Shown here piece after piece: positions 1 through 64,000 of a DNA stretch of 64,000 bases. The position numbers were made by a program, and so were the translations under genes. The stretch is from a virus (Duplodnaviria; Heunggongvirae; Uroviricota; Caudoviricetes): the IMG/VR virus record IMGVR_UViG_3300031414_000001, positions 96,001 through 160,000 of that record. One strand, 5' to 3'. Under the pieces are notes generated by a model. That model did no database searches and was not told the origin of the DNA. It saw nothing but the letters and a program-made list of their open reading frames with translations. The first letter of the stretch is position 1; each line of letters begins with the position of its first letter.

Positions 1-1071
1 GAAGCTAGTTACTAGCTCACCAGTGTTAGGGTCCATTACAGTACCAGAAGCCATCAATGGGATGTATGGGCAGTAGAATGCACCAGCATCAGTTTCTTGA
101 GAACCTTTATAACCGATTAGTACATCAGTACTGTCATCAGCATAGGTATCAACATAAACACGCATTGTGGAGTTTAGTACACCAACGAATTTCACGTTAG
201 TTGGAGCTTCGAATACACCTTCAGTAGTACGAGCAAAACTAGAAGTAGTTGCTGACTGTAGAATGGTTAGAGCAGTTGGAGAAACAACGGCCCAGTTCGC
301 AGCACCACGTTTGGTACGACGAGCAACTTCGTTTGCTTGACGGTTGATTAGAGTAGCTAGAGCAGCGTGTTCATCACCAACGAAGGTAGCAACACCAGTT
401 ACTTTAGATTGGTCATAAACAACAGCAGCAGCACCTGGTAGAGCACGTAGACGAGCTAGTAGTTCTTGGTCGATCTCAGTAGTGATTTCTTGTGCGATAG
501 CAGCCATTAGTTCAGCTTCAACGTCAATACCGTGTTGTGCTTGTGCATCTTGAGCAGATTCAACAGTCCAACGAGCAGATAGACGACGAGATTGAGCTTC
601 TACGGTTTCACGTAGAATACGGATGTTCACACGACGACCCATAACACCTTCTAGTTGAGAAGTAGGAGCAGCACGTGGTGCAGTGTTATCGGAGTTGATT
701 TCACCAGTATAAGATTTTGCAATCTTGTATGGAGAAAGTGCTTCTTCACCAGCAACAACACCTGGTGCGTTGTCAGCGTATTGAACACGTAGAGTGTGAA
801 TTTGACCAACTGGACCAGTCATAGGTTGAACACCGATGATTTCGTTAGCAATAACGGTTGGCATTACACGACGGATAATTGGTAGAATTACTTTGTTTAG
901 TGTAGCAATGTTACCAGCAGAAGTTGCACCAGCGGTAGCACTTTCACGTAGCATTACTTTACGTTGGTTATCTAGAACTGCTTCCATGACAGTTTTGCGA
1001 TTACCATTTAGACCTTCAACAAGCTTATCTTTTACAGCAGCCCATTTAGATTCAGTTAATAGTTGTGACAT
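1..1071 (-). CDS. gp23: Major capsid protein, T4 gp23-like (3' end runs off the window)
   Basis: Not in ORF track. Manual translation from ATG at 1071: MSQLLTESKWAAVKDKLVEGL...ILPIIRRVMPTVIANEIIGVQPMTGPVGQIHTLR, the gp23 signature. AGGAG SD upstream; follows scaffold and protease genes. Confidence 0.95.
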   Translation of the reverse strand, partial: MSQLLTESKWAAVKDKLVEGLNGNRKTVMEAVLDNQRKVMLRESATAGATSAGNIATLNKVILPIIRRVMPTVIANEIIGVQPMTGPVGQIHTLRVQYADNAPGVVAGEEALSPYKIAKSYTGEINSDNTAPRAAPTSQLEGVMGRRVNIRILRETVEAQSRRLSARWTVESAQDAQAQHGIDVEAELMAAIAQEITTEIDQELLARLRALPGAAAVVYDQSKVTGVATFVGDEHAALATLINRQANEVARRTKRGAANWAVVSPTALTILQSATTSSFARTTEGVFEAPTNVKFVGVLNSTMRVYVDTYADDSTDVLIGYKGSQETDAGAFYCPYIPLMASGTVMDPNTGELVTSF

Positions 1072-1115
1072 TATAATCTCCTTAAAAGATATTTTTTTGC
1101 TTTTCTGTATGCTTT

Positions 1116-1122
1116 TATTTAT
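1116..1122 (-). promoter_or_regulatory. Late promoter (ATAAATA, T4 gp55-type) for gp23
   Basis: ATAAATA on - strand ~45 nt upstream of the gp23 start; the same motif precedes most structural genes. Confidence 0.7.
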
Positions 1123-1148
1123 CACTCAGAAAAATTAGCATTTAATAA

Positions 1149-2273
1149 TTAACGTTTTTTATCCATTCCTGACAATTTAGTGATTTCATTTAGGAAATCT
1201 AAATCGTCTGAATCGAGTTCAGCGTTTTTAATGAAATTACTTTCACGGTTTCCGGTAACAACTTTACCTTCCGTTAAAGCATTTTTAGCCTTTGTATTAA
1301 CTGCTGGACGGCTAGGATTAGCAGCAGATTCATTTACAGTACCCTTCAGTACAGACTTGTGGTACTTGCTGAAATCATCTTTTAGCTTCTCGGTAGGAGT
1401 AGCAGCTAGTAGAGATTCCATAATTTGTTTTTGTTGATTAGTAAGAGGCTTAGTTAGTTCAGAGATGATAGCAGAGCGAGCCTGCGTATCTTCCATTACA
1501 CGAACTTTACGTTTAGCAGCTAAAGCTTCATCTCTTGCTTCTTTTAGAGCAAGTTTAGCAGCGATTGCTTCTTCTTCAGCTTCTTTAACTGACTCATTCA
1601 ACTCACGCAAAATAGAACTTTCGTTATATTGTTTTGAGTAGAACTCATTAGCAAATGCTTCAAAGATCTTACGACCAAACATGTTTTGTTTAGCTTCAAC
1701 TAGTTCACCTTTAAGAGCTTGTAGGTTCTTAGCGGTAGTTTCGGTAATATAGGATGCAGCGGATTCCGCAGTACGCTTAATGAAGTTCTCACGAGCTTCA
1801 GCGATTTGCTTAGAACCTTCAGCAATTAGTTTTACACGAGATTCGACTAATTGACGTTTTTCATCATGGAAGTCTTTAAGTTCTTCAGCCATAATATGGT
1901 TACTGAATTGCATGAACTTGCCAAGGCTTTCATTGATGTGTTTGCGTTCTTTACGCATTGATTTAACTTCTTCAGCTAGTACTGTGTTAGCGAAATCTGA
2001 GAAATTACCTAGTGTTTTACGTAGCTTAACACGGTCTTCAACTAGCTTACGCTTTTCAGCATAAACATCTGCCATTTGTTCGCTGATTACTTCAGCCATC
2101 ATTTGGTCTAGACCTTCAGTTAGTTTTGCTAAGTCTTCTTGGTAACGTTCTTTCATTTCTTCACGCATTTCAGCAGCTACATTAGCTTTTTCTTCATTCC
2201 ATGCTTCCTGAATTAGCTTTTTAGCTTCGTCAGAAAGAGATGATTCGTTTAGAAACTTATCCAATTTTGACAT
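1149..2273 (-). CDS. gp22: Prohead core scaffold protein, gp22-like
   Basis: Coiled-coil E/K/A-rich 374 aa between protease and MCP; L/V-x-E processing motifs (FLNES, TVNES, LTEG). Confidence 0.8.
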   Translation of the reverse strand: MSKLDKFLNESSLSDEAKKLIQEAWNEEKANVAAEMREEMKERYQEDLAKLTEGLDQMMAEVISEQMADVYAEKRKLVEDRVKLRKTLGNFSDFANTVLAEEVKSMRKERKHINESLGKFMQFSNHIMAEELKDFHDEKRQLVESRVKLIAEGSKQIAEARENFIKRTAESAASYITETTAKNLQALKGELVEAKQNMFGRKIFEAFANEFYSKQYNESSILRELNESVKEAEEEAIAAKLALKEARDEALAAKRKVRVMEDTQARSAIISELTKPLTNQQKQIMESLLAATPTEKLKDDFSKYHKSVLKGTVNESAANPSRPAVNTKAKNALTEGKVVTGNRESNFIKNAELDSDDLDFLNEITKLSGMDKKR

Positions 2274-2326
2274 TCGTTTTCTCCTTTAAAGTACTGAGAT
2301 AATATCTTGTACTCTTGATGTACAGA

Positions 2327-2334
2327 TATTTATA
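2327..2334 (-). promoter_or_regulatory. Late promoter TATAAATA
   Basis: Exact T4 late consensus upstream of the scaffold gene. Confidence 0.7.
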
Positions 2335-2345
2335 AATTTATTTTA

Positions 2346-2978
2346 TTAAGCTTTTAAATTCTTAAAAAATTGATGAATTTCATCATCAATCGAGTTATTA
2401 CGACCTTTTTGTGACTCAAATACACGATTTGTGCCAGCTACAGGTGCTCCGTACTTACTATTCAGAGATTCGAATACCGCTTTTGGATACGCATCTGGAG
2501 CACTTGGTTGTGCTACAATATCAATAGTTACGATTTCGAAATCAGATACAATACCGTTATGGTCAACGTTACCTGAACCACGAGAACTTACACCAAGCTT
2601 TACACCACTTTCAATCATAGTACGAATATCCTTACCATGAGTAGTATCAAGCAACATAATGGTAGCCATACCATTTGGGCCTTCCATCCAAACCTGAGTA
2701 ATCATTCCAACTACACGGTCTAAATTTACAGTTAAAGTTTCAGGGTGGTCACATTCACAAAGAATGCTTTCACCACGTGCGATACGTTCTGCCATATTCT
2801 TAACAGCATTCGCAATTTCAGCGAATGGATATACACGTTCATTTAAGTTACGTTGATCTGCTTGAATTGCTATCCCTTTAAGATAGCAATTCTTACGACC
2901 AGTCATCTGATCTTCTTTGTACTCTAAAACTATTTTAGAATCATTGAATGAAGACCATTCACGAATCATATTACTCAT
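2346..2978 (-). CDS. gp21: Prohead maturation protease, gp21-like
   Basis: Motifs LKGIAIQADQRNLNERVYP, ECDHP, LGVSSRGSG and DIVAQPSAPDAY. Confidence 0.93.
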   Translation of the reverse strand: MSNMIREWSSFNDSKIVLEYKEDQMTGRKNCYLKGIAIQADQRNLNERVYPFAEIANAVKNMAERIARGESILCECDHPETLTVNLDRVVGMITQVWMEGPNGMATIMLLDTTHGKDIRTMIESGVKLGVSSRGSGNVDHNGIVSDFEIVTIDIVAQPSAPDAYPKAVFESLNSKYGAPVAGTNRVFESQKGRNNSIDDEIHQFFKNLKA

Positions 2979-2998
2979 TTATGATCTTCCTTCTCTAA

Positions 2999-3844
2999 TT
3001 ATTTTTGTTTTGGTAGTACTGATTTAGATTTTTCAGCAGTGTTGGTTGGAGTTTTAGCAGGTTTCATAACGTGTTTACCGTTATCCATCACGTTGTTATT
3101 ATCTTCAACTTTAACGCTCATAGCATCTGAGTTTTCGAATTTGTCATCAGTCGCATCTACAGTACCATCTTTGATAGTAACTGGTTTAACGCCGTCTACT
3201 GGAGACTTAGCATTTTTAGCAACTACAGACTTCTTGTTAACGCCAGCTTTTTCTGATTTCTCAGGAGCAGCAACAGATTTCATCTGGAAAGATTCACCCA
3301 TTTTTTCGTCACCGAAATCAACGTCACCAAATTCGCCTTCGTCGCCTTCACCTTCATCGGAGAACTCGTCGTCACCAAAATCAGCATCGCCACCTTCGAT
3401 TTCATCGAACATACGTTCTAGAGCATCGAAAGCATCTTTGATTTCTTCCCATTGGTCAGCATCAGGTGCAGCACCGCCAGCAGCAGGTTCATCATCACCA
3501 CCGAAGTCGTCACCAGCAGGTTCTTCGTCTTCTTCAGCTAGACCAGAAGCAGAACCGCCACCAATGTTTACTGCGTTTCCGCTAACATCAGCACCGAACA
3601 TACCTTCTTCAAGGTCTTCTTCTTCATTTAGTTTATAACCAACGTCTTCTTCCATGTCGTCTGCTTCACCAGTGTCAACATCTTCACACATTTCTTCTTC
3701 TTCAGAATCCATTTCTTCAGAAAGTTTTTTATTAATTTCTTGTGCGGTTTCAACAAAGTACTTACGCATCTTACGGTCAGCTACTTCACTGTCGCCATTC
3801 GCAAAAGCTTGGATAGCTTCTTGCAATAGTTTAATATTTGCCAT
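2999..3844 (-). CDS. Acidic prohead core protein
   Basis: Very D/E-rich, between portal and protease, many L-x-E motifs; start moved to ATG 3844 after GGAGG. Confidence 0.6.
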   Translation of the reverse strand: MANIKLLQEAIQAFANGDSEVADRKMRKYFVETAQEINKKLSEEMDSEEEEMCEDVDTGEADDMEEDVGYKLNEEEDLEEGMFGADVSGNAVNIGGGSASGLAEEDEEPAGDDFGGDDEPAAGGAAPDADQWEEIKDAFDALERMFDEIEGGDADFGDDEFSDEGEGDEGEFGDVDFGDEKMGESFQMKSVAAPEKSEKAGVNKKSVVAKNAKSPVDGVKPVTIKDGTVDATDDKFENSDAMSVKVEDNNNVMDNGKHVMKPAKTPTNTAEKSKSVLPKQK

Positions 3845-3888
3845 TATATCCTCCAAAAGATATACAAAAATTTATTTTGGTATGTCCT

Positions 3889-3896
3889 TATTTATA
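3889..3896 (-). promoter_or_regulatory. Late promoter TATAAATA
   Basis: Exact consensus upstream of the core protein gene. Confidence 0.7.
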
Positions 3897-3951
3897 GCCT
3901 TAAAAAATACCATTTTCAAAAAAGCTTAAAAACGGTACTTTTTGCCATAAA

Positions 3952-4185
3952 TTACATCATCCCACCACCAGATTGATCATCAGAAGGTGCAGCGGCATAA
4001 ACCACTGCTACCACTGCGTCACGTTTAGCAGCTTCGTTCTTTTTAAATTCCCTGTACTTTCTCAAGTTGTTGAGAATTTGTAATGTCAATTTAGGTTTAC
4101 GAGTATCGGTAATTTTATATACGGTCTGATCATCTTCAGGGTCGTACATAGAATCATCTTTAGCTTCAAAAATTTCGTCCAACAT
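3952..4185 (-). CDS. Small prohead core protein (gp67/gp68 position)
   Basis: 77 aa downstream of portal; MLDEIFEA begins with a processing-like motif; own ATAAATA at 4234-4240. Confidence 0.5.
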   Translation of the reverse strand: MLDEIFEAKDDSMYDPEDDQTVYKITDTRKPKLTLQILNNLRKYREFKKNEAAKRDAVVAVVYAAAPSDDQSGGGMM

Positions 4186-4245
4186 AACCTATATCCTTAA
4201 TTATTTTAATCGTTCATATGAACGAATCATAACTATTTATTACTG

Positions 4246-5982
4246 TTAAAATGAATTGCCTAAACTATTTGGGTCAAATCCACCATCTGCTTGAGAATCT
4301 TGATATTCAGAATCAGCACTATCTAAGTTACCTTCATCATCAATACCTAAATCTTGTTCAGGATCATTTGGTGATTCAATACCAACTGATTGTAATCCTG
4401 CCGAAGCACCAGGAGCATCTGGACCACCAGAAGCAGCAGCTTCAGGGTTTTCTTGTAGCCATAGTTTTTCATTCTCAACAATATCATCTTGCTCAAAGCC
4501 CATTTTCTTCATAATGAACTGTTTAGAGAAGTACTTGAGATCATTCAAAGGCATATATGTTTGAATCAATTTAGCATCCATTTCTGCTTTACGGTTCGCC
4601 GCAAAGTTCATTGGTGGGTTAAATGTAACTTCAAAGGAAGATGCACTGATGTTATATCCATTTTTTAGCATATAACGTTTGAATTCGTCATCGAAAATTC
4701 TAGAAATAATACGTTGATAACGCATACATTCGTTATTAAAACGCAATTCACTAGCCATCGCTTGAGTAGCACCATCACCGAACAAAGCAACACCACCATC
4801 ATCTGGACCCATAGGTAGATATGACGCTGGAATCTGTAGACCACGAATCAATTTGTTATTGAAGTAACGTAAGTCATCAATTTGTCCTAGATTATCACCA
4901 CCAGGTAAAGTTTCTACTGAAGAACCACGCCCTTCCGCTGTTTGAGGGAAGAAATAGTCTTCAAGAATACTTAGTGGATTATATGCTGCATCCATTAATG
5001 AAGTACTACCACCTTTATTGGATGGAATACGTCTTTGGTGAATGTCATTCTTAACTCTTTCAACAAATGCCATTGCCTGATGCGGTTGCATATCACCAAC
5101 GTCTATTTTAAAGACGCGACGTTCAGGAGCACGTTGAACACGATATATAATAATACTATCTTCTAGAAGTTCTTTTTGTTTGTATACTTTGAAAATGTTT
5201 TCAAGAATACTAGTACCGAAAGGCCAGAAAGGATCTTGTCCGGTATTTAGTGATAAGTGAATTACGTGTTCTGCCGCAACTGGAAGAACATCTAACTGTC
5301 CACCAGTACCGAATTGTCCTGAACTATCAGAACCAGACCCGCCAGCACTACCAATTGAACCATATTGGTTTCCAGAACTCGCTAAAGAGTTCGGTAAGGT
5401 TCCTGGATACGCTTGTTTATCAAAGCCTATTTGTAAATTACTCATTACTTTGTCGTGTAAGTTCAAATGAACATCACGCATAAAGTAAACGATTGGTGTT
5501 TTACCAGTTGCATTGTTTACCAGTACTTTATCAACGTTCATTGGGTTTACCCAATACCAAACGAAGGTTTCTGGATCACGAATGAAGAACTGATCACCGT
5601 ATTTTAGAATTCCACGAATAATATCGTAGATTCTCATTTTGAATTCGTTTAAATCCGACCAAGATTCAAGGCGATCTTCTAAAGTAGTAACTTCAGTGTC
5701 GCCCATTGTGTCTTTATACTGAATTTGGAATGGTAGACCGAAATCTTTAGTACTTTGAGTACAGAAATCCGCAATAATGTTTAAAGCGGTTCGAATTTCA
5801 GGGTCTTGATCCATTTGATCGTATTGACGATAACGGTCAACACGGTTTGATAGGCCAGTATATACAGCAGGTAGGTAAGAAGAAAAATTCGTCTTAGACC
5901 CACCTGGCTGAGTCATAGCATTTTGTTGTGGAACGGTCGATAATTTAGATCGTCCAAGTGTCATATGTCGTTGCCAACTCAT
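4246..5982 (-). CDS. gp20: Portal vertex protein, gp20-like
   Basis: YRQYDQMDQDPEI, LLEDSIIIYRVQRAPERRVFKIDVGDM, EDYFFP...GRGSSVETLPGGDNLGQIDDLRYF. Confidence 0.95.
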   Translation of the reverse strand: MSWQRHMTLGRSKLSTVPQQNAMTQPGGSKTNFSSYLPAVYTGLSNRVDRYRQYDQMDQDPEIRTALNIIADFCTQSTKDFGLPFQIQYKDTMGDTEVTTLEDRLESWSDLNEFKMRIYDIIRGILKYGDQFFIRDPETFVWYWVNPMNVDKVLVNNATGKTPIVYFMRDVHLNLHDKVMSNLQIGFDKQAYPGTLPNSLASSGNQYGSIGSAGGSGSDSSGQFGTGGQLDVLPVAAEHVIHLSLNTGQDPFWPFGTSILENIFKVYKQKELLEDSIIIYRVQRAPERRVFKIDVGDMQPHQAMAFVERVKNDIHQRRIPSNKGGSTSLMDAAYNPLSILEDYFFPQTAEGRGSSVETLPGGDNLGQIDDLRYFNNKLIRGLQIPASYLPMGPDDGGVALFGDGATQAMASELRFNNECMRYQRIISRIFDDEFKRYMLKNGYNISASSFEVTFNPPMNFAANRKAEMDAKLIQTYMPLNDLKYFSKQFIMKKMGFEQDDIVENEKLWLQENPEAAASGGPDAPGASAGLQSVGIESPNDPEQDLGIDDEGNLDSADSEYQDSQADGGFDPNSLGNSF

Positions 5983-5999
5983 ATTTTATATAACTCCAT

Positions 6000-8165
6000 T
6001 TATACATTTCGCGGTGGTTCAGTATTTTCAGCAATCTGACGCAAAATAAGAGCAGTTTGACTAGCATTCGAATTTTGTGATTGTATACTATTTAGTATCT
6101 CATTTAATACCTTATTCATGTCTTCTTGACCGTTCGAAGCAGTTTGTTGCTCGGTAATTGGTGAAGATTGGTCAGCTTGTTCTACCTTGACAGGTTTAGT
6201 TATTTCAGTTTTTGCTGTTACAGTCTGATTTCCTACGTTTGTTGGTTGTGATGCTGTTGGGGGTGCTGCTGGTGAAGGTTTTGGTGGTTCAGTTTTGGTT
6301 TCTTCTGGTTCTTCAGAATTATTCCACCATCCCTTTACTCTATCCCACATACTAGACAACTTACTTTTTAATGAATTGAAAGCATCTAAGAATTTAGTTT
6401 TCACATCATCCAAATTAATACTCAGATTTCCTATATTAGTGAACACACCAACAACATCAGAGAAAATTTTCTTGATTGAACCCATAAGTTCTTTGCCTGC
6501 TTGGTCAATTTCACCTTCTGAACCAGTAAACATTTCCCAAATCAGTTTACCAATGCGAATTGGTATCTGAACTAAGTCTCCACCCAAATTTGTGAAAGCA
6601 TCAGATACACCTTGCCACGAATCACCAAATATCATTCCCATTAATTTACCAGGTAATGATGCTAACATTCCAAATGGACCGATTAAACCTGAATTAAATT
6701 TTGAAAAAGCATCAGATGTTAATTTAGACATGAAATCCCAAGCATCAGTACTGTTATCTGCCAAATCAGTTAGGTATTTTGCTGCATCTTCAGCAGTTTT
6801 AGCATAAAACATGTTGAATGGTTCTGTAAATGTCTTACCAATCCAGTTATTGAATCGCTGAGTCATATTTTCGAACAATGGTGTTGGGTTATTTTTTGGA
6901 TCATTAAGTAATTGGTCTTGAGTTTTCAATTGTTTCAAGAATGCTTCAGCAGCGGAATTTTTTAGTAGTCTCTGATTACCAATTTCAGAGTCCAACATTC
7001 CTTTATGTTCTTCAATCCATTGATGTAGACGTTGCTTAGCTTCTCTACTATCAGTGATTCCAGCAGCTTGTAATGCTTCTACTTGTTGAGCATATAATTG
7101 TGTGAAGTTGTTATTGAATTCTTCAGGTAATGCCCCTTCAAACATCTTACTTGCCATAATTTTTTGAAGTGCTTCACCAGATTTACCCATACTAGCGTAA
7201 ACAGAGTTGAATGTTTTGTTTACTTGAGCAGCTTTATCATCACTAAAACCAAAACGGTTCTTCAATGCTTGTTCAGTTACTTCCGAATCTACAGTTTCAG
7301 ACATTCCATCAAAAGTTTTCAATAGGTCGTCAACACTCTTACCTACAGATTTACTTAGATAAGTCATTTGACCAACGAACTTTTCAGTACTTTGAGCCTC
7401 AGACATACTACGTAAACCTTGCTCACCAGCATACATCTTTTCAAATTTATAGTTCTTCGCAGTAATATCAGCTAATTGCTGTTGTGATACACCATAAAGA
7501 CCCATTTTGTCTTGAGCAAGTTGAACACTATTTAGTAATTTACCAAAGTGTTCTACACCATCACCGTATTGACCTTCCATCGCAGCCAATTCTTGGCTGT
7601 TACGTTTAATAGCACCGCTAAATTCATTAATACTTAAGAATGCTCCAGCAGCCCCTTTACGTACAGTCAACATACCATCAGATAATGTAAGACCAGCAGA
7701 GTTTAATTCATTATACATGTTTAATTGTTCGTTCATGTATTCATAAACTTGTCCAGCAACCTGTACTACTTGTAAGAAAGCAGTTGCTGCCATTCCAATT
7801 GGACCTGGAAGTTTACCTAATGAGTTTTGAAGTACTCTTGCTCCAGCAGTGAATGAACCTACTGTATTTTGAATAGATCCACTGTTTCCCAACATGGTTC
7901 TACCAATGTTTTGTGCCTCGCCGAATAAATCTTTAAACGCATTTTTCCATGCACCACCTGATCCACCTGAACCGCCTCCACCACCAGGGCCACCGCCGTT
8001 TCCAGAATCATTGTTACCACCAGAACCACCTGAACCAGAACCTTTATTTGTGTTCTTCTTAATATCAAGTAGTACTGTACGCATCGCACTTAAATTATCA
8101 TTCATAGCTACGCTTTGATCCAACAATTGCTGTTGGATATAGTCGTTGTTGCCAATGCCCGCCAT
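6000..8165 (-). CDS. Probable tail tape measure protein (gp29-like)
   Basis: 721 aa, helical A/G/Q-rich with periodic F/W residues; divergent from gp26/gp51-like genes. Positional and compositional inference. Confidence 0.55.
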   Translation of the reverse strand: MAGIGNNDYIQQQLLDQSVAMNDNLSAMRTVLLDIKKNTNKGSGSGGSGGNNDSGNGGGPGGGGGSGGSGGAWKNAFKDLFGEAQNIGRTMLGNSGSIQNTVGSFTAGARVLQNSLGKLPGPIGMAATAFLQVVQVAGQVYEYMNEQLNMYNELNSAGLTLSDGMLTVRKGAAGAFLSINEFSGAIKRNSQELAAMEGQYGDGVEHFGKLLNSVQLAQDKMGLYGVSQQQLADITAKNYKFEKMYAGEQGLRSMSEAQSTEKFVGQMTYLSKSVGKSVDDLLKTFDGMSETVDSEVTEQALKNRFGFSDDKAAQVNKTFNSVYASMGKSGEALQKIMASKMFEGALPEEFNNNFTQLYAQQVEALQAAGITDSREAKQRLHQWIEEHKGMLDSEIGNQRLLKNSAAEAFLKQLKTQDQLLNDPKNNPTPLFENMTQRFNNWIGKTFTEPFNMFYAKTAEDAAKYLTDLADNSTDAWDFMSKLTSDAFSKFNSGLIGPFGMLASLPGKLMGMIFGDSWQGVSDAFTNLGGDLVQIPIRIGKLIWEMFTGSEGEIDQAGKELMGSIKKIFSDVVGVFTNIGNLSINLDDVKTKFLDAFNSLKSKLSSMWDRVKGWWNNSEEPEETKTEPPKPSPAAPPTASQPTNVGNQTVTAKTEITKPVKVEQADQSSPITEQQTASNGQEDMNKVLNEILNSIQSQNSNASQTALILRQIAENTEPPRNV

Positions 8166-8176
8166 GTGATTTTCCT

Positions 8177-8217
8177 TATAAATATTGTATACAAATTCAT
8201 GTATAGTCGTATTTATT
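8177..8217. promoter_or_regulatory. Face-to-face late promoter pair
   Basis: TATAAATA on + at 8177-8184 and AATAAATA on - at 8210-8217. Confidence 0.6.
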
Positions 8218-8228
8218 ATGGAGTCAAT

Positions 8229-9083
8229 ATGAATAAGATGAACCCTTTATCCAAGTACACTAAAGTAGAAGTACTTTACACTAAACTTGTGAGTAATAAT
8301 GTTATTCCTTACCCATCTGGTGTTTTGAATAACGAAACTGTTGAATGCGGTATTTGTGCTCGTTCAGCACGTGATGAACTAATGTTCAACAATCCAGACG
8401 CATTGATTAATGGTGAAGCAGTTGCTAGTGTTATTGAAAACTGTGTTCCTAATATCGCTGATGCTCGTAAACTTTTTGTACCAGATGTAGAATTGCTACT
8501 TATTGGTATTAAAATCGCAACAAAAGAAACTTCATATAATATTGAAGTAGAATGTCCGAACTGTAATCATCATGGTGCGTTTGAACGTAACCTAGAAGCA
8601 CTACTAGCAAGTGCTGAATTACTAGAAGAACAACCTGAACTGCTACTTGAAGAAGTTGGTGGTTTACTATTGAAATTTAAGCCTCATACTTGGGCTGAAC
8701 ATTCTGATTTTAGTCAGAAGATGTTTATTGAACAAAAGAAAGCTCGTTCATTGGAACAAGTTGATTTGAGTGATGAAGAAAAGATGAAGCACTTCAGTGC
8801 TATTTTTGAAGTTATGACTCAATTGAGTTTTGATATGACAGTCGCTAATATCGACTATATTGAAACCGCTGATGGGGATAAAGTAAATGACCGTGCGTTT
8901 ATCGCAGAATGGTTAGGGCAACAGCCAGCATTTATTCTTCGTCAAATTCGTGACAAAGCTGATTTTATTAACAATACTGGTGTTAGTCATGAAATGGAAG
9001 TTGGATGTTCTGAATGTGGCCATGAATGGACACTAGAGAATCTACAATTTGATCCTAGCAGTTTTTTCGTACAAGGCTTCTAA
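8229..9083 (+). CDS. Baseplate hub/tail assembly chaperone, gp26-like
   Basis: ARDELMFNNPDALINGEAV..VIENCVP, DVELLLIGIKIAT, two CxxC pairs (CPNC, CSEC); start at ATG 8229 after GGAG. Confidence 0.7.
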   Translation: MNKMNPLSKYTKVEVLYTKLVSNNVIPYPSGVLNNETVECGICARSARDELMFNNPDALINGEAVASVIENCVPNIADARKLFVPDVELLLIGIKIATKETSYNIEVECPNCNHHGAFERNLEALLASAELLEEQPELLLEEVGGLLLKFKPHTWAEHSDFSQKMFIEQKKARSLEQVDLSDEEKMKHFSAIFEVMTQLSFDMTVANIDYIETADGDKVNDRAFIAEWLGQQPAFILRQIRDKADFINNTGVSHEMEVGCSECGHEWTLENLQFDPSSFFVQGF

Positions 9084-9280
9084 TGGCTGATGCTCAAGAG
9101 ACAATGCAAGAAATAGCTGACCTTCGTTTGAACTGTGAAGAAATTAAGAATGGGTTAATGGAGGTGTCTGTGTACATATCCAATACTAGCTATGAAATGC
9201 TCTTGAATATGCCTGTAACAGATCGTGACCTGATGGTGAAGCAATATAATAAAAAGGTCAAAAAAGAAAACAAACAATAA
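9083..9280 (+). CDS. gp51-like hub assembly protein; possibly also the -1 frameshift extension of the upstream ORF
   Basis: SYEMLLNMPVTDRDLMVK resembles gp51/tail-chaperone C-terminal motif; TAATG overlap with upstream ORF. Confidence 0.55.
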   Translation: MADAQETMQEIADLRLNCEEIKNGLMEVSVYISNTSYEMLLNMPVTDRDLMVKQYNKKVKKENKQ

Positions 9281-9312
9281 AAAATTAACCAGCCTTAGTG
9301 CTGGTTTTTTTT
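9281..9312. terminator. Intrinsic terminator, probably bidirectional
   Basis: AACCAGC-cttagt-GCTGGTT followed by a T-run on +, A-run upstream. Confidence 0.75.
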
Positions 9313-9970
9313 GTGTCTGAATTTTCTGTACTGTTTGAGATTTGCCATACTTCGTATGTCAAAGAATTTTCGTTGTTCTGTACTTGCTTCGCTGCGTACA
9401 GAACAACTCAATTCAGTTCTATTTGATACGTTTAACACGATTTATACTGACGAGATTTGGGGAGTTTATCATCCCCCGCAAGGGGAATGATGTAAAAAAA
9501 GTACTAATTAAAGTACTCAATTCTGACGATGATAGTCGTCGTTTAATTGTATCGTAAATTTCTATTTTTCAATAGAACGTAAGCGGGTTGATCTGTTTCT
9601 CACTATTACGGTCATATTCAACGGTCGAGGGCTTACCTCACTCAGTACTAAGTCTATACAATCAAACTCAGCACCTATTCTTCTGGAATTTTAGACGGAT
9701 CAATATTGTATAAAATATGACCGCAAAATTCTTCTTCAGAAAAATTCCCTTAGCTATTTGGTAGGGGCGATTCCTATATATCTATCGAGGAAGTTCTATC
9801 AGCTTAGTGAACTTCTTTATAGTGCCGTATTGCCGTGGGTGGTACAAACTATGCCATCTCCTAACGGGTTTCTTCTGCACTGCGAACTGCTTGAACTTCT
9901 CATTGTGCCAATTACTTTTCATCGGCGACTGTTTATTTGTCTACGCTCACGCATAGTCAAGCAGGGTTGT
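9313..9970 (-). ncRNA. Candidate large structured ncRNA or transcription-primed origin
   Basis: No credible ORF; many hairpins and long-range helices; flanked by a promoter at 9977-10005 (-) and a terminator at 9281-9312. Strand taken from the promoter only. Confidence 0.45.
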
Positions 9971-9976
9971 CCTATC

Positions 9977-10005
9977 ATTATACCAGATTTTTTTAGTTCG
10001 TTCCA
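9977..10005 (-). promoter_or_regulatory. Phage early/middle-type promoter TGGAACG-N11-TCTGGTATAAT
   Basis: One of five exactly spaced copies in the window. Confidence 0.75.
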
Positions 10006-10048
10006 CGATAATTGTAAATACTGTAGAAGAACTTTTTGAGGAACTATA

Positions 10049-10531
10049 ATGAAAAGGGAAAGGTTAAAAAACTCTAACGAGGCTGCCAAATATAGGCAAG
10101 AATTACTTAAAAAACAAAAAGGCTTAGATCCAATCACTAAAGAGAAAGTAACCGATCCAGTACTTGACCATAATCATAAAGGTGAACAAGAATGCCGTGC
10201 TGTTCTAGATAGAACAGTAAACTCATTCGAAGGTAAAGTACAAAATGCGTTCGATAGATACATTAAACATTTAACTGATAAGAATCTACCTACAGTTTTA
10301 CGAAATCTAGCAGATTACTATGAACAGGATTATTCTGAAACAAAAATACATCATACAGCACTAACTATTGATGTTAAAAAGTTCAAAGCATTACCAGCAG
10401 CACAACAATGTTCAATTCTTGAATCATTTGACGTTGTACCTGAGTCCAATTCTGCTAAACGAGCAAATCAAGCTCGTAAATTAATTAAAAGTGGTCAATT
10501 AGATATGACACAAATAAAAAAAGGAGCCTAA
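10049..10531 (+). CDS. gp49: Recombination endonuclease VII-like (gp49) Holliday junction resolvase
   Basis: VLDHNH...CRAVLDRTVNSFEGKV matches gp49 LDHDH...VRGLLCxxCNxxEG; GTAAATA late-like box at 10014-10020. Confidence 0.75.
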   Translation: MKRERLKNSNEAAKYRQELLKKQKGLDPITKEKVTDPVLDHNHKGEQECRAVLDRTVNSFEGKVQNAFDRYIKHLTDKNLPTVLRNLADYYEQDYSETKIHHTALTIDVKKFKALPAAQQCSILESFDVVPESNSAKRANQARKLIKSGQLDMTQIKKGA

Positions 10532-10543
10532 TGGCTCCTTTTT
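10516..10543. terminator. Bidirectional intrinsic terminator
   Basis: AAAAAAAGGAGCC-taat-GGCTCCTTTTT between convergent genes. Confidence 0.85.
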
Positions 10544-10544
10544 G

Positions 10545-12686
10545 TTATAGATCTAATACATCGCAAAATTCGATAGTACTGAAACTATCTTCTTTAACGA
10601 CTCGTAAGATTGAATTAGCACGTCCAATCAATTCTTCACGGTGTGATACCACAAAGATGTTTTTACCACGTACAGCACTCAAATCTTGAAGCATATGCCA
10701 TGAACTTTCAATACCACCAGTATCTAAACCATTATCTAGTAGTTCATCCACCAGCAATAGGTTAATACCCTGGAATAGAGACTCGTATGTATCACGGAAC
10801 GCAAGGTTCAACGCAATAATAACACGAGTACGCTCACCACGAGACAATTGTTTGAAGTCATATGATTGACCATTCAAATCAATATCAACGCTTAGGTCAT
10901 TTAGGAACTCTACTGTATGTAATGAACCTGATTTCTCAATCCAGTACTGTAATCGGTTGTTCAAGAATGAGATATTCTGGTCAATGATACGGCGACGGAC
11001 AAATGAATCTTTGTTCATTAGTAGTTTTGCCAAATAATCTTGGTGGTCAGCAAGTTTGACTAGCTTGTTATACTCGTCATAGTCCACATGTTGAATTGAG
11101 TTCGTTTGTAGAGTCTCAATTTGTTCAAAGAATGGATTCTGTGAGGATTGTTCACGTTCTAGTGAAGAAACCAACGTATCAAATGAACGTTGAAGGTCTT
11201 TCACTTCGTTAGTACTAAATGTTTCAGTGTATTCTTTGATTTCAGTACTTTCTAACTCCGCAAAGAGTGTCATAAGTTCTTCATCATAGATATTCACTTC
11301 TTCTTCAGTACTTTTCTTCTTCAATTCTTCTAGTTTATGCTCATGAAGCTTAGCTTCAGACAGTGAAGGGTAGAATGTAACTGGTTTCTCTGGCATATCA
11401 AACAATTCAATGCTTTCAACTGCTAGAGTTAAGGTATTCATCTCATTCAACGCAGATTCATAGCTGCTTTGTAGTTCAGTCAGATTTTCTTCTGCTGTTT
11501 TCTTCATAGTTTCATGATTATGATTGCCTTGAATCGTATTTTCACACATTGGACACTTGTTGTCAACCAAAGATGCTAAATGTTTCTCTGCTTTAGCAAT
11601 ATTGTTACTGATTAAGGTAACTTTAGAGGTAGCAGCATTCAGTTCTTGAGTTTTAAAGCGTTTAGTGTTATTCAACTCTTTCAACATCTGGTCAAGAGTG
11701 TTCCACGTTTCCAATTCTTCATGCAATGCCAGTTCAGAGGTAATATCGAACTTAGAAAGGTCATCAATACTCTTAAGTACTGTAGCTTTCTTCTGTATTA
11801 GTGATTCTGAGTATTCTTCATGTTTCACTGCTACCTGAGCTAGACGATTTTCCAGTACAGTACGGGAATTATTGTGTTTAATTGCTTCTTCCATCTTTGA
11901 TGCTAGGTCAAATAGAGATGTAAAGTCAATATCTTCGTAATCTGCCAGTTGTTCAACTAGAGATTCGATAGTCTTAGTCTTTTTCTGTTCAAATTCGTTA
12001 GCACGAAGTTGTAAAGATTCGATACTTTGAAGAATACGTTTATTAGACGCAGTAACAGTTTCAATTTTGAACTTCTCTTGATCTGCTTGATTCTTTGTTT
12101 CTCGATACATATCTTTTAGAAGGTTAGCTTTCTCAGTAAGTTGAGTAATACAAAGAAGTTCTTCTATCATTTCACGTTGCTTCTGCTGAGATAGAGACAG
12201 GAACGGCTCTACGTTAGCATTCATTACCACAATGTGTTCAAATAGGAGTTGTGAAATACCAAGAATCTCATTCAAGTCTTCTTGAGTATCTTTCTTCTCA
12301 CCTCTTGATTCATCAATTACTTCATTATCCTCACTTAGAGTAAGGAATGTGAAATACGTGGGATTACGCCCACGTTCAACACGATATTCAACACCGTTTT
12401 TCTCGAAATCAATAGTGACTTCGCAGTTTTTAGCATTAATCTTGTTTACCAAGTTAGGTATCTTAATATCGTTACCGATACTCTTACCATATAATCCAAA
12501 AACAATACCCTGAATGATGGCAGACTTGCCTACACCATTTCTACGCCCCGCATTATCGTCACCGACCGATGCATCGTTGTTTTGACCAAGTACTAACGCT
12601 AGGTCAGTACTGTCAAGCTCCAGAACTTGTGGAGCATTACCAAAAGAAAAGAAGTTACGCATACTAATGCGTTTAATGTTAAGCAT
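10545..12686 (-). CDS. gp46: Recombination exonuclease ATPase subunit, gp46/Rad50/SbcC-like
   Basis: Walker A NGVGKS, coiled coil with CPMC zinc hook, LSRGE signature, LLLVDE, SH; start ATG 12686 after GGAGG. Confidence 0.93.
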   Translation of the reverse strand: MLNIKRISMRNFFSFGNAPQVLELDSTDLALVLGQNNDASVGDDNAGRRNGVGKSAIIQGIVFGLYGKSIGNDIKIPNLVNKINAKNCEVTIDFEKNGVEYRVERGRNPTYFTFLTLSEDNEVIDESRGEKKDTQEDLNEILGISQLLFEHIVVMNANVEPFLSLSQQKQREMIEELLCITQLTEKANLLKDMYRETKNQADQEKFKIETVTASNKRILQSIESLQLRANEFEQKKTKTIESLVEQLADYEDIDFTSLFDLASKMEEAIKHNNSRTVLENRLAQVAVKHEEYSESLIQKKATVLKSIDDLSKFDITSELALHEELETWNTLDQMLKELNNTKRFKTQELNAATSKVTLISNNIAKAEKHLASLVDNKCPMCENTIQGNHNHETMKKTAEENLTELQSSYESALNEMNTLTLAVESIELFDMPEKPVTFYPSLSEAKLHEHKLEELKKKSTEEEVNIYDEELMTLFAELESTEIKEYTETFSTNEVKDLQRSFDTLVSSLEREQSSQNPFFEQIETLQTNSIQHVDYDEYNKLVKLADHQDYLAKLLMNKDSFVRRRIIDQNISFLNNRLQYWIEKSGSLHTVEFLNDLSVDIDLNGQSYDFKQLSRGERTRVIIALNLAFRDTYESLFQGINLLLVDELLDNGLDTGGIESSWHMLQDLSAVRGKNIFVVSHREELIGRANSILRVVKEDSFSTIEFCDVLDL

Positions 12687-12698
12687 CCTTGCCTCCAA

Positions 12699-13730
12699 TT
12701 ATAGTGAAAGATAAAGTTGAATCAGTAATTCATTGTCAATTACGTTAGATTTGTTTTCTTTTATCTGAGCAATTACAATTTCATCAACAGATTCAGTATT
12801 AGAGGCAAAATCCTCTGAACCGAAGTTGTTTTCAACCGTTTTCTTGCCAGGTATGATATTAAATTCACGAATTTTATACATCTTACAGAATGTTTCGCGA
12901 ATAAAACTAATTTCATCCATTGTAACGGGAATATCAACCTGAACTTTAGCTATTACGTTGTCTTCCAAGTAATAAGTTGGTTCAGATAGAAGTTCTGACA
13001 AAGTAAAGGTTCTGTACCGTGGAGCACCAGGCCACATTTTGAATTCTGGTTCACCACCATGTTCTAGGAACATGATTCCTCGTGCGTCATCCCATGTATC
13101 TGAGAAGTTATGAGGGAAACAGTTGCCAGTGTACAGAATTTTAGTACCTTTTGATGTAACTTTAGCTTGTCTCTTGTGGAAATGTCCACTAAAGACATAT
13201 TCACATCCACTAAACGAATCTTCAGTCTCTTTTCCATGATCTGGCATTTCAACCATCTTATTAAGAAGGTATCCCGGCAGTTCTAAGTGACCAAAAACAT
13301 ACTTACTACGTAATGAAGGTAGTTGTTTGTATTCATCGTCAATCATAAACGGAATAAATGAACAATCATCAATGGTTTCAATCTGATTAATGAAGTGAAT
13401 ATGTTCAAAAACAGATGCCATGTTGATACTTGTCACATCACGTTTATTTTTATGGTACATATCATGGTTCCCAACAAGAAAATACGTCATATCGAAGTTC
13501 TCATTAAGTAGATGCATGATTTGAAGACCATAATCTAGTGTATTGATGTTAATATTACTACGATTGTGGAAGAAATCTCCCATAAAGATACAAGTTTTAA
13601 TATCTCGTTCTTTTGCTTCATCGATCATGAACTTTACAAAGTTAACACAATCAATGTTATGTTCTCTACTGTTATTCTTTAGACCTAAGTGAATATCAGT
13701 GAACACAATAGACTTATCAAATAGTGCCAT
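12699..13730 (-). CDS. gp47: Recombination exonuclease nuclease subunit, gp47/Mre11/SbcD-like
   Basis: Metallophosphoesterase motifs DIHLG, GDFFH, GNHD, GHL, SGHFH. Confidence 0.93.
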   Translation of the reverse strand: MALFDKSIVFTDIHLGLKNNSREHNIDCVNFVKFMIDEAKERDIKTCIFMGDFFHNRSNININTLDYGLQIMHLLNENFDMTYFLVGNHDMYHKNKRDVTSINMASVFEHIHFINQIETIDDCSFIPFMIDDEYKQLPSLRSKYVFGHLELPGYLLNKMVEMPDHGKETEDSFSGCEYVFSGHFHKRQAKVTSKGTKILYTGNCFPHNFSDTWDDARGIMFLEHGGEPEFKMWPGAPRYRTFTLSELLSEPTYYLEDNVIAKVQVDIPVTMDEISFIRETFCKMYKIREFNIIPGKKTVENNFGSEDFASNTESVDEIVIAQIKENKSNVIDNELLIQLYLSL

Positions 13731-14577
13731 TTTGCTTCCTTTCTAGCATTTTCATCTCAATTTCAATTTGTCGTGTATGACTAGGGTTAAACCCTTGAAG
13801 TTCTAGAAGGTCATCACGAATGTTACGTACATTCTTTTCTGAATTAAGTACAGAACGGAATGCGTTGTTAACAAATGAGGTGTAATATGCGAAAGGATTA
13901 AGTTGTACGGCTGGTTTTACCTTTTTGTACAGAATACTTTCATTGAATAGCAACGCATTCTTTACTAGTTGAATACGAGCATCACCCATCATCTCGTCTA
14001 AGTATGTATAGTTACGATAGTTAGGTTTATGAGATATTTCTTCTGCCAATTTAATGAACATCTTACCCAATTCATTAGTTTGACGACCATGTGTTAGGCT
14101 GAAAACGCCATCTTCAAGATCACCTTTCCAATGAGAACGAGCAACTTCATACAATTCACCAGTGTTATCAGCGATATAATGTTTGAAGGGTTCAAAGTTG
14201 GTACGAACTTTCTTCTGATCTTCATTATTTTCAATGAACGGGATATGTTCATTCGTAATCACACGAATAACAACTTCGTCAACGGGAATATCATGAACCA
14301 GTAAGTTCTTTTCATCAGCGTACTCTTTTGCTTTCTTGGCAGTGAAAGCATGTTCAGCACGTATTTTGTCTAGCGTACTCGAATTTAAGCGTTTAATTCG
14401 CTCCGCAGTAGCTAGTTCAAGTAATTCTTCAGTAATTTCGGACTCGTCGAAGACGATATAATCGTACATATTGTAAGCATCGTCTAGAACCCAACAATAT
14501 GACATTTTACTGATATGAATTTCTCTTAGCAAATCCGCATTGTTCAAGTACTTCTTGCGTTTTGGTTTAATTGCCAT
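13717..14577 (-). CDS. gp55: Late transcription sigma factor, gp55-like
   Basis: YLNNADLL...ELGKMFIKLAEEISHKPNYRNYTYLDEM...NPFAYYTSFVNNAF; adjacent to gp47/46 as in T4; start ATG 14577 after GGAG. Confidence 0.85.
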   Translation of the reverse strand: MAIKPKRKKYLNNADLLREIHISKMSYCWVLDDAYNMYDYIVFDESEITEELLELATAERIKRLNSSTLDKIRAEHAFTAKKAKEYADEKNLLVHDIPVDEVVIRVITNEHIPFIENNEDQKKVRTNFEPFKHYIADNTGELYEVARSHWKGDLEDGVFSLTHGRQTNELGKMFIKLAEEISHKPNYRNYTYLDEMMGDARIQLVKNALLFNESILYKKVKPAVQLNPFAYYTSFVNNAFRSVLNSEKNVRNIRDDLLELQGFNPSHTRQIEIEMKMLERKQNGTI

Positions 14578-14624
14578 AAAAATCTCCATGTTTTTATATA
14601 AAACGATCCTTGTTTTACAGCTAC

Positions 14625-14653
14625 ATTATACCACATTTTTAATTTTCGTTCCA
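14625..14653 (-). promoter_or_regulatory. Promoter TGGAACG-N11-TGTGGTATAAT for gp55-47-46
   Basis: Consensus copy ~50 nt upstream of gp55. Confidence 0.8.
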
Positions 14654-14692
14654 CATAATAAATACAGGATAACATTTTCACGGAGAACGTAT

Positions 14693-15430
14693 ATGATAGA
14701 CCGCAGACTAAGACTAAGACCAAAAGATGCCGCAGCTAACTATGTTTATGGTGATAGATCACAAACTGGTAGTTCACAATCATCAATATTGTCTTTTTTA
14801 CGTGTTACAAACGGTATGGTATGGAACTATACTCCTATCATATCTGAACAACGTACAGTAAACTACGAATCAGAACAACCGATTCACACAAACAGTGGTT
14901 ATAACAACTACAAAAACACATCAAACACAACAATCACCATCCAAGGTTCTTTCTATTCAAGTACTGGTATGGAAGCAATGTATACATTAGCATGTATGCA
15001 TTTCCTTCGTTCAGTTACACAAATGGACTTTGGTAGACAAGCAGCTTTGTCAAGTAATCCAGATTTTGCTGTTGTTGGTGCTCCACCACCAATTCTATTG
15101 CTAAGTGGGTATGGGCGATACATTTATAATGACATTCCCGTTATTATCAAATCATATCAATTAAGTTATGCTGATGATGTTCCTTACATTCAAGTACCAG
15201 TAGACAGTTCAGTTGATGGTTACGATTACTCGGACTCCGCAACTCGTGCGTACTTTGAGAATCTTCGTAACACTGGTACTACTAATCCAGAAAACGAAGT
15301 TTGGGTTCCACAGAAATTGAATATTACAATTCAATTGGAAGAACAGCCTACTCCGAACTTCATGACCACTAAGTTCAACTTGAACGCATTTAAACGTGGT
15401 GAAATGCTTCGTAAAGGAGGATACATTTAA
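14693..15430 (+). CDS. Baseplate/tail tube initiator-like protein
   Basis: GAPPPILLLSGYG..IYNDIPVIIKSY motif; first gene of baseplate operon; ATAAATA at 14658-14664; start ATG 14693 after GGAG. Confidence 0.55.
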   Translation: MIDRRLRLRPKDAAANYVYGDRSQTGSSQSSILSFLRVTNGMVWNYTPIISEQRTVNYESEQPIHTNSGYNNYKNTSNTTITIQGSFYSSTGMEAMYTLACMHFLRSVTQMDFGRQAALSSNPDFAVVGAPPPILLLSGYGRYIYNDIPVIIKSYQLSYADDVPYIQVPVDSSVDGYDYSDSATRAYFENLRNTGTTNPENEVWVPQKLNITIQLEEQPTPNFMTTKFNLNAFKRGEMLRKGGYI

Positions 15431-15744
15431 TGGCATCTCAATACAGTACATACTCACCTTATTCTAAGGTTGATCAAACTTGGTATCTTGATTACAACTT
15501 ACCACAAACTATGGTTAGAGCAGATAGTGATTCAGAATATATTATTCCACCTCAGTACAATGAACAACCTTGGCGTTTAGCTAAGGACTTGTACGGTAAT
15601 GAACGTTTGTATTACATTTTTGCTTTACTTAATCCAGATCTTCTCGTAGATCCAATTTATGATTTTACGGCTGGAACAACTATTTTAATTCCATCATTAC
15701 AACGTGTACAAGTTTGGTTAAACGGTTCACGTAACGTTAAGTAA
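15430..15744 (+). CDS. Baseplate wedge protein, gp53-like (LysM-like)
   Basis: PWRLAKDLYGNERLYYIFALLNPD..DPIYDFTAGTTILIP. Confidence 0.75.
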   Translation: MASQYSTYSPYSKVDQTWYLDYNLPQTMVRADSDSEYIIPPQYNEQPWRLAKDLYGNERLYYIFALLNPDLLVDPIYDFTAGTTILIPSLQRVQVWLNGSRNVK

Positions 15745-15756
15745 GGATTTTTCAAC

Positions 15757-18138
15757 ATGGCGTCAATTAATAACATTGTTAACAAAATACAAACTGGTAG
15801 TACTGCTACACCTGAATCCGCAATGGAAGGTGTAAGTGACCAAATTTTATCAAACGTAGAAAGTTTAAACCAAACCGCACAATCAGTAAAAAATAGTGCT
15901 ACTCAAGCAAGTAACGCAGCAGTATCCGCAGCAAAAAACGGTATTGAAAAAGTTAGTAGCAGTGTTAAAGGTATGATCCCAGGTCAAGCTAATGCTTATG
16001 TGGCTCGTACAGCACAAGAAAAACAAAAATCATATGATGCTAGTACTGACTTGTATTCAAACGTAGATTTGAATGCTCTAGTACTTCCATATGAGAATCC
16101 ACTACTTGCTTATCATAATTATACTTGGAACTTCTCTCTATACACTATGTCACCTGCTGAATATGAATTATTCTTAGATAATGACATGGTTGATGTAAAC
16201 AAATACGTTGTAGCACAAAGTGCTGTAACTGGACGATACAGTATTGAGAGTGTAAAAATTACTCAAGCTGGTCCAGCAACACCAGGTATTACTTCTAACT
16301 ATTCCATGAACACTGCTATTATGGAAATTAAAGAAAATGGTGGTCAACACCTTTTCGATGACCTTGTAGTACTTTCAAATACTCTAGGATATAAAAAATT
16401 CATGGATGTTCCATTCGTAATGGAACTGAACTTCATTGGTTATGATGAAGATACTGGTGCTCCAACCACTATGAAATCTCTTAACCGTAAATGGGGCGTT
16501 CGCTTGAATACTATTCAAGGAACTGCATCTCAAAGTGGTGGAGCTATTACATACACACTATCATTGAGTAGTACTCGTGGTGGTATGATGGAAAACAAAG
16601 ACTGGACTCTTAAAGAACCTTACACATGTACTACGGGTACATTTGGTGAATTCATTCAACAACTTCAAGACCATATGAATAAGGTAGCAACTGACCAATA
16701 CGGTTATTTGCGTTATCGTTATGATGCTTTTTCTAACGATGAATATTTTAAAATGATTCTTCCGACTGAACTTGCTAACATGACTATTAACTACGACTCA
16801 AAACAAAGTCCAGAAGTTAATCAATCAAAAAATGGTTCAAGTGGTGCTAAAGACTTTACTTGGGGTGCTGATGTTCCGGTATCTCGTGTAATTGATGATG
16901 TTCTAGACTGTTGTATGCCATTACATGAAAGTACTGATAAGCGTCGTAACTTTGTTAACATTATTCCGGTATCTAGATATGTTGGATATGATCCAATTCG
17001 AGATACTAGTGCTTATAAGAACTTTTTCTATATATTGAAATACAAAATTGGTGATGTAACATCAAAAGATGATTTAATGCCAGAATCTTTTAACCTTCAG
17101 TACTTCTATGATAACGCAGATAAAATCAATGATGCTTCTGATGGTGATAAACCTAAAATTAATGGTAAGCGTTATGACTATCAATTTAGTGGTCTTAATA
17201 CTGAAATCTTAAACTTAGATATTAAGTACGACCAAGGATTTAATATCGCGGTTACTCGTAACCCACAATCACAGATTGATAAGCAGAATAGTACTGGTAC
17301 GCACGTTGCCGAAACATTAGAACTAGCTGGACAAGAATATAGTACTGCTGATACACAAACTCTATGGGCTAAATCTCAAGAGCTAGTTAATAAGCAAAAA
17401 TCTGGTCAAGAGTTGACGGACGAAGAAAAACAATTTGTTCGTGATGCACAAGGTGTTTCCGCTACTAGAGTAATGCCAACTGAAGGTGAAGAAGACCAAA
17501 GTAATACTAACTTGTCGATTGCTCCAGCGTTACCATCATATATTGAAGATTTTCGTAATACAATAGATGTTGGTGTTGAAGGTACTAATGGTATAGGTAC
17601 GCCTAGAGTTGATAGTGTTCCAACTGAACCTACAAACATCGGTAAAACTAACTCCGGTGCTAAGGGCGACAACAGTTCCGATGATGAATTACAACGTCGC
17701 TTAATTCGAGACAACTATTATAACCGTTCATTCTTAGGTAAACTGGATATTAAAGTTGTTGGTGATCCATTCTGGTTAGGATGGGGAGATTATTCATACG
17801 TTCGTTATCTTGATAGAGCGGCACGTGGTGAAGACATTAATCCAAGTCCTGAAGATAGACACTTTGCGAATTATATGACAACTGAAACATATTTGCTTTT
17901 AAATTTAAAACCGATTGTCGCTATTAGTGATGATACTGGTATTTTGGAAGTGAATCAGAAATCAGTATTCAATCAAAACTTCTATCGCGTTAACAAAGTT
18001 GTTAGCGAATTCAGTAGTAACGGTTCATTTACTCAGCAATTATCTGCTGGTTTAGTAATTCGTTCATTACGTAATAAAGATCAACAAACAACTGGTACGC
18101 AGTCAGCGGAATCAGTTAAGAAAGACGGGAAACAATAA
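15757..18138 (+). CDS. Baseplate hub protein (gp27-like)
   Basis: Between gp53-like and gp5-like; C-terminal DIKVVGDPFWL and FYRVNKVVSEFSSNGSFTQQL typical of hub proteins. Confidence 0.6.
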   Translation: MASINNIVNKIQTGSTATPESAMEGVSDQILSNVESLNQTAQSVKNSATQASNAAVSAAKNGIEKVSSSVKGMIPGQANAYVARTAQEKQKSYDASTDLYSNVDLNALVLPYENPLLAYHNYTWNFSLYTMSPAEYELFLDNDMVDVNKYVVAQSAVTGRYSIESVKITQAGPATPGITSNYSMNTAIMEIKENGGQHLFDDLVVLSNTLGYKKFMDVPFVMELNFIGYDEDTGAPTTMKSLNRKWGVRLNTIQGTASQSGGAITYTLSLSSTRGGMMENKDWTLKEPYTCTTGTFGEFIQQLQDHMNKVATDQYGYLRYRYDAFSNDEYFKMILPTELANMTINYDSKQSPEVNQSKNGSSGAKDFTWGADVPVSRVIDDVLDCCMPLHESTDKRRNFVNIIPVSRYVGYDPIRDTSAYKNFFYILKYKIGDVTSKDDLMPESFNLQYFYDNADKINDASDGDKPKINGKRYDYQFSGLNTEILNLDIKYDQGFNIAVTRNPQSQIDKQNSTGTHVAETLELAGQEYSTADTQTLWAKSQELVNKQKSGQELTDEEKQFVRDAQGVSATRVMPTEGEEDQSNTNLSIAPALPSYIEDFRNTIDVGVEGTNGIGTPRVDSVPTEPTNIGKTNSGAKGDNSSDDELQRRLIRDNYYNRSFLGKLDIKVVGDPFWLGWGDYSYVRYLDRAARGEDINPSPEDRHFANYMTTETYLLLNLKPIVAISDDTGILEVNQKSVFNQNFYRVNKVVSEFSSNGSFTQQLSAGLVIRSLRNKDQQTTGTQSAESVKKDGKQ

Positions 18139-20837
18139 TGGCATCTCAACAACCTAATGGTTCAGGTACTAGTAATAGTATGGCTTATGCTAAGAACCAG
18201 GCCGCTCGTTTTAATCCACAATTTGTACAATTAGCTACAGTGATGGATAACCGAGATCCTACCAGAACTGGTAAATTAAAAGTTTGGGTTCAGAATTCAC
18301 AATCTGATTCTGACTCTAAAGGTTCATGGTTAACAGCATCCTATCTATCACCATTTGCTGGGAGAACTCCTGGTACACCTGGTGCTGAATCTTATTCACA
18401 ATTCCCCAAAGGCTACGGCTTTTGGGCTGTTCCACCAGATGTGGGAACTACTGTTGCGATATTCTTCGCAAATGGTAACATTCACGATTGCTGGTGGTTC
18501 GCATGTGGTTATGATGACCGCATGAATACAATGGTTCCTGGTAGTGCGACACAAACACTACCGAACAGTGGCTATGACATGGCAGTACCTATTACTGACT
18601 ATGACCGTAACACATTACAAACAGAAATGGATCAGAAATATGTCAACGTACCGTTGGTTGCTGGTCTAACAAAACAAAATTTGCTATACGATCAACAAAA
18701 AGGTGCTGCGAACCGTTCAAGTACTCGTCAAACTACCAGTACTGTTTATGGTATGTCCTCACCACGTGGTAATAGTTTTATTATTGATGATGGTTATACT
18801 GATGCTGAATTAACAGCACCAAATTGGGATCAAGATCCTGATTCATACCAAAACACACAATTAGGAAACGCAGTAAATGACACTACCGTTGGTCAACGTA
18901 AAAATGAAGGTATCGTTCTACGTACTCGTAGTGGTGCTCAATTCTTACTATCAGAAGACCAAGGAAACGTGTTCTTGATTAACCGTGATGGTACAGCACG
19001 TTTTGAAATGACTCCAGACGGACAAATTACTGTTCACTCTGATAAGAGTATTACTATCCGTACAGATGAAGATTTCAATTTAACTGTAGCAAGGGATATG
19101 AACGTTGAAATTGGTGGCAATTTTAATATGCATACTCAAGGTGCTTCTAAATTAAATTTAGTTGGTTCTCTAGACGTTAAAGTTGATGGTCAGGTTGTTA
19201 TTAACACTGGTGCTGATTTGCGTTTAGTTGCTTCAGCAAGTATTCGTGTTCAATCTGGTTCAAGTACTAATATTACTTCTGGTTCTAACACTGCTATTAC
19301 AGCTTCCAGTACTGTTGATATTACTGGTACATCAGTTAATCTTACTGGTGGTGGAAATAACTTCACAGTTAAAGGTGGAAGCACAGCTAGTTCCGCAGTT
19401 GTTGGTGCTCCAGACTTCCAAACTCCAAGTGTTGGTTTAGTGAATCACATTCACACTCACCAACAATTTAGTTCACCTACAAGTCACAGTGATGCTATGA
19501 ATCCTCCGGTTCAAGGTGGTGGTTCTTCTTCTGCTTCAGCAGCAGCTTCCGCTGAACCTGCCGATGACGTTGCGGCTCAAACTCCGACTGTACAACAACA
19601 AGAAACAGTACAGCATATTAACAGCACGAGCGAGGTTGGTCAAGTACTAACGCAAGATTTAGTCGTGTCTGATGGCGGTGAGGATGACACTACGGTGCAA
19701 TCTTATACTACTACATATGAAGGTTTACAATTATTCATGCCAGTTACCGGAACCATTCGTGAATTTGGATATTGGGGTAAAGGTGTTCCAACTCAAAGTG
19801 GAAGTACTACAAATCGCAATGGTTGGATTATTCAAGCTAAGGGTGATGTAGTTGCTCCAGAAGGTGGATTAATAACTAAGATGGGTAATGGTGGTGTTAT
19901 TATTACACACCCAATTGGGTATAAATCTATTTTCTATGATATTGATGTAACCGTTAATAACAAAGATACAGTAACTAAAGGTCAGAAAATTGGTACAGCT
20001 AATGGTGTATTTGAATTTGAAATTCGTTTAGTCTCAGCAAATATCTATGGTTGGAGTGGTACAGTTGATCCTGGATTATTCTACAGTACTGTAACAGGTA
20101 AAGGTGCTGATTGTGCTAACAAGAGTTTAACTATTGGTAAGCCATCGAATCCAAATCCAAAACCAGCGTCATCATATTCAGAAAACAGTACAGACCTAGT
20201 TGTTATTACAAGTGTAGGAAGTATTGGTTCAGGATATTCACAACGTGGTTCCATGCATGTGCCTAGAAAGACAAGTACTACAAAACGTAATTCAAATTCA
20301 TCAGCTAATGTTCCAGCAGAAGATTTATCAAGTCTAGATAAGACAGCAGTCGATTGGAAGGTTGTAGCTTCTGATAGTAAATTACTTGAAGAAGTTAAAG
20401 AGTTCGAAGGTACTATTCAGTACCAGACAGCCGTTGGATATTATCGTAATGGTAGATTCTGGATCTATAAAGATAGCTTAGGTTATCCAACAATTGGTTA
20501 TGGACATTTGATTACAGCATCCGATAACTTTGCTGGTGGTATTGATGAAGCTCAGGCTGATGCTTTGCTACAAAAAGACTTAGTTCGTACTGTACGTGAC
20601 GCACAATCACTTTATGCTCAGTATAATATGAAAACACCGTACATTTGTCAAATCGTTTTGACAGAAATGTGTTTCCAAATGGGTAAAGGAAAAGTAGCTA
20701 AATTCAAGAATACATTACAAGCAATGGCGAACGGTGACTATAAAGGTGCTGCCGCAGGTATTCGAAACTCAGCTTGGTATAGACAAACAACTCGTCGTGC
20801 TGAAATTATGGCTCGTCGTGTAGAGTCCTGCCAATAA
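18138..20837 (+). CDS. gp5: Baseplate central spike/tail lysozyme, gp5-like
   Basis: OB-fold (DNRDPTRTGKLKVW, VPPDVGTTV), beta-helix repeats, HIHTH, M23-like fold, C-terminal GH24 lysozyme (YKDSLGYPTIGYGHL). Confidence 0.85.
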   Translation: MASQQPNGSGTSNSMAYAKNQAARFNPQFVQLATVMDNRDPTRTGKLKVWVQNSQSDSDSKGSWLTASYLSPFAGRTPGTPGAESYSQFPKGYGFWAVPPDVGTTVAIFFANGNIHDCWWFACGYDDRMNTMVPGSATQTLPNSGYDMAVPITDYDRNTLQTEMDQKYVNVPLVAGLTKQNLLYDQQKGAANRSSTRQTTSTVYGMSSPRGNSFIIDDGYTDAELTAPNWDQDPDSYQNTQLGNAVNDTTVGQRKNEGIVLRTRSGAQFLLSEDQGNVFLINRDGTARFEMTPDGQITVHSDKSITIRTDEDFNLTVARDMNVEIGGNFNMHTQGASKLNLVGSLDVKVDGQVVINTGADLRLVASASIRVQSGSSTNITSGSNTAITASSTVDITGTSVNLTGGGNNFTVKGGSTASSAVVGAPDFQTPSVGLVNHIHTHQQFSSPTSHSDAMNPPVQGGGSSSASAAASAEPADDVAAQTPTVQQQETVQHINSTSEVGQVLTQDLVVSDGGEDDTTVQSYTTTYEGLQLFMPVTGTIREFGYWGKGVPTQSGSTTNRNGWIIQAKGDVVAPEGGLITKMGNGGVIITHPIGYKSIFYDIDVTVNNKDTVTKGQKIGTANGVFEFEIRLVSANIYGWSGTVDPGLFYSTVTGKGADCANKSLTIGKPSNPNPKPASSYSENSTDLVVITSVGSIGSGYSQRGSMHVPRKTSTTKRNSNSSANVPAEDLSSLDKTAVDWKVVASDSKLLEEVKEFEGTIQYQTAVGYYRNGRFWIYKDSLGYPTIGYGHLITASDNFAGGIDEAQADALLQKDLVRTVRDAQSLYAQYNMKTPYICQIVLTEMCFQMGKGKVAKFKNTLQAMANGDYKGAAAGIRNSAWYRQTTRRAEIMARRVESCQ

Positions 20838-20869
20838 ATACTTGTACTGATTAATTCAGGAGGTATTAA

Positions 20870-21358
20870 ATGAGTAATTGGGTATTAACAAGTTCAGATC
20901 CTGGTCTTTTAAATGATATTAAAAACTTTGAAGGTACAATTGCGTATCAAACAAAAGTTGGTTATTATAAAGATGGTAAATTCTGGACATATAAAGATAG
21001 CTTAGGTTATCCAACAATTGGGTATGGACATTTGATTTTGACTGGTGAAGATTTTAAACAAGGTCTAAACGAAAGTCAAGCAAATACCTTACTAGCTAAG
21101 GATCTCGCATCTAAAGTAGCTGATGCTAAATCACTATATGAACAATATGGTATGAAGGGTGGAATTGCTCTACAAAAAGTTTTAACTCAAATGGTATTCC
21201 AAATGGGTAAACCAAGAGTATCGCAATTCAAAAATGCTCTAACTGCTATGGGTAAAGGTGATTATAAGCTTGCTGCTAAAGAGATGCGTAATTCTAATTG
21301 GTATAAACAAACTACATCTCGTGCTGAAACACTAGCTCGAATTGTAGAATCACTATAA
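20870..21358 (+). CDS. T4-type (GH24) lysozyme, probable endolysin
   Basis: FEG...YKDSLGYPTIGYGHL...QMVFQMG...SNWYKQTTSRA; own ATAAATA at 20834-20840. Confidence 0.85.
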   Translation: MSNWVLTSSDPGLLNDIKNFEGTIAYQTKVGYYKDGKFWTYKDSLGYPTIGYGHLILTGEDFKQGLNESQANTLLAKDLASKVADAKSLYEQYGMKGGIALQKVLTQMVFQMGKPRVSQFKNALTAMGKGDYKLAAKEMRNSNWYKQTTSRAETLARIVESL

Positions 21359-21368
21359 GGAATAACAG

Positions 21369-21758
21369 ATGGCAGTTATATTCAAAGGTTTTGCTTCTCC
21401 TATTGTGGGGAAGACTCAAGTACTTTATGATATTGACATTGTTCGTCAAGACTTACTAAATCACTTTAACACTCGTAAGGGTGAACGTGTAATGGATGTT
21501 GAGTACGGTTTTATTGGTTGGGACTTGCTTTTCGAAATCGACAGACCTGGGAACTCTCAACTTCTAGAAGCTGACGTTCGTCGTATTGTAGCACTTGATC
21601 CTCGTTTACAATTGCTATCTGTAACCGTATCAAGTGTAGAGTATGGTTATCGAATAGATCTTTCTCTCTATTATGTCCAATTGGAAGCAGTAGAAGATTT
21701 AGAACTGGTATTTGATAACAGATCACAACAAAGAATGGCGTTTGTTAACGCTGCTTAA
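21369..21758 (+). CDS. gp25: Baseplate wedge protein, gp25-like
   Basis: DLLNHFNTRKGERVMDVEYG...DPRL. Confidence 0.85.
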   Translation: MAVIFKGFASPIVGKTQVLYDIDIVRQDLLNHFNTRKGERVMDVEYGFIGWDLLFEIDRPGNSQLLEADVRRIVALDPRLQLLSVTVSSVEYGYRIDLSLYYVQLEAVEDLELVFDNRSQQRMAFVNAA

Positions 21759-21767
21759 ATAAAGTTT

Positions 21768-21796
21768 AAAGGCATCCTCTGGATGCCTTTTCTTTT
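21768..21796 (+). terminator. Intrinsic terminator
   Basis: AAAGGCATCC-tct-GGATGCCTTTTCTTTT. Confidence 0.8.
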
Positions 21797-21837
21797 GGAT
21801 AAATATTTCTATATTATTATATGAGGTGTATAAAAAC

Positions 21838-24800
21838 ATGGCACAACAAAAACGACAATCCAATTTGTATGCTGCTGAAGATTGGCAACAAGTATATGAG
21901 TCATTTGCTCAAATCAACTTGACTGCTTATGACTTCGATACAATTCGTGAAAGTATGGTTAACTATCTTCGTCTAACATATCCTGATTCATTTAATGACT
22001 GGATTGAAAACGACGAGTTCATTTTTATTCTGGATACAATCGCATTGATTGGACAGAACTTAGCATTCCGTATGGACTTGAACAGCCGTGAGAACTTTCT
22101 CGATACAGCAGAGCGTAGAGCTTCAGTACTGAAATTGGCTAAGATGATTTCTTATGCACCAAAACGTGCATACCCAGGACGTGGCATAGCAAAAGTTATG
22201 ACAGTCAAAACAAACCAGGATATTAAAAACAGCTTCGGTCAGTCTTTAAAGAACCAACTAGTACGTTGGAATGATCCAAGCGATAATAACTGGTACGAGA
22301 ACTTTATTCTTGTAATGAACAGTGTTCTTATTGATACAAACCAATTTGGTGATCCAATTAAGAAAGTAACTGTTAATGGTGTTTCAAACCAATTGTATCA
22401 AATGAATACAATTCCTATGAGTGCTCCTAATATTCCGTTCACCGTGAACATTAATGGTGTTTCAACTCCATTTGAAGTTGTTAACCCTGATATTACAAGT
22501 ACTGGTACTGTTTCTGAACGCCATCCACAGCCACAAGAGCAAAAACATATTATCTATCGTAATGATGGTAATGGATTTGATTCTCCATATACTGGATTCT
22601 TTGTTTACTTTAAACAAGGTAACTTATCTTTCACTGATTTTGAATATGACCAACGTATTGAAAGCCGTGTACAAGATTTGAATACTAATAACATCAATGA
22701 GATTGATGTATGGGTACAAGAAATTACAGATGATGGTTTAGTACGTACTAAATGGACACGTGTTCCAGCAATTGAATCAATTTCATATAACTCAGTAGAT
22801 CGTAAACAAAAAAGTATCTTCTCAGTAACTACTCGTGATAACGACCAGATTACAATTAAATTCCCCGACGCTCGTTCCGGTCAAGTTCCTCGTGGTTCTT
22901 ATCGTTTCTGGTACAGGGTTAGTAATGGTGAAACTTATACCATTAAAACAACAGATATTCAAAATAAGTCTATCAAGTACACATATCGTACCAATACACA
23001 ATCCGAATTTGAATCAAGTACTTTGGATATTCAATTTAGTCTTCAATTCCAGTCATCACTAGCTCAGTCTCGTGAAACAATTGAACAAATTAAAGAACGT
23101 GCTCCACAATTGTACTACACTCAGAACCGTTTCGTCAATGGTGAAGATTATAATATCGCACCACTAATGTTAGGTAACACTGTACTGAAAGCAAAAGCAA
23201 TTAACCGTATCTATTCCGGTCAATCACGCTTCATTGATATTAATGACCCAACAGGTAAGTACCAAAACACTGATGTATTCACTGATGATGGAGCAATCTA
23301 TCGTGATACCATCCAGGCAAGTAATTCAGTACTTCTACCGACTGCGAAATCTAATACAGCAATCGTAATTGATAGTATTCAACCATTAATTGGTGATAAT
23401 GCTGTTATTCAGTTGTATCAAGAGTTCCCAACAAATACAGTTATCATTAGTAATAACCAACAATGGATTCCAGAGTTCAATTCTAGCTATTCTTCTAACA
23501 CTTATGGTAGAATTATGGTAGGAAGTACTGTTGTTTCTTATGATATTGGTACAATTATCAATTTCCCAACTGCTTCAGGTGTAGATATTTGGACTTCTGT
23601 AGTTGACACTACATCAGATGGTTATCTAGTACTATCAATGCCAATTAATAGTAATCAGTCAGCAACAGAATTCATTAAACCGTTCCGTGTTAAGTTTTCT
23701 AACGTTGAAGTTCAAACAATTGCTTCTGAATTAGATAAAAAGACTGATTTTGTATTGATTTATGATCCTAATACCCTAACATGGATTCCAATTGAAGGAA
23801 CCTACACTACTGATACTATAGAATACAATAATGTTGCTTATCCTATCCTTATTAACGTTTCTTATACCTCTGAGTCATGGGAATTTGTTAGTAATGGGGT
23901 GAACTACATCTTTGTTGGTGGAGAAAAGGTTCGTTTCTACTTCGTTAGTACTGAAAACATCAGTGATATTAGTACTGGTACTGTACAATCGGATAAAATT
24001 GACATTCTATCATATAACTCGAACTATACCAATAACAATGGTTACACTGATGATGAATCATTCCAAATTATTGAGACTGTAAATCAGGAAAATGGTTATA
24101 TTGATGGTTCTCGTGTAATTATCACAAGTTCTTCTCGTGATACTAATGGTATTCCTCTGAATCCTAATCAGTTCAGAAACATTGTACCTACATTAACTGG
24201 TACAAATAAGACAAAATATGAACAATGGCTTGTATTCCATGAAAATACGGACTTTACGATTGATATGATCGATCCAACTGGTTCCGATTTCACATTATTG
24301 GACAGTACTTGGACATATACGTTAACTGATGCTAACTCTGAGACAATTGCGTATCGTAAAGCTGCATTACTTCGTAATGTTAACATGCGTAGCACTAATA
24401 TTTCAGCACTTTTGAACAAAGGAACTGGTTTTGTTATTGGTTTTGAGTTAGATGGTTCTGATTATTTTGTACAACAGACTGTTGGTAATAACAATGACCG
24501 TATGAACAACTTCTTGTCTAACATGACATTAAGTACAGACCAGAATCCAATCACTCCTGAGCAAGCATTTAAACGTGCTATTGACAATATGAGTTCTGAT
24601 ACTGCTGATGAATCAGTAAAATTAGATTATTATGGTTATAAGGATGTGAGTACTGACTACTTTATCAAGAAAGATGCTCGTGTAGATATTAATTATCATT
24701 GGAAACACTATGCTCCAGACGATAATCGTATTGACCCAAGTAGAACTAACTTGATTGATATGTATGTTCTTACAAGTTCTTACAAAGAAGCAGTTGATAT

Positions 24801-25302
24801 ATGGCTTAAACAAGCAAATGGTTCTGAATTCCCTAAACCACCTACTAGTGTTGAACTAAAAGAGATGTTTACGGATGTTGAGAATAAGATTGTAGTGAGT
24901 GATAGTATGATTTGGCATAGTGCTACGTACTTAAAACTGTTTGGTGATACTGCTGATGCAGATTATCGTGCGGATTTCAAAGTAATTAAGCTTGCTAACA
25001 GTACTTTGAGTGATGACGAGATTCGTCAGAAGGTAATTTCACTAACCAATGACTTCTTTAGTGTAGATAATTGGGATTTCGGTGAAAGCTTCTACTATAC
25101 TGAACTAGCAACCTATATTCATATTAACTTAAGTACAGAAATTGCTTCTGTTGTTATCGTTCCACAAAATCCAAGCTCTAAATTTGGTGAATTGTTCGAG
25201 ATACCAAGTGCTTCAGACCAATTGTTTGTAAGTACTGCGACAGTTGATAACGTTATTATCGTGAACTCTCTAGCGAAAAGTAACATCAATATTGGCAAAT
25301 AA
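21838..25302 (+). CDS. gp6: Baseplate wedge protein, gp6-like
   Basis: YDFDTIRESMVNYL, RENFLDTAERRASVLKLAKMISY, ETIEQIKERAP..YYTQNRFVNGEDY; ATAAATA at 21799-21805. Confidence 0.85.
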   Translation: MAQQKRQSNLYAAEDWQQVYESFAQINLTAYDFDTIRESMVNYLRLTYPDSFNDWIENDEFIFILDTIALIGQNLAFRMDLNSRENFLDTAERRASVLKLAKMISYAPKRAYPGRGIAKVMTVKTNQDIKNSFGQSLKNQLVRWNDPSDNNWYENFILVMNSVLIDTNQFGDPIKKVTVNGVSNQLYQMNTIPMSAPNIPFTVNINGVSTPFEVVNPDITSTGTVSERHPQPQEQKHIIYRNDGNGFDSPYTGFFVYFKQGNLSFTDFEYDQRIESRVQDLNTNNINEIDVWVQEITDDGLVRTKWTRVPAIESISYNSVDRKQKSIFSVTTRDNDQITIKFPDARSGQVPRGSYRFWYRVSNGETYTIKTTDIQNKSIKYTYRTNTQSEFESSTLDIQFSLQFQSSLAQSRETIEQIKERAPQLYYTQNRFVNGEDYNIAPLMLGNTVLKAKAINRIYSGQSRFIDINDPTGKYQNTDVFTDDGAIYRDTIQASNSVLLPTAKSNTAIVIDSIQPLIGDNAVIQLYQEFPTNTVIISNNQQWIPEFNSSYSSNTYGRIMVGSTVVSYDIGTIINFPTASGVDIWTSVVDTTSDGYLVLSMPINSNQSATEFIKPFRVKFSNVEVQTIASELDKKTDFVLIYDPNTLTWIPIEGTYTTDTIEYNNVAYPILINVSYTSESWEFVSNGVNYIFVGGEKVRFYFVSTENISDISTGTVQSDKIDILSYNSNYTNNNGYTDDESFQIIETVNQENGYIDGSRVIITSSSRDTNGIPLNPNQFRNIVPTLTGTNKTKYEQWLVFHENTDFTIDMIDPTGSDFTLLDSTWTYTLTDANSETIAYRKAALLRNVNMRSTNISALLNKGTGFVIGFELDGSDYFVQQTVGNNNDRMNNFLSNMTLSTDQNPITPEQAFKRAIDNMSSDTADESVKLDYYGYKDVSTDYFIKKDARVDINYHWKHYAPDDNRIDPSRTNLIDMYVLTSSYKEAVDIWLKQANGSEFPKPPTSVELKEMFTDVENKIVVSDSMIWHSATYLKLFGDTADADYRADFKVIKLANSTLSDDEIRQKVISLTNDFFSVDNWDFGESFYYTELATYIHINLSTEIASVVIVPQNPSSKFGELFEIPSASDQLFVSTATVDNVIIVNSLAKSNINIGK

Positions 25303-25303
25303 C

Positions 25304-25329
25304 AAAAAGGGCATCTTCGGATGCCCTTT
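25304..25329 (+). terminator. Intrinsic terminator with cUUCGg loop
   Basis: AAAGGGCATC-TTCG-GATGCCCTTT. Confidence 0.75.
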
Positions 25330-25381
25330 ATATTGCCATAAATAAAACAAATGAGAAAAAGAATTTTTATTGGAGAATAAA

Positions 25382-28300
25382 ATGGCGAACGAATTTAAAT
25401 TTCAGGCTTCTAAAGTAGCTGAAGCAGTGAATCAAAAATTGTTCATTAAAAGATTGCCAGAATGGATGCAAGGTCTAGAACAAATTCAAATGTTCTGTGA
25501 TGACATTATCCAACAATGGTTTAATCCAGCAGATGAAGAAATCGTAGACGGTTATATCGGTGATCGCGGCTCTCCTGCGGCTTCAGGAAAGATCTTCCTG
25601 AATGAATTAGACCTACAACGTCAAGACTATCAGTTTAGCCCAGCATATGTATCTCGTAATGATGATACCAGTGTTCGTTCTCTCCAATTCTACCCTGATT
25701 TAGTTGGTTATTTGGAGCATTACGGTGCTTTGACTGAGAATCAAGCTCGTCTATTAAGTGGAAAGTACTATTCATGGACTCCACCAATTAACCCAAACAA
25801 ATTACAAAACTTCAGTTCCTATTTGTGGGATACAGAAAACGAATATGGTATTTCTCCAGACTATATCGTAATGGAACGTGGTGCTCTTAATGGTAACACC
25901 TGGTCATTACAGAACTTCTGGTATACCATTGGACAAACTCTACCTGATGGAACTGTTGTAACTGAACAAATGGCACAAGGAAACCGTTTCCGCCGTGCTC
26001 AAGTACCAATTATTGAATTTAATAAGAATATCGAACTAATGAACTACGGTACTCGCTATCGTGGTGATGTTGATTATCTTTCTGACTCAATTAAACCTGA
26101 AGATATTGTACAGAAAAACGTTGGTAACAACGTTCGTGTCGATGGTTATGTTCTACAAGCTGGAGATCGCATCCTATTCACTAGTATTGGCAACGCTGGT
26201 GAGAATAACCGTATCTATAAGGTATACATCAAGCAAATGGCTGATGGAACACGTGTATACGGCCTTGTATTGGACGAAGACGAAGAAACAACCGCTCGCC
26301 CTACTGGTGAACCGCTAACTGGTGACGTTGTTCTGGTGCGTTCTGGTAACGTATATGGCAACACGGCGGTATATTGGAATGGTCGTGAATGGACTGAAGC
26401 ACAAGCTAAAACTGGTGTTAATGAATTTCCATTATTCCAACTATATGATAAAAACGGTATTAAACTAGATAACAGTACTGCTTATCCTAGCAGCACATTT
26501 ACTGGTTCAAATTTGTTCGGTCTAAAAATCAACTACAATTACGGTATGGACAAGATTTATCAAGAACATGTAGAATTAAGTGAATACAACTACTACATTT
26601 TCGAGAACTTCCTACAAACTGTACGTTATACCTATTCTAAAGCTGGTGCTCTAACTGAAATTCCAGGATTATATTTCTATAATGTAATTTCTGAAGATAC
26701 CAATGGTGCTCTAGTACAGAACTTAAACTCTGATTGGGTTCGTAGTCCTGAAGAATCAAAACAAACTGTTCGTCAAGTTCCTGAAGTTACTAAATCTTCT
26801 ATGTATCGTGTGTTCAATACTGTTTCAGAGATGAATTTATTCAAATCTCCAGTAGAAAACATGTATGCTTATGTGATTGAGAATGACAGTACTTACAAGT
26901 ACTATCAACCAAGTAACAGCACATTTATGAAATGGAACATTATTTCTGATGTAGCAATTCAATCAGACTTGTATCAAAGTACTTATGAGCTTGCTCAGAA
27001 GATTGATCCAACAAATACTGATGAAACTCTTGAAGTATTCTTTAATGGTGCTAAAACTTTCGACTACACAACAACTCTAACAGCAGATGGTCTAGTAGAT
27101 AGTATTACTTTTAACAGTACTACCAGTATTGTTGAAGACAGTATCATTGAAATTGTAACCTATAGTCCGACTAAGGTTCCTGATTTGGATTTGGGATCAT
27201 ATCAGATTCCAATTAACTTACAGAATAACCCATACAATGATTTTGTAGACTACATTCATCAAGGTGAATATACTCCGCACTTCTTGGATATTATCGGTAA
27301 GAACATTACAACTGGTTCTGTAAATGATTTAAACAACTATGAACTTCGTTTAGAAGCTGGTCTAGTAGACAACTCTGTTGGTACTAAGATTATTCAGAAC
27401 GAAACATCACTATTACCATTGATGCTTCATAGTGCTAACGAAAACTTAGACTTATTCAGTGCTATTATTTTCACTCAGTACGAATATTTCCGTTTCAAAA
27501 ACAAATTTAACACTCAGATGATGAAGATGTATACTAGTGATCCTGCTTCATTCATGGCTGAGAGTGCGTCTAACATTGTGGATTTGATTTTCTCTGCTAT
27601 TAACGTAGGTAAAGATAATACATTCCCATTCGCTTTAGACAACGTAGGTTCTAATACTACAACTAACAAAACGTTTATTCCACCTACTCCACAATTCTTG
27701 GGTATCCTAAAAGCTTACACTCCAGAAAAAGCTACATACGTTCACGTTGGTAGTTCTATTGGTTGTTATAACATCGACCATATGGGTGTAATCAGTAAGG
27801 CGTACCGTGTAATTAATGGTGTAGACCTAATGGATGATGTTCTTTATGAACTAGAGAATCGTATTTTTAATAGTATTGATAATACCTTTAAGGCAATTGA
27901 TTTCGTTCCTTCAATGGATTCTGATTTCTTGAAACCAACTCCGTACTTTGAAAATACTGCGTATACTTCAGATGAATATAATTCTCTTGAACTACGTGGA
28001 TATGTAAACTTCATCGCTACACAAGGTATTGATAATAGTACTCATAGCTACGATCAATCAAACTGGATGACTTGGAACTACACCGGAACAACTTATGTTG
28101 TTAACGGACAACCAACTGAAATTCCAGCACGTGGTTCATGGAGAGCAATCTATACTGACATGTTCGGTACATATCGCCCAGCAACCCATCCGTGGGAAAT
28201 GTTCGGCTTCTCACAACGTCCAGATTGGTTTAACCAAGAATACGAACCAACTAAAGTTCGTTTAGGAACAGCGACAACTGAATATGTTTATGTATATCCT

Positions 28301-31300
28301 GCTTATGTTACTGATGAAAATGGTGATCTAGTTCCTAGTGGACTATGGGATACTACTTCTGGTCAAGGTGACGCAAGTACTGGTACAATCCTACATGGTA
28401 GTCGTGCTGGTCAATATGATCAATACAAACGTTTTGGTACACAACCATTTGAACTAGTTAGTACTGGTACATTTGCTTCTGATGGTGAAGAAATCTTCGA
28501 ACTAAATCTTATTGCTCCTGAAGTACTAGGTCTAGTTAGTGGTGCTCTATCTCATGTTAGTGAGCCTTGGGCTTACGGTGATATGGGTGAGATGGAATTC
28601 ACTTATATGAATACTGTAATGTACGCATACGATAAGGTTATGGCTCTACTACGTGCTAAACCAGGTCAATTTGCTAACTACTTCTATGATACTAAGGGAA
28701 GTACTATTCAAGAAATTACCAGTGATGGTTATCAATTCTTGTATGGTGAATCCAACAAACGTTTGAATTTCAACAGTACAGCTATTGTTCATGGTGAAAA
28801 TAATCAACGTATTCTTGGATACCAAACATGGGTAAGTGATTACCTAACGTATCAAAATAAAAACATAACTACAAACTATGGTGACATTCTTCGTTCGTCT
28901 TACATTAATGTCGGTCATCGTATTGGTGGATATACTAAACAAGATCAGCTAACATTCAGTTCTGATTCATTTGGTTTAGTGTCTCAAGAAAACCAACACA
29001 TCGGTCTAGTTAAGAGTTCTGCTTTCCGTGATGAAGCACTAAGTGCTGTTAAGATTCAATGGACAGGTTCTGGATTCGCAATTAGTGGATATGACCTTGT
29101 AGGTGCTAAACTAAATTATAAATTACCAAACAAAACTGGTCGTCGTGTATCAGTGACAGTTGGTAAACGTTCTGTTGTTCATTATAACGAGTACCTTGAA
29201 CAGTACGGTTCATATGAATATGGAACACTACTTAAGACTTTCCAAGAAGTTTATACCTTCTTGTGTGGTTACGGTGAATATCTGGAAGATAGAGGCTGGA
29301 TTTTTGAGGATGTTGATACTGATGGTGTTACTCAAGATTGGTCAGTAATTGGTAAAGATTTCATCTCATGGAGTGCAACATCTCCAGCAGTTGGTGAATT
29401 TATTTCCGTTTCTCCAAGTACTAAGAACGCAAAATTCGGTACTGCTTTCGGTTCAGTTCAATCCGTAACACAATTTAATGGTGGAGTATGGTCATTACTT
29501 GATGATACAAACACTGGTATTCGTCCATTTGAAATTGATACATCTCGTATCGGTAACGTATTCAGCGTTCGCGTTGAAGATGATATTGATAAGCGTATGG
29601 CTCTAATTCGCGTTAGCGTTGTTTCATATGAACATGCTGTAATCTTTGATGACAGAACTATCTTCGGAAACGACATTTATCTTCCTAAGTACGGTGTAAT
29701 ACATGAAATGCTTAAAATGTATGGATATGTAACCGGATCATGGAATGGTCGTCTAGAAGCTAAAGGATTCATTATCCTAGAAGCTGGTACAATGCCAGAT
29801 TTCGAAAAACTAGTTGATGACTTCAGAAGTTATTACGATACTGACCATCCAGTAGACAACGTTACTCTACGTAACCTTGCTCGTCATTTGATTGGATTCC
29901 AGACTCGTGATTATATTTCTCAAATGATTACAAGTGATACCTCACAAATTGATTTTTATAAAGGCTTTATCCGTGACAAAGGTACTAACCAAGTGTTTGA
30001 ACGTGTACTTCGTGTATCTAAATCGTACAACACTGATAACTACAAAGCGTTACAGGAATGGGCATTTAAAATTGGTGAATATGGTAATATCTACGGTAAG
30101 AAACACCTACAGTTCCAACTAATCAATAATGAGTTCGCTCAAGAACCTCAAATGTTTACATTTGATTCTCTAGCAACTTCTGATAGTACTGAGAACAATA
30201 TTGTGTACTACGGTACTCAAGGTGAAGATTCTCGCTGGATTACTCGTCCTAATGGTACATTTGCGTTCCCTACCCGTACAGGTAAGAGTGAGCGTATCCA
30301 TCTACCAGATATTGGACCAGTAACACTAGACGAAGTATCTTACAGTACTCGTGATTTTACTACAGCTTATGCTGACCGTCTATCCTTTATCACTAATACG
30401 GATACAACACCTACTTCGGTATGGGTATTCCGTGATATGGATAACAACTGGAACATTTATGAACTAGAAAATACTGGAATCACTCTTTCTTCTATTACAC
30501 CAATTGGTGAAGATAGTTATACCGGAAACCACTGTACTTTACAACTAAGTGCGGCACACGGTATGGAAGATGGCGATTACTTCTTCTTCGTTGACGAATC
30601 TGAATATATGCCAGATTTGCTAAAAGCGGAAACTCAGTACTTTACAACTGGATCTGATCCAACTAGCTTCGTAATTCCATTGAACGTAACTAATACTATC
30701 AGTTTCGCAGACAATAATCCAGTACTATATCGTTATGTCAATCGTTTCAGCACTGCTGCCGAGAAGACTGCGTATACTACTCAGAAATATTCCTACGAAG
30801 CACCGGAAAGTACTTTGTTCGTTCGCCCAACTACGTACAATAATGAAACTAACGTGACTGAATTGTACATGAACGTCTATGACCCAATCAACGGAGTTAT
30901 CCCTGGTAGCATCATGGCTGACGTAACTTACGTAAGTCCAGTTGACCCTGCTAAGTATAACAGTGAAGATGAAACGGTACAAGCATGGGGTTCAGAAAAA
31001 GTTGGTTTAGTATGGTGGAATACAACTAATGCGTTCTTTATGGACTATACCCGTCCAATTTATGCTGCTGATGGTACAGTGGATGAAGAAGCAACCAATA
31101 GCTATAAACGCTATAATTGGGGTAAACTACTACCAAATTCTGAAATTAACGTTCTAGAATGGGTAGCATCTCCATATCCTCCATATGAATGGGATAAGTA
31201 CTGTGAACGTCAGGCTAAGTTAAACAAGGATAATACAGCTTGGGTTCCAAGTGGTGAAGCAATTGAAGACTTCTTCTCCGTATTCCAAGAATACGATGAA

Positions 31301-34300
31301 AGTACTAATGCTTATAAGACAGTTTACTATTTTTGGGTTAAAAACGCAATCTACGTTCCAAAAGTTAAGAACCGTAATAAACCATGTAATGAATTGGCAC
31401 GTACAATTCAAGATCCATCGCTACTAAATGCTCCTTGGTTCGCACCAATTAGTACTAATTCATTCATCATCAGTGGACTTCAACAAGAAATCACCGATGA
31501 TAAGAGCATTCTAAGTATTACATATCAAAATGATGCTACTGAAGTTGTGAAACATGAACAGTATCAACTATGTAAAGAAGGAATGGATTATAATTTCAAC
31601 CCTGTTATTTGGAATTCAATGTGGAATTCTCTACTATCTCAAGAAACTCTACCTAATGGTACAGTACTTGAATTGAATTATCCAACTAACGATAACGGTA
31701 TTTTGCCTGGAGAAACTTGGTTCCAAGATGTGATTGAAGCACGTAGAACCTTCGTAGATTCAGCTAACGCAATTTACAAAACAACTAACGTAACAACTGA
31801 CGCAGTAACAATGGCTGAAGTGTTTAACGTGAAAACTGTAGAAGAAAACCCAAATCTTATCAGTTTTAAAGTACTAAACTATAATAACGAACTTGTAATT
31901 AATCCATCAACTGATGCTTTCGTTGAAAATGACGCAGTATTAGTGAGTTCAAATGGTACTCTACCATCGCCGTTGGATTCATCAACTGTGTACTTCGTAC
32001 ACTTCGATGAAAACAATTACATTCGTTTAATGAACTCTCCAAGTACTGGAGGTACAGCAGTTTACATTACTCTAGAAAACCGTGGGGAAGGTCAGCATAA
32101 AATGATCAAGCAAGCTGACTATATTGAATCCCTTGGAACTTCTCTTGATATGACTCAATACTGGTCACTAGCTGATTGGTACGCAGTTGGTTACGACGAG
32201 AACACTACATACACTGATGAAACAAGCATTGATGTAGCGAACACTAAGAACTATCAAGAAGGTGACGTGATTCGTATTCTTGATGCAGATGGTGTTTGGA
32301 CATTGTACGTTAAAACTATGTCTCGTGATGTAGTTATTTGGCAAGCTATTGCTCGTCAGAATAGTACAGTAGCATTGAACAACCAATTGTATAACGGTTA
32401 TGAGCAATATAATGCTGATGGTACATTGACTAATGTTGAAATTAACGTTCGTAAAGCACTAGCTCTACTTAAGAACTCTTTCAACACAACTCAAAGTCGT
32501 TTAGTATTTGATATGGTCAAGTATGTTCACACTGAACAAACTGTAGTATCATGGGTATTCAAAACTTCTTACATTTATATTGTTGGTTTAGAGCAATCTT
32601 TACAACAAAATAACAGTACTGATAATTTGATTAATCAAATTGTTGAGTATTTCGAAGAAGTTAAACCGTACAGAACAAAAATTCGTTCTCAGATTGAACA
32701 GAAAACTTCTGACACTGATGAAATGACTGGAATCAGCAATGATTTAGATCCTAACGGATACGTCTTCATCAATGGTGCTTGGGTTAAGACTCAATCAGAT
32801 ATTTGGGATCATGAATATGCTCAGTACAATACTACTACAGGTAAATGGGAAATTGTAGGTTCACTACCAAGTGATTTCGAATCACCAAATCGTAGATTCC
32901 AAGAATCTTATGAAATTTTGGTATATGATAACTTCCAATGTACACCAGATGCTGACCTAGCTGATGCCTTAACTTTAGAAGCTGTTAATAACTCATTTAT
33001 GAGTAACGCAGATGACCTTCTAAGTGCGGGCAATCATTATAAGCTACAACGTTATTCCTTTACCTATCCAGTGATTGATAACACTGCTATTGAACGTAAC
33101 GTGTTCTCTGGTATTAGTGCGATTTACACTGATATGGATTTAACACTAACTCTAGAAGAAGCTATTAAGGCTCAACTAGCTGAATATAAAGATGATATAG
33201 AAGCATCAGCACAATTTGAGAGTGATCTTCAAACTGTGTATAATTCAGTAATTAGTGCTGAACCAACTGTTACAACAGCAACACAATATAGTCAATACAA
33301 TACATTAGCAAACCGTCGCAGACTATACACCCAATTGAATGATAGTACTATTTCGCAAGAAATGAACTGTCCATTTAAAGGACGTGTACTTTCTGATAAC
33401 TTGAACACTCGTTTACCATTTGGTTACTCCGGTTCCAATGGTGAAACTTATGGATACAAGCTATATAGTCGTGACCTGTATGAAAAATTCGTAGAACTTG
33501 TTCTAGAAGCTAATCCAACATTCAGTACTGATGAAGTCAACAACTACCTAGTGTATGAGTATGGCTTATATCCTTGGATGTACGATATAGAAAATACAGA
33601 TGCGGCAACAGGTGTTTTAAATGGTAAAAACTACTTAGATACACTATATGTTTTGACAGCAATGTTAAACACATATAACTCTGAAGAAGTGGATACATTT
33701 GAAATTGCTCGTCAAATTTTGGCACAACCAACAATTGACATGTACTGTATGGTTATGATTCCTCGTAAGCTTGCTTATGTTAAGGATCTAAACACTGATG
33801 AATTCCTATCAGTTCCAATGGATACAAGCCTAGATGGATTTATGCAGGATGCTCTAATCGCTAATAACGATGTGATCGCAATGGCAGAAATAAATCTAAA
33901 TGATCTACCGCTTGATATTAACAATCCATTATATGATGAAATTCAAGATGTGCTAACCACTGTTAATGGTGCTCAGTACGTAAATGATGCTAACGCATTT
34001 GACAGCTTCGGCTTAGAGTCTCAAACTAAAAATATCGCATACTTCGCATCTGGAACAGTTAACGCTACTCAAGATCCAACGTTTGTGAATATTTCTGAAA
34101 TCAATCCACTAGGACTTGATTCAGCACAAATGAGATTCACCGTTAATGGATATGGTTACAGTACTACTGGTAATGAACAACTTAAATCCATTGGTAACTT
34201 CCAAATTGAAGGACATGTTCTGTTGAACCCTTACAATACTAAGGAAGCTATCGTAAGTATCCCACGCTATAATGAAGCAATTGATTATATGCAAAGGAAC

Positions 34301-35398
34301 TTAATTTCTAGAAATGAAATTCGTTACTCCTACAGAGTACAAGATATTATCAATACCACTGGTACTGTTCGTCTTGTTCAGGATAATGATTTCACTGTTG
34401 GTGAAAAAGTTATGGTGTTTACACCAGAAGCTTCTGACTATGATGTTAACATGGCTGATGGAACTTGGAAAACAATTCTACCAGTAGCTAATATCAAAAC
34501 TGGTACTAGACCAAAGATTTACACAATCAGTTCTGTAAGTAATGATACAATTCGCCTTGGTGGATTTACAACTTCCAGTATCTATGATAGTGAATCTGAT
34601 ACTCTTATGAACCCAGGACAGCCAACAGCAATCACTATTGTTAGAATCACCTCTTTCAACGATTCGTCGTTTACTAGTGGTGTTGCTAAGTACAGTACTG
34701 AACGTTCTTACCAAATTAACATTCTTGATTATGACTTGTTCTATGACAGAATGCTTAAGAGTGGAGCTTATACTGATACTTACAGTACTGATGATTATGA
34801 TGATTGGTATGTTTCTAATGAAATTGTTGAGGTGGATGGAGTTGAAGTTGACCACGGATACTATCTACCAATCTACGGTAAAGGTGTTCTAAGCGAACTA
34901 GTTCGTACTAAGATGGATGATAGTCTACAAATATTCGTTTACGAATACTCAGGCATCAATCCTGTTAAGAACGGTAATACTTGGACTTACAGTGGTACAT
35001 TAGTTGACAATGTTTATATCAGTGATAGAAACGCAGCATTGGTAGTTGCGATTTCGGATTCAGTACAACATATTGAATACGTAGCTACCCCAACACATGT
35101 TGAAAGTACTTCTATTACAAATGGTATCCTAACGAGTACGAATTCTGTCGATACAGATGTAGTCTCAGTTAATAACGAAATTGTGTTACTACGCAACAAC
35201 AATAACATGTTGAGAGCGATGTACGGTACAGTTGAAAACAATTATGAATCAGGAACAACATATACTAAGTTAGGTGTTATTCTTGGGAAAGAGGAAGATA
35301 TGGAAGTGTACGCTAACCATTATCCTCAAATACCTTTGAGTACATTTAGTAATGGTTATGTAGTGAGTGGAGCAGTAATTGGACAATTACTACAATAA
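25382..35398 (+). CDS. Giant (~3340 aa) baseplate wedge/structural protein (gp7 position)
   Basis: Single long ORF after gp6; ATAAATA at 25338-25344; GGAG SD; contains YFEEVKPYRTKIR, a wedge-like motif. Confidence 0.7.
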   Translation: MANEFKFQASKVAEAVNQKLFIKRLPEWMQGLEQIQMFCDDIIQQWFNPADEEIVDGYIGDRGSPAASGKIFLNELDLQRQDYQFSPAYVSRNDDTSVRSLQFYPDLVGYLEHYGALTENQARLLSGKYYSWTPPINPNKLQNFSSYLWDTENEYGISPDYIVMERGALNGNTWSLQNFWYTIGQTLPDGTVVTEQMAQGNRFRRAQVPIIEFNKNIELMNYGTRYRGDVDYLSDSIKPEDIVQKNVGNNVRVDGYVLQAGDRILFTSIGNAGENNRIYKVYIKQMADGTRVYGLVLDEDEETTARPTGEPLTGDVVLVRSGNVYGNTAVYWNGREWTEAQAKTGVNEFPLFQLYDKNGIKLDNSTAYPSSTFTGSNLFGLKINYNYGMDKIYQEHVELSEYNYYIFENFLQTVRYTYSKAGALTEIPGLYFYNVISEDTNGALVQNLNSDWVRSPEESKQTVRQVPEVTKSSMYRVFNTVSEMNLFKSPVENMYAYVIENDSTYKYYQPSNSTFMKWNIISDVAIQSDLYQSTYELAQKIDPTNTDETLEVFFNGAKTFDYTTTLTADGLVDSITFNSTTSIVEDSIIEIVTYSPTKVPDLDLGSYQIPINLQNNPYNDFVDYIHQGEYTPHFLDIIGKNITTGSVNDLNNYELRLEAGLVDNSVGTKIIQNETSLLPLMLHSANENLDLFSAIIFTQYEYFRFKNKFNTQMMKMYTSDPASFMAESASNIVDLIFSAINVGKDNTFPFALDNVGSNTTTNKTFIPPTPQFLGILKAYTPEKATYVHVGSSIGCYNIDHMGVISKAYRVINGVDLMDDVLYELENRIFNSIDNTFKAIDFVPSMDSDFLKPTPYFENTAYTSDEYNSLELRGYVNFIATQGIDNSTHSYDQSNWMTWNYTGTTYVVNGQPTEIPARGSWRAIYTDMFGTYRPATHPWEMFGFSQRPDWFNQEYEPTKVRLGTATTEYVYVYPAYVTDENGDLVPSGLWDTTSGQGDASTGTILHGSRAGQYDQYKRFGTQPFELVSTGTFASDGEEIFELNLIAPEVLGLVSGALSHVSEPWAYGDMGEMEFTYMNTVMYAYDKVMALLRAKPGQFANYFYDTKGSTIQEITSDGYQFLYGESNKRLNFNSTAIVHGENNQRILGYQTWVSDYLTYQNKNITTNYGDILRSSYINVGHRIGGYTKQDQLTFSSDSFGLVSQENQHIGLVKSSAFRDEALSAVKIQWTGSGFAISGYDLVGAKLNYKLPNKTGRRVSVTVGKRSVVHYNEYLEQYGSYEYGTLLKTFQEVYTFLCGYGEYLEDRGWIFEDVDTDGVTQDWSVIGKDFISWSATSPAVGEFISVSPSTKNAKFGTAFGSVQSVTQFNGGVWSLLDDTNTGIRPFEIDTSRIGNVFSVRVEDDIDKRMALIRVSVVSYEHAVIFDDRTIFGNDIYLPKYGVIHEMLKMYGYVTGSWNGRLEAKGFIILEAGTMPDFEKLVDDFRSYYDTDHPVDNVTLRNLARHLIGFQTRDYISQMITSDTSQIDFYKGFIRDKGTNQVFERVLRVSKSYNTDNYKALQEWAFKIGEYGNIYGKKHLQFQLINNEFAQEPQMFTFDSLATSDSTENNIVYYGTQGEDSRWITRPNGTFAFPTRTGKSERIHLPDIGPVTLDEVSYSTRDFTTAYADRLSFITNTDTTPTSVWVFRDMDNNWNIYELENTGITLSSITPIGEDSYTGNHCTLQLSAAHGMEDGDYFFFVDESEYMPDLLKAETQYFTTGSDPTSFVIPLNVTNTISFADNNPVLYRYVNRFSTAAEKTAYTTQKYSYEAPESTLFVRPTTYNNETNVTELYMNVYDPINGVIPGSIMADVTYVSPVDPAKYNSEDETVQAWGSEKVGLVWWNTTNAFFMDYTRPIYAADGTVDEEATNSYKRYNWGKLLPNSEINVLEWVASPYPPYEWDKYCERQAKLNKDNTAWVPSGEAIEDFFSVFQEYDESTNAYKTVYYFWVKNAIYVPKVKNRNKPCNELARTIQDPSLLNAPWFAPISTNSFIISGLQQEITDDKSILSITYQNDATEVVKHEQYQLCKEGMDYNFNPVIWNSMWNSLLSQETLPNGTVLELNYPTNDNGILPGETWFQDVIEARRTFVDSANAIYKTTNVTTDAVTMAEVFNVKTVEENPNLISFKVLNYNNELVINPSTDAFVENDAVLVSSNGTLPSPLDSSTVYFVHFDENNYIRLMNSPSTGGTAVYITLENRGEGQHKMIKQADYIESLGTSLDMTQYWSLADWYAVGYDENTTYTDETSIDVANTKNYQEGDVIRILDADGVWTLYVKTMSRDVVIWQAIARQNSTVALNNQLYNGYEQYNADGTLTNVEINVRKALALLKNSFNTTQSRLVFDMVKYVHTEQTVVSWVFKTSYIYIVGLEQSLQQNNSTDNLINQIVEYFEEVKPYRTKIRSQIEQKTSDTDEMTGISNDLDPNGYVFINGAWVKTQSDIWDHEYAQYNTTTGKWEIVGSLPSDFESPNRRFQESYEILVYDNFQCTPDADLADALTLEAVNNSFMSNADDLLSAGNHYKLQRYSFTYPVIDNTAIERNVFSGISAIYTDMDLTLTLEEAIKAQLAEYKDDIEASAQFESDLQTVYNSVISAEPTVTTATQYSQYNTLANRRRLYTQLNDSTISQEMNCPFKGRVLSDNLNTRLPFGYSGSNGETYGYKLYSRDLYEKFVELVLEANPTFSTDEVNNYLVYEYGLYPWMYDIENTDAATGVLNGKNYLDTLYVLTAMLNTYNSEEVDTFEIARQILAQPTIDMYCMVMIPRKLAYVKDLNTDEFLSVPMDTSLDGFMQDALIANNDVIAMAEINLNDLPLDINNPLYDEIQDVLTTVNGAQYVNDANAFDSFGLESQTKNIAYFASGTVNATQDPTFVNISEINPLGLDSAQMRFTVNGYGYSTTGNEQLKSIGNFQIEGHVLLNPYNTKEAIVSIPRYNEAIDYMQRNLISRNEIRYSYRVQDIINTTGTVRLVQDNDFTVGEKVMVFTPEASDYDVNMADGTWKTILPVANIKTGTRPKIYTISSVSNDTIRLGGFTTSSIYDSESDTLMNPGQPTAITIVRITSFNDSSFTSGVAKYSTERSYQINILDYDLFYDRMLKSGAYTDTYSTDDYDDWYVSNEIVEVDGVEVDHGYYLPIYGKGVLSELVRTKMDDSLQIFVYEYSGINPVKNGNTWTYSGTLVDNVYISDRNAALVVAISDSVQHIEYVATPTHVESTSITNGILTSTNSVDTDVVSVNNEIVLLRNNNNMLRAMYGTVENNYESGTTYTKLGVILGKEEDMEVYANHYPQIPLSTFSNGYVVSGAVIGQLLQ

Positions 35399-35399
35399 T

Positions 35400-35432
35400 A
35401 AAAAAGGGAGCCATTGGCTCCCTTTTTGTTTT
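35400..35432. terminator. Bidirectional intrinsic terminator
   Basis: AAAAAAGGGAGCC-att-GGCTCCCTTTTT. Confidence 0.85.
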
Positions 35433-37726
35433 TATACTAGTTTGATTTCGCCGTCTACGAAATCGAAGGTCGCAGTACCGCCTTTCTTCAGAGAGCCGAT
35501 CAGCATCTCTTTAGCCAGTGGTACACGAATCTTATCGTTAATGATACGTTTCATCGGACGAGCACCCATTCCTGGAGTTACACCCTTCTCTGCCAGTTCT
35601 GCTTTAGCAGAATCAGTCAGAACGATATGAACGTTACGGGAAGCTGTTTCACCGTTCAGTTCACCAATGAACTTATCAACTACGCTCAGAATTACATCTG
35701 AACCCAACTCGTTGAACTTCACAATACCGTCGATACGGTTAATGAATTCTGGTGGTAAGTGTTGCTTGATAGCAGCATCCATACCATCATCACCGGAACT
35801 ATCCATACCCATTGACAGTACTGAAGCATCACGAGCACCTAAGTTGGTGGTCATAATGATAGTAACGTTGTCGAAGTGTACGGTCTTACCGTGTGAACCA
35901 GTCAGGCGGCCTTCGTCCATTACCTGGAGGAAAGTCAGAAGTACTTTCTTGTTCGCCTTTTCGATCTCGTCCAGCAGTAAGATACAGTTCGGGTTCGCCT
36001 CAACTTTGTCAAGCAGCATACCGTTACCAGCGTCATGACCTACATATCCTGGAGGTGAACCAATCAGTTTAGATACGTTGAACTCTTGAGCGAATTCGGA
36101 CATATCGAAGCGAATCAGTTCTTGACCCATAGAGTCAGCCAGAGCTTTAGTCAGTTCAGTTTTACCAGTACCAGATGGTCCTACAAACATGAATGCACCC
36201 TGGATAGTACTCTTACCACGCAGACCAGCACGAGCAACCATTACGTTCTCTACCAGTTTTTCAACTGCCTGATCCTGTCCGAATACTTTCTTACGCAGGT
36301 TATCACCCAAGTTCAGCATACGATCTGATTCTTCACACGCAACGATTTCCAGAGGAATGTTAGCGATACGTGATACTTCACCTTCAATATCAGCACGGAC
36401 AATGGTCTTAGCTGGTGATGGTTTAGTACGGTTACGAGCACCCGCCGCATCCATAAGGTCAATAGCCTTATCAGGGAAACGTTTGTTCTGAAGGAACTTG
36501 GTACTCAGTTCCAGTACTGCTTCCATTGCTTCAGGTGTGAAAGTAACACTATGGAACTTCTCGTAAGTGGCTTTAACACCTTCTACGATCTGACGGGTTT
36601 CGTCCAGAGTAGGTTCCAGAATATCAACTTTCATGAAACGACGCTGTAGTGCTGCGTCTTTTTCAATGTGTTTACGATATTCATCGTAAGTGGTAGCACC
36701 GATAACGCGAATCTCACCACGAGACAATGCTGGTTTCAGCATATTGCTCATATCCAGAGAACCGCCACCAGTAGCACCAGCACCCATAATAGTATGGATT
36801 TCGTCGATGAACAGAATCACATCGTCGCGACCTTTCAGTTCAGACAACAGATTTTCAACACGTTCTTCGAATTCGCCACGGTACTTAGTACCAGCAGTGA
36901 AAGCACCCATGTTCAGAGAAAGAATTTCAACATCTTTCAGATCTTCAGGTACATTGCCATCGGCAATCATCTGTGCTAAACCGTCGATGATTTGGGTTTT
37001 ACCAACACCAGGTTCACCAACCAGAGCACCGTTACATTTGGTCTTACGTGACAGAATCTGAATCAGATCTGCCAGTTCAGCAGTACGACCAATCAGTGGA
37101 TCGAGTTTGCCGTTTGCTGCCAGTTCAGTAAGGTTAGTTGTGAAACTTTCGATACTGCGTTTCTGACCATCACCTTTACGTGAAGAACGACCACCAGATA
37201 CAGAAGGTTTATCTTCTTTTTCCGGTTCTTCATCACGAGTAGCATCACGCAGATCAACATTATAGTTGCGGCTGTTGATGTAATTTTGTAATTCACGTGC
37301 TACAGCAGTACGACTCAGATCCAGTTCAGAGAGAGCGGTATCCAGAGCAGTATGTGGGAAAGACAGACATTCGAACAGAATGAAATACGCCTGAATGGTG
37401 TAATCATTTTCTTTCAGTTGTTCGATAACTGCTTTCTTCTGTAGTTCAACCATGATTTTAGTGATCATTGAAGATACAGGGGTCATATCTGCCCCAAGCT
37501 GTTCTTCAACAGAGAATGGAAGTACTGGTGCTGGGGAGTTCGTCAAGAAATCCACAATACGTGCTTTCAGTTTAGCAGCATCTACGTTAATGTCTTCCAT
37601 GAATTCAACAATGCTTGGTACATCAAGGGCAATAGCAGTCAGATGGTCTACAGTCATGATTGAATGACCCATAGAACGTGCTAATGATTCACCTTCTTGA
37701 TAAAAATCTTCAAAGCTATAGCTCAT
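35432..37726 (-). CDS. clpA: ClpA-like AAA+ unfoldase (two AAA modules)
   Basis: LDPLIGR, GEPGVGKT, LFIDEIH, DAALQRRF, PDKAIDL, GPSGTGKTE, RFDMSE, LLDEIEKA, GARPMKR; no ClpB middle domain. Confidence 0.92.
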   Translation of the reverse strand: MSYSFEDFYQEGESLARSMGHSIMTVDHLTAIALDVPSIVEFMEDINVDAAKLKARIVDFLTNSPAPVLPFSVEEQLGADMTPVSSMITKIMVELQKKAVIEQLKENDYTIQAYFILFECLSFPHTALDTALSELDLSRTAVARELQNYINSRNYNVDLRDATRDEEPEKEDKPSVSGGRSSRKGDGQKRSIESFTTNLTELAANGKLDPLIGRTAELADLIQILSRKTKCNGALVGEPGVGKTQIIDGLAQMIADGNVPEDLKDVEILSLNMGAFTAGTKYRGEFEERVENLLSELKGRDDVILFIDEIHTIMGAGATGGGSLDMSNMLKPALSRGEIRVIGATTYDEYRKHIEKDAALQRRFMKVDILEPTLDETRQIVEGVKATYEKFHSVTFTPEAMEAVLELSTKFLQNKRFPDKAIDLMDAAGARNRTKPSPAKTIVRADIEGEVSRIANIPLEIVACEESDRMLNLGDNLRKKVFGQDQAVEKLVENVMVARAGLRGKSTIQGAFMFVGPSGTGKTELTKALADSMGQELIRFDMSEFAQEFNVSKLIGSPPGYVGHDAGNGMLLDKVEANPNCILLLDEIEKANKKVLLTFLQVMDEGRLTGSHGKTVHFDNVTIIMTTNLGARDASVLSMGMDSSGDDGMDAAIKQHLPPEFINRIDGIVKFNELGSDVILSVVDKFIGELNGETASRNVHIVLTDSAKAELAEKGVTPGMGARPMKRIINDKIRVPLAKEMLIGSLKKGGTATFDFVDGEIKLV

Positions 37727-37760
37727 GTGCTTCTCCTTGGTTTATTTTGTTCACTTGTAC

Positions 37761-37789
37761 ATTATAGCACAAAATTTTTCGTCGTTCCA
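37761..37789 (-). promoter_or_regulatory. Promoter TGGAACG-N11-TGTGCTATAAT for clpA
   Basis: Consensus copy 35 nt upstream of the clpA ATG. Confidence 0.8.
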
Positions 37790-37830
37790 AAAATAAATAC
37801 GATATAAATTTCTTTTTGGAGATTAAGAAT

Positions 37831-39327
37831 ATGGCATATCAAATGTGGAAAAAAGGTCGTAACAGTAACGATTACAACTTCTTTGACCGTTCTATTGCTG
37901 AGCAATATCGTATGGGCGGTACTGATATGTGGTTATACACGTATCAGGGGCCGAAAGGCAATGAAGGTAGTACTGACGACACATTACCTGATTTCAGTGA
38001 TGGCAGTGGTACACTTACTGACATAGGAGATATTGTTCTCGGTGAAACCGTTAACCGTTCCTATAGCATTCAAGCTATCACACTACCAGTTGTTTATCAA
38101 GTTCAGGAAGCCACACCTGATTTAAAAATTAACGGCATCATGTATTTCAACTTCGACACAATGGACATTACATTGCATTATAACACAATGATGCAACGTG
38201 TGGGAAGAAAGATTTTACCTGGCGACGTTATCGAATTACCTAACCTACGTGATTTCGATGTACTAGACCGTGACGTAGGTATTAATAAGTTTTATGTCGT
38301 TCAAGATGCGTTCAGAACCTCCGAAGGTTATTCAGCGACATGGCAACACCACATCTTTAAAATTCGTGTGAAACCTTTAACGGATTCTCCTGAGTTCTCA
38401 GATATTACTGACGCAATAAATGAAGGATTTCCCGATAATCCAGATGATCCTAATAATGGAAACGGTGGTGCTGGTGGTGGAAGTACTGGAAGCTTTGAGC
38501 TTGACATTATGAATAGAATTATTCAGCAAGCAGATTCCGAAGTACCTTACATTCACTACACTAACGAACACATCTATGATGACATATCTGATATTAACGA
38601 GTTAGCTAAGTATATCATAAATGGTTATGATTTCCCAGCTAATCCATCGAAGAACATGTTTTTCATAAAGAACACACTTCCAGTACTTTATGAGAAAGAT
38701 GCTGATTCAAATTGGGTTCAGGTTGAAACAAAATACGGTACTAAGTTACCTTCTCGTTCTAAGGACTTTGCTTTCTACTTCAAAGAAGATTCAGCAAGTG
38801 TAGCAGGTTATTCATTATTCCAGTACTACGCATCTGAGAAAAAATGGCTTAGCTGTGTGCTGCCGTTCACCGATGAAGATACTGTACCACAAGACGCAGA
38901 GGATTTCTACTGTTTTTACAAAAAACCTCAACTTTACCAGGTTCAGGACGATGGCGTAACATGGGTCATCCCACCAGAATCACATTCAAACGTGCCGTTC
39001 ACCACAAAAGATATTGCTGGTAACAGAACCGCACATGATGATATTCGCTCAGCCATTCCACCAGCACGTGGTGATGTTGGAGAGGGAGTAGTCTTCCCAT
39101 CCAATCCTGAAGATGGTGAGTACTTCTATCGTACTGATTATGTACCAGTTACATTATGGCAATATAGTGCCGAAAAGTCAACTTGGACACAATTCAATTA
39201 CGGTGGTCGTCTACCTTGGACTGGTGCTAATATCGAACAAACCCGCTTCATCAATAGTCCTGATAGAGTTTCTATCCAAGACGTTGTTAAGCCAAACATT
39301 GTTAATAGACGCAAGGACACTAATTAA
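37831..39327 (+). CDS. Neck/head-completion protein, gp14-like, with C-terminal extension
   Basis: DRSIAEQYRMGGTDMWLY, ILPGDVIELP; precedes gp15-like; ATAAATA at 37793-37799. Confidence 0.65.
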   Translation: MAYQMWKKGRNSNDYNFFDRSIAEQYRMGGTDMWLYTYQGPKGNEGSTDDTLPDFSDGSGTLTDIGDIVLGETVNRSYSIQAITLPVVYQVQEATPDLKINGIMYFNFDTMDITLHYNTMMQRVGRKILPGDVIELPNLRDFDVLDRDVGINKFYVVQDAFRTSEGYSATWQHHIFKIRVKPLTDSPEFSDITDAINEGFPDNPDDPNNGNGGAGGGSTGSFELDIMNRIIQQADSEVPYIHYTNEHIYDDISDINELAKYIINGYDFPANPSKNMFFIKNTLPVLYEKDADSNWVQVETKYGTKLPSRSKDFAFYFKEDSASVAGYSLFQYYASEKKWLSCVLPFTDEDTVPQDAEDFYCFYKKPQLYQVQDDGVTWVIPPESHSNVPFTTKDIAGNRTAHDDIRSAIPPARGDVGEGVVFPSNPEDGEYFYRTDYVPVTLWQYSAEKSTWTQFNYGGRLPWTGANIEQTRFINSPDRVSIQDVVKPNIVNRRKDTN

Positions 39328-40670
39328 TGAAACTAAATTATTACTATGACGGACAGTTTCGCCGTCTGTTGAAGCATCTTATCAGAGTGTTCGGAGAATT
39401 TCAAGTAAAAAATGGCCTTGACGCAAACGGGAACCAACGTTATAAAACGGTTCCCTGCCGCTACGCTGACATTTCAAGAATGGCAGCTTATATCATCAGT
39501 GGTGGTTCTGAAAACGTTCTACCATCTGCCCCAGGTATTACAATCAATGTACAGTCATTGAAACTTGATCGTCCGAACCTTCGTGCTCCAGCACAATATA
39601 CTTCTGTCATGGGAACTAATGTTAGTCCTGAAGAAAACAAATATGTTAGCGAACTTGACAAGCAGTATCAAATTTCCAGATATAACCCTACACCTTGGAA
39701 ACTAGTTTTCAATGTTAATATCTGGACAACTAACTTGACAAACAAGTTAGAACTATGGGAACAAATAGCAACATTGTTTAACCCATCTGTTGTTTTACAA
39801 GTTACTGAGAATCCATATGATTGGACAGGTACAGTTGATATTGAACTTACTGATTGTCAGTTCAGTACTAGAGGATTTCCACAAGGTACTGATTCTGATT
39901 TAGATGTTATGGTATTGACATTTGAATGTCCAATTTGGTTAAGTCTTCCAGCTAATGTTAAACAAGCTAAACTTATTCAACAAATTGTTACCAACATCAA
40001 TACTGCTAAAGATGAATTGGAAATTGACTTAGGGAACTACAACGACAGTATTACTGACGTGTATACACCTAAGAATATGTGTATTCTTGTTAATCGAATA
40101 GAGGCAGCTAATTCTCTGGAAACATATGAGGTAACTCTTGTAAGTTCAAGTTTGAATCCTCTTTCGAGTAATGGTAAAATTTATTCATGGAACAGATACC
40201 TTGAGTATCTTGACCCAAGTTTTGAAGAAAAATCATTGTATTTGAAGTTCCAGCAAGGTATAGAAGAAGCAAATCCAATTCGTGGAGATGTTATTCAAAT
40301 GCCTACTGAAGACGCACCAAACAAGATGATTGTTCAGGTTGATACCTCATTGTATACTGGTGGAATAAGTATAACATCATTCGTAACAGAAAGCAACCAG
40401 TTATCACAAGCATTACCGGCTCAGTACTACATTAATATTGCTGAATATAATATTCAGTACGGTGAAACCACAATAAAGCCTAACGATTTATTCCAAATTG
40501 GTAATGATCGTAATAGTGCTATTATTGTCGATCCTAGTACTGTTAATGGTTATGTGTATAACGCAGATGACACTTATTTTTACAGATATAATGAAATTGT
40601 CGGTTGGCATCAATCGGTGCAAAACAAATACAGACAAGGTTATTGGAGAATCGCATTTAGAGATGCGTAA
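39327..40670 (+). CDS. gp15: Tail terminator/sheath stabilizer, gp15-like
   Basis: YYYDGQFRRLL...VPCRYAD...PTPWKLVFNVNIWT...ELWEQIATLFNP. Confidence 0.75.
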   Translation: MKLNYYYDGQFRRLLKHLIRVFGEFQVKNGLDANGNQRYKTVPCRYADISRMAAYIISGGSENVLPSAPGITINVQSLKLDRPNLRAPAQYTSVMGTNVSPEENKYVSELDKQYQISRYNPTPWKLVFNVNIWTTNLTNKLELWEQIATLFNPSVVLQVTENPYDWTGTVDIELTDCQFSTRGFPQGTDSDLDVMVLTFECPIWLSLPANVKQAKLIQQIVTNINTAKDELEIDLGNYNDSITDVYTPKNMCILVNRIEAANSLETYEVTLVSSSLNPLSSNGKIYSWNRYLEYLDPSFEEKSLYLKFQQGIEEANPIRGDVIQMPTEDAPNKMIVQVDTSLYTGGISITSFVTESNQLSQALPAQYYINIAEYNIQYGETTIKPNDLFQIGNDRNSAIIVDPSTVNGYVYNADDTYFYRYNEIVGWHQSVQNKYRQGYWRIAFRDA

Positions 40671-40679
40671 GGATTAATT

Positions 40680-41147
40680 ATGACTAACGAAGCAGTGGGA
40701 GCTATATTTTTATCAAAACGTACAGGACGTATGATGCTTAACTTACGTTCCGAAACCGTTACGTACTCAAATAATTGGGGCTTCGTTGGTGGTAAGATTG
40801 AACGTGGTGAATCAGCAATTGAAGCTTTATATAGAGAGATTGCTGAAGAATTGGGGGAATCAGTACCTCCAATTGAAGATATAATTCCTTTTGATGTTTT
40901 CTGTACTAAGAATGAGAAGTTCAAGTACTATTCATTTATTGTAGTTGTTCAGGAAGAATTTATTCCAGAACTAAATGATGAAAGTGCTGGATATTCTTGG
41001 GTTAAAATAGGAAACTGGCCTAAGCCACTTCATCCAGGAGCTAAAAGTACTTTATACAATTCTAACATTGTTGAAGATATGAATGCCCTATGGGAATCAA
41101 TAAAAAATGGCAAACCATTTAAAAACAGTTTGCCATATCAAATATAA
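40680..41147 (+). CDS. Nudix hydrolase
   Basis: Nudix box GGKIERGESAIEALYREIAEELG. Confidence 0.9.
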   Translation: MTNEAVGAIFLSKRTGRMMLNLRSETVTYSNNWGFVGGKIERGESAIEALYREIAEELGESVPPIEDIIPFDVFCTKNEKFKYYSFIVVVQEEFIPELNDESAGYSWVKIGNWPKPLHPGAKSTLYNSNIVEDMNALWESIKNGKPFKNSLPYQI

Positions 41148-41172
41148 AAAGGAGGCATAAGCCTCCTTTTTT
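41146..41172. terminator. Bidirectional intrinsic terminator
   Basis: AAAAAGGAGGC-ataa-GCCTCCTTTTTT. Confidence 0.85.
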
Positions 41173-42278
41173 TATACTCCAACAGGTGGAATACCAGTTA
41201 AGTTAAGTAGTACTGACCATTGTGTAAGTGTTGTTTGACCAGCGTTCAAATCAGATAAGGTAGCATCAATTCGGAATCCTAAGTGCTTAGCACTGTTTAG
41301 AGAAGCCGTAACATATGTGCTATAATCTGTTTGAGTTGAACCCAAACGACTTGGTAAAGTAATATCTTCACCATTTATTACAACGTTAACTGACCAGGTT
41401 TGGTCTTCGCTATCAATAGTGTCTACAATTTGTGTTAGCTTGTAAATTTTACGTGGATCAGGAATTTGATTCGCAGTAACAGTACCAGGAACAATTGTAC
41501 CTTCATTATCTACATAGAATGAGCCTTTCACTAACCAAGTACTATAGATACTTGGGAATGGAACAATTTCACCAGTAGTCGCATCAGTATTAACCTGACG
41601 ACCCATGATTTTCAATTCATAGAAATAGTTTGAGCCGAACTGAAGAACACTATCACCATTTTGATAAGTAACCCATCCATCTGCATCTGTAATACTCGCA
41701 CCACCTAAGTTGAAATAAGCAATTGGCTTAGTCGCAGTACTTTGAGTGAACGCAATATACTTAAATCCAGTATCGTAGTTAATATCCAATAGAGAAGAAT
41801 ATTCTTTATTCATTGGACGTGTAGTTTGAATTTCACGCCATTCTTTATTCTTCATTAGACACATCAAACGGTCGCCATTATTGGTAAGAACCATACGACC
41901 CATGATAGAAGTATCACCATCTGGAACGGTGTTGAATAAAGTAATCATTGGGATACTAGCCCAATCTAATTCTGTAGCTGGAACAGTATTATCAGGTTGA
42001 CGAGCACTATCTACTAAAGAGATTAGTAATTCACCAGTACCGGAAGTATTTCTGTACCACAATTGACCAGGAACTGAACCTTTAGGTCTAGTTTGTCCTG
42101 AAAAGTTTTCAGCAAGCCACAAGAAGTTTTCATTTAGTGCTTGACCATAACTAACTTTATCACGTCCAACTAGGTTAATCGGAACAGGGTTCTGATTAGG
42201 TTGATTTGGACCAAGGATAGTATTGTTAGGTACTGAAGCATAGATTTTACCATTACTACGCTTAATAATATAATTCAT
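41172..42278 (-). CDS. Virion structural protein (baseplate/fibre-associated)
   Basis: N-terminal LVGR..SYGQALNENFLWLAENF...GQLWY motif seen in T4-superfamily structural proteins. Confidence 0.55.
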   Translation of the reverse strand: MNYIIKRSNGKIYASVPNNTILGPNQPNQNPVPINLVGRDKVSYGQALNENFLWLAENFSGQTRPKGSVPGQLWYRNTSGTGELLISLVDSARQPDNTVPATELDWASIPMITLFNTVPDGDTSIMGRMVLTNNGDRLMCLMKNKEWREIQTTRPMNKEYSSLLDINYDTGFKYIAFTQSTATKPIAYFNLGGASITDADGWVTYQNGDSVLQFGSNYFYELKIMGRQVNTDATTGEIVPFPSIYSTWLVKGSFYVDNEGTIVPGTVTANQIPDPRKIYKLTQIVDTIDSEDQTWSVNVVINGEDITLPSRLGSTQTDYSTYVTASLNSAKHLGFRIDATLSDLNAGQTTLTQWSVLLNLTGIPPVGV

Positions 42279-42290
42279 TTGTATCTCCTA

Positions 42291-42899
42291 TTACTGTAAC
42301 TGTACTCGTACTGTATACTTAATTTGAAGAATACGGTTAGCACTTTTTTCCACTGGATGGAAAATAATGTGTGATAATGCCATACCTGAATCGCCATCTG
42401 TATAAAGACCTAGTTCATCAAATACGTAGTTTCCTTCCATATCGGTAGTTGAACTAACGTTTTGATCTGATGGTTCACCTAATCCTAGAGTACACAAACA
42501 CACAATATCAGTATAAACCTGACCTGGAATGTGAACAGTACTGACATTGTTATATTCAGTTTCTACACCAGCATTAACGTTAGCATTAATTTTCTTCACG
42601 TAAGTTTCTGAGTAAAGACCACCGAAAGAACTAATACGTGGAGTTTTATAGGTAACACGACCAGTACTAAGAACAACTGTACCACCGTTACCAAATCTCA
42701 TTTCAGAGATAGCTCCTAGACTAACACCCAAAGAATCAGTACTGCCAGCTAAAGCATATGCGATTGCTTGGCTCATGTTTTCAGGGTGAATTGCGTTGGA
42801 TTTATCAACGACAATTGATGTATTCTCAGGATCAGTAATATCGGTAATTAGCACATGTCCTTTAACAAATAGTCTTGGAAGTTCTGTTTTGTTATTCAT
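42291..42899 (-). CDS. Virion structural protein (tail-collar/baseplate-like)
   Basis: YVFDELGLY...HIIFHPVEKSANR..IKYTV motif; late operon. Confidence 0.5.
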   Translation of the reverse strand: MNNKTELPRLFVKGHVLITDITDPENTSIVVDKSNAIHPENMSQAIAYALAGSTDSLGVSLGAISEMRFGNGGTVVLSTGRVTYKTPRISSFGGLYSETYVKKINANVNAGVETEYNNVSTVHIPGQVYTDIVCLCTLGLGEPSDQNVSSTTDMEGNYVFDELGLYTDGDSGMALSHIIFHPVEKSANRILQIKYTVRVQLQ

Positions 42900-42909
42900 T
42901 TCTAATCCC

Positions 42910-43407
42910 TTAGTAATTAATTTGTATTTCTTCTAGCTTACCAGCCATTGTTTTTTGTAGTTCAGTTGGTTGAACACTGATATAGTTACGATCTATACCA
43001 ACACGTAGGTAAGTGAAGTTCCCGACTACGTTTTCAGCAAATGTTCCGGTTACACCATGTTGATAAATGGTAACTTCAGAATCAGGATTGTAGATTTTTG
43101 TGTCGGTAAATTCGATATAAAAATTGCAACATTCTTGGAATTTAATTGGGAACCAATCTGCTTCCGTTGGATCACTCGCTAATGTTGCTTGTACATAAAT
43201 TCGTCCAATGAAGTTACGTAATGTGAATGCGATTGTATGTAATCCAGAAGTACTGCCATAATAACCACCAGCAGCTAGTGGAAGTGAGACTTCATTCCAA
43301 TGGTAATCGTTGTTAGTACTATACCATGAGTCAGAATCTTGATAATCAAGTTCCTCACCATCTTTGCTTATTCTTCTAAAAAGAAAATTCTTTGATCTTA
43401 AAGCCAT
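42910..43407 (-). CDS. Hypothetical late/structural protein
   Basis: ORF with GAGG SD and TATAAATA at 43438-43445. Confidence 0.5.
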   Translation of the reverse strand: MALRSKNFLFRRISKDGEELDYQDSDSWYSTNNDYHWNEVSLPLAAGGYYGSTSGLHTIAFTLRNFIGRIYVQATLASDPTEADWFPIKFQECCNFYIEFTDTKIYNPDSEVTIYQHGVTGTFAENVVGNFTYLRVGIDRNYISVQPTELQKTMAGKLEEIQINY

Positions 43408-43511
43408 CGTTATAGCCCTCTATAATGAACTTTTACTTATTTATAGCATAGCTCTTACCAGAAAGAGGTGATAAATATTTGTAATATGACATAACATAAA
43501 AGGAATGAACT

Positions 43512-44645
43512 ATGACAATTTCATTTAATAATGGGTCTTCAGGTTCTTGTAATTGTTCTGGTATTAACAGTTTAGTGATCAACAATGCTGGTCACTTAAT
43601 CGTTACATACGATGACGGTACTATTCAAGATTTGGGTCAAGTAGTTGGTGCTGATGGTGCTAACGGAACTAACTTTTATCCAAATGAAGTAGGATTCGTG
43701 ATTCCAGATAGTACTTTTGATCTTGATAAAGATATTGGATGGTCGTACTTAAGTCTAACGATTAATAGTACTCAAACTGTACCAACCATTTATTTTAAAA
43801 CTAATGCTGCTAACTCTCCTACCGCAACGTGGGTAAGTGCTCCATTTGGACAAGGTGCAAAAGGCGATTCTGGAGAACCATTCCATATTGATTCTCAAGG
43901 CACAACCAAACCAACAACTGGTTTAGTTGATAATTACACATTCTTAGATACCGATGACGGTACTATTTGGATTTACGACTTAGACACTTTAACATGGGCT
44001 GGTCCATATCAGTTCCGTGGCCCACAAGGTCTACAAGGTCGATTCATCATTGATTCTCAAGGTGATACTTTCCCTGTAATTACTGACTTAGATCCTGGAT
44101 ATACTTTCTATGCCACTGATACTGGTTTCTTGTATTATGTAATTCAAGACAGTACTACACTACAAAAATCTTGGAGTCCTGGAATTCTATTCCGTGGTCC
44201 GAAAGGTGAAAATGGTGAACAGGGTATTCAAGGTCTTCCAGGTTCTGATGCTAATAATATCTACGCAATTAAAAACGTAATTGATACATCTTACGAAAAC
44301 GCCCTACTTGTAATTGGTACTGTACCAGCAGGTTATTTGGTAACTCGTATTGAAGTAACAATTGAAAATGCTTATGACCTAGTAGTTAATGAGTTGACAG
44401 TACGTTTTGGTGGTACAGCACAATCTGATGAAGGTAGTACTGATATTGCTCCACCAGATTACTTTGATATTAATACAGCACAGCGTTACATAGTAGACGA
44501 AGTAAACCATGAAATCAGTGCGAATGACGAAATACTTTCTTGTGTATTCAACGAATCTGTTAACAACAGTTCAGTAGGTCTAATGACTATCATCTGTACA
44601 ATTGCTAAACAGCTTCCTATTACACCAATAGAAGATAACATTTAA
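43512..44645 (+). CDS. Fibre-like structural protein with short collagen (GXY) stretches
   Basis: GPQGLQG, GPKGENGEQGIQGLPG and repeated IDSQG modules; ATAAATA at 43471-43477. Confidence 0.65.
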   Translation: MTISFNNGSSGSCNCSGINSLVINNAGHLIVTYDDGTIQDLGQVVGADGANGTNFYPNEVGFVIPDSTFDLDKDIGWSYLSLTINSTQTVPTIYFKTNAANSPTATWVSAPFGQGAKGDSGEPFHIDSQGTTKPTTGLVDNYTFLDTDDGTIWIYDLDTLTWAGPYQFRGPQGLQGRFIIDSQGDTFPVITDLDPGYTFYATDTGFLYYVIQDSTTLQKSWSPGILFRGPKGENGEQGIQGLPGSDANNIYAIKNVIDTSYENALLVIGTVPAGYLVTRIEVTIENAYDLVVNELTVRFGGTAQSDEGSTDIAPPDYFDINTAQRYIVDEVNHEISANDEILSCVFNESVNNSSVGLMTIICTIAKQLPITPIEDNI

Positions 44646-44648
44646 ACC

Positions 44649-44677
44649 AAAGGGAGATGATCACATCTCCCTTTTTT
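44649..44677 (+). terminator. Intrinsic terminator
   Basis: AAAGGGAGATG-atca-CATCTCCCTTTTTT. Confidence 0.8.
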
Positions 44678-44726
44678 ATTGCCTGGATAAATATTAGAAA
44701 CAAACATTCATAGGAGAAAGTAACCG

Positions 44727-45587
44727 ATGGCAGTTTTTTCTAACTTAGAAGGAACCATGAAAAAGTCTTTTATCCTTGGTAAAGGTGGTGCTCGTCTATC
44801 ATTCGATAGTGGAGTACTAACCGTTCGTAATTATCAAGGTACTAGTCTTATTCCAATCAGTGCGGCTGACCCACTTGACGGTACACACCTTGTAACTTTA
44901 TCTTACTTTAACTCTCACGCTGGTGGCGGTTCAGGTAATGCTTTACGTGGAACAACAGATCCAGATGTAAGCTTAGGAACAGATGGTGATGTGTATTACA
45001 AGATAGACGACACTAGTATTTTACAAATTTACATTAAAGATTCTGGAATATGGAAACCTTTTGCTTCACCAACTGATTCTGAATATGTATCAACTACAGT
45101 TGCTACACCTTCTGATTTTACACAAGTTGGCTCAGACTACGTATATACCTTATCTGCTGCGGCTCATGGTCGTGGATCTGATATAATTGTACAACTACAA
45201 GACACCAGTACTGGACAAGTTCAGAATGCTAATGTCGTGGTTGATTCTTCAGGTAATATCACAGTAACCGTTGGCGATCTACCAACATCTAATTATAATG
45301 TAGTAATCATTGGAGGAACCACCTTGTCCACACCATATAGTCAATTGATCAATAAAGCTAATTGGGTCTTATCTGGCTCAGAGTATACATTGTCAATTCC
45401 ACAATCTACACATGATCAAGTTCCTGGTGCTATTTTCTTAGCAGTATATCAAAATACTGTTGATTCAGCAACAAGTGCTTCTCCATACGAAATCGTAGCT
45501 GTTCAAACTGCTATTGATGGAAATGGTAATGTGACACTAACCGCAAGCGAAACCTTTAGTGGGAAAGTAGTTATTAGCGGAAAATAA
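44727..45587 (+). CDS. Virion structural/fibre-associated protein
   Basis: GTTDPDVSLGTDGDVY motif plus two repeated ~85-aa beta domains; ATAAATA at 44687-44693. Confidence 0.55.
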   Translation: MAVFSNLEGTMKKSFILGKGGARLSFDSGVLTVRNYQGTSLIPISAADPLDGTHLVTLSYFNSHAGGGSGNALRGTTDPDVSLGTDGDVYYKIDDTSILQIYIKDSGIWKPFASPTDSEYVSTTVATPSDFTQVGSDYVYTLSAAAHGRGSDIIVQLQDTSTGQVQNANVVVDSSGNITVTVGDLPTSNYNVVIIGGTTLSTPYSQLINKANWVLSGSEYTLSIPQSTHDQVPGAIFLAVYQNTVDSATSASPYEIVAVQTAIDGNGNVTLTASETFSGKVVISGK

Positions 45588-45595
45588 CCATTATT

Positions 45596-45622
45596 AAGCC
45601 AGAAAGATATTCTGGCTTTTTT
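45596..45622 (+). terminator. Intrinsic terminator
   Basis: AAGCCAGAA-agata-TTCTGGCTTTTTTT. Confidence 0.75.
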
Positions 45623-45724
45623 TCTTTATTATACTGGTGATATTCACCAAGGGGTAATAAATACATAAAATAATGATTTGGGATAAAGGTTTTTTTCCAT
45701 ATTCAAATCCAACGGAGGGATTAC

Positions 45725-48700
45725 ATGTATTCTATAAAAACTGATCTTGACGTATCTGGTAATCAAACGATCCAAAAAGATCTTTTGGTTAATGGTAGTG
45801 CAGTCATTACGAATGATTTGACCGTAGGTGGTACAATCAACTTCGCTAATGCTACATTTACTCAGATTACAGTCACAGGAGCAGCGAATCTAAACAACGT
45901 AACCTCAACAGGTACAGCTACATTGAACAATGTAAACGTTTCTGGTAATACAGCACTTGGTGATTCCGGCACTGATACTGTTACTGTAAACGGCGTTTCT
46001 ACATTCAATGCTGCGATCACTGCGAAAAGCAATGTATCTATTGAAGGTAATACAGTTGTTGGTGACGCAAGTTCCGACACTCTAACTGTTAACGCAACAA
46101 GCACATTCGTAGCACCAGCACTATTCAATGGTGATGTTACTATTGGTGATGCTCCTGCTGATGCTCTAACTGTAAATTCCACTGCGAATTTAAAAAATAA
46201 CGTAACTATCGGTGAAAACGCAACTGACGTTCTAACTGTTAATAGTACCTCTAACTTTGCTAACAATGTTACTCTTGGTTCTGATGGCACAGATACACTA
46301 ACCGTGAATGCTGCTACAAACATTAAGAACAACATGATTATCGGTGAAAATGCTACTGATACTCTAACCATTAACAGTACTACCACTATTGCTGGTCCAC
46401 TAACTGCTGATGATATTAATGTCGGTGGTGACTTAACTGTAACTGGTGCTACTACTCTAGAATCTTTAACTGTTAATGGCGTAACTAACCTAAATGATGA
46501 CCTAATCATGGCATCAGGTACTAGTGCTTCCTTCCAAGATGTTACCATTAATGGTACTCTAAGCGGTGCGTTCACTATTGCTAACGGTAGTTTCAACACA
46601 CTATCTGTATCTGGTTCTTCTAGTCTACACGCAACTACTGTTGCTGGTAACTTAACTGGTACTGGATATTCTGCTACATTTAATAACTATATCGTAAACG
46701 GTGCTTCTGGTTTAATTAGTTTCAACTATAACGACCCAGCACGTCCATCTGATATTAAAACTAGTATTGAGCCATACAAAGTAAGTACTCAAGAAATTCA
46801 AGTTAACGTTGCTGACCTACAACGTGCTACCATCGGTGATGTAACATATTCCGATTATGGTCTAACCGCACTAGGTAAAGCATCAATTGACTATCTAGAT
46901 ATTGTTGGTAACAGCACTACTGGTGCTTCTCGCCCACAACTAACTGTTGCTGGAAACTCAACACTAGGTGGAACAACAACGGTTAACAACCTAGCTATTA
47001 CTGGTTCTATTACTGGTCTAAGCTTCTCTGATCTAAACGTAACTGGTGATTTGACAGTTGCTGGAACTTCTGATTTTACTCAGAAAGCAACATTCGTTGA
47101 TCTAGAAAGTACTGGTCAAGCAACTTTCAACGATGTTGAAATTAATGGTGATCTAACTGGTTCATTCACTATCACAAATGGTAGCTTCGGTACAATCTCT
47201 GTATCCGGTCAAAGCAACTTGAACTCTGTAGTTCTAAGTGGTAACGTAACTGGTACAGCACAAACCGCAACCTTCGGACAATATGTTGTCGCTGGTAGTA
47301 CTGGTGTTATTGGATTCTCCTATAACGACCCAGCACGTCCATCTGACATTAAATCAGCTATTGAACCTTACAAAATCAGTTCTTCTGAATTCCAAGGTCA
47401 AGACGCAGATTTCGAACATGTTGTAACTGGTGACGTGACTTACGTTGACTACGGTCTAACTGGTCAAGGTCTAAACAAACTTGATTACCTAGATATTACA
47501 GGTAACAGTACAACTGGTACTTCACGTGAGCAACTAACCGTTGCTGGAAAATCCAAATTTGTTGGTGATGTAGAATTCCAAGGTGTTGTAACTGGTCTAA
47601 CTGTTGATGTAACTGGTCAAGATATTACTCCAAACTCTGTTGTAGCTGCTGCTGGTCTAACTGGTGCTACTGTAACAAGTACTGGTGCTGCTAACCTTAA
47701 CTCTGTTTCCGTAACAAATAATGCTTCTGTTTCTGGTACTACTACTCTTAACAACCTAGTTGTTACTGGTACTGTAACTGGCGTAACTGCTGAAGCTAAC
47801 GTTGATGGTCTAGATATTGCTCCGAATTCTGTTGATGTAACAACAACACTTGATGTTGCTGGTGCTACTACTCTAGCGGGTACTACTGCTTCAACACTAA
47901 ACGTAACAGGTGCTACCACACTAGCTGCTACTTCTGCTACTACACTAAGTACTTCCGGTCTAGCTACTCTAAACAGTGCTACAGTAACTGGTACAAGTAC
48001 ATTAGGTGTTGTAAACGCGGGTGCGACAACTGCGACAAGCATTACATCTCCATCTTATCTTGGTAATGTAACTTTCGCTGATGATGTAACAATAACTGGT
48101 ACACTAACTCCAAGTGCGATTGATTTGAGTACTACTGATGTAGCTGCTAAATCTCTAACCACTGCTGAGGACGTTACTGTAGGTGGAAACCTAGCTGTAA
48201 CTGGTACTATCGACCTATCCAATGCTGACGTTGGGGCGAAAACATTTGTTGCTTCTGATACTGTTAACGCAAGTACTCTACCAGTACTAGCAAGTACTAC
48301 AGCTACTATCGGTACTGTAAATGCTACAACATTAAACGCAACTGGTACTACTACTTTAGGTGTAACTAATACTGGTATTCTAACTGCTACAAGCATTGTA
48401 ACTCCTTCTATCGGTAACGCAACTAACGATGTAACAGTAACTTCTGCGTTGATCGCTGCTGATGATCTAACAGTTCAAGGTAACTTAGTACTACAAGGTG
48501 GTCTAGACCTATCTGCTGTTGACATTGAAGCACAATCAATTCACACAACTGGTAACGCAACATTTGATGGTAACGTAACTGTTGGTGGTTCTATTGACCT
48601 ATCTAACGCAAACGTATCTGCTATCACCTTTACTGCGACAAGCTCTAGTGTTGCTAACGTACTTCCAGTACTAAGCTCAACAACTGGTACAATCGCTACA

Positions 48701-50818
48701 TTGAATAGCACAACATCTACTTTGGGTACTTCTGGTATTACTACCGCAAACATTACTACTGGTAACGTAGCGACCCTAAACGTATCTGGTGTTTCAACCT
48801 TCAATGGTAACATTACTTCTGCTAACGCAGCAGTAGCAATTGCTAAAGATACTACTATCACAGGTAACTTGGATATTTCCGGTACACTAACTGCTGGTAC
48901 ACTAGATCTTAGCACAACTGACGTAACTGTACAATCACTAGTTTCTAGTGGCAACGCACATATCGAAGGTGATTTGGTAGTTGATGGGGCATTCGACCTA
49001 TCCGCAACAAACATTAGTGCTGCTTCCCTAGCTTCTGCTAGTACTGTAACAGTAGGTACTGCTTTAGTACTAACCGCTGGTACAATTACTGGTGCTCCAG
49101 CAATCTCTGGAAACACTACTATCGGTGGAACTCTAGGTGTAACTGGTGCGACCTCACTAAGTACTCTTGGTACTTCTGGTCTAGCAACTCTAAACAGTGC
49201 TTCAGTAACTACAACTCTAGGTGTAACTGGTGCGACTACTCTAAGTACAGTAAGTACTTCTGGTCTAGCAACTCTAAACAGTGCTTCCGTAACTGGTGCT
49301 TTAACTGTTGGTGGTACTGCTACCCTAAACGGTAATACCGTAATTGGTAATGCTTCATCTGATACGCTAACTGTTAACGCAGTAAGTACTTTTGCTGATG
49401 ATGTAACTGTTAATGGTACATTCACCCCTGCTGGTGGTCTAGATTTAGGTTCTGCGGATCTTAACGTCGCTTCTGTAACAACAACTGGTGTTGTATCTGT
49501 TGGTACTAATGCTACAGTTGGTGGAACTCTAGGTGTAACTGGTACAAGTACACTAGGTGTATTGAACTCAGGAAACCACGGTATCACTGGTACTCTAAAT
49601 GTTTCTGGTGCTTCTACCTTAGCTGCTGTATCTGCTACAAGCATAACTGCTAGTGGTGTAATCACTGTTAACGGTACTGCGGTATCTAAGATTCAAAACC
49701 TACAAGTTGGTACTGGTACTCCAGACAACACTAAAGTACTAAACGTATTTGGTGATACCATCATTACTGGTGACTTAGATGTAACAGGCGTAATCAACGC
49801 ACAAATCGACTTGACTTCTCGTGACATTGCTCCACGTAACATCACTGCTTCAGGTTCTATTTCTGCTGCGACTTCCGTAACTGTTGGAACATCCTTGACT
49901 GCGGCAACCGCAATTCTCGGTGCTCCAGGTTCAACCAATAACAACCTACAAGTTAATGGTAACGCAACTTATACTGGCAACCTAACTGTTGGTGGTGTAA
50001 TCTTCGGTTCATTCGATCAGACAAACTCTGACGTAACCATGCGTTCACTAGCTGTAACACAAGGTGCTACTATCGGTACTACTTTGGCAGTAACAGGTAC
50101 AAGTACATTAGCTGCTGTTAACTCAGGAAACCATGCTATCACTGGTACTTTAAGTACTACTGGTCTAGCAACACTAGCTTCTGCTGGTATTACTGGTAAC
50201 GCAACAGTTGGTGGAACTCTAGGTGTAACAGGTATTTCTACCCTTGGGGTATTGAACTCTGGAAACCATGCTATCACTGGTACTCTAAGTACTACTGGTC
50301 TAGCTACCCTAAATAGTCTAACTGTTACTGGTGCTGTAGCCCTAAATGGTAATACAGTAATCGGTGATGCTGGAACTGATACTCTAACTGTTAACGCAGC
50401 TAGTACTTTTGCTGGTAACACAACTGTTAATAACCTAACAGTTAACGGTACACTAACATATGACTTGTCTAATGTTAATACCGCATCTGTTACTACTGGT
50501 ACATACTATGTTAAACAACATGCTACTGAGTCAATCACTACCACTTGGACTCCAGATGGTACAAGTAACGTTTATAACGTAACTGCTACTGCTGATACCG
50601 TAATTCAAGGAATTACTGGTGCGACAACTAAGGGTGCTGGTTCATGGTTCATCTATGTAACTCAAGATGCTACTGGTCATAACGTAACATTTGATTCTTC
50701 AGTTTATAAAATCATTGGTGGTGCGGTAAGTACTACTCCAAATGCGGTAAGTATTTGTCAAGTAGTATACTGCGGTATCGGTACAATTTTCGATGTGTTC
50801 ATCGCACAACGTCCATAA
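45725..50818 (+). CDS. Long repetitive beta-rich tail fibre (1697 aa)
   Basis: T/V/G/S/A-rich beta repeats (GDxxTDTLTVNA); followed by a fibre chaperone; ATAAATA at 45657-45663. Confidence 0.7.
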   Translation: MYSIKTDLDVSGNQTIQKDLLVNGSAVITNDLTVGGTINFANATFTQITVTGAANLNNVTSTGTATLNNVNVSGNTALGDSGTDTVTVNGVSTFNAAITAKSNVSIEGNTVVGDASSDTLTVNATSTFVAPALFNGDVTIGDAPADALTVNSTANLKNNVTIGENATDVLTVNSTSNFANNVTLGSDGTDTLTVNAATNIKNNMIIGENATDTLTINSTTTIAGPLTADDINVGGDLTVTGATTLESLTVNGVTNLNDDLIMASGTSASFQDVTINGTLSGAFTIANGSFNTLSVSGSSSLHATTVAGNLTGTGYSATFNNYIVNGASGLISFNYNDPARPSDIKTSIEPYKVSTQEIQVNVADLQRATIGDVTYSDYGLTALGKASIDYLDIVGNSTTGASRPQLTVAGNSTLGGTTTVNNLAITGSITGLSFSDLNVTGDLTVAGTSDFTQKATFVDLESTGQATFNDVEINGDLTGSFTITNGSFGTISVSGQSNLNSVVLSGNVTGTAQTATFGQYVVAGSTGVIGFSYNDPARPSDIKSAIEPYKISSSEFQGQDADFEHVVTGDVTYVDYGLTGQGLNKLDYLDITGNSTTGTSREQLTVAGKSKFVGDVEFQGVVTGLTVDVTGQDITPNSVVAAAGLTGATVTSTGAANLNSVSVTNNASVSGTTTLNNLVVTGTVTGVTAEANVDGLDIAPNSVDVTTTLDVAGATTLAGTTASTLNVTGATTLAATSATTLSTSGLATLNSATVTGTSTLGVVNAGATTATSITSPSYLGNVTFADDVTITGTLTPSAIDLSTTDVAAKSLTTAEDVTVGGNLAVTGTIDLSNADVGAKTFVASDTVNASTLPVLASTTATIGTVNATTLNATGTTTLGVTNTGILTATSIVTPSIGNATNDVTVTSALIAADDLTVQGNLVLQGGLDLSAVDIEAQSIHTTGNATFDGNVTVGGSIDLSNANVSAITFTATSSSVANVLPVLSSTTGTIATLNSTTSTLGTSGITTANITTGNVATLNVSGVSTFNGNITSANAAVAIAKDTTITGNLDISGTLTAGTLDLSTTDVTVQSLVSSGNAHIEGDLVVDGAFDLSATNISAASLASASTVTVGTALVLTAGTITGAPAISGNTTIGGTLGVTGATSLSTLGTSGLATLNSASVTTTLGVTGATTLSTVSTSGLATLNSASVTGALTVGGTATLNGNTVIGNASSDTLTVNAVSTFADDVTVNGTFTPAGGLDLGSADLNVASVTTTGVVSVGTNATVGGTLGVTGTSTLGVLNSGNHGITGTLNVSGASTLAAVSATSITASGVITVNGTAVSKIQNLQVGTGTPDNTKVLNVFGDTIITGDLDVTGVINAQIDLTSRDIAPRNITASGSISAATSVTVGTSLTAATAILGAPGSTNNNLQVNGNATYTGNLTVGGVIFGSFDQTNSDVTMRSLAVTQGATIGTTLAVTGTSTLAAVNSGNHAITGTLSTTGLATLASAGITGNATVGGTLGVTGISTLGVLNSGNHAITGTLSTTGLATLNSLTVTGAVALNGNTVIGDAGTDTLTVNAASTFAGNTTVNNLTVNGTLTYDLSNVNTASVTTGTYYVKQHATESITTTWTPDGTSNVYNVTATADTVIQGITGATTKGAGSWFIYVTQDATGHNVTFDSSVYKIIGGAVSTTPNAVSICQVVYCGIGTIFDVFIAQRP

Positions 50819-50832
50819 TAAGGAGATAATAG

Positions 50833-51471
50833 ATGATTTACGTATCAGTAATTAAAGACGAAAACGACAATTGGAAAATTGTTAAAATATTACCTTCACC
50901 GCTTAATGCGGTGGGTAATAAAAGTGGAAATATCTACCCTGATATTTCCAAGTTGAGCCTAGCAAGTCGTTTAGTTGAAGGTTTTTGGACACAAAATGAT
51001 GTGTATGAAAACACTGGCGAATTTATGCAATTCAAAGAAAAGACAGTAGACTTTGATGAAGTAAATGGTGTTGTTACCAACACCTACATTTATGAATTAA
51101 TGGATTTAGACGTAATCAAAAGCGACCTCAAAGGTCGCGTTGATTCTAAACGTGATACCGTATACTACGGTGGATTTGAATTCAATTCTAAAATGTACTT
51201 CTCTGGCCTAGCTAATCGTAGTAATATTCAACTTATGCTACTATCATCTATCGTAGATGAAGCAAATTTCCCAACTGACCTAATTTGGGATACAGTTGAG
51301 GGTGAAAGAATCCCAATGGATTTGGCAACCTTTAGACTATTTGCTGAAGCACTAATGACATTTACTCGTTCTTTGTTCATTAAAGCTCGTGCTATCAAGG
51401 ATGCTATTGATGCTGCTACAGATTACGATTCAATTCGTGCTGCGGCTGCTTGGGATAGTGAACCACTATAA
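50833..51471 (+). CDS. Tail fibre assembly chaperone (DUF4376-like C-terminus)
   Basis: KRDTVYYGGFEF...IWDTVEGERIPMD...AIKDAIDAA pattern directly after the fibre gene. Confidence 0.6.
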   Translation: MIYVSVIKDENDNWKIVKILPSPLNAVGNKSGNIYPDISKLSLASRLVEGFWTQNDVYENTGEFMQFKEKTVDFDEVNGVVTNTYIYELMDLDVIKSDLKGRVDSKRDTVYYGGFEFNSKMYFSGLANRSNIQLMLLSSIVDEANFPTDLIWDTVEGERIPMDLATFRLFAEALMTFTRSLFIKARAIKDAIDAATDYDSIRAAAAWDSEPL

Positions 51472-51483
51472 TTGATTAAATAT

Positions 51484-51518
51484 AAAAAAGGCCAACTTAT
51501 GTTGGCCTTTTGTTTTTT
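51484..51518 (+). terminator. Intrinsic terminator
   Basis: AAAAGGCCAAC-ttat-GTTGGCCTTTTGTTTTTT. Confidence 0.8.
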
Positions 51519-51567
51519 GTACCCTTGCATAAATACAGGATACAACCATTTTCTGAGGAATTTTTTA

Positions 51568-53472
51568 ATGAGTGCATATACTATAAAAGGTGCTGAAGGT
51601 GTTGTTATAAACAGTACTTACTTTTTAGAACTACCTAAAGCTCCAACAAAACAAACAATATACGCTGAACGTGCTGGTATGATTCGTTATAACTCAGAAT
51701 GGAAAGCATTTGAAGGTGTAATTGAATTCACAGACGGTTCATTAAGCTATCGTCGTTTCGCACAACTTGACGCGAATGGACAACTACAAACTTCACAATT
51801 ACCAGATTCTATAACTAGCGGTATGCAATGGATCGGTACTTATGCTCCTATTTCTGATGACATTGATCCACCTGTTGATTCTGCGTATACAAAACTTCCT
51901 GCCCCAATAGCTGCTAACTCCGGTCAGTACTATATTATTCGCGGGATTTATGATGCTGCTGTAACACACTTTAGAGCAAATAACCCAACTACAGCTACAG
52001 TAACCTTTACTCCAACAAACCCAAGTTCAGCGGGTAACTGGATTCAAATCAAATATTATATTGATACTGATCCAACCAATACTGCGAATAAGATTGTTGT
52101 TGCTGCGTTTGCTCGCATCGTAACAGCAAGCATTCCAGGCACTGGTCATGAAGGACTTGTATCTTTAGCAAGTAATGATTCAAACCTTACTGCTGCTTTT
52201 ACTTCAGTCGTTGATAAAACTACTGAATTAGGTTTAACTGATGGTGATTGGATTATCAGTACTGGAACCACAAATGTACGCTTACGTCAAAGTCGTGTTA
52301 GTGTAAGTGCTGGGGCTGTATCATTCGATAGAACCTTTTTAACTTCTTCTAACCGTACTATGACTAATAGTTCAGGTACAGTGCAAACCATTATAGACAG
52401 CCTCCTACTTAACGGTTTACGCCGCACAGGAGACTCTATGGTGAACGATGGAAGTACTGGTGCTGGTAGGTTAGGCGTTGTGTATGGTACTGCTGCTGCC
52501 CCTGCTATTGCGTTTAATAGCAACGCATTCGACCCTACTACGAACCCAGGAACTAATCCTGCGTTATGGTCTGATACAAATACTGGTATTTTCCATCCTG
52601 CTACTGGTAGTATCGGTTTCACCGCAAGTGGAACTGAACGTTTACGTGTTACTCCAACTCAACTTATTTTGTATCCAGTAACATCAAGTACTGCTGCTGT
52701 TCCAAACATTCTGTTCTCAGCAACGGGAAACACAAACTTGGGTATGAATATCAAGTCAAATACAATTGATTTTGTCAGTAATGGTGCTGTAAACGTAAGT
52801 TTAGCACAAGGCATCAGTACTTTCAATGGAAATGTTACAGTTACTGGAAACACTATTTTAGGTGATGCTGGTACTGATACATTAACAGTCAATGCTGCTA
52901 GTACTTTTGTTGGTACAACACTATTCAATAACGCATCTAACCGCTTTGCTGTAGGTGCTGTATTCAGTTCTGGTGCTACATTGTCATTTGAAGGTACTAA
53001 TACCGCAACTATTACAAAAACTGCGTCCGAATTACGCTTCAATATGTTGAACTTCAATGATGTTTCAGTGTATGATGGTAGTACATTGCGTACTAAGATT
53101 AATAGATATGGTATTCAACTACCAGTACTAGTTACCATTGATAACGCAGTTGGTGTTGATGGGATGATTGCTTACAGTACTGAACGCAGTACCGTTGTTC
53201 AAAAGACAAACGGGGCGTGGACTACTGTAGGTTCTGGTGGTGGGGTAGCTACTACTTTCACTACATCAAGTTGGGTATTGAGTGGTTCTTACTATACTTA
53301 CACAATTTCTAATCCAAATATTCAAACTATCGTAGTTCAAGAACTTACTGGTTCAAACTATAGTCCAGTTGAAGTTGATTCTATCGTAATATCTCCAACG
53401 AACGCAGTACTTTCAGTACCTGCTTCTCCAGATTTACGTTTCAACGGTCGTGTTATCGTACAATATCAATAA
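51568..53472 (+). CDS. Tail fibre/structural protein
   Basis: AGMIRYNSEWKAFEG and DTNTGIFHPATGSIGF motifs typical of fibres; start ATG 51568 after GAGG; ATAAATA at 51529-51535. Confidence 0.6.
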   Translation: MSAYTIKGAEGVVINSTYFLELPKAPTKQTIYAERAGMIRYNSEWKAFEGVIEFTDGSLSYRRFAQLDANGQLQTSQLPDSITSGMQWIGTYAPISDDIDPPVDSAYTKLPAPIAANSGQYYIIRGIYDAAVTHFRANNPTTATVTFTPTNPSSAGNWIQIKYYIDTDPTNTANKIVVAAFARIVTASIPGTGHEGLVSLASNDSNLTAAFTSVVDKTTELGLTDGDWIISTGTTNVRLRQSRVSVSAGAVSFDRTFLTSSNRTMTNSSGTVQTIIDSLLLNGLRRTGDSMVNDGSTGAGRLGVVYGTAAAPAIAFNSNAFDPTTNPGTNPALWSDTNTGIFHPATGSIGFTASGTERLRVTPTQLILYPVTSSTAAVPNILFSATGNTNLGMNIKSNTIDFVSNGAVNVSLAQGISTFNGNVTVTGNTILGDAGTDTLTVNAASTFVGTTLFNNASNRFAVGAVFSSGATLSFEGTNTATITKTASELRFNMLNFNDVSVYDGSTLRTKINRYGIQLPVLVTIDNAVGVDGMIAYSTERSTVVQKTNGAWTTVGSGGGVATTFTTSSWVLSGSYYTYTISNPNIQTIVVQELTGSNYSPVEVDSIVISPTNAVLSVPASPDLRFNGRVIVQYQ

Positions 53473-53499
53473 TAAAAAAAGGGAGCCAATGGCTCCCTT
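53473..53499. terminator. Intrinsic terminator, strongest for - strand
   Basis: AAAAAAAGGGAGCC-aat-GGCTCCCTT. Confidence 0.8.
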
Positions 53500-53505
53500 A
53501 ATTGT

Positions 53506-54435
53506 TTATACAGCCATTGGTGCTTTAATGGTTGCGTCTGGATTGTAATTTTCCAATCTGAATGATTCCATAGTGAAATCTTCAATTTTAGTAATACTTT
53601 TGTCAATCCATAATGTAGGCATTTCACGTGGTTCACGAGAAAGTTGCTCATGTACAGCATCAACATGGTTTTGATAGATATGAACATCACCACCCATCCA
53701 TACAAATTCACCTACTTCTAATCCACATACTTGTGCTAACATATGAGTCAATAGAGAATATGATGCGATATTGAATGGTACACCCAAGAATAGGTCACAA
53801 CTACGTTGATATAGAATGCAAGATAGTTTACCATCATTCACAAAGAATTGACTGAAACAGTGACATGGCGGTAGTGCCATTTGATCTAGTTCACCAACAT
53901 TCCAAGCAGTCAAAATATGACGACGAGAATCAGGATTATGTTTTAGACCATCAATTAGTACTTGAAGTTGGTCAGTACTGCGACGCATAATTACACCGCT
54001 GAATTGAGTAGCTTCTAGTACTTCATATCCACGTGCTTTCAAAGCATTGATTTCATCAATATTTTGTGCGAATTGATAATCAACCCAATTACGCCATTGT
54101 TTACCATATACTGGACCAAGATTACCATCTGTATATCCTAGAGAAATACCTTGATTTAGGTAGTTATCAGTCCAGATAGTTTTCTTAGATTCATCACGTG
54201 TTCCGTATAGGATTTCAGCCAGGCGACGTTCATCATGTGAACCTTCTACGAACCAAATAAGTTCAGAAGACATTGCTTTCCATGCTAAACGTTTAGTTGT
54301 TGGAGCAGGAAAATACTCAGAAAGGTCAAAACGCATCGTTTCACCCATGAGTTTAATAGTGCCTACTCCAGTACGATCAGTACTCGGTGTTCCGAACTGT
54401 AGTACTTTGGTGTATAGATCGTGTAATTGTTGCAT
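53506..54435 (-). CDS. td: Thymidylate synthase
   Basis: DRTGVGT, LGPVYGKQWR, SRRHILTAWN, MALPPCH, YQRSCDLFLGVPFNIASY, DVHIYQNH. Confidence 0.97.
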   Translation of the reverse strand: MQQLHDLYTKVLQFGTPSTDRTGVGTIKLMGETMRFDLSEYFPAPTTKRLAWKAMSSELIWFVEGSHDERRLAEILYGTRDESKKTIWTDNYLNQGISLGYTDGNLGPVYGKQWRNWVDYQFAQNIDEINALKARGYEVLEATQFSGVIMRRSTDQLQVLIDGLKHNPDSRRHILTAWNVGELDQMALPPCHCFSQFFVNDGKLSCILYQRSCDLFLGVPFNIASYSLLTHMLAQVCGLEVGEFVWMGGDVHIYQNHVDAVHEQLSREPREMPTLWIDKSITKIEDFTMESFRLENYNPDATIKAPMAV

Positions 54436-54754
54436 TCTCTTTCCTTAGATTATAATTTTCTTCCATCAATCTACGAATAGTTTGTTGATAGTCGTTAATC
54501 ATAGTTTCCATGTTATATTGAAATTCACGTATTTGATTATCGAACTTATCTTGTTCATCTGAAACAGCAGATTTCACTTCCCTTATGACTTCAAGTTCAT
54601 GCTCGGCTTGTAATTCTTCTATTCCATCAGCATGATCTTTTTCCATCTGTTCGATAATCTTATCATACATTTCCGTAGTACTTTCAGTACCAGCTTCAAC
54701 GCCGTCTTCATATCCAACATCATATTGATCAGGAATTTCTACTATATCAGTCAT
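54377..54754 (-). CDS. Hypothetical coiled-coil protein
   Basis: ORF in a tightly coupled operon; overlaps the td start. Confidence 0.6.
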   Translation of the reverse strand: MTDIVEIPDQYDVGYEDGVEAGTESTTEMYDKIIEQMEKDHADGIEELQAEHELEVIREVKSAVSDEQDKFDNQIREFQYNMETMINDYQQTIRRLMEENYNLRKENATITRSIHQSTTVRNTEY

Positions 54755-55341
54755 TAGATAAACTTCGCTTCAAATGCTCGTAAGTCTTCTTCTGTAGCAC
54801 GACGAGTGCCAATACCTGTCCAACGACCATGTGGGGCAGGAACAGAATCAACTTGAATGAATTCTTTTGTTTCGTTACAGTACTGATATACTTGTTTATC
54901 CATAATATCGAAATGATATATTTCTTTATCGGATTCATCCAAGTCTAAGTACATTTGTACAGCCCATGCAGTTCCACCGTCTAATTGAGTAGGTGATACT
55001 AATTGACCAATGGTATAAACACGTTCAGTACAGTAAATTTGATAGCTATTACGAGCTAATAGATTGTATACGTATCCCCAACGAGGAACACTACGACCTA
55101 AAGCTTTGTTTGCTAGTTTGAGTTGAGCACCTACTTCATTAGAAGTAAGCATTTCAAATGGGAGTTCTAGTACTGTTTCAGGTTTGACATGTGCTTTATG
55201 ACCTTTAAATGAAAAATGGACTTCATCATGTCCATTTTCCTCAGCCCACAAACCAAAAAGGCGGTCAGCTCCCGCCGCACCGCCACTAAAACATACGTTT
55301 TCGAACTCTAACAACATCTCTTGGAGATCATTGCGAGTCAT
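54754..55341 (-). CDS. SLOG/YspA-like nucleotide-binding protein
   Basis: CFSGGAAGAD, LLARN and GGTAWAV motifs; start ATG 55341. Confidence 0.5.
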   Translation of the reverse strand: MTRNDLQEMLLEFENVCFSGGAAGADRLFGLWAEENGHDEVHFSFKGHKAHVKPETVLELPFEMLTSNEVGAQLKLANKALGRSVPRWGYVYNLLARNSYQIYCTERVYTIGQLVSPTQLDGGTAWAVQMYLDLDESDKEIYHFDIMDKQVYQYCNETKEFIQVDSVPAPHGRWTGIGTRRATEEDLRAFEAKFI

Positions 55342-55636
55342 CTTCTTTATCTTCCAGTTTAGATAATAATTCTTTAATACTATCATCTTCTAAAGAGAAA
55401 CTTGTTTCAAGAGCCGCTAGAATAACGGCTGCTGATTTAATCAGAGATTGACGGAATTCGTCAAACGAAACATGTTTGTCAGGTCTAGAAGCACTTTCAA
55501 ATAAGTAGTACCCAGCTAACCCTGTCCAATCATTCTTCGTTTTAAGATGATCTGCTAAAGTATTTGGGTTGCTCATTTGTTTCAAGCGTTCTTCGATAAT
55601 CAACTGGATTATCTGTTCCCTACTAACTTTTGACAT
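55328..55636 (-). CDS. Hypothetical; possible MazG-like all-alpha fold
   Basis: EERLKQ...W...FRQSLIKSAAVILAALE pattern. Confidence 0.4.
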   Translation of the reverse strand: MSKVSREQIIQLIIEERLKQMSNPNTLADHLKTKNDWTGLAGYYLFESASRPDKHVSFDEFRQSLIKSAAVILAALETSFSLEDDSIKELLSKLEDKEDDSQ

Positions 55637-56310
55637 TATTCACCTTTACGTTCTTTCAATGCTTTTTTGACAAGTTCTACTGCTTTAGCTTGTGAGATAC
55701 CTTCTGGTAATTCAACAAATAGTGAATCACTTGTTTGTTCATCAGTCTGAACATCAGATGGTAGTACTAGTACTTGTGCTTGAGGACGAAGACTTGGGTC
55801 TAGGTTATAAGCACGTTCGCGGTTTTCACGAGCTAGGGTTTCATACTTAGCAGCTTCTTCTAATAGACGAGATACGATAGTACCTTGTTCTGGATATTGA
55901 ACAGTTGCTTCTTGTTGATCGTAAGGATTGAATGCCTTAACAGTACCGTCTTGTACAACAGCACTTTGGTTAATTTCTTCATTCAGTACGTTTAGAGGAA
56001 TCTTATTGGTTCCACCAACATGCATGTCAATATCTAGGGTATTTTGTTTACGGATATAGCCCATACGGTGAAGTACGGAAAGCATGTTTCCACCTTCTAG
56101 GGTTCCGATTTTATCCATTACATCCCATAGTTCAATTGAACTCTGACCACGACCGAGAACTAGCTCAGCAACACGGTTAGAATAAACTTCAGGGAGAGAG
56201 TCACGATAGACTACTAGGCAATGGTGTGGATCATTTTCCAGTTGACGCCATACGACGAAAACACGAGAACCAGTACTACGGACAACACCACAATGACGTA
56301 CAATACTCAT
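55636..56310 (-). CDS. Hypothetical protein
   Basis: ORF; start ATG 56310 after AGGAG. Confidence 0.6.
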   Translation of the reverse strand: MSIVRHCGVVRSTGSRVFVVWRQLENDPHHCLVVYRDSLPEVYSNRVAELVLGRGQSSIELWDVMDKIGTLEGGNMLSVLHRMGYIRKQNTLDIDMHVGGTNKIPLNVLNEEINQSAVVQDGTVKAFNPYDQQEATVQYPEQGTIVSRLLEEAAKYETLARENRERAYNLDPSLRPQAQVLVLPSDVQTDEQTSDSLFVELPEGISQAKAVELVKKALKERKGE

Positions 56311-56311
56311 A

Positions 56312-56554
56312 TTATTCTCCTTGTGCTTCATCAGCAGAATCAACTTCAGCTTGTGCTTGACGAGCTTCTTGATCTGCTAGAATAGCAGCGGAGAAATCCT
56401 GGAATCGAGATACGATTGGTGCAACATCTGCGAGTTCTTTAACATTAAAGATACCACGCTCAATTGCTGCTTCCATGATTTTTGTAGCATTGATAATATC
56501 AATGAATTCTAGTTGTGGTCCAACTACGGTTTCTTCTTGAATTTGATTGCTCAT
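56312..56554 (-). CDS. Hypothetical small protein
   Basis: Start ATG 56554 after GGAG; first gene after promoter 56588-56616. Confidence 0.6.
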   Translation of the reverse strand: MSNQIQEETVVGPQLEFIDIINATKIMEAAIERGIFNVKELADVAPIVSRFQDFSAAILADQEARQAQAEVDSADEAQGE

Positions 56555-56587
56555 TATATACACTCCATGTATTTTTGAATTATCTAT

Positions 56588-56616
56588 ATTATACCACAAA
56601 AACGTGGTACGTTCCA
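56588..56616 (-). promoter_or_regulatory. Promoter TGGAACG-N11-TGTGGTATAAT for the td operon
   Basis: Consensus copy. Confidence 0.8.
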
Positions 56617-56668
56617 AATATTTGTAAGGTCGCCATCCTTGACGACCTTCTATTTAGTATTCTGCTTC

Positions 56669-58054
56669 TTACTGTTCGAGTTCGTAATGAACCGTCATGC
56701 CGAAAGGAGCTTCTACTTTAGGGTTTGAGTGGATTACAAACAATGTATCGCAGTAGTTTGCATCACCCCATGAACCATATGGCTCACCATCCGTGAACAT
56801 GACTAACTGTTTTGGACAGTAATCATCCTCTTTCATATAATCCCATACTTTAGTAAACAAAGTACCGCCACCACCATATACAGGATATTCAAGAATTTGT
56901 TGTTCTTGTCCAGTAGTGTAATCATGTACTTCATAAATTTGAGTATCGAATGTCAAAACACGAATTTTGAATTGTGAGAATTGCTTTGTAATACCATATA
57001 CTTCAGACAGGAAATCACGTAACCATTCAGAACGAATACTACCAGATGCATCAAGTGCGATACAAATGTCAATATCTTCATCGGGTTTCATTCCAGGATA
57101 GATAGGCATACCAAAACCAATACCATTTGACCATGAACGACGGTTTGGCATCATATAAGTTACGTCATTCTTAATAAGAGAACGTAAAGTACGGTTAAGT
57201 TTAGAACGCCAATCAATTTTAGGTTCTTTAAAGTCCTGAACCATAGCACGAATTTCTGGTGGAGCACCTTGTGCCATTGCTGCGTTAATCATTGCGTCTT
57301 TAAACGCATCCATGAATCCTTCCAATTCTTCTTGTGAGAAGTCAGGGAAATCATCATAATCACCACCCGAACCAGAACCATCTTGAGTATCAGTATCGTC
57401 AGAATCTGAATCAGATTGGTTATTACCTTGTTGCGGAATATTATGCTGGTCTAAAGTACCACCACCAGTTCCTTTACCACCTTGACCAGATTCTTCTTGT
57501 TCCTTACGTTCCATAAGGATATTGTAGATTTCTTCTGCTGCCATTTTATCAAAATCAGGTGAGAATAACCATGAATTACGAATTTCACCTAATGCTGGAT
57601 CGCGTTTGATAATTTGGTTAATTGCGTAATCAGCAGCTTTGTTCCACATTTTAGCATCACGTGTGCCTTTACGCAAGAAGTGGTTATACGCACAGTGAAG
57701 AATTTCATGACACACTGCTGCGATTAAGTTTTGTTGGGTTAACCCATTAAGAGCATCATTTATCTGTTCAGCAGTAATATCATCAATACTTTCACGAAGC
57801 ATTTCTTCATATTCTTGACGACGAACAGGGTCTTCGATACCCATAATGAATTCTACGTTGTAATATAGATGCTTACCATCTACCGCTAATGTACGACACC
57901 AAGTGTTATTAGCTACTGGCTCTAACTGAGCAGCCAAAATACCAAAGAATGGACATGCCATAATCATAGTAGTACGTGCTACAATAAGTCTGTCGAAACA
58001 TTCTTTTGCTTTTTGCTCCGATACTTCGTAACGGACTCGTTTTTGTTTTGTCAT
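56669..58054 (-). CDS. Zincin metallopeptidase + vWA domain protein (DUF2201-like)
   Basis: TLAVDG, HEILH, WNKAADYAIN; MIDAS DASGS, GGGGT, FTDG; start ATG 58054. Confidence 0.85.
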   Translation of the reverse strand: MTKQKRVRYEVSEQKAKECFDRLIVARTTMIMACPFFGILAAQLEPVANNTWCRTLAVDGKHLYYNVEFIMGIEDPVRRQEYEEMLRESIDDITAEQINDALNGLTQQNLIAAVCHEILHCAYNHFLRKGTRDAKMWNKAADYAINQIIKRDPALGEIRNSWLFSPDFDKMAAEEIYNILMERKEQEESGQGGKGTGGGTLDQHNIPQQGNNQSDSDSDDTDTQDGSGSGGDYDDFPDFSQEELEGFMDAFKDAMINAAMAQGAPPEIRAMVQDFKEPKIDWRSKLNRTLRSLIKNDVTYMMPNRRSWSNGIGFGMPIYPGMKPDEDIDICIALDASGSIRSEWLRDFLSEVYGITKQFSQFKIRVLTFDTQIYEVHDYTTGQEQQILEYPVYGGGGTLFTKVWDYMKEDDYCPKQLVMFTDGEPYGSWGDANYCDTLFVIHSNPKVEAPFGMTVHYELEQ

Positions 58055-58070
58055 AAAATCCTCAAATAAC

Positions 58071-58093
58071 AAAAGGGGCATAAGCCCCCTTTA
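58071..58093. terminator. Intrinsic terminator between ATPase and vWA genes
   Basis: AAAAGGGGC-ataa-GCCCCCTTT. Confidence 0.6.
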
Positions 58094-58098
58094 TTGTA

Positions 58099-59433
58099 TT
58101 ACTTCAGTGTACGTGCTTTACGCAGCAGTGGACCATATTCAGTAACGAATGGTTTAAATGCTGGAACTTCTTTATACGTAATGTTTACGTCAGCATCAGT
58201 AATAGCACGAATCGCGTGTACGATAAGTTCTTTCTGAGTATCAGAGAATTGTGAATCCAGGAAGGTTACAAAACTAGTACAGTACAAGCACCAGTCATCA
58301 AGTGATAGTGTACCATTCTGTTTGTATTCGAAGAATTCAATGATTTTCTGAGTAAGGCTCAGAGTGATGAAGTAGTTTTTAGAAATTTCTTTCTTGTGTT
58401 CACCGAAATCAGTTACAACACCAGTAAGAATATCCATTACATCTGGCAGGTCAGCCATGTTTTTGATGTAAGTTGTGTATTCAATACCAGCAGTACTACC
58501 AACACGACCAGCAACCATTGCTTTATATACTGGATCAGAAATACCTTTACTTCCACGAACGTTTTCAATGTCAGATACACGAGTCCATGAACGTGGGGAT
58601 GAACCACCACTATGACTTGTATCTTTTGGACTTAGGGTATTGAAGTGTTTTTCACCAGTCTGGTGAATAAACGCGATAGTACCTGGATTCAGACGTTTTG
58701 GAATTGCGAAGTTATTCAGCCAATCATTATAGTCTGGAATCATTTCTACGTGAGTCATACGGTCACGCAGTGGAGTTGCTAGTGAGAAGGTTACTCCACC
58801 ATCAGTTTCACGGTTCCCTGCTGCCAGAATCAAGCAACTTTCAGGAAGAACAAGTTCACCAACACGGCGATCAAGAATCAACTGATAAGATGCTGCCTGT
58901 ACAATTGGCATTGCGGAGTTAATTTCATCAAAGATGATAACACCTTGCCAATCTTTAGGAAGTTGAAGGATTTTAGGAGCAGCCCAAACAACACCAGTTT
59001 CTTCAGTGTATCCAGGATGATCAGCCAGTTCATGTTCCAGTACTACTTTACCAGCACGGTTCAGATAGTACTTAACAGGAATTGGAATACCACGAAGATC
59101 AGATGGTTCAACCTGTGAAAGACGGAAATCAATAAAGTTTTCATCTTGATCCAGCAGAGATTCTTCAAAGGCACGATAATCAGCCATTGTAACCATTTCA
59201 TCATCTGGATCTTCGGCACGTTGTAGCATATATGCTAAACGGTTAATATTGTTTTTACGCAGTGGATATTGTTCATTTGCGTATTGAAGGGCAATTGCGG
59301 ATTTACCAATGCCCGGAGAACCCCAAATCATCAAACTATCACGGCATAAATCTGCCACAATCATTGCTTCCATAATTTGAGAAGGTTTTAAATCATATTT
59401 CAGGGCGTTTTCAGGTGCTACAGCGTTACTCAT
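58099..59433 (-). CDS. MoxR-related AAA+ ATPase
   Basis: WGSPGIGKS, IDFRLSQVEPSDLRGIP, IIFDEIN, AAGNR, PLRDR, SPRSW; exact start uncertain (59433 or 59451). Confidence 0.85.
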   Translation of the reverse strand: MSNAVAPENALKYDLKPSQIMEAMIVADLCRDSLMIWGSPGIGKSAIALQYANEQYPLRKNNINRLAYMLQRAEDPDDEMVTMADYRAFEESLLDQDENFIDFRLSQVEPSDLRGIPIPVKYYLNRAGKVVLEHELADHPGYTEETGVVWAAPKILQLPKDWQGVIIFDEINSAMPIVQAASYQLILDRRVGELVLPESCLILAAGNRETDGGVTFSLATPLRDRMTHVEMIPDYNDWLNNFAIPKRLNPGTIAFIHQTGEKHFNTLSPKDTSHSGGSSPRSWTRVSDIENVRGSKGISDPVYKAMVAGRVGSTAGIEYTTYIKNMADLPDVMDILTGVVTDFGEHKKEISKNYFITLSLTQKIIEFFEYKQNGTLSLDDWCLYCTSFVTFLDSQFSDTQKELIVHAIRAITDADVNITYKEVPAFKPFVTEYGPLLRKARTLK

Positions 59434-59489
59434 ACTTATTTCTTCTACCATTTTGTTATGTTGAACTACATTAACCAAATCCGTTTGGC

Positions 59490-59524
59490 AAAAAAGAAAG
59501 CACTGAGTTTAGTCAGTGCTTTCA
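59490..59524 (-). terminator. Intrinsic terminator/attenuator in ATPase leader
   Basis: - strand GAAAGCACTGA-ctaaac-TCAGTGCTTTC followed by TTTTTT. Confidence 0.75.
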
Positions 59525-59551
59525 AGCTTCCATTGTTATCTTAACAATTCC

Positions 59552-59580
59552 ATTATACCACAAATTTACTTTCCGTTTCA
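59552..59580 (-). promoter_or_regulatory. Promoter TGAAACG-N11-TGTGGTATAAT
   Basis: Near-consensus copy with identical spacing. Confidence 0.7.
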
Positions 59581-59952
59581 CAAAAATGCGGCAAACAACT
59601 TAGAAAAATCATCTCTACAAAATGTGAGTTGTGCTATCACTAAGTCATCTGATAAGTACAAAGTATCTCCGACTATATAGTACGGAGTGGTGCAAATACG
59701 GTCTAAAGATGTGTAAACGTTCGAATTACGATCCTGCTTCTTAAGCGGAATAGCAAGGAACTCATATAAGGAATTGTCTTCGCATATCTGAAACCCTAAC
59801 TTACTCAACCGCAAGCCACCACCAGTTCTGTAATTATCAAAAATGGATAACAGTATCATTCTATCATTGAGTTCAGAATCGAATTCATAAACTTCTTTAA
59901 TAGCATTTAATACACCATATTGAATTTCAGTACTGTTGGTTCTTGGGACCAT
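59578..59952 (-). CDS. Hypothetical protein
   Basis: ORF at end of late operon; GGGLRLSKLG motif. Confidence 0.6.
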   Translation of the reverse strand: MVPRTNSTEIQYGVLNAIKEVYEFDSELNDRMILLSIFDNYRTGGGLRLSKLGFQICEDNSLYEFLAIPLKKQDRNSNVYTSLDRICTTPYYIVGDTLYLSDDLVIAQLTFCRDDFSKLFAAFL

Positions 59953-59954
59953 GA

Positions 59955-60362
59955 TTAGATTCCCACAAAACCTTTCTTCTCAGGATATGAAGAACCTTGT
60001 GGATTCTCATAATTCTGAGTGCCATTAGCATCAAAGGATGGTCCCATACCTTCAGCACCATGATCTTCTTCAAGTTCATCTTCACCAACATCTGATTCGA
60101 AATCATCAGAGTAATCATCTTCTGATACATCATCAGAACCAGTTAGTTCTTTAAGAGAATCAGAAATAGTTTTTAAGTCAGATGTTAGGGATGCTAAATC
60201 TTCGATTGAACCATCTGCTACTTTACCAGATAGTTCACGTAGGGAACCTACGATTTCTTTTAATAGTTCAGGAGCAGATTGCTCAGTTTCTTGTTCAAAC
60301 GAATCTTCGTCTGCTTCATAAATGTCATCAATAGATTCCATTAAAATTTTCATGCTACTCAT
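59955..60362 (-). CDS. Acidic probable internal head protein
   Basis: MSSMKILMES..IYEA processing-like motifs. Confidence 0.5.
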   Translation of the reverse strand: MSSMKILMESIDDIYEADEDSFEQETEQSAPELLKEIVGSLRELSGKVADGSIEDLASLTSDLKTISDSLKELTGSDDVSEDDYSDDFESDVGEDELEEDHGAEGMGPSFDANGTQNYENPQGSSYPEKKGFVGI

Positions 60363-61327
60363 TATAGACCTTCCATAAATTTCTTGTACTTGTTATTAAT
60401 TGATTCGAAAATGTCCTCAACGGATTCATCATCTTCTTCACTTTCATGTACAAGTGGATTGTCACCTAATGCTGTTCCAGGTTGTTTACCTTTATACGCA
60501 TGTCGAGAATGTTGAATACCTTCGTCATCATAGAATTCTGGATTTGGTTCAGTGGTAGCATCTTCTTGCATAGTTCTACGCCAGTAGAAAGCATTACCTT
60601 TAGGAACAACGATAAAGTTATCACCTTCAAAACCATTTGTTTGACGTTGACCATCAATTACACATTCATGTTCTGAACGGAATGGACCGAATTCTTTTTG
60701 AGAATCGGAAGCAATTGAATCTTCGTCTAGTGATAGATCTGGTAGGAGACTTTCAGAAACAGAATCATCAGCATCTTCTTCAGCAGCATCACTGCTATCA
60801 GCGTCTACATCATCTGCTTCATCATCATCAACACTTTCGTGGATACCTGCGAGGGAGGACATACGACCCATATCAAAATCATCATCACCAGTATAGCCAT
60901 CATCCATTTCTGGAGATCCCATTTCTGGTTCATCAAGTCCTAGACCTGGTTCTTCTGGAGCGTCCATAGCACCCATAGAGTCTACACCATCAGCCATGCC
61001 ACCGTCAAGCGAATCATCGCCGAAATCTGTCACAGAGCCAGCCAAATCACTGACTGCTGAGCCTAGAGCATCTTCCCCAGCACCTGACATATCATCAGCA
61101 CTTGGAGCCATATCTGGACTCATAATAGGTTGAGTTTCAGTTTCCCCGCCCATACTATCTAAATCTAGTGGAGCAATAGCAGGAATCGAAGTCATTCCAC
61201 CCAATTGAGAAGAACCACGTTCTGCTTGCCCTGCTAGAGCAAGCATACGAGATAGAGTATCAAGATCGCTAGATTCTAAACCTTGAACATCTATACGAAC
61301 GGATGCCTCATTAATTTGTTTTTTCAT
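60362..61327 (-). CDS. Acidic probable internal head protein
   Basis: QINEA, GIHES, SVSES, LVHES, IFES motifs; D/E-rich low complexity. Confidence 0.5.
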   Translation of the reverse strand: MKKQINEASVRIDVQGLESSDLDTLSRMLALAGQAERGSSQLGGMTSIPAIAPLDLDSMGGETETQPIMSPDMAPSADDMSGAGEDALGSAVSDLAGSVTDFGDDSLDGGMADGVDSMGAMDAPEEPGLGLDEPEMGSPEMDDGYTGDDDFDMGRMSSLAGIHESVDDDEADDVDADSSDAAEEDADDSVSESLLPDLSLDEDSIASDSQKEFGPFRSEHECVIDGQRQTNGFEGDNFIVVPKGNAFYWRRTMQEDATTEPNPEFYDDEGIQHSRHAYKGKQPGTALGDNPLVHESEEDDESVEDIFESINNKYKKFMEGL

Positions 61328-61349
61328 AAGAACTAATTCCTTTTATTAA

Positions 61350-62774
61350 TTAATCTTCATTATTTAATGATTTTAGAATCTCTGCTGCTTCCTTTTGTTT
61401 TCCAGAAAGAAGAATATCAGCAGCTAGTAGCGATAAGTCATCACCACGACTTAAAAGTACTACAATTTTACGTGCCATCGGATTAGATTTAATCTCATTA
61501 GCAAGTCCTTGTAGTGGATCATCACTATTAGTACTTTCATCACCAGCATTAGAACCCTGTTCAGGTGGAGTACCAGAACCATTAGAACTATCAGTACTTG
61601 AATCTTGTGGAGAACCCTGAGAATCTTGTGGTTGTCCTTCTGGAGAACTTTCATCACCAGATGGTTTCTGAGATAGATTAGCTAGTACTTTTTGTGCTGT
61701 ATCTGGTGGAAGTAGTTTTCCATTATCAGAAATGAAACGATTACCACCAACATAACGGTAAGTAATGCCTTTCTTGGATTTAAATTCTTGACCAATTTTC
61801 ACTGGAGAAGAAGAATTAAATTTACCAATTTCTGATTGAGCAGCACGTTCCAACATAGGAACAGATGAACTATTAACAGGTTTTTTAGTCGCTGAGTTAA
61901 ACCATTGACCATTTTTCTTGTAATAGTTATTACCTTTTTTGGATTTATATACATATCCATTAGGAACATCAGATGATGAAGTATCTTGAGCCGGAGCACC
62001 CTGAGAATCAGGATTTTCTGCTGGAGTTTCGTCTTGTGCTTGTTCTTGGTCTGGTTGACCTTCTTCAGAACCAGCATCAGTACTTTGATTAGCTTTTTCT
62101 TCTTTTGCTTTACGTTCTAGTCGATCAGTAAATTCACTTGAAGTTCTACGACCTTCATCTGTTACAAAAGCATCACCAACATAAGTTAATGTTTTTCCAT
62201 TATGTTCAATTTGAGTACCAATCGGCATTGCTGCTTTTGGATCGGTATTGTGTTGATTGATAATATCCAACGCATCATTGGTAATTTCTGAGCTTAGTTT
62301 TGGATTATGAACAGCTTGTTGATGTTCACTATCCCTGTTAATCCACCAACCATCTTTATAATAGTATCTGTCATTATTTCTTCCATAATGAGTTTGAAAG
62401 AAGTTAGGGATTTGATCATTTTTCTGACCAGGTTTATGTTGTTCTTCATCTGCTTCAACTAAACGCTGAATTTTGGAATTCATACTTTCAGAAAGTAGAT
62501 TACCTTGTAGTGAGAAGTTATTACGTCCAACATAGGTGTATTCGGATTCGTTTATAACATATCGCTTGCCAATTTGCAAGGAATTTTGTTCATTATGTTC
62601 TGCGATTTGACGAATCGCAGACTGATTCATTTTAAAGTTATGAGTACTTTGAACAGTATTCATTGTTTCACAATTAACCCATGAACCTTCAAGGTACATA
62701 TATTCTGTACCTTTATTAGATGTATATACGTAGTTATTTGGAATCGAATTGTTACTCGCTAGAGATTTAAACAT
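61350..62774 (-). CDS. Probable internal head protein with three tandem ~100-aa repeats
   Basis: Repeats PN.Y/F...Y...G.W.N ... IG......YVG..F; LLSES and RLVEA motifs. Confidence 0.55.
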   Translation of the reverse strand: MFKSLASNNSIPNNYVYTSNKGTEYMYLEGSWVNCETMNTVQSTHNFKMNQSAIRQIAEHNEQNSLQIGKRYVINESEYTYVGRNNFSLQGNLLSESMNSKIQRLVEADEEQHKPGQKNDQIPNFFQTHYGRNNDRYYYKDGWWINRDSEHQQAVHNPKLSSEITNDALDIINQHNTDPKAAMPIGTQIEHNGKTLTYVGDAFVTDEGRRTSSEFTDRLERKAKEEKANQSTDAGSEEGQPDQEQAQDETPAENPDSQGAPAQDTSSSDVPNGYVYKSKKGNNYYKKNGQWFNSATKKPVNSSSVPMLERAAQSEIGKFNSSSPVKIGQEFKSKKGITYRYVGGNRFISDNGKLLPPDTAQKVLANLSQKPSGDESSPEGQPQDSQGSPQDSSTDSSNGSGTPPEQGSNAGDESTNSDDPLQGLANEIKSNPMARKIVVLLSRGDDLSLLAADILLSGKQKEAAEILKSLNNED

Positions 62775-62786
62775 ATTCTTCTCCTA

Positions 62787-63362
62787 TTAAGAAATTAGTC
62801 TTAGTAGCTTAGCTCGATCAGCAGGAGATAATGAAGAAAGACGATCTGAAACGCTAGATCCTGAATTTCCACCTTGTCCTTGACTTGGTTGTGGATTATT
62901 TTGTCCTTGACCTTGTGGCTGTCCCTGGCCTTGTTGACCTTGAGATTGGTCAGTACTGCCTTGGGATTGTTGCTGATCTTGAGCATCATTGCCGTAGTCA
63001 GTATTTAGCTTCTGAACTGCTTTCATTAATGCCGCACCAACATCTTTAGGAACGAATGAACGACGTTCATTATCACCTAAGAAAGAGGTATCAAGTTTAT
63101 TACCTTTAAAAAATGCTGCTACATCTGCGTATGGAACTGCTTGTGGATGTGAACCGTACTTACGTCCAATATAACGCTTGAAGTCACTCCATAGTTGGTT
63201 TGCCATTTGTCCAGTTTCTTGAGCACCTTGCTCAACTTGTCCTGAACCAAAGAAACCTTTTACTTTGCCTTTTGCCGAGTCAACCGCTGATTGTGTACGA
63301 CTATAAGGACGTTCGTTTAATGGTTCTGGTTGACCATCAAACATTTCTTCTAAAAGACTCAT
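62787..63362 (-). CDS. Probable internal head protein with Q/G-rich tail
   Basis: MSLLEE..PLNER N-terminus; late operon. Confidence 0.5.
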   Translation of the reverse strand: MSLLEEMFDGQPEPLNERPYSRTQSAVDSAKGKVKGFFGSGQVEQGAQETGQMANQLWSDFKRYIGRKYGSHPQAVPYADVAAFFKGNKLDTSFLGDNERRSFVPKDVGAALMKAVQKLNTDYGNDAQDQQQSQGSTDQSQGQQGQGQPQGQGQNNPQPSQGQGGNSGSSVSDRLSSLSPADRAKLLRLIS

Positions 63363-63364
63363 AA

Positions 63365-63904
63365 TTACCCCTTCTTACCGAAGCCAGCAGACATATACTC
63401 TGCGTATGATTTATTCTTAGTACTGTCAATTGCATCTTTTACTGCTTTATCAGCACGACCTTGACCGCCGATTTCCTCAGCATTTACTTCAGGAACTTCT
63501 TTGTATTCAGGGTCTAAAAGACGTGGTTCGTATTCATCAAATTGAATATCATCTTCACAATCAGCAATTTCTTCCTGATATGGTTCTAGATTGTTACGAA
63601 CATGAATTAGTGCTTCTGACCAACTCAATAGACTGCCGATTTCAAATAGTAAGATTTGAGGTTGTACACCACGCTTACATTTAAAATCAAACATCCAAAT
63701 TTCACCACAATCTAGATTATAGAAATCTGTTGGGCGATCTTGGAAGATTGTTTTCTTCATTGGACCAACTTCAAAAGCATCATAACGGTCAGTAAGTCGA
63801 GTAACAACTTTATGCAATTCTTCGGAGCTTGGCTCACACGCAAATTTTACACGGTATGAATATTCTGGAGTAAGATCTGTTAAAATTTTCTGTAATTTAT
63901 TCAT
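63365..63904 (-). CDS. Hypothetical late protein
   Basis: ORF with GGAG SD; ATAAATA at 63933-63939 (-). Confidence 0.6.
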   Translation of the reverse strand: MNKLQKILTDLTPEYSYRVKFACEPSSEELHKVVTRLTDRYDAFEVGPMKKTIFQDRPTDFYNLDCGEIWMFDFKCKRGVQPQILLFEIGSLLSWSEALIHVRNNLEPYQEEIADCEDDIQFDEYEPRLLDPEYKEVPEVNAEEIGGQGRADKAVKDAIDSTKNKSYAEYMSAGFGKKG

Positions 63905-63931
63905 GTTAACTCCGAGTCACAGTATTTTATT

Positions 63932-64000
63932 TTATTTATTCTTATTCATAGCAGCAAGCATCTCATTTCGAGACTTCACGGCTACTACCTTCTCACCTTC
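63932..64000 (-). CDS. C-terminal fragment of an upstream gene
   Basis: Open frame EGEKVVAVKSRNEMLAAMNKNK-stop running off the window edge. Confidence 0.4.
   Translation of the reverse strand, partial: EGEKVVAVKSRNEMLAAMNKNK

Follow-up and report, generated by a model that had tools for sequence, protein, structure and literature searches.

The 64,000-nucleotide stretch of phage DNA analysed here (the window; positions 96,001 to 160,000 of IMG/VR record IMGVR_UViG_3300031414_000001) raises the question of why a six-letter palindrome, AGTACT, should recur far more often than chance allows in a phage genome, and of what might read it. A sequence-only reading of the window had described AGTACT as a highly iterated palindrome present in several reading frames, in genes of both orientations and in intergenic DNA. 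That observation is confirmed. AGTACT occurs 172 times (127..63424, one site per 372 bp, spread over nearly all genes of both orientations), compared with 24.4 ± 4.7 (maximum 36) in 100 dinucleotide-preserving shuffles. The local counts given in that reading were right, with 26 sites in 1–13 kb and 16 in 48.1–50.8 kb, although the GC content is 38% and not the estimated 36%. Three sites (48272, 48283 and 48293) lie within 27 nt (48272..48298, plus strand) inside a 1697-aa ORF (45725–50818), where they encode A-S-T, P-V-L and A-S-T in two codon registers. A tandem AGTACTAGTACT at 55763..55774 lies inside a 235-aa ORF on the minus strand (55636–56343) and is read as Q-V-L-V-L. Three further sites (9500, 9512 and 9644; 9500..9649) fall in the 965-bp gap between the baseplate-hub gene and the Endo VII gene, which holds no ORF of 150 aa or more, showing that sites also occur outside long ORFs in this window.

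The sequence-only reading had stated in advance that its case would fail if the enrichment vanished under a synonymous-codon-preserving shuffle or was fully explained by its GTAC core or codon-pair bias. Shuffling synonymous codons within each gene gave 40.5 ± 5.7 sites (maximum 58) against 169 observed in the coding sequences of the window, and 254 ± 16 against 1054 genome-wide (4.2×). The 371-kb genome, which belongs to a Rak2/CBB-type jumbo phage, has 1166 sites against 123 expected (9.5×), making AGTACT the most enriched of the 4096 hexamers. The core alone does not account for this: GTAC is enriched 2.5×, AGTAC 4.5× and AGTACT 9.5×, and T follows AGTAC in 65% of cases against a base frequency of 31%. 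Under a maximal-order Markov model the ratio is only 1.18, because the 5-mers are themselves enriched. Genome-wide density is 3.5 sites per kb between genes and 3.1 per kb within genes, and the counts by frame are 521 for AGT-ACT, 371 for nnA-GTA-CTn and 159 for nAG-TAC-Tnn (108, 45 and 16, respectively, in the window). Codon usage and protein motifs are rejected as explanations by the synonymous and codon-order shuffles and by the equal density in intergenic DNA. The word instead distorts the proteins: 523 of 802 Ser-Thr dipeptides are written AGT-ACT, against 113 expected, and the dipeptides S-T, Q-Y and V-L are 1.35–1.5× too frequent (S-T 1.5×).

The two halves of the word act together, and weak symmetric flanks (C at −1, T at −3/−4) are identical in intergenic and coding sites. 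An RNA-level motif was rejected on the same grounds; half-site asymmetry on the sense strand is mild and fits codon pairs such as GGT-ACT. Sites are spread uniformly: the number of genes with zero sites is 178 against a Poisson expectation of 177.9, and spacing is slightly more even than random, with a coefficient of variation of 0.93 against 1.00 ± 0.03. A site-free stretch of 1.9 kb (12612..14546) covers the gp47/SbcD-like and gp55-like genes, but a gap of this size fits near-random spacing. The longest site-free stretch of the whole genome, 2.2 kb, also lies in the window (56278..58491), where the random expectation for the largest gap is about 2.4 kb.

Comparison with related genomes indicates purifying selection. 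Sites are conserved more than frame-matched hexamers (50% against 32% in CBB and 45% against 23% in Yen9-04), and codons inside sites are kept at silent positions more often than the same codons elsewhere (in CBB, GTA 87% against 53% and TAC 82% against 44%). About half of the sites nevertheless turn over between genera, while density stays near 100 per 45 kb. This turnover and the graded enrichment of the sub-words would be compatible with a neutral drive, in which a mutation or repair bias keeps generating AGTACT without any function. We consider this very unlikely, given the retention at silent positions and the protein sequences bent towards the word. Among the three closest genomes, one-step gains from near-sites are not elevated (3 of 624, against a control median of 0.9%), and losses slightly outnumber clear gains, while several lineage-specific gains needed two or three substitutions, including amino-acid changes such as GATACC to AGTACT. 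The absence of elevated one-step gains and the slight excess of losses also count against a selected mark. Conversion of GCGC to GTAC by double deamination was rejected, as only about 47 AGCGCT sites would be expected against 1166 AGTACT.

The trait is shared by RaK2 (7.9× over the whole genome), UE-S1 (6.0×) and CBB, GAP32, BF, Yen9-04, XbC2 and Kaldavass (6–7×), always with zero GCGC. It is absent from the related Pseudomonas phage PAC2 (0.15×, with 300 GCGC), and T4, JSE, KVP40, T5, FelixO1, rV5 and N4 are not enriched. In a 4.68-Mb E. coli chromosome there are 409 sites, against 1099 for the reversed word (0.37×). The phage genome thus has one site per 318 bp and E. coli one per 11.4 kb, a 36-fold difference, while GCGC shows the opposite contrast (zero in the phage and about one per 140 bp in host flanks).

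The same two marks occur in resident elements of E. coli. A non-coding stretch of the window (9441..9920) has 72% identity to an unannotated stretch of two E. coli chromosomes, and in one of them it lies inside a 10.7-kb integrative island at ffs that is AGTACT-rich and GCGC-free. Two island variants at ffs have 17 sites against 2.9 expected and 25 against 3.5, with 0 and 1 GCGC; their IS3 insertion and recent cargo lack the marks. Five of the six close AGTACT pairs in the whole chromosome lie in the island. The ffs island is carried by the E. coli strains LR-29-1 and S1-ESP-03-A. An unrelated 35.6-kb prophage in ybhA, carried by E. coli ESBLEC_MG48, has 53 sites against 12, and 0 GCGC against 43.7. 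E. coli K-12 has no AGTACT-dense element. The jumbo phage encodes its own DNA polymerase (annotated in its relatives), and no polymerase gene is annotated in the prophage. If the prophage is therefore copied by host enzymes, the two do not share a replication system, yet the host genome is depleted in the word, which also speaks against a neutral drive. The prophage has its own capsid, portal and terminase genes, so it need not depend on a jumbo phage. A few ATAAATA words, resembling T4-type late promoters, lie 30–55 nt upstream of prophage genes, but this evidence is too thin to be used as a sign of hijacking.

The interpretation offered by the sequence-only reading, a self-mark for a phage methyltransferase or DNA-binding protein, or a Chi-like recombination or packaging signal, is partly supported. 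The excess does act at the DNA level, is not a by-product of protein sequence or codon usage and resembles the cyanobacterial palindrome HIP1. A mark for a phage methyltransferase is not supported; for a DNA-binding protein or a Chi-like, recombination or packaging signal, we could neither identify nor exclude a reader. A methyltransferase target, as in Elhai's model of HIP1, in which methylation-linked biased repair or an epigenetic function creates and keeps the sites, has some grounds. For HIP1, presence of a methyltransferase correlates with the motif (PMC4390886), and the search for phage methyltransferases that the sequence-only reading had called for found three in this genome. The PF01555 enzyme is closest to the N4-cytosine methyltransferase M.PvuII among solved structures, and the Dam-like PF05869 enzyme is present in all four AGTACT-rich phages tested and absent from PAC2. 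However, the PF01555 enzyme is missing from RaK2 and UE-S1 and the C5 enzyme is missing from BF, although all three phages are AGTACT-rich, and the AGTACT-rich prophage and islands have no annotated methyltransferase. The neighbourhood of the PF01555 gene holds RNA-repair genes (RlaP, Thg1 and DUF4326) and not a restriction partner. Modification calling had been named as a check, and published nanopore data exist for Kaldavass, which is about 90% identical over the aligned region; comparison of native and amplified DNA reports modification only at GATC, CCWGG and TGCAT (PMC11780129), although that genome should hold about 1100 AGTACT sites. One-mismatch neighbours are not depleted (AGTATT 1.03×, AGCACT 1.66×), unlike the signature of very-short-patch repair. 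Methylation is thus very unlikely. A ScaI-type restriction–modification system does not fit either, as a profile search of the genome for the ScaI endonuclease (PF09569) gave no match at E ≤ 1; HinP1I (PF11463) was likewise not found.

A further possibility is that a host-encoded factor of Enterobacterales, for example a nucleoid-associated protein, topoisomerase or other DNA enzyme, reads AGTACT and that several unrelated low-GC mobile elements have independently enriched the word to exploit it. Three unrelated kinds of element in the same host order carry the mark without a shared candidate protein, and the depletion of the host genome would be expected if stray sites are costly to the cell. 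The central hexamer of the E. coli SlmA-binding sequence GTGAGTACTCAC, a symmetric dimer site, is AGTACT (PMC3020112), and the host range is likewise Enterobacterales. However, the SlmA half-site is G, T, purine, A, G, pyrimidine, whereas phage sites show no G/T preference at positions 1–2 and have a pyrimidine at position 3 (−1) in 65% of cases with G, which is avoided, at only 7%. The genome holds 0 consensus copies and 8 GTNAGTACTNAC against about 4 expected, and no TetR_N protein (PF00440) was found in the phage, nor a Phd/YefM (PF02604) DNA binder. Other enterobacterial phages (T5, FelixO1, rV5, N4, JSE and T4) and an adjacent lambdoid remnant show no enrichment, and the strict pairing with a total GCGC ban suggests one specific system rather than general host physiology. 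We regard a host reader as unlikely, though less so than methylation or neutral drive.

We also considered the lineage's own T4-type type II topoisomerase, for which sites would be enriched to speed decatenation and relaxation of a 370-kb genome. The enzyme is symmetric, and a cut A|GTAC|T would leave the 4-base stagger typical of such enzymes; this geometric fit was not tested and no cleavage data exist. The genes (genome 40199–41614 and 41664–43685) are conserved in RaK2 and UE-S1 and gave no tblastn hit in PAC2. However, JSE, KVP40 and T4 have T4-type topoisomerase II yet have 0, 2 and few copies of the word, respectively, so that the enzyme is rejected as a sufficient cause, and the prophage and islands encode no topoisomerase. 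This is the least likely of the alternatives.

A direct search for the reader did not reveal one. Searches with tblastx and phmmer show that the prophage and islands share only lysozyme, DUF4326 and a non-coding RNA (with spurious ORFs inside it) with the phage, none a plausible reader, which leaves room for a host-encoded reader or for independent readers in each element. Of 116 ORFs conserved in RaK2 and UE-S1 but not in PAC2, we scanned 49 and found metabolic, RNA-repair, topoisomerase and virion proteins but no obvious DNA-binding or nuclease candidate. The Kaldavass annotation was read over one 50-kb block, which holds almost only hypothetical proteins.

The reading that we favour, with no more than moderate confidence, is that AGTACT is a highly iterated palindrome kept by selection and specific to the Rak2/CBB lineage of enterobacterial jumbo phages. 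We take the analysis to show that the word is read as a symmetric hexamer on double-stranded DNA, that what selection maintains is its density, about one site per 320 bp everywhere in the genome, more than any particular position, and that it is not a codon or protein by-product. That it is an identity mark, probably serving to tell phage DNA from host DNA, is an inference from the density contrasts and not from any functional data. These phages have unmodified cytosines, unlike T4, so in this view some protein machinery can tell phage from host DNA by sequence alone. The unidentified reader would most likely be a symmetric (dimeric) factor acting in infected cells, and the word could be a protective or attenuating signal against the nucleases that clear host DNA, or a loading, binding or cleavage site for a replication, recombination, topology or packaging enzyme. 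The prophage family and the islands at ffs would then copy the code. A more far-reaching version, which is possible but doubtful, is that these phages, lacking the base modifications that T4 uses, employ a two-word code (AGTACT present, GCGC absent) to let their own enzymes spare, replicate or package phage DNA while destroying host DNA, and that prophages and islands have copied it so that they survive or are propagated in cells infected by such phages.

We found no mention of this enrichment in the phage papers searched. How a virulent phage with chemically ordinary DNA tells its own genome from that of the host is an open question outside the T-even paradigm of modified bases, and this lineage offers a very clear and easily manipulated signal in cultured phages on laboratory hosts (CBB, GAP32, RaK2, 121Q-like, Kaldavass). 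It could reveal a new DNA-reading factor, may expose satellites or prophages that mimic the code, and would give HIP1, the function of which has been unknown for decades, a tractable counterpart. The double signature is also a simple marker for finding members of these element families in genomes and metagenomes.

The closest known system is HIP1 (GCGATCGC; PMC5861425; PMC4390886). Both are short palindromes that are hyper-abundant in all reading frames and between genes, both are conserved beyond background, so that selection rather than neutral replenishment maintains them, and neither has a known reader. AGTACT is, however, a 6-bp AT-rich word at 6–10× and not an 8-bp GC-rich word at 15–300×, it lives in viruses and small mobile elements rather than in cellular chromosomes, no methyltransferase clearly accounts for it, and it is always coupled with a total absence of GCGC. 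The co-occurring cognate methyltransferase and biased 1-nt deviations described for HIP1 (Elhai, 2015) were not found here: two of the three methyltransferases do not track the trait, the third is a Dam-type enzyme, and near-site substitutions show no bias. The periodic distribution at 10–90 kb (Xu et al., 2018) was not examined, the genome being too short; only short-range spacing was analysed.

Chi (GCTGGTGG), read by RecBCD, and other functional over-represented oligomers (DUS/USS, KOPS) are also marks whose effect depends on how often a DNA-tracking machine meets them and which distinguish one class of DNA from another. A Chi-like nuclease-control sequence would be over-represented in the DNA to be spared and rare in the DNA to be destroyed, and AGTACT fits this with its one site per 318 bp in the phage against one per 11.4 kb in E. 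coli. Chi, KOPS and DUS are asymmetric and mostly oriented and have known readers, whereas AGTACT is a perfect palindrome that marks the virus rather than the cell, and it is about 15 times denser than Chi is reported to be in E. coli. Recognition by a translocating helicase-nuclease was not assayed, and no such enzyme could be tied to the word. The same phages carry E. coli Chi at 12–14×, so the lineage does carry another over-represented sequence mark of the kind read by a nuclease. The stoperators of Cluster A mycobacteriophages are likewise many copies of one protein-binding word scattered through a phage genome, including inside genes, but they are about 30 asymmetric, oriented 13-bp repressor sites in temperate phages, compared with more than 1000 palindromic hexamers in a virulent jumbo phage.

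AGTACT, the ScaI site, also runs opposite to the avoidance of short palindromes in phage genomes: T5, FelixO1, rV5 and N4 mildly avoid it. The rest of this genome is an extreme case of such avoidance, with zero GCGC and 24 of the 64 hexamer palindromes absent. The two marks predict that ScaI and RsaI cut these phages very often and HhaI never.

The window covers bases 96001-160000 of a single 370,971-bp contig with 38% GC, and its genes include a T4-type portal, a baseplate hub with lysozyme, gp46/47-like nuclease subunits, a ClpA-like ATPase and very large virion proteins. The DNA is 86-87% identical to that of Erwinia phage Kaldavass and Xanthomonas phage XbC2 and 75-77% identical to that of Pectobacterium phage CBB, Cronobacter phage GAP32 and Serratia phage BF. 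This allows us to classify the phage as a Mimasvirus-like member of the Rak2-type jumbo myophages, called 'group 2.2' in PMC7824862.

The sequence-only reading had described AGTACT as a highly iterated palindrome throughout the window, and this observation is correct. AGTACT occurs 172 times in the window, compared with 24.4±4.7 in dinucleotide-preserving shuffles, and the local counts given in that reading also hold, with 26 sites in the first 13 kb, 16 in 48.1-50.8 kb and a triple at 48272-48298. In the whole genome there are 1166 sites (one per 318 bp), which is 9.5-fold the composition expectation and the highest ratio of all 4096 hexamers; CAGTACTG occurs 205 times (45-fold). The excess is graded (GTAC 2.5-fold, AGTAC 4.5-fold and AGTACT 9.5-fold), and a maximal-order Markov model therefore gives a ratio of only 1.18. 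The two halves of the word nevertheless act together: the base following AGTAC is T in 65% of cases, against a base frequency of 31%. Density is up to twice the genome average (43-64 sites per 10 kb) at genome positions 250000-290000, outside the window, in a region of short ORFs in which many intergenic sites sit in a repeated context, ...TTTCAGTACTGATAGGATAGCAAAGGGGCT....

Loss of the enrichment under a shuffle of synonymous codons had been named in advance as the outcome that would overturn the observation. Such a shuffle within each gene, which preserves the proteins and the codon usage, gave 254±16 sites against 1054 observed in coding sequence and, for the window alone, 40.5±5.7 against 169; the word is thus a feature of the DNA and not a by-product of coding. 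Of 802 Ser-Thr dipeptides, 523 are written AGT-ACT, against 113 expected from codon usage, and the dipeptides that can carry the word are themselves too frequent (S-T 1.49-fold, Q-Y 1.45-fold and V-L 1.35-fold). Sites fall in all three registers, in genes of both orientations and at the same density between genes (3.5 per kb) as within them (3.1 per kb). There is a weak symmetric flank preference, C at -1 (41%, with G at only 7%) and T at -3/-4, which is the same in 111 intergenic sites as in all sites; it is an amplification of a background CAG/GAG bias and not a long extended motif. A tandem AGTACTAGTACT at genome positions 341955-341966, also outside the window, lies in sequence that looks like part of a tRNA gene, ...CCAACTGAGCTAC, AGTACTAGTACT, GACAGGACTCGAAC....

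The word is kept by selection for density. In an alignment of the orthologous 41-45 kb from seven genomes, window sites were retained more often than frame-matched hexamers: 78% against 61% in Kaldavass, 50% against 32% in CBB and 45% against 23% in Yersinia phage fHe-Yen9-04. Where the amino acid is conserved, codons inside sites keep their silent base more often than the same codons elsewhere; in CBB the values are 87% against 53% for GTA, 82% against 44% for TAC, 68% against 60% for ACT and 83% against 76% for AGT. About half of the sites still differ between genera, although every genome holds about 100 per 45 kb. Among the three closest genomes losses and gains are roughly balanced, several gains needed two or three substitutions (including amino-acid changes) and one-step gains from near-sites are not elevated. 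One-mismatch neighbours are not depleted, so there is no signature of very-short-patch repair. The sites are spread uniformly: 178 genes have no site, against a Poisson expectation of 177.9, the longest gap is 2.2 kb and the spacing is slightly more even than random.

We also counted the word in other phages. Whole-genome counts are 937 against 118 expected in RaK2, 735 against 123 in UE-S1 (Asteriusvirus) and 1166 against 123 in this phage. GCGC is completely absent from all three, where 498 copies are expected in this phage, 218 in RaK2 and 289 in UE-S1, and 24 of the 64 hexamer palindromes have zero copies in this phage. The orthologous regions of CBB, GAP32, BF, Yen9-04, XbC2 and Kaldavass show 6-7-fold enrichment and no GCGC. 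In contrast, the related Pseudomonas jumbo phage PAC2 (portal 44% identical) has 15 AGTACT sites against 98 expected, 300 GCGC and no missing hexamer palindrome. T4 (a region only), JSE and KVP40 are not enriched, and T5, FelixO1, rV5 and N4 carry fewer AGTACT than the reversed control word. An E. coli chromosome of 4.68 Mb has 409 sites, against 1099 for the control word, so that AGTACT is 36 times denser in the phage than in a host. The E. coli Chi octamer GCTGGTGG is also in excess, with 41 copies against 3.5 expected in this genome (for example at window positions 18490, 20532, 38470, 44919 and 49430 on the plus strand), and within coding sequence it is about threefold above the synonymous-shuffle expectation; RaK2 has 18 against 1.3, UE-S1 has 24 against 1.8 and PAC2 has one. 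The T4-type late-promoter word TATAAATA, on the other hand, is depleted and strand-biased, with two copies on the plus strand and 14 on the minus strand against about 30 expected per strand, following the dominant gene orientation.

The same double signature occurs in unrelated small elements. A non-coding element of about 480 nt at window positions 9441-9920 is present in five copies in the phage (near genome positions 20998, 105441, 186904, 251045 and 311287) and has a 72% match in two E. coli chromosomes, those of LR-29-1 and EEC_W5. In LR-29-1 the match lies in a 10.7-kb integrative island at the 3' end of ffs (14005-24706 of L015, the sequence that we retrieved from NZ_AP027515.1), which is bounded by 24-nt direct repeats. 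The island has 17 AGTACT against 2.9 expected and 0 GCGC against 9.6, whereas the 29.6 kb of flanking chromosome has 3 against 6.8 and 209 against 129, respectively. Five of the six AGTACT pairs within 30 bp in that whole chromosome lie in the island. An IS3 inside the island, which interrupts the integrase gene, has host-like composition. The island also holds an internal inverted copy of both att-adjacent ends (20953-21233, 99% identical), as if an attP-like junction had been trapped inside. A second variant of the island, in E. coli S1-ESP-03-A, with different cargo and no similarity to the phage, has 25 AGTACT against 3.5 and 1 GCGC against 12.8. Its cargo genes (19576-22575 of L020, the retrieved sequence of this island), an AAA ATPase and a hypothetical protein, have 30-34% GC and are AGTACT-poor, while the backbone, which includes a helicase annotated as 'type III restriction enzyme res subunit', is AGTACT-rich, suggesting a swappable cargo slot, possibly for defence genes.

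A pattern scan of IMG/VR found further AGTACT-rich contigs, one of which led to a 35.6-kb prophage in ybhA of E. coli ESBLEC_MG48. This prophage has its own capsid, portal, terminase and tail genes and a serine integrase, and contains 53 AGTACT against 12 expected, 261 GTAC against 122 and 0 GCGC against 43.7; a lambdoid remnant next to it has none of these features. By tblastx and phmmer, the islands and the prophage share only a lysozyme domain, a DUF4326 protein and the non-coding RNA with the jumbo phage.

The interpretation offered in the sequence-only reading is supported in part: the excess does act on the DNA itself, but of the readers that it proposed, a phage methyltransferase is probably not the answer. 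A search for methyltransferases, which that reading had asked for, showed that the genome encodes a PF01555 N4/N6 methyltransferase, a C5 methyltransferase and a Dam-type PF05869 enzyme. For Kaldavass, however, comparison of native and whole-genome-amplified nanopore signal reported modification at GATC, CCWGG and TGCAT only (PMC11780129). The PF01555 enzyme is absent from RaK2 and UE-S1, and its copy in CBB (KU574722.1, 88424-89284) contains an in-frame TAA. The C5 enzyme is absent from BF, and in UE-S1 (ON568341.1, 50728-52605) its gene matches in two pieces about 1 kb apart, possibly because of an intron or an inserted homing element. The Dam-type enzyme is present in all four AGTACT-rich phages tested; it belongs to the phage N-6-adenine-methyltransferase family of NCBI (TIGR01712), a family that is usually GATC-specific. 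Other readers do not fit either. No ScaI- or HinP1I-family endonuclease, TetR-type protein or Phd/YefM-type protein was found in the genome. The E. coli SlmA site GTGAGTACTCAC shares the central hexamer, but SlmA requires G, T and a purine at positions 1-3 (PMC3020112), whereas the phage sites show no such flanks and avoid G at -1, and the genome holds no consensus copy.

What the analysis demonstrates is that a symmetric hexamer on duplex DNA is under selection for density in a lineage with unmodified DNA, that it is contrasted 36-fold with the host and that it is always paired with the reverse contrast for GCGC. That the two words together let some machinery treat phage and host DNA differently, with AGTACT as the positive mark read by a symmetric factor, is our inference. 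In this view AGTACT could attenuate or protect against the nucleases that clear host DNA, by analogy with Chi, which these phages also carry in excess (12-14-fold), or it could serve as a loading, binding or cleavage site for a recombination, replication, topoisomerase or packaging enzyme. The T4-type topoisomerase II is conserved in the AGTACT-rich phages, no tblastn hit for it was found in PAC2 and a symmetric cut A|GTAC|T would fit the usual 4-base stagger; however, JSE, KVP40 and T4 have such enzymes without the enrichment. As the small elements share no candidate protein with the phage, the reader is either supplied by jumbo phages in co-infected cells, which would make the small elements mimics, or encoded by the host. 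We did not identify the reader: of 116 ORFs conserved in RaK2 and UE-S1 but not in PAC2, the 49 that were scanned gave no DNA-binding or nuclease candidate. The absence of the trait from other enterophages argues against a general host benefit.

The RaK2 and CBB genome papers contain no mention of the word; 'ScaI' in the former matches only a culture medium, and palindromes are not referred to in the latter. Nor is it mentioned in the passages that we consulted of the Kaldavass paper and of the comparative jumbo-phage review, two texts that were not searched for AGTACT itself, and full-text searches of the literature for AGTACT in connection with phages, and for related terms, returned nothing relevant among the papers listed. 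The nearest described phenomenon is HIP1 of cyanobacteria, which is also selected and also unexplained (PMC5861425, PMC4390886). Iterated oligomers maintained by selection are already known as a kind of feature; what differs here is the unexpected place in which one is found, and its function is unresolved.

What the first reader, a model, noticed from the sequence alone, without database searches (positions are those of the whole stretch)
9313..10005. ~650-nt highly structured locus without a credible ORF, with its own promoter and terminator: candidate large phage ncRNA or R-loop origin
Seen: this is by far the largest intergenic gap in a densely packed window. A consensus TGGAACG-N11-TCTGGTATAAT promoter (9977-10005, -) points into it with no credible gene downstream, and it ends at the terminator 9281-9312. 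Helices include GTTGTTCTGTAC/GTACAGAACAAC (12 bp, ~9372-9407), TTTGcCATAC/GTATGtCAAA, ATCAT-CCCC-GCAA-GGGG-ATGAT, GACGA/TCGTC and TTCTATT/AATAGAA. A long-range CGGTCATATT/AATATGACCG helix (9609-9723) encloses TATACAAT/ATTGTATA; GAAGTTC/GAACTTC and CTGCTTGA/TCAAGCAG (9887-9964) also pair. On the - strand two loops are C-GAA-G, one being GCGAAGC, a known ultrastable DNA mini-hairpin. Established: T4 origins ori(uvsY) and ori(34) are middle promoters that make persistent R-loops. Inference: either an undescribed large structured RNA or a transcript-primed origin beside EndoVII and gp46/47. G-U wobble polarity is mixed, so the functional strand or molecule is unresolved.
Basis: partly seen in the sequence, partly recalled or inferred. 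Interest (0 to 1): 0.85.

Follow-up and report, generated by a model that had tools for sequence, protein, structure and literature searches.

The report
Multi-copy jumbo-phage origin-primer-like RNA
The gene-free gap encodes a knotted RNA of about 520 bases that this giant phage keeps in five evenly spread, same-direction copies and that small host islands have borrowed; its anatomy suggests it folds back onto its own DNA to start genome copying, which has not yet been shown by experiment.

Summary
Real. The gap (9281-10048) of this GAP32/Rak2-like jumbo phage holds a minus-strand non-coding RNA, about 9970-9447, absent from Rfam. Across 93 non-redundant copies the promoter is conserved, about 14 helices covary (three pseudoknots), and G-U outnumbers A-C 443:37 on the minus strand, which settles strand and molecule. 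The genome has five co-oriented, evenly spaced copies. The 3' end carries two boxes that flank a G-run hairpin and change together (93/93) with no RNA partner, then an A+T-rich stretch and DNA-type C(GNA)G mini-hairpins. Integrase islands of six enterobacterial genera carry the element and no recognisable Rep or primase. A model built only from these copies also hits freshwater-phage elements at the same gene position, one subfamily of which carries the orphan Rfam motif Polynucleobacter-1. Best reading (0.55): a ColE1-RNA-II-like primer for R-loop origins, not homologous to ColE1; rival: a ROOL/GOLLD-like trans RNA (0.25). No expression or replication data. The scan reported both this family and the freshwater twin-box family before on other DNA; the link between them was tested here.

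The parts
9977..10005 (-). Phage promoter, TG(G/A)AAC upstream box plus extended -10 TGnTATAAT; start of transcription expected near 9970
   Evidence: conserved in syntenic loci, in all five paralogues and in island copies
9546..9970 (-). Structured RNA body, about 425 nt, with three pseudoknots
   Evidence: covariation; z -3.1 minus vs -0.65 plus; GNRA loops 30 sense vs 6 antisense
9887..9964 (-). 5' domain: leader 9964-9957 pairs with loop 9894-9887 (pseudoknot 1); GUGA-capped hairpin 9956-9941; hairpin with conserved GAAAAnGUA loop about 9929-9907
9790..9881 (-). Middle domain: helices 9881-9877/9825-9821, 9867-9864/9836-9833, 9815-9811/9794-9790
9644..9675 (-). Long hairpin whose loop 9662-9656 pairs with 9552-9546 (pseudoknot 2; 639 WC of 650 cells)
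9553..9626 (-). Most conserved core: P1 9622-9618/9591-9587 (pseudoknot 3), P0 9610-9606/9557-9553, P2 9603-9599/9583-9579, P3 9577-9574/9563-9560; shared with freshwater myophage elements
   Evidence: 98% of cells paired, 14 of 19 pairs with double changes; CM hits
9523..9533 (-). Box R1 (ATCATCGTCAG)
   Evidence: changes together with R2:
9494..9517 (-). Optional terminator-like hairpin plus U7, present in 39 of 93 copies
9473..9486 (-). Pyrimidine/G-run hairpin; G5-G6 invariant, partner side variable with G-U
9447..9456 (-). Box R2 (ATCTCGTCAG), 16-20 nt after the G-run; end of the conserved core
9408..9446 (-). A+T-rich stretch after R2 (family mean 75% A+T vs 59% in the body), candidate unwinding element
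9341..9407 (-). Two hairpins (9407-9372, 9363-9341) with DNA-type C-GAA-G triloops, GCGAAGC at 9392-9386 and ACGAAGT at 9355-9349; candidate single-strand DNA signals on the displaced strand
   Evidence: (69 sense vs 0 antisense; 7.5 per kb vs 0.7 background)
9287..9313 (+). Intrinsic terminator of the convergent baseplate operon; not part of the element
8229..9280 (+). Flank: baseplate hub (PHROG 150, PF12322) and small gp51-like gene 9083-9280; same convergent neighbour in 60 of 100 freshwater loci
10049..10531 (+). Flank: endonuclease VII (PHROG 423), divergent from the RNA

Best explanation
A cis-acting primer RNA of a transcript-primed replication origin, working like ColE1 RNA II but unrelated in sequence. 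Shown: a conserved phage promoter reads the minus strand into a multiply pseudoknotted RNA followed by R1, a G-run hairpin, R2, an A+T-rich stretch and C(GNA)G hairpins; five co-oriented, evenly spaced copies per genome; copies on Rep-less integrative islands. Inferred: the folded RNA presents box R1 (and the G-run) to the template strand at R2 behind RNA polymerase and nucleates a persistent R-loop over the A+T-rich stretch; the displaced minus strand folds the mini-hairpins and receives helicase/primase; the processed RNA 3' end primes leftward leading-strand synthesis, each origin covering 60-85 kb to the next. The optional hairpin+U run would tune how many transcripts reach R2. Islands would use the element to be copied by the infecting jumbo phage.
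For: Five copies, all minus strand; spacing CV 0.08-0.17, P about 1e-4 to 2e-3 in each of seven genomes (genomes are related, positions only partly syntenic); 121Q four copies, P 0.03. R1 and R2 identical at the variable T/C site in 93/93 and in the 5-nt core in 93/93, with all 6 and all 4 tree changes joint (control pairs: 99th percentile 0.6, here 1.0); they differ between copies of one genome, so one shared protein does not explain it; no third RNA partner (best pairing MI 0.15 vs 0.68); spacing R1-R2 free (49-88 nt here, every value 39-46 in freshwater), G-run to R2 fixed. The same twin boxes covary in the freshwater branch (13/13 distinct pairs). ColE1 itself has an upstream and a downstream G6 in RNA sense (record; pairing of the upstream one with the template is from memory, Masukata and Tomizawa 1990). 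RNA-type loops in the body, DNA-type loops downstream. Islands: integrase, element, cI/Ner-like switch, defence cargo, no Rep/primase found. Precedents: ColE1 550-nt RNA II (PMC5043065); several R-loop origins in T4 (PMC3016281).
Against: No experiment shows an R-loop, a primer or replication. Base-composition skew does not switch at the copies and gives no clear leading-strand signal. RaK2 has three unevenly spaced copies (P 0.22) and two complete freshwater genomes of 329-347 kb have one. A terminator-like hairpin lies between R1 and R2 in 39/93 copies. One box position mismatches in about 40% of copies. In the freshwater branch the C(GNA)G loops lie on both strands equally and there is no G-run. 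T4 R-loop origins need no elaborate RNA, so the size of the fold is not required by priming as such.
Confidence: 0.55

Rival explanations
1. A trans-acting ornate RNA (ROOL/GOLLD/OLE-like scaffold, cage or protein sponge); extra copies raise dose and the twin boxes bind one ligand.
For: Size about 520 nt, three pseudoknots, many invariant unpaired residues; own promoter and a terminator-like hairpin in 39/93 copies that would release a free RNA of about 475 nt; a loop module that moves between two variable stems.
Against: Does not explain even spacing and strict co-orientation, within-copy agreement of R1 and R2, conservation of R2 and the G-run downstream of the terminator-like hairpin, or the DNA-type hairpins. 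No Rfam hit to ROOL or GOLLD even at E 10.
Confidence: 0.25
2. A mobile RNA element or nuclease partner (intron-like ribozyme, HEARO/omega-RNA-like guide) spread by the neighbouring endonucleases.
For: A PD-(D/E)XK-type homing endonuclease gene sits just 5' in Munch and fENko-Kae01, an HNH gene just 3' in one contig (34, 92), a GIY-YIG-like gene 5' in freshwater loci; copies are dispersed and present on islands.
Against: The nucleases are of unrelated families and optional; four of five copies here have none; the element never interrupts a gene, has no target duplication, keeps one orientation and an ancient syntenic position; no group I/II intron, HEARO or RNase P hit.
Confidence: 0.08
3. A cis DNA/RNA site for chromosome handling other than initiation (anchoring, segregation, recombination or packaging pause), with the boxes as protein sites kept alike by local conversion.
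For: Even spacing and co-orientation fit any distributed cis site; the boxes occur almost only at the five copies; RaK2 has its own box variant in all three copies.
Against: Fixed differences between R1 and R2 persist over great distances while variable sites agree, which conversion would erase; no fixed helical phasing between the boxes; the RNA-level covariation would be unexplained.
Confidence: 0.1

Closest known systems
Polynucleobacter-1 RNA motif (Rfam RF01718; Weinberg et al. 2010, PMC2864571)
   Same: RF01718 is the 5' 140 nt of one freshwater-phage subfamily (105 bits) whose 3' part has the same pseudoknot core and twin boxes; that subfamily links to the other freshwater elements (E 1e-23), which a CM built only from Rak2-like copies hits at 20-47 bits; same position convergent on the baseplate hub; also has a host-chromosome copy.
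   Different: The window does not hit RF01718 and a CM of its 5' domain does not hit RF01718-bearing loci; the motif was described as short, of unknown function and not found in purified phages; freshwater genomes have one copy, no G-run.
ColE1 origin: RNA II pre-primer (PMC5043065)
   Same: About 500-550-nt folded transcript from its own promoter, G-run near the 3' end, a sequence repeated upstream and downstream in RNA sense, hairpin signals downstream, no initiator gene on the small elements that carry it.
   Different: No homology by HMM or CM; three pseudoknots; multi-copy in a 370-kb lytic phage; no antisense RNA I or Rop identified.
T4 oriF (uvsY) and oriG (34) (PMC3016281)
   Same: Several origins per genome, phage promoter, transcript-primed one-directional start, A+T-rich element downstream.
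   Different: T4 origins are about 100 bp, share no sequence and need no specific RNA; here a long conserved fold and twin boxes are shared by all copies.
ROOL, GOLLD, OLE large ornate RNAs
   Same: Size, dense covarying structure, phage association, unknown function.
   Different: No Rfam match; not in tRNA clusters (no tRNA in the window); evenly spaced co-oriented copies and twin boxes.
PA5oct ncRNA004 (PMC7318152)
   Same: 619-nt RNA-seq-defined ncRNA of a related jumbo phage, 0.02-0.08% of phage reads; has two co-oriented paralogues; two of three fit a loose descriptor of the core and end in a G-run hairpin.
   Different: Not hit by the HMM or CM: analogy only, homology unproven.

Membership tests
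Polynucleobacter-1 RNA (RF01718) | CM score at or above 37 bits | tested here: not met
   no hit in the window at E 10 or in ten paralogues at E 1
Polynucleobacter-1 RNA (RF01718) | Homologous 5' domain | tested here: not met
   CM of the window's 5' domain finds no RF01718-bearing locus; only a likeness of topology by eye
Full-length element behind Polynucleobacter-1 (uncatalogued twin-box superfamily) | Pseudoknot core P0-P3 | tested here: met
   CM hits 20-47 bits, full length, right site and strand (115-117); compensatory P1 variants
Full-length element behind Polynucleobacter-1 (uncatalogued twin-box superfamily) | Two boxes flanking a strong hairpin that change together | tested here: met
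Full-length element behind Polynucleobacter-1 (uncatalogued twin-box superfamily) | Convergent on the baseplate hub / gp51-like genes | tested here: met
   window; 60 of 100 freshwater loci
ColE1-type origin | Sequence or structure homology to RNA II | tested here: not met
ColE1-type origin | Persistent RNA:DNA hybrid processed to a primer | not testable with these tools
   needs experiment
ColE1-type origin | Antisense RNA I over the 5' end | not tested
   no plus-strand promoter of the phage class near the locus; not searched further
T4 oriF/oriG | Phage promoter followed by an A+T-rich unwinding element | tested here: inconclusive
   promoter and A+T-rich stretch present but 520 nt apart; temporal class of the promoter unknown
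ROOL / GOLLD / OLE / HEARO / RNase P / group I-II introns | Rfam model hit | tested here: not met
PICI-like satellite (island copies) | Integrase, divergent regulators, primase/Rep-ori module, helper-dependent packaging | tested here: inconclusive
   integrase and cI/Ner-like pair present, primase/Rep not found, mobilisation untested

The most novel reading that the evidence does not exclude
A large, unrecognised class of self-priming origin RNAs is shared by large T4-related myophages from enterobacterial jumbo phages to uncultured freshwater phages (explaining the orphan Polynucleobacter-1 motif), is multiplied into evenly spaced origins in GAP32-like phages, and is hijacked by Rep-less defence-carrying satellite islands of the hosts.
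Probability: 0.45. Interest if true: 0.92.

Novelty: new variant of a known kind. Interest (0 to 1): 0.78.

Why it matters
I found no paper that locates a replication origin or describes this RNA in Rak2/GAP32-like jumbo phages, although many are cultured (121Q, PBECO4, GAP32, CBB, BF, RaK2, Munch). The element gives five precise, testable sites per genome, a sharp genetic prediction (R1/R2 compensatory rescue), a possible function for an orphan Rfam motif, and a candidate class of satellites that parasitise jumbo phages without their own replication protein. If the origin model fails, it remains one of the largest uncatalogued pseudoknotted phage RNAs available in laboratory phage-host pairs.

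Tried and rejected
Rfam at gathering and E-value thresholds: nothing for the window or paralogues. tRNA/tmRNA: none. Small ORFs on either strand: not conserved. RNase P-like words (AGUGCA, UAGAUAGA, ACCCGCUU in the same order) were noticed, but the P4-type pairing cannot form and no model hits: rejected. Homology to ColE1 RNA II, suggested by short shared words: not supported. Plasmid collection: no real hit. Strand skew as origin evidence: inconclusive. Sequencing runs: no RNA holder listed on record; four runs laid were contigs, probably DNA, uninformative. Distant baseplate-hub relatives at 27-30% identity had no element beside the hub. A 5' leader/riboswitch role: rejected because this copy has no downstream gene on its strand. 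First genome contigs pattern found nothing; two Verrucomicrobia/metagenome pattern hits were chance.

Full report
Setting. The window is part of a 371-kb GAP32/Rak2-like jumbo phage, 96% identical in this stretch to Erwinia phage Kaldavass. The gap 9281-10048 lies between a baseplate hub plus gp51-like gene (plus strand, convergent on the element) and endonuclease VII, gp46, gp47 and the late sigma factor. It is the largest internal gap. Rfam, ARAGORN and ORF conservation give nothing.

Is it real. The stretch is found in about 60 phage records at 66-96% identity, unannotated or covered by inconsistent short ORF calls. From phage, metagenome and genome searches I gathered 93 non-redundant copies. 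The strongest covarying column pairs are almost all Watson-Crick and fall into about 14 helices, three of them pseudoknots. For the core, 98% of cells pair, 14 of 19 pairs show double changes, and no shuffle or slid register comes near (the shuffle does not correct for kinship). Over 66 supported pairs, G-U occurs 443 times and A-C 37 times on the minus strand; GNRA loops are 30 to 6 in favour of it; the body folds at z -3.1 on minus and -0.65 on plus. The promoter precedes every copy whose 5' flank was held and could be read, apart from a few with variant boxes. So the body is a minus-strand RNA from about 9970.

Copy number and layout. The genome has five copies, near 21.5, 106.0, 187.1, 251.5 and 311.7 kb, all on the minus strand, the main transcribed strand. 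GAP32, BF, Munch, Hallingskeid and two IMG/VR genomes also have five; spacing is more even than random in each (CV 0.08-0.17, P 1e-4 to 2e-3; not independent genomes). 121Q has four, RaK2 three, uneven, and the related phiKp_21 lacks the copy at this site. The idea of testing spacing, islands and a ColE1 analogy came from earlier scan notes; I tested each.

The 3' end. After the core come box R1 (9533-9523), an optional hairpin with U-run (39/93), a pyrimidine/G-run hairpin with invariant G5-6, and box R2 (9456-9447) 16-20 nt later. R1 and R2 are direct repeats with a fixed one-base difference, yet their variable sites agree within each copy: T/C in 93/93, the 5-nt core in 93/93 across five variants, every inferred change on the tree joint. 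Copies in one genome differ from each other, and no column of the RNA pairs with these sites. The simplest constraint is pairing of RNA R1 with the template strand of R2 (inference). Downstream the DNA is 75% A+T and then forms hairpins with C(GNA)G triloops, 69 on the sense strand and none on the other; that such loops are exceptionally stable in DNA rather than RNA is from memory (Hirao and colleagues). The sense strand is the one an R-loop would displace.

Host islands. One copy each occurs in E. coli (10.7-kb island at ffs with att duplication, 39% GC), Buttiauxella, Silvania, Citrobacter, Enterobacter and Serratia. In most the order is integrase (tyrosine or large serine), element with its phage-type promoter, then in four a cI-like gene (with a Ner-like partner), shared unknown genes, a resolvase and variable defence cargo (nSTAND3, GmrSD, DarT with ADP-ribosylglycohydrolase and UvrD-like helicase, DUF488/DUF4326/dual-OB). 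No primase or initiator was recognised among the proteins scanned. The element sits where a satellite's replication module would be (inference).

Wider family. A 16-mer recalled from freshwater phage contigs returned 120 or more loci, 100 of them one family. A covariance model built only from Rak2-like cores hits them full length at 20-47 bits (E 1e-8 to 0.07). They keep P0-P3 with compensatory changes, have their own twin boxes that agree within each copy, a strong hairpin between them and GAA-type hairpins after, and 60 of 100 lie convergent on a baseplate hub homologue. The 5' part of one subfamily is Rfam Polynucleobacter-1; the published alignment shows the same core and boxes in unaligned flanks and a chromosomal copy (PMC2864571). 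The window's own 5' domain does not match that motif, so it is a relative through the core, not a member. Two complete freshwater genomes have a single copy. Earlier scan notes describe this freshwater twin-box family (seen after my own tests) and, separately, the Rak2-like family. PA5oct ncRNA004, defined by RNA-seq at low abundance (PMC7318152), has two co-oriented paralogues and a similar layout but is not hit by my models; it is an analogue at best.

Mechanism. Most likely a pre-primer for R-loop origins, like ColE1 RNA II (550-nt transcript, persistent hybrid, RNase H, displaced strand loads helicase; PMC5043065) and in the spirit of T4's multiple transcript-primed origins (PMC3016281), with no homology to ColE1. 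Shown: RNA structure, strand, promoter conservation, copy layout, twin-box agreement, island context. Inferred: hybrid formation, priming, direction, satellite use. Against: no skew signal, uneven or single copies in some relatives, a terminator-like hairpin before R2 in many copies, no expression data. Confidence 0.55; trans-acting ornate RNA 0.25; other cis role 0.10; mobile or nuclease-guide RNA 0.08.

Verdict. A real, uncatalogued, deeply conserved large RNA element; new variant of a known kind if it is an RNA-primed origin; interest 0.78.

Noticed in passing
whole genome G000 and RaK2: The hexamer AGTACT is about 9.5-fold over-represented (1166 vs 122 expected; RaK2 937 vs 117) while GCGC is wholly absent and many 6-bp palindromes have zero counts; not so in PA5oct or freshwater genomes. 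The E. coli island has 11 AGTACT within 1.5 kb around its copy.
   Followed up: partly
L004:152-1108 (Munch), L018 (fENko-Kae01): A 318-aa zinc-repeat, PD-(D/E)XK-type homing endonuclease gene (PHROG 559) inserted just upstream; the RNA promoter lies inside its 3' end.
   Followed up: partly
L009:1661-2275: A 204-aa HNH endonuclease gene (PHROG 953) inserted between the last GAA hairpin and the terminator.
   Followed up: partly
window 9712-9690 and paralogues: A loop module like ACAATATAGATCCGTC occurs in either of two variable stems (20 copies in one, 13 in the other, 8 in both) and nowhere else in the genome by the pattern used: candidate protein-binding module.
   Followed up: partly
L090 and L091 (RaK2 191.6 kb and 280 kb): The two copies share long identical stretches over their 3' half and downstream module but differ in the 5' half, suggesting recent conversion between copies.
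   Followed up: no
L360, L361, L362 (PA5oct 246.1, 76.0, 12.9 kb): PA5oct ncRNA004 has two unannotated, co-oriented paralogues of 700-1100 nt.
   Followed up: partly
L452-L456, L057: A family of 9-14-kb low-GC integrative islands with a shared 286-aa membrane protein and 118-138-aa secreted protein and swapped defence cargo; a DarT, ADP-ribosylglycohydrolase, UvrD-like helicase trio occurs in two of them.
   Followed up: partly
L157, L163, L172, L191, L194: A divergent, unnamed jumbo phage lineage in gut metagenomes has several copies with a different 5' domain and the box variant CGAAG; one copy is again beside the baseplate hub.
   Followed up: partly
window 14625-14660, 37761-37795, 56588-56620, 59552-59585 (minus): Further promoters of the same class precede the late-sigma/gp47/gp46 operon, an ATP-dependent protease, a cluster ending in thymidylate synthase and an ATPase, pointing to a pre-late class.
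   Followed up: partly
window 3857-4245: Second-largest internal gap holds a 77-aa ORF at 3952-4185 (minus) between portal and scaffold-like genes.
   Followed up: no
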